Of a stretch of DNA of 64,000 nucleotides, positions 1 to 64,000 are shown piece by piece. Each line of letters begins with the position of its first letter. Position 1 is the stretch's first letter. Origin of the DNA: Phoronis australis (taxonomy: Eukaryota; Animalia; Phoronida); contig NMRA01000042.1 in NCBI GenBank assembly GCA_002633005.1, positions 432,838 through 496,837 of the forward strand, in the 5' to 3' direction. The notes beneath the pieces were generated by a model that had not been told where the DNA came from, did no database searches, and saw nothing but the letters and a program-made list of their open reading frames with translations. A program made the translations under genes and the position numbers.

Positions 1-16
1 GAGTTGCTGATGTTAG

Positions 17-35
17 TCCTTAACGAGACTTACAG
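17..35 (+). promoter_or_regulatory. U12-type (minor spliceosome) branch point and 3' splice site of ARL2 intron 1
   Basis: TCCTTAAC at 17-24, 11 nt before the end of the intron, with no polypyrimidine tract. The 5' splice site is outside the window. Confidence 0.7.
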
Positions 36-146
36 TGGCCTAGATAATGCTGGAAAGACCACCATATTGAAGAAATTCAATGGAGAGGACATAGACACTA
101 TATCACCTACACTAGGCTTCAACATAAAAACATTGGAGCATAGAGG
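36..146 (+). CDS. ARL2: ARL2 coding exon 2 (P-loop GLDNAGKTT)
   Basis: ttacag|TGGCCTAGAT...CATAGAGG|gtaagc. Confidence 0.96.
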
Positions 147-3100
147 GTAAGCCCACACTTGAAACGTCTGTGTATGTTTTAGCCTATTAGTAAGTAACTG
201 GCAATGTAGAAGCATTACCTGCTCAGCGGAGGCGCACTGCTTTCTGGTATTTCACCTGGTGTCTGACGTTTGTTACTGTATATGCTTGGTGACACTTCTT
301 AATTCTTGATTGTTGTGTGCAAATAGTGACACTGTCAAGGTTTGCATCGATCTGACTATTTTAGCATCCCCGGACTCATTCACTAGTAAATACACTCCAT
401 TGGGTTTGCCTGAGCTTTGTCTGAGGTTTTGATGTATGATTGTAACTACACAAGATTATCATGTGTGTCAGTGATGTGAAATGCGCATTCGTGCTTGAAA
501 TGTTACTCCCTCAATGTACTCCAGCTCCCCCTAGTGACAACTTTTATTTGAAGTTGTCTTGGGCATGCACGTGGTTGGGTAATTTCTCAAGAATTTTTGT
601 TCACTTGTAGTGTTATCATCAGCATTTGTCCATTTGTTGTACACCATGCATGCTTTAATTGTTTTTGGTGTATCCATGGTTCTTTCCAGTTTCAAATTGA
701 ATGTCTGGGATGTTGGCGGTCAAAAATCCCTACGTTCTTATTGGAGAAACTACTTTGAGAGCACTGATGGTCTGGTATGGGTGGTCGACTGTGCCGACAG
801 GAGGAGGCTGTCTGATTGTAAAAAGGAACTGTTTGCGCTTTTACAAGAAGAGGTATGCTATAATACACCTGACCTTTAACTCGTACCTATAATTTAGATG
901 AAGGACAACCACATAATATAGTGGACAAGTAAGATTTTGTTGTGTCGAATTTCACAGCAAAAGTAAAATTAAAGAAGTTTTGCTCTATTGTGATGAAAAT
1001 TTGTTTTAATTATTGAAAATAGCAAAATTGGTTCTGGCCTTTTTTGAAAATTGATTTGTTCATATGGTATTTTATTTAGTGGTCAATATTTAGTAACGAA
1101 AAAGTTCCCTAGTGCCATGAGAAATGGTTCAATGTCCTTTCCCTCCAGTGTCACTCGACGCCAGCTAAAATGGGTGGTGACCCTTTTTGCTCAGCGTCAC
1201 TTGATGCCTGATGAGTTTGAAAATAGCACACGTGTGCTTTGTTTGTGACAGGAGTTGTTAATCAAAACAGAATCCTGTCATGGAAAGTATTGTCGTTTGA
1301 GAGGCTTTGGATTTTAGGCCTATTTGGTTTGGCCAACCTTAAAACTGTATTCGATAATGGCCTACATACACATTGCCTCTGACTGAAATTGGTAGCATTA
1401 TTAAATGGAATCCTGTCACAGTAAGGAATGTTATGAGACTGATTTTAGAGAATAAAAGTCCCATTTTCATCTCTCAGCCTGCTGAACAGGGCAAAATGCA
1501 GCTTTTATATTTTGCCGCAATGACTTTTCATTGGCTTTAAGAGGAGTTTCCCATTGTGACAGCAAAAATGTTTTGTCCGTTTACTTTTTAACTAGCATTT
1601 AGTGTTTCTTGCATGTGTACGTAATAGTATGATTTCTTGTTTCAGAGGTTAGCTGGAGCCACGCTGTTGGTCTTTGCCAATAAACAAGATCTGCCGGGGG
1701 CTCTGCCAGCTGAAGAAATTAAAGATGTATGTTCACTCTTAAGCTAGTACCTCTGTGGACTGTGGTGGGAGTCCAACATTTGCAAGAAATATGTTAATTA
1801 GCAACAGTTGTCACTTGGAGTTGCACTGAGTTGGTAGTTTGCAAACGTCAGTCAAAATCTATCAGGAGTTTGCATACATGTCATTTCAATGCAAAACATA
1901 TTTACTGTGCAATTACATTGGGGTCCTCAGTAGCTCAGCGATAAGATCACTATACCGGCAATCTAGAGACCTGTAATTCGATTCCCACTTGGGTTCCTGT
2001 TTTTTTTGTGTTTATTTGATATTGATATTTCCCTATTGGCCAACATCAGCATCTATAATTAATATATTTACTCCATATGTTTACTCGTTTCCAGTTCTTG
2101 CAATTCTGGCAAAACTGATGAAGCTTTTTACTTGGTGAATTGAAATTTCTTCAATTATGTTGTTTTGTCGTGAATTTTTCATTTGTTTTTTTTCATGCTA
2201 GAGGGTCACAATTTTTGTCTCATCAACATCTAATTACCTCACGAGATGTATCTTGTTCAAATTTCAAGATGTATCAGGGCTCAACATTAACTTTTTAAGC
2301 CTCTTGCCCTTCGGGCAAGTAGTTGAAATTTTTACTTGCCCGAACAACGAATTCACTTGCCCCAAGTACAATCCCAAATAGCACTGTGCATGTGCACATA
2401 GGTAATGTGTTACCGTAGGGCTGCCTGTGCTGAGCCTCCTCTTGTGTTGTGCATGCTATATACATGAGTTGCTATTTTTTTAACGATTCTTNNNNNNNNN
2501 NNNNNNNNNNNNNNNNNNNNNTTGAGTTGTTGCTAAACTGAATTTCAATTTTTGCTATCCGTAAAAATCTTGCACAGTTTTGGTCATCGGTACCTTGTAT
2601 TGAATTAAAATCAAATTTTAACATATAATAATGCCACATGTACTTTTATTTTCAATAAATAATTACATTTTTGAAAAATAGATAGACCGCGAAAAAGTCA
2701 CCCTTCAGACTTCAGAACGGCAATCCCGAAGACCGTATTCCTCTTCTTTCGGGAGTCGCCACTGGGAGCCGGGAAATTCATAAGAATAATCAATGTCCTT
2801 TGGAATTCCCCCTGAATAAATACCAGGCCTTTTAAACTGCTGTGTAGTGTAGAAAATATGTCGTCAATCATTCACTTTTTAGCTTTTGCGCTTATCTGTA
2901 TGACTTACATCCGCTGACGAACGCGGTGCATCCAGCTGTACATGGGTAAACGCCGGCAAAAATCAAACGTCATCCCTTGTTCACTGTCTCGCAGGCCAGA
3001 AAAAACTAATTTCCCATCCCCGCACTCTTTTCGTTTCATATTATTGCTTTGATTCTTCCTGAACACGTTTTTTAGCAACTAAACCAATGCCGTCCAGGCC

Positions 3101-5748
3101 TGGACGGCTTCCATGTTTAGACGTTTTGCCAGAGTGCAGACGATCAGTAGTATCACGTGACAACTTATTCAGAAACTGCAGGGCACGTTCAGAGAATCGA
3201 AAGGATTTGACCGCGAGCGTCATCTGTGCACGCTTTATCACACTCGTTCAATTTTCCTTTCGGTGCTCATTCGAAGACTGGAGTTTCTTTGACGGCCACA
3301 GGGACTTTTTCGACGGTTTTTAAGCTTGTGTCGGGGTTCGTTACTTTGGAGCAAATGTCGAGCAGACAATCTTAGGATCTACTTGCCTATGCGGCTAGCT
3401 TTTTAACTTGCCCATCGGGCAAGTACTTTTCAAATTCCACTTGCCCGACGCAAAATCTACATGTACACGGGCAATCGGGCAACCGTTAGTGTTGAGCCCT
3501 GTGTATCTTGTTAAAAGCTTGATGTGTTTTGTTTTTGGGTGTCTCCTTCAACTAGCCAGCAATAGTGTGGGAGCTCATGTACATGACAAGAATAACAAAG
3601 TTGGTTGAGTAATGATGCAAGGTACGACGAAGTTGGCTTAGTAATGATGCAAGGTACGACAGAGTTGACTTAGTGATGATGCAAGGTACAACGAAGTTGG
3701 CTTAGTAATGATGCATGGTAGGACAGAGTTGGCTTAGTGATGATGCAAGGTACGACAGAGTTGACTTAGTGATGATGCAAGGTACAACGAAGTTGGCTTA
3801 GTAATGATGCATGGTAGGACAGAGTTGGCTTAGTGATGATGCAAGGTACGACAGAGTTGACTTAGTGATGATGCAAGGTACGACGAAGTTGGCTTAGTAA
3901 TGATTCAAGGTACGACAAACGTTATTGCAAAACCTTATCTCCACAGTAACATGCCACTCTATAACAGCAATTTGACTTGGGGTCATAAAACCACTAGCAC
4001 GCGTTATTGGTCATGAATGCCCTGAGAAATTGGAAAACCCTATTTGTGGAGTCGTGGATGATACCCTGCAGCAATGTCTTTTTGTCTTTTATCTTTGTGA
4101 TTATTGTGGGTGCGTCAGTGTTAAAAACAACATTGTTGTCCTCGCTGATGTTGTTGGTGTTGCTGGAGGCAGATGTTGACAATGTCGTTGGCATTGTTCT
4201 GGACTCTCAGGTCCTTTTGAGTTGTCCTGGGTAATGTAGACGTTGTCCAGTAAGGAGATGTGGCTATTATCGCTTTAGTATATTTTGTCATGTGTCACTC
4301 TGTCAGAATGTTTTCAGTTTTGTCTCCAATCATTTATGCTTGGATTTCAACTACTGTCATGTTTTTTGCATTTTGTGCTCTTTTGAACATTGAATCTAAA
4401 CTGAAAAGGATTCGAGACACCTGTGATGACTTTGTGGCTGTTTTGAGAACAAAACTAGTTTGCACAAATACTGTAGGTCCGGAAATTGCCATTTGACAGA
4501 GTGGCGCCCTGGGACTTGCCTGAAGAAATTGAATATGCCTTAGAATGCTTCAAGATATTTTAGTTACTCCCTCCTGAACTCTGTTTGTAATTTGTTGCCA
4601 GTAGTAGCAACCCAGTAAGACTATAGCTATTAGTCATTTATAGTGAGTTTGGCTCTACATCTTCTGATTGACAATATTTTCAGAGTTTGATTCAGTATTT
4701 TTTGTTCAATGTCATACCGCCTCCAAGCGTGATGGACAAAAACACGATACGCAATAGCTTTGAAATTGAATTCGTGAATTTTGCAGTGAGATCAGCCTGT
4801 CATAAATTCTGGATAACTTAAAAATAGTATTCATTTTGGCTGGAATCAGTTAGGCCTAGCCTGTCCAGCTATTTTAGACTCAGGCTATCATTGGTTTTTT
4901 ACTTTGGGATTTGGGGCATGTATTGAACCATGGATAGTGCTGGGGGTGAATCTTGCTTTGAAATTTACCAGCATTGTTCTCAAAGTCTCTTTAATTGGTT
5001 CACAGGAAAGAGGAGGAACAATTGGGCAGAACGTGATTTCAGAAAAATGTACAGTATGAAATATTTTTCCAAATTATTTTAAGTAGTTTTGGAAGATAAC
5101 TTTTTGCTCATGTATTAAGGTATAGCAGAGCGTTTGCTGGGTGTTGTTTTTAACCTCTGAGTACACAGAACATTTTTAAGACTGAATTAGGTTGGCAAAT
5201 GACAGAATTATTATCAGATGTCATTTGTCAAAAGTTACGTTAATCACATATTTCCTCCAACATTTTTCACCGTGTAATATTTTAAAATTGGTCACAATAA
5301 TAAGAGAAAACAATAAAAAGTAACAGTTCCCTGGAAAACTTGTTGTTTTAGCAATGATGTGTTTAACTCAAGTGTTTAATGACAGGTGCCTCTGATTTCT
5401 TAACTAGAAACAACACGGAAAAGAAAAATAATGTTGCAATATCTTTTTTTATCTTTTTAAACTTTATTTGTAATTTGTCTAAAAAATCTGGTGGAAAAAG
5501 GGCGTGTACTGTGGTGCCTGCCAATAAGCCTGCGCAATTCTTGTTTCCCGGTCATGTAGTTCACCATAGTTAAAGTAGATAGTTCAACTATATTCCTGGT
5601 TTACTTGTTTCAGACCTTAGAGTTAGACAACATCAAGTCACATCACTGGATGATTCAGGGTTGTAGTGCTGTAACTGGAGACAATCTACTGCAAGGAATA
5701 GACTGGATTGTAGATGATATCGCCTCCAGGATATTTACCATGGATTAG
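36..5748 (+). CDS. ARL2: ADP-ribosylation factor-like protein 2 (coding exons 2-5; exon 1 lies upstream of the window)
   Basis: Exons 36-146, 690-852, 1646-1726 and 5614-5748 (111/163/81/135 nt, all AG/GT flanked) join in frame: [70 protein letters not shown]...[20 protein letters not shown]...[43 protein letters not shown]. G1/G3/G4/G5 motifs are present and the sequence is ARL2-specific. Confidence 0.97.
690..852 (+). CDS. ARL2: ARL2 coding exon 3 (WDVGGQ)
   Basis: ttccag|TTTCAAATTG...GAAGAG|gtatgc; core of ORF 610..879. Confidence 0.96.
1646..1726 (+). CDS. ARL2: ARL2 coding exon 4 (NKQD)
   Basis: tttcag|AGGTTAGCTGGAGCC...AAAGAT|gtatgt; [27 protein letters not shown]. Confidence 0.96.
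1921..2007 (+). pseudogene. Degenerate tRNA-like sequence (tRNA pseudogene or tRNA-derived SINE head)
   Basis: A-box-like TAGCTCAGCGATAAG and B-box-like AATTCGATTCCC at tRNA spacing, followed by a T-run; stems are imperfect. Confidence 0.55.
2275..3501. mobile_element. Non-autonomous hAT-like DNA transposon with 5-bp TSD and degenerate transposase N-terminus
   Basis: TIRs CAGGGCTCAACATTAAC / GTTAGTGTTGAGCCCTG, TSD TGTAT, subterminal ACTTGCCC repeats. The minus strand at about 2880-3070 has a frameshifted remnant (YETKRVRGW...[13 protein letters not shown]...[10 protein letters not shown]) resembling the TTF-type Zn finger of ZNF862-like hAT transposases. Contains a 30-N gap. Confidence 0.8.
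3608..3917. repeat. Minisatellite, about 32-bp unit, about 10 copies, with a 3-unit higher-order pattern
   Basis: AGT(A/G)ATGATGCAAGGTACGACAGAGTTG(A/G)CTT repeated head to tail; variant units recur every 96 bp. Confidence 0.93.
5614..5748 (+). CDS. ARL2: ARL2 last coding exon (CSA motif, stop TAG)
   Basis: tttcag|ACCTTAGAG...ATGGATTAG; AATAAA at 5845-5850 downstream. Confidence 0.96.
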
Positions 5749-7763
5749 TTGATGGATGAACAATATTGGACGCCTCGAAACTAACCAGGTATTGCAAGCA
5801 AAGCAAGACCATTACAGAAATTCCCATAGAAGTGTATGCATTCAAATAAATCATGTGCCATGCTGATGAAGTATTCATGTGTCAAGAAGAGAGACATTTG
5901 TGATTATCTAGTCAAAAACACATTACCATGAGGTCTTAGAGATACGTGGTGGAGAAGAGGATTTGGTTCTGATATGTATTCAGACGAGCTGTGAGTCGCA
6001 GCTGACTGTAGGCACATCTCTGATTTCTTGCTGTAGGTGGTGAGGCAGATCATGGTATCTTTGATGGTGATTTTGGAATTACTGATGTCACATTTAACAG
6101 TTCCCAACACCTGCGGTTATGTAACTGTCCATTGTTTGGGCATTTCCCCCAGTTTAGCTGTCATGTTGAATTTCTTAACTGCTATGCTCATCCGATCTTG
6201 AATTGTTGTTGAATGAGTCATCAACTCAAGTTACAGTAAATGCCTACATGCCCCATGTTTGAATTACTAGTTTATTCTCAGCCAATGCCAGTGAACTCTG
6301 AAGAGTGTCATTGAGTTGCTGATGGTTTGTTGTTATTGGAAATCACAACCTAACACCAAATGATGAGAAAAATTTTATTGAGCTGTTAACTAACATAAGT
6401 ATTTTTTTGTTTTTGACTTGTAAATACAGACAAAAGGCAGTTGTCACCAGCCTATTCTCTTTCTCATGGTATGTTGTATGTCCACAAATGTTGTTATTGT
6501 ACTGTTGTCCTACTCCACTTTGTAAGAAACAAGCCTACACCAATGTAATAGGGATATTTGGTCTAATTTGTATTTTGATGTATGTTCAGGATTGGTGTTT
6601 TGACCTGAAATGTAGTTACATTTGCATATATGCATTGACATGGCCTCTCTCATGGCAGCCTACTTTACTGTTTATGTCTTAGTGGAAGACACCTGGCATA
6701 TGATTAAAAAATGTTTTATCTCTGATTTGAAATTTAATTTGACATGTTCAAATAAGTAATGATTTTGTAATGGATTCTGTTGATGAATATATGAATTAAC
6801 GAATTATTCTTTTTATATCATTTAATTAGTTTCGCTGTGTAAATAATTTGTTTTGTAGTTGGCTTTGTTGAACTAATAATAATTCAAATAAACTATTGCT
6901 GTTATTCCATTATTAAGCAGAATACAGTATTTCTCACGTGACCTGGAATGTGTTACAACACGACTGGTTAATAACACCGAGTTCCTAATTTTTTGATATT
7001 ACATGGGCAAATCACAAAGTAGTGCAAAGTAGAAATCCATACGCCTCACATTTTATCGTCTGGGTACACAAAAACGACCAAACGCGCGCCAATCAAACAA
7101 TGCCGGGATTCCGAGAAGGTGACAAGGTCATGATTGACAAATCGGGTGTCAACTGTACGTATTCCTAGTGCGGATGGACATATAAGCAACTTCTTAAACG
7201 GACCCATCTTCGGCGGCGAATTCCATATCCGCGTTCATTCAAACGGAGACGAACCCCAACTCAAACGCGATGAGATTGTCTAGTTGTGGTATCGCAAGGT
7301 CAATTCAGTGCTCACGCGCGGGGAAGCCTTGCTGACTATTATTTATAAACATTTTTTAAGTTTCAATATTGCAACTTCTTACTAAAAACGCAACCAGAAT
7401 GCACAATCTATAGCAGTGTGACCTGGCTTTAGTTCTAGGCCTAACCTCCCTGGTGTCCACGGGGTTCACTCATTACAACCGAAAGCCCTGAATAGCATGT
7501 TTGGTAGGTTTGGATTCGATCGCCCGACGTCAGCGTTTTCAACAGATGGTTTTTGCGTTCCGTATTGGAATGTGTTTAGGACAGTTTTTCATGGTTTATT
7601 AGTTTAGATACTTCCTTGTACATATTAAGTTTAAAGTAATCTGTTATTGAGTGAAGACATTCTTGGAACATCTATTTACTTCTTCATGGAATAGATCTTA
7701 GTTCATTACATTTGTTTATGTTTCATTGCCTTGCTTTAATTCCATAGATTTCAGTTGACTTGT

Positions 7764-8561
7764 TAGACCCTCTATTACATTAGATGTTTATGTACTTAGT
7801 GACATTGTTAACCTATTGTATTCGCATGCCGGTAGCAGCTTACTCTGTAAACCTATTCAGCTGCCTCTATTGTTAAGACTTGATTTGTATTTACAAACAT
7901 CCCAGCCCAAACTTCATCCCCATTGGTTGCTTTTGTATTTGGTACGCATTCTGACTGGTCGAATAGGTTCACTTACAAGTTATATGCAATATCTTTATAC
8001 TACCACACCAGAAGCTTTTAATACGTCATATCCAACACGTGTGTTTTTCTCTACGAACCATCTCGGTTTTTTGTCCTTGCACAATAAACCCCCACATCTT
8101 TTTGGTGCCGTGGCCCGGATAGGTGGTCTGCACGTGTCTGATGCATCGGGTACCAGACCACCTGCACAATTTTTTGCATATTTGATAGAAAAAAACCGAA
8201 AGAGAATATCTTTTTATTTAATCAGGAAAGTAAATATACAAATAGATCCTCTATTCCATAAGATGTTTATGTACTTAGTGACACTGTTAACCTATTGTAT
8301 TCACATACCTGTAGCAGTTTAACTCTGTAATCCTATTCAGCTGCCTCTATTGTTAAGACTTGATTTGTATTTACAAACATCCCAGCCCAAACTTCTTCCC
8401 CATTGGTTGGTTTTGTATTTGGTCGAATAGGTTCACTTCGCAAGTTATATGCAATATCTTTATGCTACCACACCAGAAGCTTTTAATACATCATATCCAA
8501 CACGTGTGTTTTTCTCTATGAACCACCTCGGGTTTTTGTCCTTGCACAATAAAACCCCACA
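7764..8561 (+). mobile_element. Internally deleted LTR retrotransposon (3' part of 5' LTR, tRNA-His PBS, short leader, partial 3' LTR); 5' LTR may start as far left as about 6950
   Basis: Direct repeats 7764-8096 and 8243-8561, each ending AATAAA..CCCCACA. PBS TGGTGCCGTGGCCCGGAT at 8103-8120 matches the complement of the tRNA-His 3' end at 16/18 positions. Confidence 0.72.
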
Positions 8562-9851
8562 TTCCCCACAGGAGTACAGTGAAAACGGAATTTTCTAAAC
8601 GTTTAGCGTATCCATTTGAATTGTGTTAGTGAGTCTGGACATGAGTTTTTTGTGGCTATGCCCAGTTTTGTCAGTCTGTCACTGTGTTTGGCAGACTGGG
8701 AGCAGTGTTTGTGATCAGCTGTTTCACGGAGTTTTCACGGGTTCTGTTGCCGTGATTATAAACAAAAAACTCTAATGACGACCTGTGTTGACGGGGCCTG
8801 AGTTAGAGTTGGAAGATTGGATTTCGGGCTTAGATTTTTCTTCGCTTCAGATTGAACTTGATATGTTTACAATCGAATTGTACTAAATATCAAACGGATT
8901 TCCAATGTTCAAGGGCGAGCTTCGATGTTCGTTTTCACCGTGCACACGGCTGAGTACAGGCATCAATAACCTTTCGGCATTCAGTATATTATTATAATGC
9001 ACAAATGCAATAGTAATTTTTCTCGATTTGCAGTGAGATGATAAAATACGCTTTGTCGCTAGATGGCGATATATTAGTTGATTAACAACGTTCTGCAATA
9101 TTTCATGGCTTTAATTTCTCAGAATTTTTCATCAGCTGTCAAATTGTCACTCCCGTGCGGTGGAATGTTCACATTATTTAGACCAAAATATCCAAAGTCT
9201 CGAAATGTCTTTTGTGCTCTCACATTTATAGATTTGTATTTATAATATTTCCTATTCCCAGTGGACAATTCCTTAAAAGTTTGTGCTAGATGGATACCTA
9301 CTGTCTCAGTACTTTTGCAATCGGCGTTATGATTAAATAAAACCAGCTTTCTCTAATGGGCAAAACTAATTGAAAACCTGGTTACCTGATAACTGCTAAA
9401 CTGCGTAGTTTTTGGGGTTACAATAACTATAGTGCTGTTGTTGGATACCATTCATAAACTCTATAATTACGTGCCAAGCAAAGTGAGCTTAAGAACAATG
9501 CGGCACCTGAAGGTCATGTGATTGAATATATCTAGGGCCATTGGCCTCGCATAGTGTTGTGAAACCAAAAGCAAAAGAAAAACACATTCTTGTAAGAAAA
9601 TCGAAGTATTTTGATGAAAAAGCTCCAAACAACTATTGGGGTTTTGCTTGCGATAATGTGTTATTTTGTTCAACTTTGCATATTTTATTCACCCTTCATC
9701 GTCGCTGATTATGACAGACACTTTAATATGATTCGCAAAATCAACAACAAAAAAGAAACCAAAAGACGTTTTCCATTGTATTACTCATTGTATTACGGCA
9801 TGCACATCCGTTTTCAGTCGAAGCGCGAACATGATTTTGACTGCAACGCTA

Positions 9852-10660
9852 TTAGTGCCCGTGATATTTTTTTGTCTTGTAATGTCTGCTGTAGGTTTTG
9901 CCGTATTTTGCTGCAATTTCTTCAACCTTATTGTCTTTGTTACCACCTTGATAGTCTTCACTGTCATCACTGTCACCATTCATGGCTATGATGTCGTTGT
10001 TTGTGGACTCATGGTCACCACCACTGGTATCGCTAGCGGCATCATTGTTGTCAGTGTTGTCATCCTTAGCGTTCTTTAAGTCATTCTCAGCGTCCTTGGT
10101 GTCATTGTCATCATCGTCAATGTCGTCCTCACCGTCGTTGGTTTCATGGTCATCGTTAATTTCAGCCCCGTCTGCGTCACTGATTCCGTCTTTAACATTG
10201 TTTTCGTCGTCATTCTCTTGCCGTACATCGTCATTGACGTCACTTACATACCCCCATTCGTCACTGTTATCGCCGCCGTCGGTCTCACCGGCACTGACTC
10301 GGTCTTTGGCGTTATCTTCATTACTTTGACGTACATCCTCATTGTCTTCACGTTCATCATCATTGACGTTACTGTCGTCCTCATTTGTCTCACCGTAGCT
10401 CCCTTTGGTCTCATCGGCTCTGACTCGCACATCGCCATTGACGTCAGTGTCCCTCTCTTTGTCGCCAACGTTACTATGCTTGGCATCACTGCCACCGTCC
10501 TTGCCGTCGTCGGTTTCGTCGTTGTCTTCATTTTCATCCTGATGACTTCGTCCATCATTGTCATCATCGTTGTCACCATAACGGTCATCATCGAAATCAT
10601 CTCCCATGCCACCATTCAATTTTCCTAAAACGGCTTTCCACGGATCCTTTTCTTCTGGTT
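9852..10660 (-). CDS. Acidic protein A terminal exon (D/E/N-rich domain plus basic K/Y/H tail)
   Basis: ttgttacag|AACCAGAAGAA acceptor at 10661 extends ORF 9852..10619 upstream in frame; 809 nt open; polyA signal about 160 nt after the stop. Confidence 0.82.
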
Positions 10661-13600
10661 CTGTAACAAAAGAAACGTCATTAAACTAGCCGTGTGGGAA
10701 TGTAACTTAAAGAAGTTGTACATGTAAATGAACGGACTATTTACGATGAAAATCACATCATGATGAGTGTACCACAAAGTGTCTGTGCTCGTTCTTCTAA
10801 GAACGCCGGAGCACCTGACGAAGGCCGGAGAATAGACCGACCGAAACGTCGTGACAATGTAAATAGACAAGAGGTTGGTGTAAATAGACCAAGAGATTTT
10901 AATAATAGTTGCTTACCCTTGTTTGCATGCTTTTGCGTAGTTTTTCATAAAAAGCACGAGAGTTGGCTGAAATTGACGCGGGTTGGCGTTTTTTTAGTGA
11001 GTCGGAGTACAAACCAGAATCAATGATGCTGTTTTAGCCTTATCGTAACTTTCTGATAAAGCACATGCTAGGGGTTTTGGACATCAGCAATTTCCAACAA
11101 CACTCTTGATGGAAAAAAAGACTTTTTCTGAGAGCCAGTCAATTCGTGGCTTTGCAGTCCTGTGAATGCTTGTTACGTTGACTCCAACTTTCAGATGCGA
11201 ATAAGTGCGAAATGAATTCAGTAATTTTTTCCCTCAGTTTTCAAAATGATACCATCTTATTTGGTTGCAGTGAGAATATGTGTCAAACCTCGCTTTTAAA
11301 AACTTAACAAAAGCCAGCGTTCGTACCTCAGGACTTACAATAAGCGTTAAAATGGTTTCAGTGAGCTTACCTATCATGGCATAACTTCACAGACAAATAA
11401 CATTCACGTTTGGGTTAAAGACTCGTGAAGGTTCAAACTTTTCGCTACTCACTTACCTTGGAAAATATACCTTGATTTGAAAGGATCGGCTGTCTTGGCC
11501 TTTTCAACTTTTTTGCCCTTTTCACCATTGTTGACTGCCGCTGCATTAACAATGGAGCTTATCTTAATGAATTACCGACTCCAAACATGTCTATATCACT
11601 TACAATTGCGAACATAAACCCGCCTCCCGTTCAGTAACGCTAGGACCTCGCTGAAAAGCAAGACTTCGCGAGATTACGTGAGATATTACCGTATATTTTA
11701 AATGAGAACACGTGACTTTGACTAGGTTTTAGCTAGGTCCTAGCGTAGGTCCTAGCGTCTACTGAACGCACGCCCGCATTCCGTCTAATCTCGCCATAAC
11801 GGCCTAGTCTGTCAGTTCTCTATAGCCATAACGGTCTACCAGTACTATGAAGCCATCACGGTCAGTCAGTTCTCTATAGCCATAACGGTCTGTCAGATCT
11901 CTATAGCCATAACGGTCTGTCAGTTCTCTAGAAGCCTGCGAATCGCCTCCAAGTGCCACTAAGGAACATTTTGAGAAAATGTCAAAACTGAAAGTGGTCT
12001 AAATCCAAAGTTAGCCAGTTTCTTATGGAAGGCGGGTTGCGGCCGTTTTAAGAGGCGAAATTGTCAAAGTTTTGAAATTTACTAGGATTTTTTCATAAAA
12101 GCTGCAAATAACCAAACATGGTACACTCACATTCCTAATGAGATTTTCTAGATTGATTTGAATCTTCATTAGTCAATTTATTGCCCGAAGACATGCAAAT
12201 ACAAAACTCGACTCACCAGGAAGATCGATAAGAACAGCGTGGTCACCTTCTTCTTTAATCTTCTGAACGACCCGGTTTATGGCCTGCTGAAGCACGGTCT
12301 CTTCTTCTGGAATAGTAACTTTGACAAACTAACCAACACAATGTAAAAGTAATACACGACGGAGGAACACTTAAAACAGGTCTCGTAAAATGCTTGCGCA
12401 GGCTGCTTTATCCAATATATTTTTGTGAATACTGTGTCCAGCTAGAGATCATGTCGTAAAATATGACGAGTCCAACAACGTTTGAATGTTTTATGCAGCT
12501 TTTAACGACTGTTCTGTCTTCTGTTCAGACGTCCCATATGCTTAAACAGCTCATCATCTAAAAGTGGTTTTAATAAAAAGTGCACCATTTCCCATGAATT
12601 CTTTGTAACTACATGTTGCAACACATTCGCGGATCCACGACCATGACAAGGAATTCTTTGTAACTACATGTTGCAACACATTCGCGGATCCACAACCATG
12701 ACAAGGAAGGGGAATAGCAATAGATTGACAAAGGAAGCACTTTATATTCCTTCAATGGAACAATACAAAATAGCCTGAGCGGGGCTGTCAGACCCGCTGG
12801 ACCCCCCTCTGGATAGGCACCTACAACATCGTTAAGTGTGAGGAATGTCAGAAGCTGACCTCTCAGGAGTTTCATCTCCATACTCTGCAGTTTTTCAAGG
12901 ACAGAACTAAGCATGTGCGTATCCTTCACTTTCTCCGCTCCTAGAACAAAAAGATATTTACATTGGTCTTGTGCATATCACAAAATTCGCACTGAGACAG
13001 ACCTTTGAGAAGAGTTTGAAATGTAATTTGAAAAGGCATTCGACGAATTCCCATGCGTTATGGAATACCTCACAAAATGACCAGTGTCGCCACAATACTT
13101 GACCAGGACTTTCGGTGTATAATCATTGATGAGAATAATATTCTGTGAAATCGTTTTCCTATCAGATGCTGTCGCAACAGATAAACTGAACTAGTAAGTC
13201 GTTAGTCGAGTGAACTCAAGATTTGTTGTAACTGGTGACTTTGTTAAGTGGCTGGTGGATCCAGAATGCCGTAAGGAGAAGGAGCCCAACCATTATTTCC
13301 AAGGAAAATGCCTGCGTTGACCCTAAAAGGGGCATGTCGACGATGTTTTTGGACATATCCGCAGGTGGGTCTCATGAGTCCCCCTAAATCCGCCTATGCA
13401 TGTGGACCAATATATGCCTGTTGAAAGGCTCTTTTGATGGCATTCAGATCAACATAATAGACTTTGTCAACGTCTCCACAAAGACTGGGCTTCATGTAAG
13501 AAGCATTGAAGGATCTTCGCACAAATAGATTTGTACGCCGTGGATTTGATAAAGGAGTAGGCAACAATTTGTAATGCCATTTTTAGCTAAATTGCCACCG

Positions 13601-16600
13601 ATCAGTTTTCAACCCCGGGGGTTCTAATTAATTATGTATGCGTCACTGAGGAAGGAACGTTCGCGGTCCGCTCAGTAGCATTGGTTGTACGACTACCTAT
13701 TGTGGAGATATCTCAGTTGAATATCATGGGCGGCGCACCATAAGTGCTGCGCCGCCCTTAAATATAGGCCTATATTACTTAAAATACCTTCGACGAGTAT
13801 TCTCGGACGACCCTAGAACTCGGTGAAATGAGATTTGACCATTTCTTGACGGGAAATGGCTGGGGTCGATGACCATAAAAACACGGATCACTTCCACGGT
13901 GAAGCAGTACTGGTTGCTGACCATGTGCGCTGCGATGACAGTTCAGACTTGCAAGTGATACCAACTTCATCACCTCGAAGTCTTTGTACAGTAGCTCCTG
14001 CTCGTCAAACTTCACATTTCTCCCAGCAGGTAGCCGCGGAGAAGAGAAGGGAAATGTCGTGTATGACATCCACTTCAGAACAAGACTACTGAGCAGACCC
14101 CTTCATGATTTCTGTGGATGTGTCCTTTCCGTAATCTTACCGTTTAAGAAATGTTTGAAGGTGGCATGGACGTGCAGCACTGCATTCTTGACACTAATGA
14201 GCCAATGAACCCTAACAAATCTTGTCATCCATTGAAAATTGGTGAAACGCCTTCCTATACTCTTCGCCAGATTCCTATATCCCGGAAATAACAACTCAGA
14301 TATAGGCAAATAAATGTCTAAATTATTAGAAGCTGACGTGCGCAATGACGCATCCGAGTGTCAAACAAAGTCCGTAGAGTAAACAACGACGGCGAGGAAT
14401 GATCGGACCGCGAACATCGCTTCCTGAGTGACGCACGCATAATTAATGAAAACTTAGAGAAATATTATTTAAGTACTAAATTATTTTATGTAAGCTATAC
14501 TGCTTCATCCTCATTATCATATTGTTTGGATTCTCGGGTCAGTGACCCTCTTTGTTCTACGATTATTGGTTTAATTGTACCACGTGATCTCTTTGTCTTG
14601 TCGCAACACTGGGCCATCGTCCATAATTCTCTCCAAATTTCAGTTTTCAGTGAATTTCTCTTTATGGACGCATACAAGGATTATTATTCCAATATATTGA
14701 GTATTCTCGATATTTTTACGCTCTGTAGACTAAGTACACTAATTTTTGTACTCACCATCCTCTTTCCCGCCATCGTTTATGCTGTTGTTACCAGCTAAAA
14801 TTGAGAATTGTAAAAGCTTGATTGATCAACAGGCTGCCCATAAGGACACCAGAGTGATACTTAAACGACCTAAACATATAAGGCTTCAAATGAAAGTAAA
14901 ATCAAATACACAGAAAGCATTCTCCAAAAATAAACCATTGTGATAAAAATCACCAGCATATAAAGTTCATTGTCATGTGGGTAGAAAGACGAGTGATCTC
15001 CTCAATCATACTACGGACGATCTCAAAGTTTTCAGATTTTTTTAAGAATTCAGAATTATCAGTAAATATTGGGAGCAATCTACGTGAGTCGAGGGTTCAT
15101 TTTATATTGACTAGTACATATTCCATCGTTTGTTTCACAGGTATTACAACTACCAAAGGTAACATTTCGATTTGCAAGTTGCATCCTACGAGGTTTCTAC
15201 CTATAGCCTCGTGTCTGTGATCATTTATTTACAGATCGGTTACGTGTCCGAATAAGGCCATCGAGATCTTTTAATAGATTTAAATCGCACATTAGTGAAT
15301 TTTATCTTTAATCATCCGTATGGAATAAAGGTGCGTTTTACATTTGATTTTACGGGGTATATTTATAACATTCCTGGATAAGACGTTGTAAATGCACATG
15401 TGATAATATTACCATGCCTATACATTTAAATGATGTATGTTATATTTTGCTGGGCCAATACAATTTAACGAAATTCTGCTTAAAATTTGTTCCAGTCTAT
15501 CCCTATCTAGGCGAAATTGAACAGTTGCCAGTAAAAACAAAAATGTTTATATACATATTAGGAATTATCTTCACGTACATTTACATAAATATTTACAAAC
15601 AAAAATTTCGGTTAGAATTTAAACGATCGTCAGTGCTGACACACAGAAACATGGGAGTACGGTACTGAGTGTGACGTTGATGTTGTAACATCCCACTCGA
15701 CATTATTCCGTGGAATAAAGTTTCGTGAGATATTACTTCATCTACGCCAATCGAGGTACGTTTTGTATTTATCCCATACGCATCAAATTCTTAGGTTTCT
15801 TTCATTTTTTCGCAAGATTTTTCAAATACTTCTCTCAGACTGTTCACGTGGCGGATCACATCTTATTTGTATGTACTTGCGCGTCAGGGTGCAAGCTTTC
15901 TCTAGTAAAAGAAACGGTTTTAAATGTAACGATTTATTACTTGAAAAATGTAACAAAGATGAAAACAACGGTAACTGTGCATTGAACTTGTAACATCTCC
16001 TGAAAATAGTTAAATAATAACAATATTTCAAATTCTAGTTACCGAGGAATCCGGCGGCGCCTGTGTTGCAGACGACATATTTAGCAATTGAAAACAGAAC
16101 TGTCATTTAATTAACAGTCCTGTTCCGGATGTCACGACTGAGACCTGATTGTATGTTGAGTGTTACCCACACTGTTGCAAATGCATCACTTTTAACTTTT
16201 CCGAAAGTTTGATGATTGAACCGGCTATCGACGTCGAGTCGACATTGACCTACCTTTTGAACTTTCCTTGTCAGAGATCGCTGTTCAAGTAGTGCGGGCG
16301 GTGAATACGGAAAATATTATTAAATGGCCGTATTTCCCTCTACTGATTCAACACGTATGGGTTAGGTTATACAACGTACGTTTTTGTACCAGTGGTACAA
16401 ATATCGAGATTCGTGATATGCAAAAGAAGTTGAACGAGGGCGAATTAAGCGTTGAATACGGAAAAGTAGTTCTTCCATATGATATCTCACAATACGACCC
16501 GTATTTCATGGCCATACTATCACGCGTATAGCATAAAAATATTAAACGTCTGTACAGTCAACACCTCAGAAGGAAGAGAAAAATTTGGGTGAAATGATCA

Positions 16601-19600
16601 GTGGTGAAAATTCAAATTGTTTTTACCGTTATCTGTTGGTTGTCCTTTAGTTTTCGAAGCGGTTTCGTCTCCTACAATACAACACCCATTATTAAGTTAC
16701 AGATGAACTTTGACTTAGGTCACTTTCGACAATAAACATGGACCAGTCATTTTTGTATTGACGTTAGAATCAGAGATAGTATGATGAGGATGCATAAAAC
16801 ATTTGTACTATTAGGCCAAAGTTTGATCAAATTTTGCTAGCAAGTCAGGTTTAATGAGGTCATTTTTGCCTATATCAGGATCGAAAAAGCACCTCAAAAT
16901 TGCCATGTGGACCTAAAATGACGATTGCACCCTCGTCCACTTAGCTCCAGGACTATAACGCAAAACACCGCCGCATATAGAAGCCGGGACACAAAGAACC
17001 CGAAATCCATAAAACGGGACACATGGAACCCGGGAGATAAAACCCCGGACCCAATGAACCAGGGACGCAATGCTACATAAAGAACACTAGTGCGGTTGTG
17101 TTCGTAAGTTGGACTTTAAGTTATCAGCAAGTGATTTATATACTTAGCAAATTTACAAATTATGAAAAATGTCGTTTTTATTAAAATATAATTTCATGAT
17201 GTGTCCTTGATTTTTGTTTGTTAATGCGTACCATTCTTTGTTCCTGGGTGAGAAGAAGTTTCCAATGTAGTATCATCTGCAAAACAAATCACACCTGTAA
17301 TTAAATGCACGATGCTTTTATCACTTGGTAAAGTATTTTTTGTTCACGTTTTAAACATATTTTAACTGACCTGTCGAAGGTGAAACGAAGTTTTCTACAC
17401 GTTTGAAATTATACACCGGCGTCAATATGTTGGTTTTCAAACCACAAATTGTGATAATTACCTAGGTAGGTCGTTTATGTCATTATCACCTTTTTAGTCT
17501 GAAAACTATGATGTTGACCGAGTGTGGAAGTCCTTAATTGTTTTATTAAATGATTAAAACCGTTAAGTTGTTAATAGAAGGAAGTTGGTATTTGATTTTC
17601 CATTGAATGCTGATTACTCGTTCTGTCGGTCGGCTACCAGTTTTCACCCAAAACGTAGAAAGATTTTGAAACACTTCCTTGACATGCACGGAATGGTCGA
17701 TTGTATGTTGGGAAAGACATCACCCTTTGGGGTGACACAGCGGTCGTTTTTAACGCAAATCAATAAAATATTCTACGCGAACGCAAGTTGGATGTGAGCA
17801 CGCTCATTGTGCACCCGCTAATGGTCGCGCAAATGACGTGTAAAGTGAATGTACATCTTAGGGTTTGAAAGCATTTGTACAAGAGCGTGATGTTGGGAAC
17901 TGCATTCCCTTGCTGGAGGTATGCAATCACCTGGTGGCATGTAATTAACGCTTATTTAAAAACTTCGAAATCCGGGCGACATAAAAAAGCTTAAAAGGCT
18001 TTGATTTCTTTGTCTTGGTAAAGCCGAGACTTGCGAAGTGAAAGAGACTGGGTTCGAATCATTGATTTAACCAACTTACCGTCGGCCTACTGCTGCCATA
18101 TCATATCGAGAATTCATTTTTAAAATGAATTCTCGATCTCGTTACCAATTAAAATTGGTAACGAGATCGAAGGACGAGTTGGCACATCCCAAGATGAAAT
18201 GAAGTGGAAAAAGGAAATCATAGTAATATTTATTCCTTTGTATGTGGGATAACCTATTTATCCCATATAGTTATACGAACTTATTTGCATCGCGGCGATA
18301 TCTTGCTGCCATGTGTTTTGACTTGTTGTTATGTGACGTCATTCATATGCCAAGAGTGCCCGCGCTGGTTCAGCGACAGGATTGTCTGTTATGTTGAATA
18401 ATTAGTAAGAATTTTCAGTTTTGTGAAATAAACAAGTTAAAAACGATGAATCATTCAATAATATTAAAAAGGACACCAAACCCGGTTTTTTCCTATTAAC
18501 AGATACCAAAAGTGACTTTACCATCCAGTTCTCTGAAACAAAATAATGCTATGTAACCCTCGAAAACCCTCAACAAATTGACAAAAAAAAATGAAAATTC
18601 TTTTGAAAGTTTGCTAAACGAGCAAACGTGACCTACGCTTTTAGCGAATTACATGGCAACTGTTGGAAAAGATAACCCACCAAGGACTACAATGTCCAAT
18701 CTGTGACATATGGAATAAGAGTTTTTGGTTGTTTCCTGCCTTTAAATTGGAAGATTGATTCTACTGATCTTCGAAAACGCTATCAACAAAAACAAAATAT
18801 TCTTAAAGTTACAAACGGGGGAACGCGACAGTATCTTGATAGGGATGCTGGCATGAATTAGGGTACCTACCCATTTCGAGAGTGAATAAAAAAGGACCCA
18901 TTTGCACACAGCGATTCTGTCTTAGAGTTGGGTTCCAAAAGCACGGCTTTTTGTAGGGATTAATTTCATGAATCCAACCCCTTCGGGAAGTCACACAACA
19001 CATCATGTATAATACCTCTTCGTGGAAATATCACCTCGGCAAGTCACACAACACATCCGAAAAGTACAATTCAGTATTTTAAATTTAAATTTCCAACTTT
19101 TTGTCATTATGGTAGCTAACTGCTTTATGAACATTACAATGAAACAGCTTTGATTTAGAAATGATCAGTGGTGAAAATTCAAATTGTTTTTACCGTTATC
19201 TGTTGGTTGTCCTTTAGTTTTCGTAACGGTATCGTCTCCTACAATACAACACCCATTATTAAGTTACAGATGAACTTTGACGTAGGTCACTTTCAATAAT
19301 AAACATGGACCAGTCATTTTTGTATTGATGTTAGAATCAGAGATAGCATTAGTGCTAGATACATGTTCCAGTTTAACAAAAATACTGCTTCGTATAACGT
19401 TCCCTTAAGTGTTCGTCTGACACATACGCCATTAATCCGTGTCAGGCTTCTTACTTGTAAGCCGAATTTATTATTTTGGACATGCCGTCATCTATGTGTC
19501 CTTATCTTCATCAGTTCACGTTATAATTCAATACATTACTTTATGCTATTTTATATTATATCACTCATTACATTATAAAACATCATAATTTTTTACATTT

Positions 19601-22370
19601 CATTTGACTTGTACTCACCCTCGGTGCTTTTCGCTGAAACGTTTATAAAAAGAGCGACTACTGCAACGTAAACAACCAATTTCATGTCTATCTCTGGTTG
19701 TTGGCCCGTAACAGTCTGTTAGCATGGAGCAGTCACATTTAAAAGCGTTCACATTTCTGTCACTTGGTGCACGATGCAAAAATGCTGGTTTAATTAACTG
19801 TCTATCCTTCTGGGCATGTCACGGATTATCATTTGCCGTTAAGAGGTACTATTTTAAGTGTTCCAAAACACCTGTTCGAGTTTTTCTACATAGACAATGG
19901 TGAAATTTGTTGTTTGGCTAGTCAAAGTATCAGAATTGACTTTTCAATGCTAATAGGGTTGTGGAGTACATGTGTCTGTACTAGATGAACCCATAGATTA
20001 TAGACGTACGATGAACCTTACTAGCGCACAGATGACTCAGTTTCAGTTGTTCTGGTATCACTAACACTGAATGACACGTGACGTAAATCTCACTCCAACA
20101 CGATTTCTGGTACAAGAAATATCGTGTGAATTTCAAACTTATTGTCCTGTGAAAGTTTATTAAAGGTAAGTGCTACCTTTTGAAGCCCTTTGGTCAATTT
20201 GGCATATTTTATTTGCTATAAGAGGCATTATACAGGGGCGGATAAAACATTTTGAGTCAGGGGGGCCAGGGCACAGGAATAACCAGAATTTTGCCTCATA
20301 CGCGCGCCCAGCCTAAAATGTAGGGATGTTGAAGGTATCGAATTTTTGGGTTTGTGGACCTTATTACGAAAAAATGGGGTTTGTTCAAGGCCTATGCATT
20401 GTGCATTCACCCCGAGCCCCCATGGGTACGCGCAAATGCTAGCCAGCAATTCGTACCCCGGACTGCCAAATGGAATTTTAGCGGGGCCATGGTCTCCTTG
20501 CCCCCATCCTCCAAATCCGCCACTGTTATAAGCCTTTTAAGCCAGTGTCTCTAGGATGAAATTAATAAAAATAGTAGTTCCGGTAACGTGAACTTGGCAA
20601 GACACTCGCGCAACATTTGCGGCAAGGAATCCTCGCTTATGGAAAGAAAACATTAGATTCTATATCTCATTGTCCACCATTCGAACTTCACCGGTCAATT
20701 ACTTCAGTCGCTGCCGTTTTGCTTGAGTAGGCTTAGTGCGCTACAAGTACGCTCCCGACCACGGGCCTACCCGCGAAACATTTACCATTCACTTGCTCCA
20801 TTTTGCGTAATCTTACGTGATCTTGCGTCTACCGAACGCCCCTCTCATTCAAAAAAGATATATTTCTTTGTTTTTATGTTCTGATAAAAGTGTTCTATAG
20901 CCGAGACGTTCGCAGATTTTCTGTCCCAAACCAGTTGCATATTATAACAATTTGACTTTGACTTGAGCAATGACGTCAGAAACAGACACTAAAGGTAAAA
21001 CAACAGCGAATCAGCCAGTCGGACACACACCGTCCGCGTTGCATCACAACTTGCTCGCAGCGTCAGACTTGGTGACTTAAAGAGTTGACAATATTGTTTT
21101 TATAAAAATCTACTAAAAGGTTCAAAATATCATTCACAGTAAGCAAAACATACCAAACTGATGAAAAAACCGCATTCCTTTTAAAGCCGAAGGAAAATTG
21201 ATAAAATGTTCAGCAGTAGCGTTTCACTCTAGGCTTGAATGTAAATTGAATTAAACCAAATATGTATTTTCAACAAGATTGGACTCCAACCATACCATGG
21301 TCTTTAACTGTACCTCACACGAGTCACGCTGGACCTCTATCTTAGCATGTTGTTGTTGAACACTGTTACCGGTCGACGTCATACGCAGTGTACTGGCAAT
21401 GAGTGACCGAGGAATCAGTCATTATTCCCATTGGTATCGGAATTATGGTATGCAATTGTTCCAAATTTCTCCAAACGCCTTTTACTGCACCCAGAAATTA
21501 AATAGATTGATAAAAAACGAAGCTTAACAAATATCTACTGCAGGATTTCGCATGCCCAACTCGACCCACAACCACGGTAATCTCATGCCCGGGTCCTGTC
21601 GATTCTGCAGCCATCTGGATTAAGCGAACACATACCCGTACTCGTTCCTTCATTGTCAATTTCGTTGTCGTCGCTTTCGTCTGACAATTCCCACTGCTCG
21701 ACACTGAAACCGCCCAAGCTTCTCGTAAAAATCGGACAGTGTCCTTCGTTGTTGGCTTAAGAAGAACTGATAAACTTTGCGTATTTCATCACAATGGAGA
21801 CATTGGTTAGGTGGAAATATACATACACGTAGCTGCTCCAATGTTGATTAATTTGTGCCGTGGTTTGACTTGCCAAATCAACAATATAACGTCCGAAAAT
21901 TATGTTTGTGTTATTTTTATTGCCTAAATGAATTACTGAAAAATATCTGATTGTACCGGAAACTTAACCGAGCTTCGTGTGCAAAGTGGGACTGTGATAG
22001 TGATCCTGACCTAATCCGGTTCAAAGTTCAACTCTTTTGGAATCCAGATTGTCGTTCAATGAAAAACGGACACGTAAAGAGACTAAAACTTGGTAACTAG
22101 CTGCCGTATACCTCATTAACAAAGTTAATGCTTAAAATATTGGAATGGGGTCTGTTGAAATTCACGTATTTCAAATTTATGAAGCTGCAAAGCCAATACA
22201 TAGACTGACTTAAACACTGACAGCACAAAAAGTTGTTATCGTTTAGCAATACTTTGGCTGAAGCTTTCACTTCCGTTTGGCCTGTTCACAAGAAGTAGAA
22301 AATCTATAACTAATTACTTACGAGGCTCCATTCTTCACACCGGAAGTTGGCCTCGCTGATACTGTTGACT
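9852..22370 (-). CDS. Novel Asp/Glu/Asn-rich, probably secreted protein A (multi-exon, N-terminal exon unresolved)
   Basis: Predicted exons (minus): 22322-22370, 21636-21703, 19619-19633, 17232-17276, 16254-16280, 14756-14794, 12860-12940, 12217-12318, 11457-11540, 9852-10660. All have AG/GT boundaries and compatible phases, giving STVSARPTSGVKNGAS-VEQWELSDESDDNEIDNEGTST-AKSTE-DDTTLETSSHPGTKN-AISDKESSK-AGNNSINDGGKED-GAEKVKDTHMLSSVLEKLQSMEMKLLR-VTIPEEETVLQQAINRVVQKIKEEGDHAVLIDLP-AAVNNGEKGKKVEKAKTADPFKSRYIFQ-EPEEKDPWKAVLGKLNGGMGDDFDDD...KYGKTYSRHYKTKKYHGH*. AATAAA (minus) at 9684-9689. Confidence 0.68.
11457..11540 (-). CDS. Acidic protein A internal exon (phase 1-1, 84 nt)
   Basis: aatgcag|CGGCAGTC...TTCCAAG|gtaagt; AVNNGEKGKKVEKAKTADPFKSRYIFQ. 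Confidence 0.72.
11628..11776. mobile_element. Small MITE-like inverted repeat element
   Basis: CGTTCAGTAACGCTAGGACC ... GGTCCTAGCGTCTACTGAACG imperfect inverted termini; similar architecture at about 34390-34530. Confidence 0.45.
11793..11935. repeat. Minisatellite, about 27-bp unit, about 5 copies
   Basis: GCCATAACGGTCTGTCAGTTCTCTATA repeated. Confidence 0.85.
12217..12318 (-). CDS. Acidic protein A internal exon (acceptor ambiguous: 12318 or 12328)
   Basis: Strong donor CTTCCTG|gtgagt; open amphipathic frame TIPEEETVLQQAINRVVQKIKEEGDHAVLIDLP. The AAG acceptor at 12319 keeps phase 1. Confidence 0.62.
12596..12705. repeat. 55-bp tandem duplication
   Basis: GAATTCTTTGTAACTACATGTTGCAACACATTCGCGGATCCAC(G/A)ACCATGACAAG x2. 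Confidence 0.9.
12860..12940 (-). CDS. Acidic protein A internal exon, apparently homologous to gene B exon 3
   Basis: tttttgttctag|GAGCGGAG...CTGAGAG|gtcagc; AEKVKDTHMLSSVLEKLQSMEMKLLR. Confidence 0.68.
13627..14447. mobile_element. Unclassified non-autonomous DNA element with about 48-bp TIRs
   Basis: ATTAATTATGTATGCGTCACTGAGGAAGGAACGTTCGCGGTCCGCTCA and its imperfect reverse complement at 14400-14447. Confidence 0.72.
13725..13760. mobile_element. 36-bp minimal MITE with 5-bp TSD, nested in the previous element
   Basis: AATAT|CATGGGCGGCGCA-ccataagtgc-TGCGCCGCCCTTA|AATAT; same termini as MITE 43593-43734. Confidence 0.62.
14756..14794 (-). CDS. Acidic protein A microexon (39 nt, phase 1-1)
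   Basis: attttag|CTGGTAAC...GAGGATG|gtgagt. Confidence 0.6.
15690..15845. repeat. Dispersed repeat fragment; inverted copy at about 37000-37140
   Basis: TTCATCTACGCCAATCGAGGTACGTTTTGTATTTAT...CTCAGACTG matches the reverse complement of 37000-37110. Confidence 0.7.
16254..16280 (-). CDS. Acidic protein A microexon (27 nt, phase 1-1)
   Basis: ttgaacag|CGATCTCTGACAAGGAAAGTTCAAAAG|gtaggt. Confidence 0.52.
16590..16779. repeat. About 190-bp direct repeat, copy 1
   Basis: GAAATGATCAGTGGTGAAAATTC...GTTAGAATCAGAGATAG; near-identical copy at 19157-19346. Confidence 0.9.
17232..17276 (-). CDS. Acidic protein A microexon (45 nt, phase 1-1)
   Basis: ttgttttgcag|ATGATACT...AAGAATG|gtacgc. Confidence 0.58.
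19157..19346. repeat. About 190-bp direct repeat, copy 2
   Basis: Differs from 16590-16779 at only a handful of positions. Confidence 0.9.
19619..19633 (-). CDS. Acidic protein A microexon (15 nt, phase 1-1)
   Basis: gtttcag|CGAAAAGCACCGAGG|gtgagt. Confidence 0.5.
20233..20525. mobile_element. MITE with CAGGGGCGGAT termini and 5-bp TSD
   Basis: TTATA|CAGGGGCGGATAA...AAATCCGCCACTG|TTATA; degenerate relatives at about 13250-13398 and 24653-24796. Confidence 0.78.
21636..21703 (-). CDS. Acidic protein A exon (phase 2-1)
   Basis: gtttcag|TGTCGAGCAG...AGTACGG|gtatgt; VEQWELSDESDDNEIDNEGTST. Confidence 0.65.
22322..22370 (-). CDS. Acidic protein A exon (phase 1-2) carrying the likely signal cleavage VSA-RPT
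   Basis: atctcag|AGTCAACA...GGAGCCTC|gtaagt; STVSARPTSGVKNGAS; ARPT is shared with gene B exon 2. Confidence 0.6.
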
Positions 22371-23223
22371 CTGAGATTGTTTACCCTGGACGGTCACTTT
22401 TTTGTTTTGCACATAAGCATAATCTGCCTTCAAGTGAATAAGCATTATCAATTAGAAGTTCGTCGATTCTGTCAAAACTGAGTCTAGAAGGTTACGCTGA
22501 AAAGTAATGTGATATCAAACGTAAGAAAGTATTCAATCTTTATAAACTGCACCGTGACGTGTAACCTGAGAGTAGTCACAAGGAAGGTATTTGGTATATA
22601 AAATTGTATACTCCAAAACGCAACAAGTAATTTTTCATATATTAGATACTGTGAAGTATGCTTCCCAAAATCAACAAAAAAGGCCTGGAAGTGTGAGAGC
22701 ACCAAAAACTGGAAATACAAAAGTCCTAAATTTTCCATGAGATATACCACACACAAATACTTTAAAGGTTTTATATGTGAGAAGTATTGGGAATAACATC
22801 ATTTTTTGGCTAGCTACAATATTGGAAGGCATAACAGAGGCTGATGTGATGTACTTCCTCACGTTTAGAATCACGTTTTTCGAAAAAACTTTATCGCACA
22901 ACTTCTAACATGAGCTAAACGTTTCATAAGTTCATTGTCTTAAGACCACGAACATCCCGTTGGCATGTCTGTTTAGGTTGGATAGCATGCCGAGGTAAAG
23001 CACAAGTCAAATGTTTCAGTCATTTAAAACTTTGATGATTGAGTGTTCGTAGATTTTCAATCAAAGTTTCTAGACTCTAAAGCTCACCAGAAAATACCAG
23101 TCTTTTCTGATTGACATTTCCTCTTTCTACTTTTAAATCATTTTTGGTACTTTCAGTCTGCCAGTGAGCCCCCGATTTCGAGTCAACTCCCTTCAAAGTG
23201 ACGTTCTTCTTAGTAAGCCAGAT

Positions 23224-23296
23224 GAGGCATTGTGGCCTAGTGGGATAAGTGTCCACTTTACTCAAGATCGTGGGTTCGAGTCCCACTGGGGCACAC
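23224..23296 (+). mobile_element. tRNA-derived SINE head (Pol III A/B boxes)
   Basis: A box TGGCCTAGTGG (23233-23243), B box GGTTCGAGTCC (23273-23283); no complete cloverleaf. Confidence 0.6.
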
Positions 23297-23353
23297 TGCT
23301 AAGCGCTTGAGTCAGGTCTCTAGCTCCTCAGCTTGGTTTTATTTAATACATTA

Positions 23354-23616
23354 CAGGCGCGCACACAGTCCAAAAATTGGGGGCTCGACTTTTTGATAAT
23401 ATGGACCTTTTACTAAGATTCACAGGGTTCGTTCAGAGCTATGCATTGTACATTCTCCGAATTTAGGTAGTTTCTGCCTTTTTAGTGGACTTTAGTCTTG
23501 TTGTCTACTTTCTTCGGAGTTTTTGTTTCTCTGAGGCGGACCTTTTTGCACACTTCGCTAAATGGGGGTGGGATCGTTCGAACCCTCCTAGCCCCCCTCC
23601 CCTGGGTGCGCACATG
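23354..23616. mobile_element. MITE, CATGCGCGCACCCAG family (degenerate)
   Basis: CAGGCGCGCACACAG...CTGGGTGCGCACATG; internal GGACCTTTT motifs shared with 25431-25669 and 40491-40655. Confidence 0.68.
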
Positions 23617-25430
23617 TTAATTAATAAAGCATAAAAATGTTGATCACTGCAATGGGCCCACCTAAGCGGCTTTTGCATGCCTGGTATAACGAATACTAGA
23701 CCGCCTGCACTTATTTAAAAAAAGAATAATTTATAGATGAAACGTTCTTTTGGGTACTTTTATCTCTGGAACATAAACCCTCACTTACATAGAGGGCGTT
23801 CTTAGTTATCGCCAAAACTTTCAAAAGCGTTCAAAACGTACGCTTTGTGTCAGACCCTTCCCTCCCCACGAAAAATATGCCCAATAATTTTGTTCCTGTT
23901 TTTCCGGAAATGGACAATTTTCGTTTTCTCAAAATTAATTCTTTCATAATCCACTTGTTACATTATATTCTCATTAAATCCATTAAAAACCTTAAGGTGA
24001 ATTCATTAGTCATAGAAATTACTACAAAAAATTTTCCTACCAATGTTTTTATACTGAAATGCTCTTAAAACTACCACATATAATCACATGCTTTCTCCAC
24101 ATAGCAAACGATGGTCGGTCAACATTTAATTTGTTCTGTAATTATCGACACGATCCACACATGAACTGCCATTTCTAGAACCATTTTGTTATTCTATCAG
24201 ATTTCCATCAATTTCTAACAAATTTATCATCCTTTTATTCAAAATAATAACAGGTCAACAGCTATTCGTAAAACGTCATCCGGTTTTCTCGGTTCTGGTG
24301 TAATTAATTAATTTTACGTATGGGTTTTAAAAACAATTGACATCTACTGCCACTATGAAATTGATCTCAAAATGCTTTTTAATCAAATTAGAAGTCCCTT
24401 CAGTACTTTGAAAATACTACGAGTTTATTGGTAAGACCAAGCTGATAGAATTGGTAACAGACTGTCAGTTCTTTCCGAGATCAGGAGTCACTTTTAAACT
24501 GAGTAAGGAATAAGATAAGACAAATTTTATATCGGTAAGTTTCCTAAATCGTTCGTTTAAAGCGATTTATAACTGAATAAACAAATGAACAAACAGCCAG
24601 ACGCATTTTCGGGAAACACCCAAAACATCTTCAGTATTTTCGTATATTCATTCAGGGGCGGATCCAGGGGGGGGGCAGGGCAGAGTATTAGCCAGGATTT
24701 TGCCTGTCAGACATTCGCACCCCCAAACTGCCAAATGGAATCTGGGAGAATTTTAGGGGAGCATGGCCCCCTTGGCTCCCTCTAAATCCGCTACTACATA
24801 GTATCCCTTGGGGCTGTGACCTTCAATATTTCAACCACCAAGTGTTGTGGCTCTCCAAACGGAAAATGCCGTCAAATGCGCAGGGATAACCATTTGTGAA
24901 AGCAGGTTTACAAGAATTGACATAATATGAGGAGGGTGACTATAAAGAATTGAAAATGACAATCGTGCACAAATACGGTACGCTCCACATAACTATTTCT
25001 GAATAATAATTAAATCTCACTACTTGAGCAAAATGCAAAGTCTTAGAACGTACACACAACTGCTAGTTACTGAGTTACTTTCTATGAATCATTTCTAGAC
25101 TGTCATGCACCCCTATTTACTTTGCTAAACGTTTACTCAACAGTTGTGAAGTGGGAGCATATGACCAAATGAGAAGGACCCCGGAGTAACCATTCGCTGT
25201 GAGTTGATATAGAACAGCAGTACAGAGCACTTGACATAGAAGGATGACCGTAGGATCACAAAGAGTGCATCCTAATGTGAACATAATTGGATGCTTGCTG
25301 GTGTCTGCACTCTGACTGTGGCCTCTGAGAATCTTCCAAGATTTCCATGATGCAAAAAACTGAGCTAGATGAGAGGCTCAAGGTAATGGTCAAAATTAAT
25401 TCAAAATGAACAAGCTTACCACAATGAGTA

Positions 25431-25669
25431 CATGCGCGCACCCAGGGAGGGGGGGGGGTGCTCGGGGGGCTCGAAGGAGCCCCCCGGTTGGCGAAGTGGG
25501 CAAAAAGGTCCCCACTGAAAGACAAAAAGTCCACTAAATAAGCGCAAACGCGCCATTCACAGAGTTGCGCCCGTTTTTTTTTTTTTAGTACGCTCGCTCT
25601 TTTGTTCGCAAAAGGTCCACAACGTCAGGAATTCGAGCCCTCCCATATTGAAGGCTGGGTGCGCGCATG
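25431..25669. mobile_element. MITE, CATGCGCGCACCCAG family, 5-bp TSD
   Basis: GAGTA|CATGCGCGCACCCAG...CTGGGTGCGCGCATG|GAGTA; perfect 15-bp TIR. Confidence 0.88.
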
Positions 25670-26391
25670 GAGTATCGAGACAGAAGTGACAGAACAATTG
25701 CACTCTCCATAGATTCCTCTAGAAACTCTAAAGAACCCCTCAAAATTGAGCTAACTCAACCATTCGAGGTACCACAAAAACAACTGCGTCAGTGAAATTC
25801 TGTACATGCTAATGGTCACTAAATAGCCCATGGCAGACAAAATACTCTCTAAGTAGAGCCCGACAGAAATCTTCAAACGAGACGTGAACTAGATTTGCTA
25901 TGCGAGGTACCGGCTAAAACTGAATAAAAATAAACAATCGTTCCACATTGAGCACAGACTGACCCCAAAACATAAAATTGGGCTCTAGAAAGGCTGCCAT
26001 AAGCCCTAAAAGGACCTTCCAAAATCCATGGGCACACCCAGGGGGGGGGGGGGGGGNGGGGGGAGACAGGTAGGATTTCACGTTAGCAATCGGCATCAAC
26101 TCAATTCTCTCCCGAACTTCTAGAACTGGTATAACAGAGGTAAGTAGGTAAGTAGTTCACTCACTGTTGGTGTGCGATGAATTCAAAGGGTTCGTGGAAA
26201 ACCCGGATGATTGATGCCACCGACCATCAGGGCTGTCGTAGCATACAGCTAGCATTGTCTCTTGTCTACTTTGACTATCTAGACACTGTTTTTTAAAACT
26301 TTTTGGACTGTATGAATTTTGTAAACATTTGAGTGGTGAACTGGTAGATGATATCTATGCTCCTAACTTCCCACATCGGGGATTTTATCGG

Positions 26392-26889
26392 ATTGTTCTA
26401 AAACCACTTCGACCCCCACACAACACGACCCCCTCAAACCACGACCCCCCTCGACCCACTACTCTGAAGAAATTACGTAATCTTGTATTTCTCGCTTCCC
26501 AAAAAAGCTTGAAATTGCCATTCACTGAAGAGCAGACGGGAACGACATTTGTAACGTTGGTAGGTCTTTGATTTGATTTTGTCACGTTGTTTTTTGTGTT
26601 TGTGGCTTTCAAACTTACCGATTTGACTCTCTTAATTGCAAAAAAGGTAAATCTAGCCGAATTCACAACCAGACTCGTTGGTCCTGCAAGTCAGCGCTTG
26701 TTCTATGCTCAGATCGAGTCGAGCTGGTGTAGACTGGGTCAAGGGCGTTGCGGGCCGTGGGTCGAGGGGGTCGTGGATCGTGGGTAGAGGAGTTCGTGGG
26801 TCGAGGGGGTCGTGGGGTGTGAGGGTGCAGGGGGTAGTGGGGTGTGAGGGGGTCGTGGGGTGTGAGGTTGGAGGGGGTTTTAGAACAAT
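26392..26889. mobile_element. MITE with TIRs and C-rich/G-rich subterminal tandem repeats
   Basis: ATTGTTCTAAAACC...GGTTTTAGAACAAT; left arm CGACCCCC repeats, right arm GGGGGTCGTGG repeats. Confidence 0.75.
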
Positions 26890-27700
26890 TCAATTTTAAG
26901 TGACAAACTGCGTTTAGAATTTCATTCTCCAATTATTGCGCGTGTAGATACGGTATATTATGTGTTTGTTGAGCTACACTTGAAAATATTCATGTTCGAT
27001 ATCACATAAACTGGTCACATTTATTGATTCATCAGATACATGATTTATTGGAGCAAACTCATTTTTAATCAAGAACAACCTTGAGACATATCTTGTGATG
27101 AGATTGTCCATTGCCGTCAGCAAGCTTCCTTTGATGATTTGGATTATACAGTTAAATATTCCGAACACTCGGTTATCTACCGCGGTTAACATGGTTAATA
27201 CTTTTCAACATGGAGAGCAAACAAATGAAAGGTAGTTTTCTACATTTTTAGGTCATCACGGGGGTATGTGCAGGTTACATGGTATTCTCGTAATGCTTGG
27301 AAGGTCACTAACCGACTAATCACCAAAGATGAAACCTCTCGCTGTCACATTTGTTAAAGGTGCATATCGTTTGTGCACCCTTTTCTTCGGCCAGGATTCT
27401 TCACTAGTCACGTCGTAAACGGACGGGACCCTTGTTTGTTGCACAAGTAGCATTAAACTTATTGCGCGGTGCGATTTGTACTGAATTAAAGAAACGACGT
27501 TAAAAGTTGGTGTCTAGGTTATTCAGAAAATGTTTGGACTTACAACAAGAACACTATTTTATCCTTCAATCTTTAGAGTGACCACGACCCACAGAGCTAA
27601 TCTCCGTCTATGATGAGTTTTAATAAAACTGGCAGACGACCTGTATCTGCCACCGCGCGGATTAGTTCCCTAAATTACCTCATTACTATGCTTCTTTTAA

Positions 27701-29320
27701 GGGAGAATGCCACCCAAAAAACAACCTATTTTGTATCAATTTAGATCGAGTAGTTCCACTCGATAACTGCAAGTTCAGTTGTTTTACCTGAGACCTAACA
27801 GCAGACGGAGGTGTTGAAATTAACCAATGAAGTATTCGGTTCGAACACAGTCCGTTCAGCCGTTCCCAACGCGCTTACTGGTGTCAACTTTTCGCTTGAA
27901 TTCATCGTTTTACACCAATAAATCATCAGAATTCGATGTAACCCCCTTACAATACATTGAGTTCTTGAACAAACGTGTTTTATTTCACTGTTTCGGATTT
28001 ATAGGTATTTGAACTTACCGTAGTCTACTTTACCATGGTCGATCGCGGGAGTTAGGGTCTGTTTGGTGATAAATTCCAATCTTTCTTCCGTGAAATACAG
28101 ACGGGGGAACATAGCTGCGTGTTGTACTTTTAGACTTGCGATTTTGTCAGTTCTAAACACACAAAACGCTTGTTACTCCCCGCCGCAGTGGCTAGGAACC
28201 CGATCAGGCCCGTCGCGGCCGCCAGGACTGGACATCACGAACATAAACCTCCAGTCACGAAAAGACTATAATAGTGAGCCAAAGAAATAATGTGCACGTA
28301 ATTGTTTAGGTGAATTATCCACGAAGCTGAAAATCTACGTACTTGTCGGGGACCGCGAAGTCAAGTTCCTCTTCCACAGAACCGTCAGGGCAAAGGTTGT
28401 ACAGTAACAATGATTTGAATAATGTATTGTATATCTAAATAAAGATTCCCCTAACATGTGACCATAGCATAAGAAATCGAGTTTTTGTTTCACAACAGCT
28501 TTCTTTTAGCAAACACTGAATTAACATGCGCTCACACGGCCTCGGTGCTCGGTCAGTTACCTTTATTGCATCTAAAGCCGGTAACGCAATGGTTTATTCA
28601 TTGCTGGCTTCTCAAAACATTTGCGCTCAGGAATACTCCATTAAAAACTGTATCTAATGAAACAGACTTTGTTTCAGTTTTATATAAGCATTGGTTATGG
28701 TGAGAATAATTCATTTTGAAACAGAACGCAGAATAATAAACGTCTACATGGCACCTCGCCCTGCGCCAATCCCGACCTAGTCAAGAGCTCATCCGACGAA
28801 GACTTCACGGGTGTATCATTAGGTTTCACAGGCTATCAGTTCGAACCAGAATACACTGATCAAGAAATACTAGAGAGGCGCTGCCAACATGCACAAGCAA
28901 CGGAACGTATGGATAGTTCTTTGGTAAGGCAGAATTCGTCAGAGAGATCAATGTCGACAAAATGCCGGCCACAGACACGGAGATGTTTCACGGCCTCATA
29001 ATTGCTATTGTGATCGTACTTTTCACTCTTCTCTACCGCGAGCCACTTCCTAAGCATTTCGGGCTCTCGAGGAAGTCGAAAAAACGATATACCCGCTTTC
29101 TTTGCAGCTTCATTGTTCGGAAAAGCGGGAACCGATGCACCGAAATATAGCGGCATTCACTCTGCTGATGAACCACTGACGTCGCTGCGTCGTTTCTCAC
29201 CTTCCTCATAGGTTAACGCGACACCTCTCGACAAGGTGAGGTCGACCGTATAAGAGGCGATGTAGATGTAGCCCGATTAAGACGGTAAAAATGGCTAATT
29301 TAATCGGGTGGTATTCTCCT
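27701..29320. mobile_element. Internally deleted Kolobok DNA transposon
   Basis: TTAA|GGGAGAATGCCACCC...GGGTGGTATTCTCCT|TTAA (RR termini, TTAA TSD); THAP-domain remnant on minus and YQFEPEY-containing ORF remnant on plus. Confidence 0.85.
28860..29156 (-). pseudogene. Truncated THAP-domain transposase N-terminus
   Basis: GISFFRLP...RKWL...LRVCGRHF matches the THAP C-terminal consensus; the N-terminal CxxxxC cysteines are lost and the ORF is truncated. Confidence 0.78.
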
Positions 29321-30430
29321 TTAAGTTATTCATCAATGAATGCATCTCCTCGGTCGCCAATAAGAATCAATAAGAAATTAGAAGACATTGGATAAAGCGA
29401 ATCTCTAGCTGTTCCTTTGCGGAATTACATCGTCCAACCAGTCGACCACAGACTTCAGTAGCCAGCGTCCTTTGCTCCCCAGTAATGTAAACTTTCCTTG
29501 GCTCATTAGTTCAGACCTCCTCAACCACTTATGAAAGCCCGAGGATGCTACGCTTTCCGTCTTGATTTGTGGATTTGCAGTACCAAATCTCCTTTTTCAA
29601 CGTGCTGGTCCCCGTTGAAGAAAATCAAGGCAATCGAGAAATGGTCGGAGAACAAATGTGAACCAAGCTCCAGCAGCAGTTTATTGCACATGTATTATTA
29701 CACAAATTGTCATCGTGGACACCGTGATTTTTTATGTTTAGTTAAACGCCGTTTCTTGTTGAAGTGTCATTATCATTTCTATTTCATGTCAATAATTTCT
29801 GGTCAAAACCAAATATTTTTCCTTGTGGGATATCCCCAGTGTGATATACTGATTCATCTACATGTTTGTGGTACCTTGAATGTTTGAGCTAACTCAAGTT
29901 TGGAAGGTCAGTTTTTAGTTTCTAGCGCGCATTTTCCTTAGTACGAATTTTCATTCGGTGTTTGATGTGACACGATTGCTCATTTAAATCAAATTTGACA
30001 GGTACTTGGGATATATAATCCAGCATAACATTTTACGCAGCAACCAATTATTCCATTCGTAGTCGAACATTTGTCCAAAGGTGGATACTCTCAGCTAACA
30101 ACGAATGGCTTCACGAATATTTGTTCTTGGTTCAACTTATTCTTAGCCGATGTTCGTTCGTTTATTCGTAGCTGCTTTCACGAACGTGTGGCCGGGTCTT
30201 CAGGTTGTCTTAAATTTTGTTTATGCTTGTGAGTGCTTTTGCGAGAGTATGCGCTTGTAATTTTTCGTGTGCGCATGCGTTGAAACAGCATAATTATCTG
30301 AATAAAAAGCAAACATTTATTGCTAATTTTCGACAATTCCAAACTAATTTACTTCGATGAAGACCTTGAGTCAACGTCTTTTCAATCGACAGTTGAGACG
30401 AGTCGTCTTCGTTGTTTGTTACCTCTATTC

Positions 30431-30681
30431 TTAATCATCGCCATCATTATCGTCGTCATCTTTATCGCCGTCGTCTTCATCATTGTCATCAGCATCACCA
30501 TCATCATCGTCATCATCATTGTCATCATCATCATCATCGTCACCATCATCATCTTCATCATCATCATCATCATCATCATCATCTTCTTCTTCATCTTTTC
30601 CTTCTTCTTCTTCTCCTTCGTCATCGTCGCCGTTCTCATCAGAAGATTCAAAGCTTTCCAAAATTTCTTCCCATTGATTAC
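30431..30681 (-). CDS. Protein B terminal exon (poly-Asp)
   Basis: ttttatttttag|GTAATCAATGG; extends ORF 30431..30661. Confidence 0.82.
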
Positions 30682-33600
30682 CTAAAAATAAAAATAAAAT
30701 TATCTAATCTGTTTATGCATGAAAATGTGACTAAAATGTTAAACTGAGATTTATAAACGTTATTGGACACGTAATCACAACAAAATATGATGGCGGCTTT
30801 GAACACCGTACTTACACAATTGAACAATGCGAAGCACTGAAGGCCAGTTCAGTATATATGTACTTGATATCGACGATCGTTTCCATATTAGGAGGGTAAA
30901 AATAGATAAAAAAATACGTCAAGGTCATCTTTACTGTTGTAGTATAGAAATGCACTTACTGTAATTTTTGCCACCCAACTTTTCTAATGCCATTTCTTCG
31001 TCTAAAACGAGAATACTTATGTATAGTTGTTCTGATATAAATCAACACATTGGTATATCAGCATAGTTTTCTTCTGCACTGTTAGTAGAACATACTGTCG
31101 GGACAAAGTTCTCTTCAGATAAACTATAGGTCACACGATGTGACCAGCATATGACGTGTGAGAAGACTATATGATTCTTACTTAAAGAGATTAATCATAG
31201 TTCATCATTAAGCGTCGAGTTATTGGTGTTGGTGGTGGTTGTGGGGGTGGGGAGCCAAGTGGTCATGGTGGTGTTGCTTGTGATGGTGATGATTTCTGAT
31301 GGTTCTTGTGGTTGTGGTGGTTGTATACTAGGTGGTGGTCGATTCTGCTGGTGAAGATACTTTAACCGTGACTAGCGATTACGGCAACATTCACTGGAGT
31401 CTTAGGACAAATTAATAGTAGGTAACAAAATCTAAAAGTTCCCACAATGAACAAGTTGCAATTCAAACGATTCGTTTGACACTTGAAGCACCTCCAGCGA
31501 TAAGTCCCAGACCAATATAGATCAACATCAACTAGTAAAAGTATATATTTTAAGAAAGAAAAAAGATAAGGGATTATAAAAATATTTTTATTTGTGTGTC
31601 CTTATTATTACATCAACACTTTTTTTTAAGTCAAAATTTCTTTTTTAAGAAAGGTACGTTCATAACAAAATAACGCCTAAGACGATTTTAATGAAACCTT
31701 ATTTAAATGAAAACTTCATCAGTTACCTCAAAAACGCTGTTAGGAATTTTCGATTAGTCTCTGAGTTTGGTATTTTTTGTAAAGTAGCAGTCTTATTCGT
31801 CTTTTACATTACGCAAAAAAATAGGTCTTTATACCAAAAATCCTAACAGCATTTTTAGGTTGATGAATCAATAAGTTTAGTTTGGAAAGTTTCAGTGAAA
31901 TCCACCAAGCCGTTTTCGAGAAGTTGGCTAACCTCAAATTAAGTCGATTTGCTGAAGCCGATAAAAAGCGGATTTAGGTAGTGAGCGGTGAAAGTCTCAA
32001 GGACTTTGGTTAATTATTCGGTGAAAATGTGTTTTCTGTCAAAATAATCTATACATTCATGTTCGCTATTTCAACTTTCAGTCGCAATCTCAGCTGAATT
32101 TGCAGTGCGGGTCAACTAGGTCAGAAGGCGGAGCCTGCTATAAGTAGGCCAACATTTCATTGTATATACTCACGCGCTGGGGAGAATAATATCAGGAAAC
32201 CAAGTATGGAATGGACAATAGAAATCGAGTCGGTGGTTAAAGCGCGTCGTGAGAATGAGATTGAAACAGCGCAATTTCAAATTACTGATCAAAATAATGA
32301 ATGTCGGGGATGATTTAACTTTTTTAATAACTTGATGTGTTGGTGAACTCTATAAGGCACAGAGGCAGTTTAGCGACTCGGACTCTATGTATACGTTCTC
32401 AACCGTCGTCTGCACGACTCCCTTCAGATAAAATTACGTTTTATCTTCGTTTTCCGTGGCATCATTTTGTGCGAATGAGGTTTGAGATATCGTTAAATTG
32501 CTCATTAAATGAATTAAGTACTCCACGCGATTACGTTTGATTTCATCTATCTCGACTATAAACTTGAATAAATCAATCCAGCGGTGCAAAAAAAAATCAG
32601 CCATCTAAAAGCAATCAGTGAAATCAACTATGCGCACAGTAGACGTTTGCATTTAAGAATCTATTAATATTAATTACAAAATGTAGTTTTTAAAGAAATG
32701 TTATTTACCGCTGATTATTGAGGATTCCACTTCCTTCACCTCGTCCAATATGTCTTCTAGTCTCTGTTCGCTGGTTTCGTTCATCCATTCTCCTGCAAGC
32801 GATTCTACAAAAACAATGACGTCATCAAGTCACTTATTGCAGGGATAATTTCAGGATTGCGCCCCGCGTCACTGGCTCAAAAATAATTTCATTGCCCCAT
32901 TGTGATTGCGAAACTCGGGGCTAACGGACCTATTTAAATTCAAAGTGAAAAGGGATGAAAACTGATTTAGTCTATAGGACTTCTAAATTGCCCCACAGAC
33001 TTGAGGCCATGTGGGTCAATTCACCCAAACTCACGTTTTTCTAAAATTATCCTTGCTGTTCCTGTATTTAGTGATGTAGTCAATCAAAATATTTGCAGCA
33101 CTCAGTATGCAGGATCATGAGAGAGTCTGCTGTTTACTGAAAACGAAAATGCGACTGTTTATGTAGTCCCAAACCCTGGACACACCTAAGGGGACCTTTA
33201 CAAGTGTAACAATCTCGCTCCTCCTGTCAAAAACAGGTTTTGATTCAGGCCACTTATTGATCCAAAATCGACCACATGTTGCTCTTCATTCAGATTAAAA
33301 ATCATTTCTGGGCTTTTGAAAAACTTCCAGTTCGTTATTGTTTAGACCAGGCACGTTAGCTGCTTGTTACATTTTCAGGTCCAATTCAGCATGTGGGAGA
33401 ATTTCTCACTTACAGTGGTCACCGTTTTGATTTCCTAAGCCCCAAACAACTGTTATGATGCCTATTCAGCCCGCCCTTTGTATTGATGTACATCTGAGAA
33501 AATGAAGTGGAAGGTAATAGCTAGCATTACTTTCTTAGCAGTGGTGGTTGTTATTACACCCAAATTGGTTTTCTCTGGCATTTGCACAAAGTTAAAGCCT

Positions 33601-36600
33601 GCATTGTGGAGGGTAGTTTTAACTTGGTACTTTTTAAATATTACAAAAATACTAAAAAGTTGTCAAGGGACTTTCCAGCATATTGGTCCTCTGAATTACA
33701 ATTCAAACAAATCAGTGTAATTTGGCAACAGTCCCTCATGTAAATGTGTTGAACACGCAAAAATGTTCACGATTAATAATATTTAAAGCAGACGACTCCG
33801 TTTCCCCAGCATGTGTATATTTCAACATTGCTATTTGTGTGATTCTGAGTGGGTAACGACTCTTCGTCATATATTCTAGTAACCCTGTGTCATTTTATGT
33901 TTGCCTGAAGTTCAGACAAGAACAACTCGAAACATAACTGTCATTTTGATCATTAGTTTTCTAATCATATCTCATGGCCGCGCTGCCTTATTGTTTGAGC
34001 TGCGAACGGCCGTTGAAGACACCGAGAGCTAGAGCGAGTATCGTTAAAAATTATGAATCGGGTATATTTTTGTGTATTCATCAAATTCAAACAAAGTAAT
34101 CTGATGACATTGTTTTGGAAGATCAAATACGCCTGTTAACTAAGTTGCTTTCTGACACCATGTCAGTGGATATTGGCCAGTTTAACAATTTTTCTTCTGC
34201 CTAAAATGACCAGCTGCAAGAAACGTAAAAAAGTAAATTCAGGGGTGCGTTCCGTAGCGCAAGTTTCCTGCTAGTTTGATAGGATCACGCACTGTCACAC
34301 AAGATCATCTCAGTACATGACGAGTGTTTCGCGAGTAAGCTCGCGACTTTACTAGAGGCCAACACTGGCAAAGGGGCCATCGTGGAACTGGGTTGCGTTC
34401 CGTAGACGCAAGACACTCGAGAGTAATATTCTGTCACTTGCTTCGATTATAATCCGTGACATGTGACGATATCTCTGGGATACTTGCGTGATCTTACGTT
34501 TTCTCGAGTTTCTTGTGTATACGGAATCGAAGGTAGCCGAGATTGAGCACCGCGTGTGGAATGTTGAACTATTGGAGAAAGTTCACGCTTTCCGTTCCAT
34601 AATTAGCAAAGATTTTTCGCCACCGGCAAGTACCTCGCGGGTTTCTAGCGCTAAGGAGCTTGGACAGACCCTGTTTTCAGAAAGATTAAAATTTAACAAA
34701 ATGGTTGAATGTTTGCTTTCTTTTGACAGATGTGTGTCGGCAGCAACTCAGATAATTGCAGCATGGACTAGTCAGCATTCAGCGGGAGAGATTGCGACCC
34801 AAGAAAAAGCGGCATTTAATTAAAATAACAATTAGTTACCATCGCCCGTTATGTGTTCTTCTATGTTTCCATTTTTCACAGCAAACTCATCTGCAACACA
34901 AACAATCAATCATTATACATTATTGCAGTTATTGGCTGTAAATCTTTTAATTGAAGCACTCCGGTCCATAGTTTTATCTTGTGTACTTAGAAAGATTAAC
35001 TCGTCTTATTAAAATAACAAAGAAAAGAGTTTCACCCCAAAAACGTCCAAGATGGCGCTGCACGGGGATTTAACGAATAAAATAAAGTTATTCGAAACTT
35101 TGGAAATATAACACATTGTCAGTATCAATCCGTTGATTTAATGCTTGACGCCTTTAACCATTTCTCAGACTTGCCTTGAAATTCTTTCACTTCATCAGTC
35201 TTAGGATCTTTAGATCCCACGGAGTACGAGACGGAACCCTTACTTTCCTCTGTTGGCCTTGCATCTAAACACAAAAAGAGAAATTCCTTTATTTAAACAG
35301 TCAATGCTTAAACTTCATTAACAACTATAACAACACGACATGAATCTCAACAACTACTACTACACAACTTCCAGCAGCACAATATGAACAGCAACATAAC
35401 TTCCAAAAACACCACATGAACAGCAACTACACAACTTCCAACAACACGACATAAACAACAATGACTATTACTACACAACTTCCAACAACTACCACTACCA
35501 CCACTACTACTAATACTATATTTGTTGTTGTCGTTGTTTTTGTTGTTGTTGATGTTGTTGTTGCTGCTGCTGATGCTGTTGTTGTTATTATTATTGTTAG
35601 TACTATATTGCTGTTAGCAGAATACTAGAACACCAAAAGTCATTTTATAAATGATTCAAGAATTTCCTGCAACAGCACTCAATCATATGACAACCCCTGC
35701 AAACCCGCAGCTGCACATTTCTTAGGAAAAAATAAGCATGTATTAGCGCCTTGGAGAAATATCCTTGGTTTAAACACGAAAAAATATATGATGGTGAATC
35801 ATCAGTCTTGACATCTGCAGTTTTAACAAATGTACTGAACGTCACATGTAATCAGGTTGCAGGTGTCTTCTTAAAAATAGAATATTTCATCCACCACGTA
35901 ACTTTGCTGCAAATAATCAGGACACATGTATTCGCTGCACATTTCAAATAAGATAAAACCGGCTATGACCCGTCTTACAACACAAAAACCAAATTTTAAT
36001 TTAAACCACTCGCCGTTATGAAATTGGTCTCAAATTTTTCCTCATTCAAAGTGGAGGCAATTTCAGGGTTACGAAAGAACTAACACTTCGTTATTGCACG
36101 CGAACGCGGGCTACAGATGTCCTGAGCATGGTCTCAAGGATTATCAGACTGTCAGTTCTTCTCATCCCAGAGGAAAACGTTGAGATAAATATTAGCGGAA
36201 ATTGTTCACCAACATTTAGTTTATGGACGGAACACGGGTTTATGCTCGCTTTTACTACGACAGAATTGGTGTTCCTGCTTACCACAAGTTACAACTTGTT
36301 TCAAAGTGACAACATATTTCAAAGTTACAATTTATGTCAAAGTTACAATTTATTTCAGCAGAATCGAATAGCAAACTTGCAAAAAGGACACGCGCTTTGG
36401 AATCAGTTACAAAGTTAAGAAACGCAAAACTAAACTCTCACAAACAAATTTAATTCGGATTATTTATGTTAAAATGCAAGTTACCAAAGCCAGGGACTAT
36501 GTGACGACCGATCATAGAATTGCGGAATCATTTGCACTAAGATTCGCAATTTCTTTTTTGTGACCTCCTGCACGCCTCGAGTATGAGAACTGTTATTGAC

Positions 36601-39278
36601 TGTTTGTGTTCTTTATGTGTTCACTCAAATGTCTGGTTGTCGTATGTGCATCAAAGCATATTAACTGTTTGATTACTGTTTATTCAATATAGCAATATAA
36701 AGTGTAGACCAACATCATCAACACTCTTCGAACATATTGCAAAAGAAGACTCCTAGGCCTATTTATCGTGTTTCTGTTTAATATAGCAAAGCCTAAACCA
36801 ACGCATTCCCATTAATTGCTGTGTAATTGTTTCGCTGCAAGCGACGTTGCGTTGGTAATTTTCACGAAACATTTGTCGTAACATTGCCTGCTATTGTCTT
36901 TGTGCGAAGTGCTATTTCACCCAGTTATGACGCCGGTTTATAAACTCATGTAACACGCGTAGGACTACCTATACTGGAACGTTAGGGTCTAGACAATCTG
37001 AGCAGTCTGAGTGAAGTATTTTAAAAAATCTGCCGAAAAAATGAAAGAAAGTTGGGAATTCAAAGCGTATGGAATAAATACAAAACGTACCTCGGTTGGC
37101 GTACATGAAGGAATACCCCACTCGACATTGTTCCGTGTATCGACTACGACCTTCGGTCTCTGTCGATACGCGTAATATTGTCTGGAGAAAAGGTTCGTCA
37201 TTGGTCTCTAGAGAGATTGTAGTATATAAACTGGTCACTTACTTAGAGACGTGGTTGGTTGTTAGCAGACGTTTCTACCTGGTCCGCCAGGTCTTTGTCG
37301 ATGAATGAGGGATTTCCCGCCTTTCGCTCGTTAAGAATGCGTGGAGTACATGGGCGTACGTGGAGTCCTCTGTCTCGGTACCCCCGTGTACTCCAGCATT
37401 CTTAACGAGCGAAAGGCGGGAAATCCCTCATTCATCGACAAAGACCTGGCGGACCAGGTCGAATCGTCTGCTAACAACCAACCACGTCTCTAAGTAAGTG
37501 ACCAGTTTATATATTAAGCGTAATAATGTCTCGTGGGATATCACATCATGTATACCACTCTCGGTACGATTTGTGTATATATTTGTGTCGTCATTTTTTC
37601 AACACTGGTGTTTTGAGGGATATTCAGAGAAATGTCTCCTCGTGTTGTAAAAATTTTCCGTGAATATGAAGAGGTGAGGAAAAAGATCTGTGACAATGAC
37701 TATTGTCCGGCGTGTTTTTAATGAAATGTTTGAGGACTCGGGTCTGCTTCCAACTATACGAATGAACAAGCAACATAAATACACACGGACCTTTAAAAAG
37801 TCCTATATGTATTTATGAAGTATTACTATCAAATTTCAAGTTTGTAGCGAAGTACAGAATCATTAAACTGTGATTGCCTTGTGGTCTCTGTGATTACAGA
37901 AATTCAAACATTGAACTTAAAAATGTTACTCAAATTTTGTATATTCTGAATTGTTTTATCATTCTGAAGAAACATTACATGGGAATAAGTTTTGGTTAAC
38001 AATGCTCGCATATGACGTTCCAAAATAAAACGAAGGGGAAAAGGTGTTTTTGAATGGGTTTGTAAAGCTGCCTTCCTTCACAAAAACAACACATTTTGAT
38101 TTGCACTTCTCGGCGCAATGACATTTGTTTCACGTTGTTCTTTAGTCGACTTTGAAGTGATCTTAGGGCTTCAAAACAGTTGACAATTCGTTATTGGTTG
38201 AGACCAGGCTCTTTGACTTGATTTGTCACTGTTACTGTATGTCCCTATCATGCTAGAAACATAGGCCTACAACGTTACTGTATGTCCCGATCATGATAGT
38301 CTCGATGAATAACGAGCTTTCAGTTCTTTGCAATCCCAGGTATCACTTCCCATTTGGGTATGGAACAAAATGCATCAAACCGATCCATGTCAAACGTTAA
38401 TTCGCTTCATGAACGTGGATAACTCACATGAAATTAACAAAAATCTGGGCAATCTAACTAAATTATTTCAATCATCAACAGGCGAGACTATATCATAAGT
38501 TTAACTGCACCTGCTACATATTGACTCGTATTCCTATAGAACGTATTCCTACATGTACAACGAGTTGCATTATTACATTTTCACGTTATTTCGAGAGATC
38601 ATCCCACAATCTATAGCACATATTTAGTTGTTTCATAAAGTGAAAGATATAGCTTTTTTGGGGGATGGGCTTGTTGCTGTTATTATGTGCCAAAATAGGC
38701 CTACCCAGACTACAAAAATTATGGGTTTCTAGATGGGTGTCTAGTGCAAGTTTTATCTTGGTAGCTCTTGTTTCGAGGAATAAATTCGAGTAAGAACTTG
38801 AGTTCAGATACGAAATTATAACTTTAATGCTCGGGTCATCAAGGGAAAACTAAGATCAGCCATCCACGTGAACTATAACGTAACTGAACATGGAAAAGTA
38901 CTTTGTATTTTGTAAAATGTAAAAGAAATAAATTTGAGTTCGATTTCGACTACAAAGATTACAGCCTGGGTACTGACTCTGACACGGTTTAACAAGGGTA
39001 GGAGTATTCAAATTCGGACAATGTCAGTGGAACAGACGTCCTGTCTTTTTCGGAAAACCGTCCGCAGTCACTCGAGTCCATCGAATATTCATATTCATTG
39101 CTAGACCTGTAGTTCTTGCGTGTCTAAGTTTACTCTAAGTTTTACTGATATGAGAAAGAACAAAACAAACCGACTCACTTGACTGATCCTCAGCAGTCAC
39201 TGTTGGCATACCGGTTGAGCTTCCGATAATAAGAGTGATGGCGACAATTATGGAAAAATTCACAATAAAAACGTTCAT
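30431..39278 (-). CDS. Novel secreted poly-aspartate protein B (about 174 aa, 4 exons)
   Basis: Exons 39179-39278, 35175-35264, 32709-32792, 30431-30681, all introns phase 1: MNVFIVNFSIIVAITLIIGSSTG/MPTVTAEDQS-NARPTEESKGSVSYSVGSKDPKTDEVKEFQ-GEWMNETSEQRLEDILDEVKEVESSIIS-GNQWEEILESFESSDENGDDDEGEEEEGKDEEEDDDDDDDDDEDDDGDDDDDDDNDDDDDDGDADDNDEDDGDKDDDDNDGDD*. AATAAA (minus) at 30316-30321. Confidence 0.8.
32709..32792 (-). CDS. Protein B exon 3 (acidic amphipathic helix)
   Basis: cttgcag|GAGAATGG...ATCAGCG|gtaaat. Confidence 0.75.
32840..33055. mobile_element. Degenerate CAGGG-type MITE
   Basis: CAGGGATAATTT...AAATTATCCTTG; no clean TSD. Confidence 0.5.
35175..35264 (-). CDS. Protein B exon 2 (GC donor; alternative in-frame GT donor at 35243)
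   Basis: tttttgtgtttag|ATGCAAGGCCA...TTTCAAG|gcaagt. Confidence 0.68.
35320..35610. repeat. Low-complexity (AAC/ACT)n tract followed by (GTT/GCT)n tract
   Basis: Degenerate trinucleotide runs that switch strand polarity near 35520. Confidence 0.75.
37223..37513. mobile_element. Foldback (palindromic) MITE with about 130-bp near-perfect arms
   Basis: TATATAAACTGGTCACTTACTTAGAGACGTGG...CCACGTCTCTAAGTAAGTGACCAGTTTATATA; short central spacer; TA-rich flanks. Confidence 0.88.
39179..39278 (-). CDS. Protein B exon 1 (signal peptide)
   Basis: ACCAACATG start, hydrophobic core, STG/MP cleavage-type site, donor TCAA|gtgagt. Confidence 0.8.
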
Positions 39279-39295
39279 GTTGGTGATGTACAACT

Positions 39296-39378
39296 GTTGT
39301 GAAAACGTCTTGCTTATGTGACGCTGGTTATATCGATTCATGTGCATCTGGACACATATCACAATTGTGCGCATGCGT
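39296..39378 (-). promoter_or_regulatory. Putative core promoter of gene B
   Basis: Minus-strand TATAAC (39328-39333) about 30 nt upstream of an Inr-like TTCAC near 39300; NRF1-like TGCGCATGCG at about 39368-39377. Confidence 0.28.
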
Positions 39379-40490
39379 AGTTTTCTTAATAATAAAGCCG
39401 TGTTAAATGAAATGACCCTCGAGTAGATTTAAGTTATTAACTTAAACAAATACAAGCTCAACATCTATATTTGATACACGCGTGCATCTATCGTCAATAC
39501 CACCTGTTGATTCAAATGTTACAAAAAATGCAGTGCAGCGCTTTTTCAAAAAACATTTTCTAAAAGAAAACATCGAAATGGCGAACTCCAACATTTGGAA
39601 AGCACAATGGGTTACAAAAAGTAGATCTTTATGGAGCCTGTGATTTCAGCGGTATGCAAATCCGGGCTCCCCACTGGAATGAGGTGTTTTCTCCCACATG
39701 AAGATTCGACTGCTTTGATGTTCTTATTCACGTTTGAAGAAAAATAAAACAATGCCCTATAGGTCATTTATTTACCCAGTTGGCGATAAATTTGTATATT
39801 ATAAATACAACAACTGAGTGATCGCCCGACGCTGCCTTTTTGCGTCATTAGAAGCAATGAAGCTTAAAAAGGCGGGTGCTCGCTTGATGGGTGCGTCATC
39901 TTGGACGAGATTGATACGAGTTGTAAGGAATAAAATTAAATGTACAAAACCATCTTTTTTATTTCTTTATCTTCTCGCATTTTCCTGAGATATATGTGCC
40001 AGCAGGTCTTTCTCATATTTCCACCTTCGTGTTTGTACATGTACCTATACTTCAAAGATTACTTTTGATACCTGTTCGTGGTCCTAAATTACCTGTTATA
40101 GCCTTACGCTTCTATGTGCGCAGTTTTCGAATGCCGCCAAAGCTGCATTGAGAGGTGCAGTCAACTTCTCTAACCACTGTAAATGACCAAAAACTTAACA
40201 TAGTACCTCACTGAGACATTATACTTCTGAAGCAGTTTCATTTACTACTGTATTGATATTCTGCAAACACAAATGACGTGGCGGTTGTTTTTTTAGACTA
40301 GCTCGGTCTGTTGAGATCGATGATGGCTAATTAGTCTTTACTGTTGTGTTCACTTGGATAACATGTTATTTCTTATACACTCGAGGCATCGGTTCACAAT
40401 TTAGGAACACATCTGGTTCGCGGGGACAGCTGTTTGGAACAAACGACTGCATAGTGACGTTGAACGACTTAGTGACTTCCAATAATCATA

Positions 40491-40655
40491 GATGCGCGCA
40501 CCCAGCCTTCAATATGGGGGGGCTCGAATTCCTGACTTCGTGGACCTTTTGGTAACAAAAAAGCAGGCAGACCAGAAAAAAAGGACTTATTCCTCATTTT
40601 CTCGGACCTTTGGGCTCGCTCAAGCCCCCCCCCCGCCCCCCTGGGTGCGCGCATG
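40491..40655. mobile_element. MITE, CATGCGCGCACCCAG family
   Basis: GATGCGCGCACCCAGCCTTCAATATGGG...CTGGGTGCGCGCATG; reverse-oriented relative of 25431-25669. Confidence 0.8.
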
Positions 40656-41513
40656 TAAAGACTAACAGTAACATCGTTTTATACCCTGAAATCTCTTCAG
40701 CCACAAACTGATGTGGACGAAAGCCACAAATAATATTGCTTTAGTCGACCAATCAACTCCATTTCATACAGCTCAACAAAATTGCTACGACGGTGTTCGG
40801 ATTTACCACCGTCCCTGAATTGTTCGCACTCACAACTGTGCTACGCATGACCAAATATTTAGAGTCCTCAGTCTTGTTACTCCGTGTTCAAATGTTCAGA
40901 GAAGGCGAAAGGAAGGTGCCCCGCTTCATGCCAAATATTGTGTTAGTACTTTGAAATTGTGGCTTACATCGTAAATGCCACTTGATCAATACTCTAGAAC
41001 TCCTTCAGTCATTATGCCTGCATTTTAATTGTGGTTTGCCGAGTTCCTACAGTGAGTTTTTGAACCTTTAAAAGAGGTTTGTCGTGGTTCAAGCAAAGGC
41101 GCCAGAGGTACGTATGCATAGCGTCAATTCCCCAGCGTTCGCAGAGAGACGATTACCTTCAAGTGGTTGGATACAAAAGCCAGTGTGTAAACAACTAAAA
41201 TTGCAACTAGGAAGCACAGCGGTAGTCAGTGCACAGGGTAATAGCTAAACCTAATAAAAGATTCTGCCATGGGTGGCACTGAATAGTTAGGTTGTGGCCG
41301 CGGTCAATTTGCACTCCCAAAATGTTAAAATCTAGGCCAGGCTTGGGGGCATTTTTAGTTAGGTATTGTGTGTAGGCCAAGTGAATGTTTTTTTTTTGTA
41401 TTTGTGAACATGCTGGGAATGAAAAAAGGCCAGTTTCTTGGCTGTAGCTGCACTCTTCTTCAAGATGGTGGCCCCCTGTTGCAGTTGTGCATTGCTGTGT
41501 AGCAACTGAGAAA

Positions 41514-42048
41514 NNNNNNNNNNNNNNNNNNNNNNNNNNNNNNNNNNNNNNNNNNNNNNNNNNNNNNNNNNNNNNNNNNNNNNNNNNNNNNNNNNNNNNN
41601 NNNNNNNNNNNNNNNNNNNNNNNNNNNNNNNNNNNNNNNNNNNNNNNNNNNNNNNNNNNNNNNNNNNNNNNNNNNNNNNNNNNNNNNNNNNNNNNNNNNN
41701 NNNNNNNNNNNNNNNNNNNNNNNNNNNNNNNNNNNNNNNNNNNNNNNNNNNNNNNNNNNNNNNNNNNNNNNNNNNNNNNNNNNNNNNNNNNNNNNNNNNN
41801 NNNNNNNNNNNNNNNNNNNNNNNNNNNNNNNNNNNNNNNNNNNNNNNNNNNNNNNNNNNNNNNNNNNNNNNNNNNNNNNNNNNNNNNNNNNNNNNNNNNN
41901 NNNNNNNNNNNNNNNNNNNNNNNNNNNNNNNNNNNNNNNNNNNNNNNNNNNNNNNNNNNNNNNNNNNNNNNNNNNNNNNNNNNNNNNNNNNNNNNNNNNN
42001 NNNNNNNNNNNNNNNNNNNNNNNNNNNNNNNNNNNNNNNNNNNNNNNN
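41514..42048. other. Assembly gap (N run)
   Basis: Run of N. Confidence 0.99.
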
Positions 42049-43592
42049 GAGTTTCAACCAAAAAACTCTTAACCCCCTTTTAGGTATGACATGAAGTTAA
42101 AAAAGTTATTAACTTTCATTAAGTACAAAAAACGCTTTTAATATTACGCAAGAATGAAAAATTCTAATTAAGTATCAGCTGAGAGTACGTTTCAATGGTT
42201 TTTATATAGTTTCATGGTGTTTTTAAAACAGATGGTCTTACTTTAACATTAGTCGAATAAGTCCAAAGTTAGTCAGCGCGATACGTTGTCTTGTTCACAG
42301 GAACACAGAAATCTCGTAGGTTTACGAGATCGAGCTGCGGATGCCGCAGAGACGCTGGACAGAGATAACGCCCGGCAATATTCCCATATGAGACTGCATA
42401 AAAAGGGTGTGCTAACCAAGAAATGACAAAAATATACCATAGCTTATTACCTCGAAATGTTATCGTTCTTCAGTGGCTTTGGCCGATTTGTCTCACAAAC
42501 CCTTGGAACTATTACCTAAACAAGTAATAGTCAGTTCTCTGACACATAAAGGACATTGTCCTACTTCCGGGTCACGCAATAATGGTGAAAACACCTCTAG
42601 CAACTATACACCTTTGTAGAAAAGGGTTCGAAACGTTAGAATTACCAGTGGGCTGTTTTTCAGTAAGTGATTGACTTTTTACTGAACAAGTTTTGTAATA
42701 TTTCACGAAACATTCCTAAGTTATCTGCTCTACAAAAATCAAAGTAAATACAACACCTGTGATTTATGGTTCTTATTCAGCTCTATATGGACAAACATAA
42801 CAAGGCTAATAAAACTGAAGTAAACAATTGTAGCCAAATAAACGCTTATATAGAGAGCGTACTACAACAACTAAAGACTGGAAAACCTGACTTAAGACCA
42901 GCTCCTCGCAGAATACTACTAACAAACTTGAAGAGCCCTATCTCGAGCAATAACGAACTTAGTCAGATTTTCCCAATTCAACAAATCACCCCTAAATTGA
43001 CTTACATAAGAACCATTTGAGGCCAATTTCATAATGGGAAGTTAATTTTTGTGACCTAAGTCATACAATATTATGTAGCTGCTTTAATACAAGGGAAATT
43101 ACAGTGAAAGTTAAATGATACCAATGTCTTCCGGATGAGACTCTTGCCTAGTTCCTGCATATAAGCGCTCAGGCACTCCGGAAATTTCAATTCCAGAGAG
43201 TGCTTACATGGGTTTGCTCCTGAAAAGATTTCTGCATGACTGAAAACATCTCATCAACACCCAACAGCAGTCCTATATTTTGGGTATTGTCCACAGCACA
43301 AAGCATGCCCACATGCTTGTCAAAGCAAGAAACAAGTAACTGCTGATAAGCAAGCTAAAAGGACAACATAGCAACAGTACCACACTCCTCAACCTTCAAA
43401 TATAAACACAGTTCATAGACAAGGCTCACTTGTTAGCAATGTTAGCATTGTACTGGTACACTTTGATAAGTCTGTAATCACATCTTCTCATGGAACATGT
43501 GGACATGTTCTTTATCCAATGAGAACAATCACTAACAATCAAACATTGTGCCAGAATAAGAAAACATGTCTTATGCATTCAAAAAACAAATT

Positions 43593-43734
43593 CATGGGCG
43601 GCGCAGCACTGAAAAGTGGGGGGGGCTAAAGCTCCCTCAGCCCCCCTGTGGGGCAACACCTACAGACTATGTGCAGTGTAGAACTGAAAAAAGTAGGGGG
43701 CTATAACCCCAGCCCCTATGGTGCGCAGCCCATG
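43593..43734. mobile_element. MITE with CATGGGCGGCGCA termini, 5-bp TSD
   Basis: AAATT|CATGGGCGGCGCAGC...GGTGCGCAGCCCATG|AAATT. Confidence 0.82.
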
Positions 43735-44788
43735 AAATTATTACCCCGACTAACAAGTTATAAGGCTCACTGGCTCTCCATCAAAGAATACAGACCTGCA
43801 GTCAGTGAACAGTGGTTGCAAGTACAGTACAGGTAGTTTGGGTGCCTAAGCCACATCTTACCACTTTGGAACTGTTTGGCTGTGAAGGAGGAGTACTGCT
43901 TGTGAGTCTAGACACGATTTTTGGTGTGTAAGCAGTGTTTTTTGAGTCCGACACCCTGTTACACGGTTGGTACGCTGCGTTTGCCAGTCGATGAACTGTT
44001 TTTTGAGCTGGTAAACTACATTTTGAAAGCCTGTGAGCCATATTTATTAGTGAAAGAATTGAGTGTTATGTTTATGGCTGTGGTATCTGTGTTGTTCTGG
44101 TAGCCTGACAAGGCAATGCAGAAGTTTAACATGCTTGTAGTTATTCAGTGTCCCTGACAAGTCTAGCATGCTATGCATAAACTCTACAGGTGAACAATTT
44201 GGCAAATGACTATTCCTGCAGCTCAACTTACATTCATCTCTCCAATATTGGAAAATGATGAAAATAGTGAATCATCTGTTATTAAAAGAAGTACAAAATT
44301 GCTGAATAAGATGCCACAACAAATATCATATAACAATATTCAAAATAATTTAATCAACAAATACTTTTATACACATTTACACTTAGCTACAATCCAGTGG
44401 AGATTACATGTATACGATGAGCTTACATATTCCCTTGTAACTAAATATACAGAAAATACCTTAAACAACTTTGCAAAGCCAACACTTAGACAAAGTGAAT
44501 TAACCAGATCCCAAAACCCTACAAATGGCAACTACAATCATATTATCTGATATCTTTTTACAATGTACAGTAGCCTACAGTCTCTACATGCATATTACAT
44601 ACAATGAACCTTGAAAACCGTCTCACTATAATAGAAACTGACATGTATATAGGCAGTGTTTTGTAAACAGAAAATTGTAGAAGGCACAAAGTTATGCAAT
44701 CAACACAAGACAGTCAAAAGCGCACTCTCTAATTAGCATATGACTTGATGAAGAGCCATAGGAGCCCAGGCACTACCACCATGCAGTT

Positions 44789-45018
44789 TCACCTGGTGTA
44801 GTAAACCCTGTAGTACAGGGTTTTTGACCGCCACAGGGAATATGAGTTGTCGAATTTCAATAGGTAGACACCTCGACCAGGATAAAGATGGCTGCCACAG
44901 TAAACTTCCTCGTGACAGTCACGTCGGTAGACAGGGATGATCTCGTCAACAGGTGGTCCAGTCTCTTCTGAACTCTTGGCACCTTTCTCGACGTCGTTTT
45001 CATTTTTACCACTTGCAG
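44789..45018 (-). CDS. ACBD3: ACBD3 last exon (GOLD C-terminal half)
   Basis: gatgacag|CTGCAAGT; [51 protein letters not shown]. Confidence 0.95.
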
Positions 45019-48000
45019 CTGTCATCAAAACATAAAGTTTAAGATCATGGACTGCAATTACCACATATTATGGTGAGACCTCAAGTCAACACATGGCTAC
45101 CTGAAGGTGAAGCACTGTTATGTCACACAAACATGTGACAAGTTGACTGTCAGTGCAATATAAATATGCAGAAAAACTGTCAACCTTTGAAATTAACACC
45201 TGTGTAAAGGGACACATGTATACGCATATCAATACACAAATACATAATTACACATTTTTCAGTTGCTTAGTCCTCTATTGGGCAGCACGTGCCAATGACA
45301 AATTTCAATGTCTTCACAGATAGTGACGGTGGAAATTTAGGGTGCCGTATCAGAGTTGCATAATGCCCCCTCCCAGAGATCTGCAGCGTCTCTCACCTCA
45401 ATATCTCTTTGACCTCCACTATCAGTAAAGTCTGAAAGTTAGAAAACATCCCCCACCAGGGACCTGTCTCAATATTCTACTGAGAGACACCACCTCAGAT
45501 AAGGAAATGCACTCCTTACGGTAAAGAACTCAAGGCTCTGAGAATTCCAACCCCAGGACTCCTGGAGTTGGATAAATTCCTTCCATAATCCCAGTCTCAA
45601 GAGCTGAATAATGGCTTTTGCTGGGTACACCATGTCTCAGAGTTAGACCATGGCTGCCTGTAGAGAGCCCATTGCAGAGTTAGATAATGCCCCTCCCCCC
45701 AGGAACCCTGTTTTAGAAATATGTATTACCTTCATCCTCTTCCAGATCCTCGTCACTAGAATCACTGACTTCCACTGTCACTGTGTTGTTAGGTGAAATA
45801 GTCCACTCAAAGTAAACTCCAAAGCCGAGGTCATAGCTGTCCGTGGCAAACTCCCAGAACAAGCAAGTGCCCTCTTCATGGGTTGGTACTCTCACCTGCA
45901 AATCAAGACCACTCCATGTACATGTAACCAAGAACAACACATCACACTTGCTTTAGATATTAAAACAAAGTCAGGCAGCAGCAACACATAATGCTCTGTC
46001 ATACATTCGACTTTGAACTCAATATATGTTGAAATTGTGATTACTCCAACTCAAGTATGCTACACACAAAAGATCTGCCTGGCACTTTTGCTTAAGTGAT
46101 TTCCTGAGGGAAATTTGTAAATGACCACCAAGAGGATCGCATTGCACAGAAGCTCTGTACCACTAAATATAAATTACATCCAACATGTATGCCTGCTAAC
46201 TGAGACAATAATGATTTAGAATTTAATCCCTTTTAACATGCCCAGCCAACTTTAGTGCATATTTCTGATGGCTTCCAATAACAACAGAATGTTTCATTTC
46301 AGGTTTTTTTGTAGTTGAATTATAACCACTTACTAGGTAGATAAAGCAAACCTGAACAATACCTTGGCAGAGACAGAAACAATAAAAACAAAAACCAATA
46401 AAACAAAAACAAAACAACGGAAACAAAAACTTACAAAAACATAGAACAAAAAATAAAAAAACAACAAAACAGCAAACAACAAAAACAAAAAAGAAACCCA
46501 ACAACAATAGAGTATTTGCTTAATCATGGTTACACAGCAAAAATCAAGAATTAATTGAAGTAGATGAAATTTATTCAGAATTCAGTTGAGTTGATGGATC
46601 AAGTAACAAAGACAGAACATTGTGAGTTGCATGTTGATAAGGCAATTTTTCTTCAAAAATAAGCCCTCTAGGTACACTTACTGTTACTGTCTCCCCAGAG
46701 CCGACTTTTATAATGGAATCTAAATTTTTCTGTAGCTGACTCTCCTTCTTAACTGCTTCTTTAAACTCTCTTAAGTCCTTACGAGTCCACATGGAAGCTG
46801 CTGCTATGTGTGCTGGCAAGTCATCTACAACACCAAGCCACAACAGTCAACATGCCATCATCTTACCCGTGACCTGGGAGGAGGGGAGGGAGGAGTTTCT
46901 CAAAAAACTTTCCGACTTTTGACTATGGACTAAATCCAAAAGGTATCTGTCTTTTTTTTGCTTTTTTTGTTGATTTGTTGGTGTGTTACGAATGATATGA
47001 CAGTTGAAATTATTTAGACTTCAATTCGGGATAAAGTTCATAGTCTCAAGTCAAACGTTTTACGGGAAATGGCCCTCAAATCCAGCTCACTAAAGCTCAA
47101 CTGAAAGTGGTTCTCACTGCAAAACATGACTTCAGCCTCCATTGAAGTTCTTGGTGGCAGACGACCAGTTTACTTATTAAGCAACTTTTTGTGATTTTGG
47201 GGAAAATCGTAAGGAGAAGGCAGATCATTGCTTCATGGATGAACAAAGAAAAAAGAGTTATTGACAAAGATAAGTAAAGATACCTGTAGGTCAACTGTAC
47301 AAAATGAAACCTTGAACCAGGAGTTGGCTGGAGCGGATTTGAGTTATGGGAGCATGTCTGAATGCAGACATCCATTTTAGTTATAGCGATCACACACATT
47401 TCACAAAAGAGGTCACCAGTGGTCACTCACCGTGGCAGAACTTAGAGAACCTACTCTAATCACATTACCAGGTAGAGTTTTGTATATTTCATTTTTAAAC
47501 TCTGTTACATTGCGTGTTGACCACATGGAGGCTGGGATAATTTCCGAATCTGAAAGCAAGACTCTTGACATTCAGGGACAGCATTATTCATTCACAGATA
47601 CCAAAGCTGAAATGTTGTCATCAGGTGTAAGAAAGTATCAACATGGCTCAATTTGGCGAAATGCAAGTCGCCAGCATAGCCCCAGCTTGTGTTTGGTGAC
47701 TTGGTAAAAATACCAAGTCGCCATGAAGTTGCCACACTCACATCAAAACAAGCACTCAAAATACCACAGGAAGTAAACAGACGCCAAGATGGGAGTTGGA
47801 ATCATTTGGCAAAACTTGGGATGGCTCGGTGATGAGTCATGCAGTCAGGTAATGTGTGCTGACAGCTTGCAAGTGTCAGTCCCATGCCAATGCAAAATAT
47901 TGTGCCCGAGGAGTAAATTGATAGCTACCAGGCAGGCTAGACATTCCTAATTATCCATTCAATAAAAAAAGATGCCGAATGAGCCGTCTTGGGTCCCCCG

Positions 48001-51000
48001 ACAAACATTTGCGGATTTTCAGCAGTTCTTCAATTCCGATATTTCCTTCATATTTTCGTAGACAGTTATGTGTCGTTTGTAAGGTATAGGAGTTAAGCAA
48101 GCCCCCACACGTGGTTTCCGTGTTTTAGCGGCCAATTGGAGGGCATAAATGTTGACATTGTCTTTGAATCGCAACAAAAACATGGAAATAATCAGAAGTC
48201 AGAATGACAACCCAAGTAATTCTTTCAGTGAAATGCATGTCAATCATACACTACTGAAATTTATTCAGTTTTTGAGAGACCCACCTACGACATTATTTGT
48301 GGTTACTGGAAATGGATAAACTGTGCACACAAGTTTCGAGAGATTTGGGATTCGCTCAATACAATATCACATACCAAATGAATAAATAGGACTCAATTAA
48401 TTCTACAAATGTACGAACAACCATCTGTAAACAACTTCTTCATTTTGATGGAAAATGTATCAGAAATGACAACTAACGTGTAAAGCACTATCACTAATGT
48501 CACAAACAGAAGCATATTTACACTATACTGTAATGTCACTGTACTGTAATGTCACTGTACTGTAATGTCATAAACAGAAGCATATTTACACTATACTGTA
48601 ATGTCACTGTACTGTAATGTCACAAACAGAAGCATATTTACACTGTACTGTAATGTCACAAACAGAAGCATATTTACACTATACTGTAATGTCACTGTAC
48701 TGTAATGTCACAAACAGAAGCATATTTACACTATACTGTAATGTCACTGTACTGTAATGTCATAAACAGAAGCATATTTACACTGTACAATTAAGTGCAA
48801 AAGAGACATCTTGAAACCAATGATATGACCCTTGCTGAATACTAAAACATTTATGCGAGAGTGCGAGACCACTGAAAAATTTGTCTTGCTAAATAGCGCG
48901 TCTGATTTTTTAACTCCAGGCAATGTATCAGGCTTTTAGGTGCCTGTAATCAACATCCTTTCAAACTCAAAGGACAATTTTCGATGTAATTGGGATACCC
49001 CTTCAATTCTTGAAACTGTAAACAACTTGCAGAAACTGAGGCCAAGCTAAGCTGGGCTGTGCAACATGTGCAACATGTGCAACATGGAGCAGATTGAAAA
49101 TTGTGATGAGATGCGGTAATAGTAATTATTAGAGACCAAATGTTTTATAGCTTCGAGAAACTTTGTTGCAACTGTGCAACACCAGAACGTGAACTGCAAG
49201 CAGCACACGAGCTTTGCATGGAATATAACATGGTAATACTCAATGGACATCAAATACCAGCCGACTCTACTAGTTCACAGTACATGTAAACAAACATACA
49301 AATATGTTGGTCAACAAGGCAGAAGACATTTTCTTTCTCCATTTTTGTAAAGGTTACTAGACTATTGCACAGGATGAAGGTGCTGAAAATGTCAAAGACT
49401 GGCTATGAGATGCATGGCTAACACTTAATGAATATTTGAGATAAACGTATTAACTTTTTGCAAAGTAAGTGTGTCAGAATATAGTCTGACAGTATTTTTA
49501 GTTGTATTGTTTTGTTTTGTTATTCTGTTTGATTGGCATGACCCCTGAGTTAAGTACAGTGATGATGTAATTTGTTTACTACAAAATAGTGTGGAACTTT
49601 CTAGAAGACTGAGGTCAGAACAGTGATGATGTAATTTGTTTACTACAGTATAGTGTGGAACTTTCTAGAAGACTCTAGCATGACAGTGATTAATGCAGTC
49701 CGGAATATTCTAGAGAGTAGTACATGTTTGTAGAATGGTTGGGTAGATTCTGGAAAGTTCTAGAATGTGCTTGAATTAATGAAAAGTTCCAGAACAATGC
49801 ATTAGACTATAAATAATTACACAAGCACGGGTTTTTGTAAGTCGGGAGATCAAGTCAGTTCAAGAGAAGATCAAGTCAGTTAATCGGTGAGTTCAAGTAA
49901 GGTAATCAGGAGAACTACAGTTGAGTTGCAGTGAAGAGAATCAGCAGTTACAGCGATAGTCAATAGAGAGCCAGCTATAAAGACAGCAGGTTATTGAATC
50001 GAGTGTAACAGTTGCTGGAAGTATCTCAGAAGTTCAATACAAGTCAAGGCTTCGCAGCACTGACTGGAGCATAAACAGACATTACGTCGGACGTTTTGTT
50101 TGAATAGGCTTGTGAACGTACGGTCGGGATCAATAAAGGATTAACTCGAACCAGTCTTCAGTCAATCTTCGCACCGAAAGCTATTAGTACCGGTCTGTAA
50201 CAACCTGCGCCCACCCACACACGGGGAAAAACGTGACAAAGTGCAATCACTACTGACTGCAGACACAAGTATCTCATGGAAACGCAATATCAAGCAAGAC
50301 TTGGTGAGATATCACCAGCATGGCCAACTTTAGTTTCTTTTATTTAACTCATACATCACTAGTAAATACAACTACTGATAGAAAAAGACTACCTTGTTGT
50401 AGGCAAACATGCAAGATTTTAAAAATATTCCACTGCAGACACGACATCAATCAATAATACAAGATCATCAGCCTAACGAGCAACTGTGATGTAATCCTTT
50501 TTTATAAACACTATTGTAATACAATAAATGAGCTGTCCACAGAAATAAAACATGAGACTGTTGGCAGAGACTTCGGGTATTAAAGATGAACAGCCCAACT
50601 CCATTTAATCAAGCATTTGAAAAGTGTTGAAGCGTACAAATATTTGCAATCTCATCTCGATTGTTAGAATAATAAACAAAACAAAAAAATGAGAAAAATA
50701 CTTTGATCATCATATTATCTGAAAGAGAAATATAATTTTCTACACTACATCAATATTGCCGTTATGTTCACCACAAAAATGAGCGGGGAAATTTTGACTC
50801 TGTACAGCATCAACGGTCCAATGGAATAAATACAAAATTTTAATTTTTTAAAACTTGGAGCAAATAATGTCAATTTTGAAACTTTTTCAACACATGATGA
50901 AATTGCATTGTGGAAAAAATTAATTTTCACGACACATCATGTTACTATAAAATCCCATTTTGCCTGATATTGTCAGACAATGAATCTTAAAATCACATCA

Positions 51001-54000
51001 AAATTGTCAATATCACTCGTGATGATACTGATATTATCAGGTATGGGGATTAGTCAGTATCCAGTAATATCACAAGTGTCAATATCACTCGTGATGATAC
51101 TGATATTATCAGGTATGGGGATTAGTCAGTATCCAGTAATATCAAAATTGTCAATATCACTCGTGATGATACTGATATTATCAGGTATGGGGATTAGTCA
51201 GTATCCAGTAATATCAAAATTGTCAATATCACTCGTGATGATACTGATATTATCAGATATGGGGATTAGTCAGTATCCAGTAATATCACAAGTGTCAATA
51301 TCACGTGATGGTACTTACTGTTCTCATCAGCCGTTGGGTGGTCACTATCATTTTGTTGTCCTTCCACAGCACCATTCTCTGTTGGGCCCTAAATGATAAC
51401 CAGTACAACAGTTAAGATAGTCTACAACACTGCTATGGCAGTAGTCTGGAAAATTAGCAAGTGATATATTTATATTAACTGAAACACAGCCACTGAATTT
51501 CCTGAACACCAGTCAGCAGTTTGACAAAAACAATGAGGACACAAAAAGTAGTCACACGTGTTGAAGCGCCAGTGAGATTTTGACTTTTACCATCTATTTG
51601 ATTGTAACCCTGGAACCACTGTGACAACAAACCACTCAGTACATAAAATCAGGATTGCAGTTGAGTTCAACAAGATCAAGCAACTCTTTACCAAATAAAG
51701 ACAATCAGAGCACCAGAATTCACTCATGCATGACTATGGTAAATCTAACCAATTTCAGACAAAAATAATTCAAGGGCTTCTAGCAATGTTGTGAATTGTC
51801 ACAATTTTTCAAAATATTTGCTATTGGTAGTTATGATACAAAACCTTTTAGACATGGAAAAACATCATTCTAGTAATGTATAATATTTATGAAACAAAAG
51901 CAATGCGGAGCGTTGAAATACACCCACAACAGCACCGCAAACGTTCAATGGGTGCTTTTAGTATAACAATGGCCATCAGATGGAGCAGACTGCGCAAAAC
52001 ACATCTGACCTGAGAAGGTGGCGCTGTCCCTGTAATACACAACTATTTGCCAAATTTCATGAAAGAAAGCCAAGGAACTCCTAAGATATAGAGGCAAACG
52101 TAAACAACAACTGACACTACGGGGCACAGCTATAGTCTAATTGGTCTGAAACTCAATGTTTGTCGTCGGCTCCATAGGAATATATCTATCAAATTTCACA
52201 AAGCTCCTTCACAAAATTAAGGCGATTCGGCCACAGACACAAAAAACAAAATCGCCACTAGGGGGCGACACAGCAATCAGACCCGTCCGAAAGTCAATGC
52301 CAGTCATGGCCCATCTCATCAGGAACACATCTGTAAATTTTCATAACGATTATTTAAGTGGCAGACAGGGAGGCGGATGCCAGAAAACAGACGCAAAAAC
52401 GAGAGCGCTCGGAGGAGCGACACTTGGCGGAATTAATCGAAAAGACGACGAACACGGTATCATTCATGTGACTAGCGAAGAAAACAAATAGAGAGCATGC
52501 AATCAACTACAATAAAGAATGAAAGCCCGTTCAAAACTCTATCTAAAGTGGTAGTTTGGCAAACACAATAACATTCATGTGACTAGCGAAGAAATCAAAT
52601 AGAGAGCATACAATCAACTACAATAAAGAACAATAGATGGCGCAACATGACGGTCCAGTCTGCAGTAGGACAGTGCTGGCTGGGTCAGTCTGGGTCAACT
52701 AGGCATAACCAAACTAAAGTGAACTGAAAGCCAGCCAGCTGCGTCCTTTCATAGGTGACCGAAGGAACAACGGCATTCGAAAATCTCGAATAATTCAAAA
52801 GTAGACGTTGCAGCGCAAAATGGAAAATATCTTCTGAAAGCCCGTCCACAACTCTACGTACTTTGATAGAGCATACAATCAACTACAATAAAGAACAATA
52901 GATGGCGCAACATTACGGACGAGGCATGCTTTGCAGTAGGACAGTGCTGGCTGGGTCAGTCTGGGTCAACTAGGCATAACCAAAACAAAGTGAGCTGAAA
53001 GCCAGCCAGCTGCGTGTGACCGAAGAAACAATGGTATCCGAAAATCTCAAATAATTCAAAAAGTAGACGTCGTAGCGCAAAATGGAAAATATCTCCTGAA
53101 AGCCGTTCAAAACTCTATCTAAAGTGGTAGTTTGGCAAAAATCAAAAAAATTTTCGAGAAAATTGAAAATTTGCCGTTTTTTTTTTGAAATTCAAATTCA
53201 AATAACTCGAAAACGGTAAGTCTGAGAAATACGCTCTTGCAGACTTTTTGAAAGGCCATACTTCAAGGAATCCACATGCAAAAATTCACGTCATTTGCTC
53301 TTCCCATAAAAAATGCGACACCAGAGCGATTCAAACTGTGTGAACATGCCCCACAGCCGCCATCTTGAAAGTGATTTCCGGTTCAATAATTTTTTGTAAA
53401 AGCTTATTAAACTCAACAAACACGTGACTAGTTTGAAAGTAATTGGTTTGCAAATACAGGAGATAACGTTTTTGGCCATATTTCGGGGTGCGCATGCGCC
53501 ACGTCCAATATTTCCGCCATCTTTAACCGGAAGTCAACGATTTTCTGCACAATTGTAGCACATGCGTTCTAGTATATTCGTACTGATTTTCAGCCGTGTA
53601 GGTCGAAAAATGCGGCCTCTACGAGTATTTGACTGTGAAATCGGATACAAAATGGCCATCACGTCCGCCATTTTGTATCCGATCATGACCAAAAACAATA
53701 GCGTTCTAGCAGTTCCCGATCTACACGTTGTGTGCAAATTTCGTGAAAATCGGACAAAAATTGCGACCTGTAGAGAGCGAACAAACAAAAAAAAAAACTT
53801 GCTGTCAGACCAACATACTTGGCGGAATTCTTCAAAGGTGGTCACAAGGTGGTGTAAAATTCGTTGAATCAGTCTGAAAATGGAATGGCATCGTAAAAAA
53901 TTAAAGTGCCACTAGGGGGCACACGAATCATTGTACTGGTCTGAAACTCGTCATCATCTGTTGTCAGCAGCGTAGAAACACATTTGCCATATATCACAAC

Positions 54001-57000
54001 GTTCTTGCAAATGTTTCAGGAAATATAGCCACAGATCCAAAAAACAAAATCCCCACTAGGGGGCGAAAGGTTAGAGAAACCTGTCCAAAATCAACATCAG
54101 CTATGGTCTCCTAATTAAGAACACACCTGCCAATTTTCATGATTGTTTAAGCAGTTTGACAATTAGAAAGGCAGAATCGCCAAAGCCATCCGAAAATGGA
54201 AAGATGTTGCTTCCTTAACCCTTATCCTGCTGAGCCTCTATTCAGACTACTTTCCCTGTGTACTGAGCTAAGTAAGTCACCACTACTGTTGTACACTGGG
54301 CTGATATGAAGGTCACCCACAGTAACGACCTAACAATTTTAAATTGGAAATTTGAAGGGGAAATGTCAATTTAACAGAAAAGTGGTCAACATGAAAGTTG
54401 TTCAGAATTTAATAGATTTTCACCATATGTACGGTCTACATCATAGCCTTAGTGAAAATAAATTGACCCACAGTCATCCTCCCATGTCTATGCGTCTACA
54501 CTTACATAAACCTGCCAACATCTCCTAAACTAGTAATCGCAGGCCATATGGTTTAATTCAGAGAAATGTAGAGGAAACTGTGAGCTGTGAAATTTGCATG
54601 TTCACATAATTATCTAAACAACATAGGATGACTCTCATAATTTGTGAATGAAAACCACAAGCATCCTGGGGTGAGTGCACTCACCTACCTACAGCTCGCA
54701 GCTGCTGCTTATCATAGTCAATTGAATACACCCATCATGCTGTAAAGAATAACTGGATAGTCGGCTGACCTCGCCTAGCACAGGATAAGCTTTAATAGAA
54801 ACCTATTTGCCTAATTTCATGAAAAGCCATTCAAAAATTTCAAAGACACAGAGAGAACTGTAAAAAAAAAAAGTTGCCACTAAGGGGGCACAGCGGTAAT
54901 TGGATCAGTCCAAAAAGCGTCCCCATCCGTCATCAGCTTCAAAGGAACACATTTGCCAAAACTCATCAAGATCCCACGAGGGGTTTAGGAGATAAAGCTG
55001 CAGACACCCGACACCTAGACAGAGAGGATGGCAATATGCACCCACATAAATATGTGGGTGCACAAAAATGACAAAATAAAATTTCACCTGTCCGCCACAT
55101 TGTGTCCTAAATTGATGAGATTTTATCACAGCTTACCTCAGCGGTGTCCGTTTGTTGTTCGCCTGATGACTGTCCCTTCATAGCCTCCAGTTGTTGACGT
55201 TGTTGTTGTTGATGTAACAACTGTTGTTGATAGACCTGTTGCATGTACTGTTGGAAGTGCTGTTCCTGCAGCTGGTTGATTAACACCTCTTGCTGTGAAA
55301 GTAGAGAGAGAATGAGGGATTAAAAGAGACTGCTGTGGCTGTGTTTACATAGGCATCTAACCTTCAACCTCGTGACCGAAAGACCAGCATTAAAGGTCTC
55401 TATAAAATACATATAAAAGTTCAAAAGAAATTTAAAATGAACTCTAAGCACATGTCCACATCCTGCCCATAACAAATTGCCACTCTGATATCCACCTTGT
55501 AAACAGCATATGTCAAATGTCATCCCAGCCATACCTAATTACATACTATACCACATCAAACTTCCACTCACAAGCTTTGTACTGCCGTTACTATACGTCA
55601 CACCTCCACTCACCTGCTCTATACTGTCCTTACACACTACACCGTGTCACACCTCCACTCACCTGCTCTATACTGTCCTTACACACTACACCGTGTCACA
55701 CCTCCACTCACCTGCTCTACACTGTCCTTACTCACTACACCGTGTCACACCTCCACTCACCTGCTCTANNNNNNNNNNNNNNNNNNNNNNNNNNNNNNNN
55801 NNNNNNNNNNNNNNNNNNNNNNNNNNNNNNNNNNNNNNNNNNNNNNNNNNNNNNNNNNNNNNNNNNNNNNNNNNNNNNNNNNNNNNNNNNNNNNNNNNNN
55901 NNNNNNNNNNNNNNNNNNNNNNNNNNNNNNNNNNNNNNNNNNNNNNNNNNNNNNNNNNNNNNNNNNNNNNNNNNNNNNNNNNNNNNNNNNNNNNNNNNNN
56001 NNNNNNNNNNNNNNNNNNNNNNNNNNNNNNNNNNNNNNNNNNNNNNNNNNNNNNNNNNNNNNNNNNNNNNNNNNNNNNNNNNNNNNNNNNNNNNNNNNNN
56101 NNNNNNNNNNNNNNNNNNNNNNNNNNNNNNNNNNNNNNNNNNNNNNNNNNNNNNNNNNNTCATACAGTAAAATACACTTACAGACACTATATGCTGCTTA
56201 TCACCAAACGTGTCACACGAATATTGAAACTCATCATGACTACCCAGTCAAGCAACATCCAACAAATTAATACGATATCTGACTCTTGGCAGCTATGTGC
56301 TGCTGACAGACCAGTGATCAATAAGACTTCTTCACCAATCAACAATTAAAGCTTAACGATTGTAACCAAGACAACAGGAAGAGAAGCACTTGATGACTGC
56401 GTGGAAACTACTCTCCTGGAAATTTTAGGCACCGGCTTACCCGAGCTCAACTTGACATTTATAGAGAAGTTGGAGATCATAGTGCTTCAACTGTAGAGCA
56501 AAAAAATCAATATCACCTCATGAAGATTTTCACATTCAAAACATAATTATCCAGTATGAGGACTTAACATTTACAATTTCCCTAGACGGATACACATGGT
56601 TGTAATTGGTTCTTTCCATTAAGTGTATGATGCACAGATGCACGTGTGTAGCTTCCCCTCACAAGGTGTACATTTCTATTGACCTGAGTGTGTACATACA
56701 TAAAGCAAAAATGAGTTGAGCTATTTATGAAAACAAAATTCATACTATGTGAGTAGGATATGCAAGTTTTCTTCTTCAATTGCCAGAGAAAGTCATTATG
56801 ATGACCGTATCTAAAAGGCTGAAATCAAAATTTGAGAAATTTGTTAGCACCCATTGGTGTATTTCAGAAAATGCTCTTTAACTAATTTTGTTCAGTCCAC
56901 AAGTACCTTTATTTAGTGAAGGAGGTGCTCTTGTCCCACCATGATGGTCCGTTTTCTTTTTATTACCAGTATAACAACATTACGCTAAGTGGACATTTAA

Positions 57001-60000
57001 GGAACACCTGGACTATTAACACCAAATCCTGAGGTTCATTTTAAAGACAAAGTAGACACATAAAAAGACTAATGTTTTCTTCAGTATTTTTTCATTCAAT
57101 AATAGTTGTACATAAAGTTATCAGAATTCATAACTTGTAGCGCAGGTAACCAGGTCACATGACTGGTCACATGTCAGGCTGGGCTCCATACACTCCTCAG
57201 GTGCCAAGGGGTAACAAATTGAGTTTTACTTGGACATGGCAAAAAAAGGATTTTTCATGGCAATTTAAACAGGATATTGGCTGTTTAGATAGGCCTGCAC
57301 ACCCGTATTCAACTATCGCAACGATCTACTATCGGCACTTCATCACTGGTACGGAATTTTAACATTTTTATCGATATTTTCAAAAAAGTTGATGTTAAAA
57401 ATAACAAATACGAAAGTTAGAGAACTTTAACAATTACCCATTCTGACAAGTGTAGAAAACACATACCGTTATTTCTGACCTCCCCTTTCCTTCCAAAATA
57501 CAAAAGATATCGATATTTTCATACAACGAGACTTAGGCAAACTCTATGTATCGCCTCAGGAACTACTAACATGTAGTTTCAGACAAATGCAATTAGGCCA
57601 TGTTAATCCTAACAAATATTGTGAAGTCTCACATACACAAAATAAACATAGCAGAGGCCCCCCATAAGCACACAACAAAAACAAAAAAATCATGTCTTTT
57701 TTATGAAATTTCACAGAAACCGTTAGAGTGTGGAGCAACTCAGTCAACAGAAGCAATGTAGAACATTGAGACATGCCCACAGCTGCAGCTCAAGTGGTAT
57801 GCTGTTGGGGATACTTAGTAATGTCATAAAACGGATGACACAGAATACGTCTAATTTGTCCGAAAATGGTAACGCATGGTCTCCTACCTAATAGAAAACT
57901 ATTGTCCAAATTTGATGAAATCTGTTCAGTAACTCCAAGGACACAGAGACAAATGTAAAAAAATCAAATTGGAACTCGGAAGCGCACTTGATACTCTGAA
58001 ATAAGTCATCATCTGCTCTCAGATTCATAGGAATACACAGGTCAAATTGCACAAAAATCCAGCAAGAGGTTAAGAAGATACAGCCACAGATGTAAAGCAA
58101 TGCCAGTAGAAAGCACCACAGTAGTCAGACCCGCCTAAAAGTCATCATTAGCTGTGCTCTTGTCAGTAAGATCACGTCTGGCAATTTTCATAACGATCCT
58201 CTGAGCACTTTGACGGATACAGAAGCGGATGGCAAAAAACAGAATCAAGTATAAAAATGACCAATATGCGGTGCAGAATTGGTTGAATCCATCTGAAAAT
58301 TAAAAGGTCCAGTTGTCTTCAAAATACAAAGTTAACTTTTTTGCCCAACTTCATAAAAAAAAATTAAAAACAACAACAAAGACTGAAATTGCCATTAGGG
58401 AGCACCGCAATAGTCAGATCCATCCAACGGTTGTGGTCATCTGCTGCCACAAGGAAAACACTTGCCAAAATTCACACAAAGTTCCTGAAAGGAGTCAAGG
58501 TGATACAGCCACAAAAACAAAATTGCCACTAGGGAGGCTATGGTAGTTAGACCCATGAAAAAATCAATGTCAGCCGTGGTCTTCTCAGCAGGAACACAAC
58601 AACCAAATTGCATGATACTTGAACCCATTTGGTGGACAAAGTGGAGGTCAAAATATGGACTCAAAAATAATAGAAATGGCCACCCAGTGGCCCAGAATTT
58701 GTCCAATTTTGTCCCAACACGAAAAGTGCCTTGTCTCCTTAATAAAATCATATCTGCAGAATTTCATGAAAATCCAACAACCAACTCCAAAGATACAGAG
58801 GCAAACATTCCCAGCACAGTGGTAGTCGGATCATTCCAGAAGTCGTAGTCATCTGTTGTCACATTCACATGAAAAGACTTGTCAAATTTCACAAAGATGT
58901 TGCAAATATTAAGGAGATACAGCTGCAGGCACAAAATTATTGAAGCAAAACTGCCACCAGAGGGTGCCACAGTACCTAGACCTGTCCAAAAATAAATGTC
59001 AGACATGGTCTTCTTAGCAGCAACACGTATACTAATTTTCATTATGATCGTTTGAGTGGTTTGGTGGATAGAGAGACAGAAATCAGAGAACAGACTTGAA
59101 AATAATAAAAATCGCTAACTGGCTTAGAACAATCCATCGGTCCAAAAATTACAGGGCCTCGTCATCTCCTTAATGGAATCTTACGTGCCAAAATTCAAGA
59201 AAATACACCAAGAAACTCCAAAGATTTAGAGGCAAAGACAAAAATATTGAGTTATTGGCAAGGTCACATTTTAATATGACACGTGCTAAAACACTGACAT
59301 ATACTTCACTTATTTTCATGATCGACCAATTCACACCAGAAACAACTAATGAACAGAAAAGAAATTATTTGATAATGTTATGAAGGTTGCACAGTCTACT
59401 ACATCTAAGCATTTTCCCTTGTTTGCTCTCCTCCATAAGTCATTGCTTGACATTGTTCATTGCCCAATGCTCAATGAAAAACTATTATATTTCTGCTTTC
59501 GTTACCAACAAATATTTGTGAGACGATCGCAGAGTTTAAATTTTCTCGCACCTTGATTATCTGGAATTAATAGCTTGACTGACATGTCAGAAAAACTAAA
59601 CATCCCTTTGCACTTTCATTTAACTTGCAAGAGACAAGAATACAAGAATATCTTTCTTCTGTGTTCAGGGCTTGGAATGACCCATGACAAAAAAGAGGAA
59701 ATTTTTACGGCCCTAAATACACATTTCAATCTAAACCATACCTCAACAGATTGAAAGTTACTGTGTCGTGTTGGCAAAACGCACTCATCTTAAGCAGTGA
59801 TATTTATTTCAGCAACAACAATGAAGGCAATTAGATGCAACAAAAGTATTTTTTAAAATTAAAATAATAATGATAATGATGAAAAATTTGCAGTCTGAGT
59901 GGCAGGAGTTTATTCATGATTTGTTGCACTGAGGGAGACCTATAAAATTATTTTCATTTCTTATAACAGGGCTTGGAATGACCAATGACAAAAAACGCAG

Positions 60001-63000
60001 AAACTTTTATGGCCCAAATCATGCGCGCTACCCAGCCTTGAAATGGTCGATGTCAACCTTTCCCCCGACAAAAATCGGGAGGACTAAAAAAAAAAACGTT
60101 ACCACCATCAGTAGCATGCGTCTGCGCCCTTTTAGCTCATCCGTCCACTCCCAACCCACACATTTTTGGCTGCAGAGCCGCAGTATTTGTCATCGCGGTT
60201 TACAACAACACGAGACGCCATTGAAAATCCCACCACGTTATCCCAGAAACCCTGGCAATATTGACAATTTACGTTCCTCCGAAACATAAAGAGCAACTTC
60301 CGCTTTTCAAGGTGAACGTCGTCTGCAACGCCGCGGTAAGAAAGGAATTTGCCGCGGATATTTTATATCAAATCAGATTTTTTTTACGCGGAAATATAAT
60401 AAAATGCGCGGACAGAACATTTGAAAAAAGCGGAAATCCGCATTTCCGTGGAAAATTCCAAGCCCTGTTATAATTACGATACAAAATTACAAAAAATTGA
60501 AAATCGATCCATAGATTATCTAGAAAGCCTTAAATACATACACATTTAATTCCAAAAAAATTTTTAATTCCAACGCAAATGGAAAAAAGTCAAGACGAAA
60601 ACCTGTGGCTCATACCCCAACTGTTAGCATGGAAAAATGAAAGTCAAAAACAACATACTTTATAGAATGCATCAATCACAATCCGAAGTTGGCCAAACTT
60701 TTCAGTTTCAAACAGTTATTACAGGAGTTAATTGTTCATAAGCCATGCTGGTGTAGAAGAAACTATGTGACATAAGAAATAAAGTTCTATCAGGACACTG
60801 AAAATAGTCTGGCAGAATTTGTAAACAATGGCTTAAACCAATCAGATCATTCAGAATCTGTCACGTGATCACTTCTCTAAAACTGCAAAACTGAGTTACA
60901 AAACAGAACACGAAAAATGTCAAAATAAATTGAAATACATAAAAGGCAATTTAAACCGCATTTGCAGTAACGAAAATAGCACTTTGTATCCCATTTCGGC
61001 AGCATGTAGAAAATCGCACTCAAGCGGGCTTAGCATTGAGCCAACGGCAACAGGCATGCATGTGGGATCAAACAAAAGAATTTCATACATCACTCACATC
61101 CCACGATTCCAATCCAACGAATAACCGGTTACGGTTGAATTTCCTTTCAGAAAGCGTTGTTATTTCTAGTGTTTCATCTTTTTCAGTCGGTCCTCCGACT
61201 CCAACTTAGTCCGAGGTGACTCGCCCACGCACTCCGTAATTGTTCCTCTCTCAAAGTTTACAGAGCACAAACCTTGACTTATGTTGTTTGTGAAGACATT
61301 GACCGTTTCTTTTAGCCACTTTTCCAACAAATATTCTGTCTACTCCACGCTCCACGCATTTTTGACAGCAGAATCACACTATTTATTGCCGCCATTTTAT
61401 ACCAAATGCAGACGCCATTGATGAACCACGCAGGCACAGGCACTTGAATTAAAGCATGTTTCTTGTATAATGGTTACGAGTCATCGGGAAATTCGAGCGC
61501 CTGTGATCCGCAATTACAATTTTCATTCCTCCGAAACATGAACAGCAGTTTCCGCTTTTCGAGCCGTTGGCAACGCTGCGGTTAGAAACCAATTTGCCGC
61601 GATAATTTTATGGCAAATCCGATTTTTTTCCGAAGAAGTATAACGAAAATACGCGGAGGGACTAAAAGAAAAAAGCGGAAATCCGCGTTTCCGCGCAAAA
61701 TTCCAAGGCTTGTGTGTTCTAAAAATAGATTGAATCTAGGTTACGAAGTCAAGATAAAGTGCTGAACATGCAAGTTTTTAACTTCACATGGCCAGAGGCA
61801 GTTTGCGTGTCCTGATAAGGTTGTAAGCTACCGTTATACAGATCACAATAGCACCATCTTGTGTCATCTCGTCAAACTACAATGCCCTAGCCCTGCTGCA
61901 CCCATCCCCACTCACTCATGCTGATATTGTCTTTGTTTCATCTCCTCTTGGGCCTCCTGAGCTAGCCGGTCTGCCCTCGCCCTCTCTGCATCTTCCTGCT
62001 CTTGACGTAATCTCTCTTGTTCAGCCTCACGCCTACCAAAACAAGCAAACTGCAGATCAGCTAATGTGACCAAGACAATATGACTACTTACTGCATGTGA
62101 CATCTTCATCTTGACTATTTGTGAATGAATTGTGTGCACTTTGGTAGCTAAAATGCACATTAATGAATTGCAAAATACAATAGTTTGCAAACTAAACAAT
62201 TTGGACGTCAAAACTTCAGTTTCAAAACACAAAACTAGACACCATTTCAATTCTGGCTAAATCAAAGCGATGGTGCTTCATGAACTTTGTCTAAGTCTCA
62301 ACGTCTAACAAATAAACAATTAGTGACCCACGCCCAACAAAGCCATATTAAACTATGGCTACATTTCCACAGCAACACTAATTTATTGCAAAAAAAGTTT
62401 GAATAAACTGCCAAATAATTCTGGCAAGCAGTTCATTATAAATGAGCAGAGTCAAACAGAGTTCTGTTGAAGACAGTCCAGTTCAGTTTAAACACTACTA
62501 TATGTACTTTATTGCCAGTAATGCCACATTTCAATCAAACTTTCACATATCTGTCAGTGCAACTTGTCCTACTATCATGTGAAACTTGGTTTATGTGTTA
62601 CAATGAATTTTTTTCTGGATTGCAAAGTGTGATATTGATCACCAGGTAATTAACAAGTAGCGTGTACCTCTTTTTCACTAAAGCAAATGTGACATACTTA
62701 GGTCATTTTATGCTCTCAACCGGAAAATCCGACCTAAAACTCTTGAGCACATGAAACTTACTTTCACTGGATCCAATTTCAAATTCTTCTAGTAAGCATG
62801 ACGGGCCAAGATGCAATATCTTTCATTTATGTCAACGTCTTCTCACATCATATGAACATCCCACATCACAGCAGTGACAATTGTAAAGAATTAACGAAAA
62901 AACTACGAAATCCCACAACAAATTCCCACCAAGACACATGTGATGTGTAGCTGGCACAGAGCTCCAACTAAATATCCAAGTAACACGATGCCTTCTACCT

Positions 63001-63211
63001 GTAAAACATACTTTGAATCACTGTTGATGCTATGTTGAGAAACATTAATCTCTACACTGTCTCCCATTACCTCTGTCGCACTATCTCCTCTTGTTCTTTC
63101 CTATGTGCCTCCACCCAGGGCTCCAACAGAGGACAGACCGAGTCAAGCAGCTTGACGAACCCTGCCATCGCTTCCTGAGCAGAAATACTGCCCAGAGATT
63201 GCCACGCCTGC
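44789..63211 (-). CDS. ACBD3: Golgi resident protein GCP60 / acyl-CoA binding domain containing 3 (3' part; 5' exons beyond the window)
   Basis: Exons 63071-63211 (ACB C-terminal helix), 61916-62032 (charged coil), [one exon not found], 55137-55292 (Q domain), 51319-51388, 46682-46824, 45730-45895, 44789-45018 (GOLD domain ending [22 protein letters not shown]). Confidence 0.95.
45730..45895 (-). CDS. ACBD3: ACBD3 exon (GOLD N-terminal half)
   Basis: ttgcag|GTGAGAGTA...GATGAAG|gtaata; [31 protein letters not shown]. Confidence 0.95.
46682..46824 (-). CDS. ACBD3: ACBD3 exon
   Basis: ttgtag|ATGACTTG...GTAACA|gtaagt; [11 protein letters not shown]...[11 protein letters not shown]. Confidence 0.94.
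48495..48788. repeat. Composite minisatellite (36-bp and 16-bp subunits)
   Basis: TAATGTCACAAACAGAAGCATATTTACACTATACTG interspersed with TAATGTCACTGTACTG. Confidence 0.9.
49472..50238 (+). mobile_element. Solo LTR (767 bp)
   Basis: AAGTG|TGTCA...TGACA|AAGTG (5-bp TSD, inverted termini); TATAAATA at about 49808, AATAAA at about 50132. Confidence 0.9.
50997..51310. repeat. 72-bp tandem repeat, about 4.3 copies
   Basis: TGTCAATATCACTCGTGATGATACTGATATTATCAGGTATGGGGATTAGTCAGTATCCAGTAATATCA(A/C)AA(T/G); abuts the ACBD3 donor at 51318. Confidence 0.93.
51319..51388 (-). CDS. ACBD3: ACBD3 linker exon
   Basis: catttag|GGCCCAACA...GAGAACA|gtaagt; phase 0-1 bridges the neighbouring exons exactly. Confidence 0.8.
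51892..54200. mobile_element. Interspersed repeat with internal degenerate tandem array (resembles Helentron-associated elements)
   Basis: Starts AAACAAAAGCAATGCG; recurring about 100-bp units (GCCACTAGGGGGC...CAAATTTCA(T/C)...); local duplications 52600-52860/52866-53100; CCAACATACTTGGC motif at about 53810. Confidence 0.5.
55137..55292 (-). CDS. ACBD3: ACBD3 Q-domain exon
   Basis: ttcacag|CAAGAGGTG...GCTGAG|gtaagc; [24 protein letters not shown]. Confidence 0.92.
55597..55768. repeat. 49-bp minisatellite running into an assembly gap
   Basis: GTCACACCTCCACTCACCTGCTCTATACTGTCCTTACACACTACACCGT, at least 3.5 copies. Confidence 0.92.
55769..56159. other. Assembly gap (N run)
   Basis: Run of N. 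Confidence 0.99.
57860..59240. repeat. Degenerate about 100-bp tandem array of the same family as 51892-54200
   Basis: Recurring GCCACTAGGG.GC / CAAATTTCA / GATACAGAG motifs. Confidence 0.6.
59666..61712. mobile_element. hAT-like non-autonomous element with 6-bp TSD (outer, older copy)
   Basis: TGTGTT|CAGGGCTTGGAATGAC...ATTCCAAGGCTTG|TGTGTT; CCGCGG/GCGGAA subterminal repeats. Confidence 0.82.
59967..60467. mobile_element. Same-family MITE with 6-bp TSD nested in the outer element
   Basis: TTATAA|CAGGGCTTGGAAT...ATTCCAAGCCCTG|TTATAA; perfect 13-bp TIR. Confidence 0.88.
61916..62032 (-). CDS. ACBD3: ACBD3 charged coiled-coil exon
   Basis: ttggtag|GCGTGAGGCT...CATGA|gtgagt; [38 protein letters not shown]. 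Confidence 0.88.
63071..63211 (-). CDS. ACBD3: ACBD3 exon (ACB domain C-terminus)
   Basis: gtttcag|GCAGGCGTGG...CAGAG|gtaatg; [42 protein letters not shown]. Confidence 0.92.
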
Positions 63212-64000
63212 CTGAAACACATGGTGGTAACCTGTTAAGTAGAGGACCAAGTACAACGACCCCAACAAACAAACTCTTGTAGCCATATATGTGGAACTTT
63301 GTGGATATAAACTACTACTAAGGGCTGTTCCAGTAAAATCCATAAGGGGGGGGGGCGGCAGTAGAAATAAAAATTCATGGGTGGTGGCCTTCAGAAAAAA
63401 ACTCAAATTATGGGTGGTTGTTCCTGTAAGAAGTGATACATAACAAATGGGTAGTATTTTTTGACCTGTTAATGTTGACAGGTTGGTTACATGTAAACTC
63501 AAAAAAATGCAATTGGCATATATCCTAACTTATCCCATTACAAAAAAGCCCATATTGCCAGTGAACAGAGTGAAATATGTTCACTAAGCCATTAATCAAG
63601 TCATGGGCAACTGGATTTGAGCCAACTGTTTTTCTGCAGTTGAATTGAATTGAAAAGTTATGCAACACTAAACTGGTGTTAACACATATAAGAAAATTGA
63701 TGATTTTTAAATAAAAAGTATGAGGAGTAAGATAAACAAGTTCCCATATTCAATTGACATAGAAGTATAAAAGAGTTCGTGGAGACAGTTTGAGATTCAT
63801 AGATCCTTATAATTGAAAAAATGTTCATTGAAATTATAGACACATGGTGAACAGAGACACCTGGTGGCTGCCAAAAGTATTGCTCACAGGCTACTTTAGT
63901 TTTTGACAATATTGGACAAGACAACTAGTTCTTGTCTGTCAATCATCTAAGTTCTTAACGGGTCCCCCTGGAAGCAATTTGTTTGCAAGTGTTGGATTTT

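What the first reader, a model, noticed from the sequence alone, without database searches (positions are those of the whole stretch)
9852..39278. Tandem pair of unrecognised, extremely Asp-rich secreted-protein genes: candidate lineage-specific biomineralisation or Ca-binding matrix locus
Seen: two adjacent minus-strand genes between ARL2 and ACBD3 share an ordered plan. Each has an ARPT-containing exon, an 81/84-nt phase 1-1 exon with the same hydrophobic register (A: MLSSVLEKLQSMEMKLLR; B: RLEDILDEVKEVESSIIS), and a terminal exon opening W-x-x-[IV]-L (A: PWKAVLGKL; B: QWEEILESF) followed by a long Asp-rich tract and a nearby AATAAA. B has a clear signal peptide. Established: secreted Asp-rich disordered proteins (mollusc Aspein/Asprich, coral CARPs/SAARPs, vertebrate acidic SCPPs) bind Ca and control CaCO3 or Ca-phosphate mineralisation, and often sit in tandem clusters. 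Inference: this is a locally duplicated family I do not recognise as any named one, possibly a skeletal/ossicle matrix, Ca-storage or mucus component. I cannot exclude that it is annotated as an uncharacterised protein.
Basis: partly seen in the sequence, partly recalled or inferred. Interest (0 to 1): 0.85.

Follow-up and report, generated by a model that had tools for sequence, protein, structure and literature searches.

The report
Two unnamed secreted aspartate-rich invertebrate proteins
Two neighbouring genes, one confirmed by spliced RNA reads and one only predicted, encode very acidic proteins with no detected relatives; they are predicted to be secreted and likely bind calcium outside the cell, but a role in building a skeleton is untested and the animal may not make one.

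Summary
Two Asp-rich minus-strand genes do lie between ARL2 and ACBD3. Gene B is confirmed: 5 of 5 junctions are read, strand-specifically, in three RNA runs. It encodes 209 aa; the mature part is 46% Asp+Glu, pI 3.2, and expression differs 13-20-fold between runs. Two claimed shared features fail: A's 'ARPT' lies upstream of its start codon and is chance, and B's helical exon is 96 nt, not 84. A/B similarity is marginal (p 0.02-0.04; reversed B scores as high), so paralogy is plausible but unproven. No homologue was found. ACBD3 places the host in Lophotrochozoa, best among lophophorates; placements inside sampled molluscs and deuterostomes are rejected. Both proteins likely act as extracellular Ca2+-binding polyanions, like Asprich/Aspein, but lack those families' motifs. 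A skeletal role depends on the host: phoronids are unmineralised, and published brachiopod shell proteomes lack proteins this acidic. Verdict: new members of a known kind, moderate interest.

The parts
39179..39278 (-). Gene B exon 1 (coding part): ATG at 39278, signal-peptide-like hydrophobic core, phase-1 GT donor; 5' UTR reads reach at least 39286
   Evidence: Joint 39179>35264 in 5/6/91 reads (X1/X2/X3) and an X4 contig; hydrophobic scan
37091..37207 (-). Gene B minor 117-nt cassette exon, overlapping repeat-derived DNA; probably an exonised repeat
   Evidence: 3 reads in X3 against 91 for the skipping joint; repeat arms 37020-37134 and 37220-37516
35175..35264 (-). Gene B exon 2, 90 nt, begins with ARPT, ends at a GC-AG donor
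   Evidence: Joint 35175>34890 with CT..GC ends in 3/2/57 reads
34840..34890 (-). Gene B exon 3, 51 nt
   Evidence: Joints on both sides read
32709..32804 (-). Gene B exon 4, 96 nt, predicted acidic amphipathic helix
   Evidence: Joints read; hydrophobic moment 0.67
30960..31001 (-). Gene B exon 5, 42 nt
   Evidence: Joints read
30431..30681 (-). Gene B last coding exon: W-x-x-I-L motif, then a 71-aa tract of 62% Asp and 77.5% Asp+Glu, stop at 30433-30431
   Evidence: Joint 30960>30681 in 7/8/53 reads; composition
30316..30321 (-). AATAAA downstream of gene B
   Evidence: an X4 contig piece covers 30315-30464
19619..19685 (-).
   Evidence: Sequence and scan. No reads: depth 0 in its bin in 4 of 4 runs at 97% likeness
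17232..17276 (-). Gene A predicted exon 2, 45 nt, phase 1-1 (weakest prediction)
   Evidence: Read from sequence; below the splice-site filter; unconfirmed
14756..14794 (-). Gene A predicted exon 3, 39 nt, phase 1-1
   Evidence: Passed the splice-site filter; zero depth in its bin
12860..12940 (-). Gene A predicted exon 4, 81 nt, predicted helix
   Evidence: Passed the filter; low depth in its bin, which also holds repeat-like DNA
12217..12306 (-). Gene A predicted exon 5, 90 nt, strongly amphipathic helix
   Evidence: Open frame and GTGAGT donor; moment 0.79; + mate depth 0.18/0.94/0 in its bin
11457..11540 (-). Gene A predicted exon 6, 84 nt, Lys-rich
   Evidence: Open frame and GTAAGT donor; bin swamped by a repeat at 11622-11774
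9852..10660 (-). Gene A last coding exon: W-x-x-V-L motif, 220-aa tract of 29% Asp and 13% Asn, 33-aa basic Tyr/His-containing tail, stop at 9854-9852
   Evidence: 268 open codons with codon-position entropy 1.52/1.58/1.88 against 1.99/1.97/1.95 in an intron; depth about 1.5-2 in X1 and 0-1.4 in X2 on the expected strand, 0 in X3 and X4
9684..9689 (-). AATAAA downstream of gene A
22345..22356 (-).

Best explanation
Gene B is a spliced, expressed gene and gene A a predicted one; each encodes a very acidic, cysteine-free protein that is predicted to be secreted and disordered and that likely works as a calcium-binding polyanion in a gland or epithelial secretion of a lophotrochozoan animal, likely a lophophorate. 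Shown: B's exon structure, strand, run-to-run variation and composition (net charge -74 over 186 residues). Inferred: the signal peptide routes the protein to secretory granules; the short amphipathic helices and the W-x-x-[IV]-L segment let it self-associate or dock on a scaffold; the Asp tract binds many Ca2+ ions weakly, condensing the secretion and stabilising or inhibiting CaCO3 at the surface where it is released (tube, mucus or matrix). A's basic Tyr/His tail would tether it to anionic partners. This is how Asprich, Aspein and Starmaker are described to work, but it does not require a mineral skeleton. A and B are probably old, fast-evolving duplicates (about 60%, my estimate).
For: B: 5 of 5 joints read on the expected strand in 3 of 3 raw runs and in an X4 contig; joint reads per million records 1.5, 2.2 and 29, so expression is sample-dependent. 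Composition: B mature 28% Asp, 46% Asp+Glu, pI 3.24; A mature 19% Asp, 29% Asp+Glu, pI 3.98; no Cys in either mature chain. Of 4 hydrophobic ATG candidates in the scanned stretches, only the two gene starts have phase-1 donors. N-glycosylation sequons and three or four S-x-E sites per protein, no KDEL end, no transmembrane segment seen. 11 of 11 introns phase 1. Host: the three best of 55 ACBD3 placements are all lophophorate (summed weight 0.67 and 0.76). Asp-rich domains bind Ca2+ regardless of exact sequence (PMC9496343, passages).
Against: No binding, localisation or tissue data: the run descriptions give no tissue. Secretion rests on a hydrophobicity scan, not SignalP. A is barely expressed in these runs and its first and third exons have zero depth. 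Paralogy is marginal. The host placement comes from one gene on a fixed, recalled backbone; annelid, nemertean-stem and mollusc-stem placements are not rejected (13-15 of 55 placements survive). If the host calcifies, the narrower skeletal reading (first rival) becomes the best one.
Confidence: 0.5

Rival explanations
1. The proteins are true skeletal matrix proteins, occluded in a calcitic shell or calcareous tube, where they control crystal nucleation and polymorph as Aspein and Asprich do. This needs a calcifying host: a rhynchonelliform or craniiform brachiopod, a serpulid-type annelid or a calcified bryozoan.
For: B's pI (3.24) matches Asprich's (3.1; PMC4519255 passages). Placement beside Lingula had UFBoot 78 in a free tree and, like placement in sedentarian annelids, is not rejected. 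Lineage-specific low-complexity proteins dominate lophotrochozoan shell proteomes (PMC13425148 passages).
Against: Placement beside Lingula carries only 0.17-0.20 of the weight; base of Lophophorata plus bryozoan stem, where a phoronid could attach, carries 0.47-0.58. No extant phoronid is skeletal (PMC9484238 passages). Brachiopod shell proteomes lack unusually low-pI proteins (Laqueus; Lingula; Magellania top proteins 12-15% Asp, pI 4.3-4.4). Aspein and Asprich motifs are absent.
Confidence: 0.33
2. They are granin-like or calsequestrin-like proteins: acidic cargo that buffers Ca2+ and condenses the contents of dense-core granules in neuroendocrine or muscle cells, with no role in an external matrix.
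For: Signal-like N-terminus, acidic disordered chain with short amphipathic helices; resemblance recalled, not tested against sequences.
Against: B has no dibasic cleavage site and A only two Lys-Lys pairs; no Pfam match for any of 9 tested exon pieces; no ER-retention end; poly-Asp rather than Glu-rich chains.
Confidence: 0.1
3. There is no family: B is a real orphan gene, while A is unrelated to it, or is a decaying or rarely used gene, and the shared plan reflects convergent composition (signal exon, phase-1 introns, GAY-rich codons).
For: Reversed B aligns to A as well as forward B under BLOSUM62 (49 against 48); no DNA similarity; ARPT and the exon-size match fail; no A junction seen; A's first exon has no reads.
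Against: A's seven predicted exons join in one open 404-codon frame with canonical sites; its last exon has a coding signature (no stop in 268 codons, seen in 1.9% of position-preserving shuffles); the best A/B alignment puts one exon junction in exact register and scores p 0.02-0.04 under three matrices; two unrelated Asp-rich secreted genes side by side would be a coincidence. This rival concerns origin and is compatible with the mechanism above for B.
Confidence: 0.35

Closest known systems
Asprich (bivalve Atrina rigida prismatic shell matrix)
   Same: Very acidic chain with poly-Asp runs; pI 3.1 against 3.24 for B (PMC4519255 passages).
   Different: No DEAD repeats in A or B; B is 46% acidic against 60%; B has about 115 residues of mixed, partly helical sequence before the tract; host outside sampled molluscs; no sequence match found.
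Aspein (pearl oyster Pinctada)
   Same: Signal peptide followed by a C-terminal Asp-rich domain (PMC9496343 passages).
   Different: No poly-Asp punctuated by Ser-Gly, no DA domain, N-terminal region charged rather than uncharged; far less Asp (28% and 19% against 57.6%).
Acidic brachiopod shell proteins (Magellania R20074237 and R10061090; Laqueus isotig 01176)
   Same: Novel, signal-bearing or Asp-rich proteins from a lophophorate (passages).
   Different: They have 12-15% Asp and pI 4.3-4.4, or extra domains; B is much more acidic. Their sequences could not be read, so homology is untested.
Starmaker / OMM-64 and vertebrate acidic SCPPs
   Same: Secreted, disordered, acidic, phosphorylatable proteins from small-exon genes (Starmaker: passages; SCPP gene structure recalled).
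   Different: Vertebrate families; no SCPP orthologue in Lingula; SCPP introns are phase 0 (recalled) whereas 11 of 11 here are phase 1; only 3-4 S-x-E sites.

Membership tests
Aspein | N-terminal signal peptide | tested here: met
   Hydrophobic core in both first exons; judged by scan, SignalP not available
Aspein | Poly-Asp blocks punctuated by Ser-Gly dipeptides | tested here: not met
   Ser-Gly occurs once in A and never in B; no DSG or SGD; definition from PMC4519255 passages
Aspein | Uncharged N-terminal region and DA domain before the D domain | tested here: not met
   DA occurs 4 times in A and once in B, scattered; N-terminal regions are charged; definition from PMC9496343 passages
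Asprich | DEAD repeats | tested here: not met
   0 in A, 0 in B
Asprich | About 60% acidic residues, pI near 3.1 | tested here: inconclusive
   B 46% acidic, pI 3.24; A 29%, pI 3.98
Aspein / Asprich | Bivalve host | tested here: not met
   ACBD3 placements within the sampled bivalves, gastropods and chiton are rejected by the AU test; single gene
Acidic biomineral matrix proteins (functional class) | Occluded in mineral or expressed in the mineralising epithelium | not testable with these tools
   Runs carry no tissue label; no proteome of this host
Acidic biomineral matrix proteins (functional class) | Ca2+ binding and effect on CaCO3 crystallisation | not testable with these tools
   Inferred from composition only
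Vertebrate acidic SCPPs | Phase-0 introns (recalled) and vertebrate host | tested here: not met
   11 of 11 introns phase 1; deuterostome placements rejected
Coral CARP4/SAARP | Conserved non-acidic domains between acidic blocks (recalled) | tested here: inconclusive
   No hit, but only single exons could be searched; host is a bilaterian; no direct comparison with SAARP sequences
Granins | Multiple dibasic processing sites (recalled) | tested here: not met
   None in B, two Lys-Lys in A
A and B as one tandem family | Significant similarity outside the low-complexity tracts | tested here: inconclusive
   p 0.02-0.04 under three matrices; reversed control equal under BLOSUM62; none at DNA level

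The most novel reading that the evidence does not exclude
A and B are an Asprich-grade acidic protein family of lophophorates: either the extremely acidic shell protein that brachiopod proteomes have so far missed, or a relic of the ancestral lophophorate mineralising toolkit kept in an unmineralised phoronid and redeployed in tube secretion or in dissolving carbonate substrate.
Probability: 0.15. Interest if true: 0.7.

Novelty: new member of a known kind. Interest (0 to 1): 0.4.

Why it matters
Secreted Asp-rich proteins are a known, repeatedly evolved tool for handling calcium, so two more are not surprising in themselves. The host makes them worth a look. Passages from three brachiopod shell studies report no unusually acidic matrix protein, and phoronids are thought to have lost mineralisation. 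A confirmed pI-3.2 secreted protein in a lophophorate gives a concrete probe for whether the acidic-protein route to carbonate control exists in that group, or persists without a skeleton. If the host proves to be a calcifying annelid, it is a routine candidate tube-matrix protein.

Tried and rejected
No whole genome is held for this window, so other copies and synteny could not be searched. Run search with A's last exon listed no RNA holder; three raw runs and one contig set came by species label. Laying reads at 90% likeness over gene A was swamped by repeats: 15 of 108 joints shown, none of gene A. No joint from B to the 19660-19619 region is among the 13 listed, so a single gene with two ends was dropped. 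Homologue searches, single exons only: A last exon, 0 of 6235 candidates at E <= 0.001; B exon 4 with flanks, 0 of 18 candidates at E <= 10; full HMMER scan with B exon 4, one hit, P0121, E 8e-4, an unnamed 906-aa metagenome repeat protein, rejected as a chance helix match. These are weak negatives for 30-40-residue queries. Pfam: 0 of 9 A/B exon pieces. Rfam: none. The protein atlas did not answer in 8 tries. Single-sequence AlphaFold of A's last exon gave mean pLDDT 49.9, pTM 0.13: compatible with disorder but uninformative without an alignment; no fold search was run. Internal repeats in A's tract were not significant (p 0.05-0.16). First ACBD3 tree left the window unresolved. The placement used only 126 columns because of my indexing error and is superseded. 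Earlier-findings look-ups returned nothing. Motif search of the PMC13425148 supplement found none of five motifs, but the rows seen list accessions, not sequences; supplements of the Magellania and Laqueus papers could not be read and may hold homologues. Literature searches gave nothing usable on phoronid or serpulid tube proteins; bioRxiv 10.64898/2026.03.09.710468 (passages) has no mention of acidic proteins.
Full report
Setting. The window is intron-rich animal DNA. ARL2 lies on the + strand and ends near 5760. ACBD3 lies on the minus strand from about 63213 to 44792. Between them, two minus-strand open frames are strongly Asp-rich: 10685-9855 and 30703-30434. No whole genome is held for the window.

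Gene B is real. The run search returned three raw RNA runs (X1-X3) and one contig set (X4) by species label. Laid on 19450-39449 at 97% likeness, they give five joints that define six exons: 39278-39179, 35264-35175, 34890-34840, 32804-32709, 31001-30960, 30681-30431. All five are read in all three raw runs with the first mate on the + strand, as expected for a minus-strand transcript in most stranded libraries, and all five stand in one X4 contig. Exon 2 ends at a GC donor. Joint reads total 19, 25 and 321, or 1.5, 2.2 and 29 per million records, so B is 13-20 times higher in X3; the tissues are not given. A 117-nt cassette in repeat DNA appears in 3 reads. Of five coding variants in the reads, three are synonymous and two are not (the third synonymous one is my reading of an alternative joint row), too few to show selection. 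The protein has 209 residues. After a signal-like first 23, it is 28% Asp and 46% Asp+Glu, pI 3.24, net charge -74, with no Cys; the last 71 residues are 62% Asp.

Gene A is probable but unconfirmed. A scan for hydrophobic starts with a nearby donor gave four candidates; only 39278 (B) and 19685 have phase-1 donors. From 19685, seven exons (19685-19619, 17276-17232, 14794-14756, 12940-12860, 12306-12217, 11540-11457, 10660-9852) join in one open frame of 404 codons with GT-AG introns. The mature chain is 19% Asp, 29% Asp+Glu, pI 3.98, with a 220-residue acidic tract and a 33-residue basic tail. The last exon looks coding: codon positions 1 and 2 are constrained and position 3 is freer (entropy 1.52/1.58/1.88 against 1.99/1.97/1.95 in an intron), and Asp codons are split 25 GAT to 41 GAC, unlike a microsatellite. 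My splice filter was fairly precise in B (4 of its 6 rows there were confirmed, covering 4 of 4 sites, though it missed exon 4); A's exons 3 and 4 passed it, while 2, 5 and 6 did not. Against A: read depth on the last exon is about 1.5-2 in X1, 0-1.4 in X2 and 0 in X3 and X4; the bins of exons 1 and 3 are empty in X1-X3; no A joint is among the 15 of 108 shown. A and B are therefore not co-expressed in these samples.

The shared plan, tested. Real: adjacency, strand, signal-like first exon, 11 of 11 phase-1 introns, helical segments, a W-x-x-[IV]-L motif before the tract, and AATAAA at 9689 and 30321. Not real: A's ARPT at 22356 is upstream of its start, lacks a pyrimidine tract, has no reads, and is one of 8 of 110 B four-mers found by chance in that stretch. 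B's helical exon is 96 nt, not 84. Outside the tracts, A (133 aa) and B (115 aa) align locally at p = 0.02-0.04 under three matrices and two shuffle schemes, with one exon junction in exact register; global p is 0.09, reversed B scores 49 against 48 under BLOSUM62 (lower under the other two), no exon pair of 42 is significant after correction, and DNA shows nothing. Common origin is plausible, about 60% by my estimate, and not shown.

Relatives. Only single exons could be searched. A's last exon found 0 of 6235 candidates. B's exon 4 found 0 of 18, and one chance hit in a full scan of 1.84 billion representatives. Pfam found nothing for 9 of 9 exon pieces. These are weak negatives for short queries, and the protein atlas did not complete. 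The host itself seems absent from the protein collection: none of the 120 listed ACBD3 hits (of 1097) reaches 90% identity over 90% of the query.

Host. The best named ACBD3 matches are lophotrochozoan apart from one nematode entry, and the window's ACBD3 carries a second exon type otherwise seen in mollusc and annelid sequences. A first tree left the window unresolved; a second, of 45 rows and 309 columns, put it beside Lingula at UFBoot 78. I then placed it on each of 55 branches of a fixed backbone of 29 named taxa (topology recalled; 15 unnamed rows left out), with and without the duplicated exon. All placements inside deuterostomes and inside the sampled molluscs, including beside the chiton, are rejected; 15 and 13 of 55 survive. 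The three best are base of Lophophorata, bryozoan stem and beside Lingula (summed weight 0.67 and 0.76; beside Lingula alone 0.20 and 0.17). Beside the annelid Lamellibrachia has 0.18 and 0.16. No phoronid, non-lingulid brachiopod or serpulid was available. So 'ossicle' is unlikely, and an unmineralised host is a live possibility.

Mechanism. Shown: an expressed, regulated gene for a polyanion (B). Predicted: secretion and disorder (single-sequence AlphaFold of A's last exon gave pLDDT 49.9, which adds little). Inferred: the Asp tract binds Ca2+ with high capacity; Asp-rich domains of Aspein do so and are not conserved in sequence between species (PMC9496343, passages). The helices (moments 0.67-0.79) would serve self-association or docking, and A's basic tail would bind anionic partners. 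I put the host-neutral version, a Ca2+-binding component of a gland or epithelial secretion, at 0.5; a true skeletal matrix role at 0.33; a granin- or calsequestrin-like role at 0.1.

Comparison with what is known. They likely work like Asprich and Aspein but are not members: no DEAD repeats, no Ser-Gly punctuation, no DA domain (definitions from passages of PMC4519255, and PMC9496343), and the host is not a bivalve. A barnacle protein was treated the same way in PMC4519255, which shows how often this type arises. They are not SCPPs (phase-1 introns; SCPP phase recalled). In lophophorates, passages report no unusually low-pI shell protein in Laqueus (PMC4536745), no secreted acidic shell protein in Lingula (PMC4595640), top Magellania proteins at 12-15% Asp (PMC4453069), and no skeletal extant phoronid (PMC9484238); PMC13425148 (abstract, passages, one supplement searched) does note Asp- and Glu-rich low-complexity motifs among Lingula-specific shell proteins. 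Ten literature searches showed no description of these genes, but they cover open-access text only, and the Magellania and Laqueus supplements could not be read.

Verdict. A real orphan acidic gene plus a probable second one; new members of a known kind of protein; pairing and skeletal role unproven. Interest 0.4, rising to about 0.7 if the host is a lophophorate and the protein is tied to mineral control or to its loss.

Noticed in passing
window 47547-47431 and 46825-46670 (minus): ACBD3 carries two similar exons in tandem just before the GOLD domain. Mollusc and annelid ACBD3 sequences use one type or the other, and two entries hold both. This looks like an old pair of mutually exclusive exons in lophotrochozoan ACBD3.
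   Followed up: partly
window 35175-35174 (minus): Gene B intron 2 is a GC-AG intron, used in 3/2/57 reads; the nearer GT donor at 35243 is not among the listed joints.
   Followed up: yes
window 29156-28863 (minus): Degenerate THAP domain (PF05485, E 4.5e-09) between genes A and B, probably a transposon remnant.
   Followed up: partly
window 13621-14453: About 830-bp element bounded by 54-nt inverted repeats (83% complementary) in gene A's third predicted intron; probable non-autonomous DNA transposon; its internal frame has no Pfam match.
   Followed up: partly
window 11622-11774: Short interspersed repeat in a gene A intron, read at depth near 1000 on both strands at 90% likeness, next to a 27-bp tandem array at 11807-11930; a high-copy element.
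   Followed up: no
window 16591-16782 and 19158-19349: 192-nt direct repeat, 96% identical, on either side of gene A's predicted exon 2; a recent local duplication or repeat pair.
   Followed up: no
window 50997-51315 and 3594-3919: Tandem arrays: 72-bp unit x 4.5 in an ACBD3 intron and 32-bp unit x 10 in an ARL2 intron.
   Followed up: no
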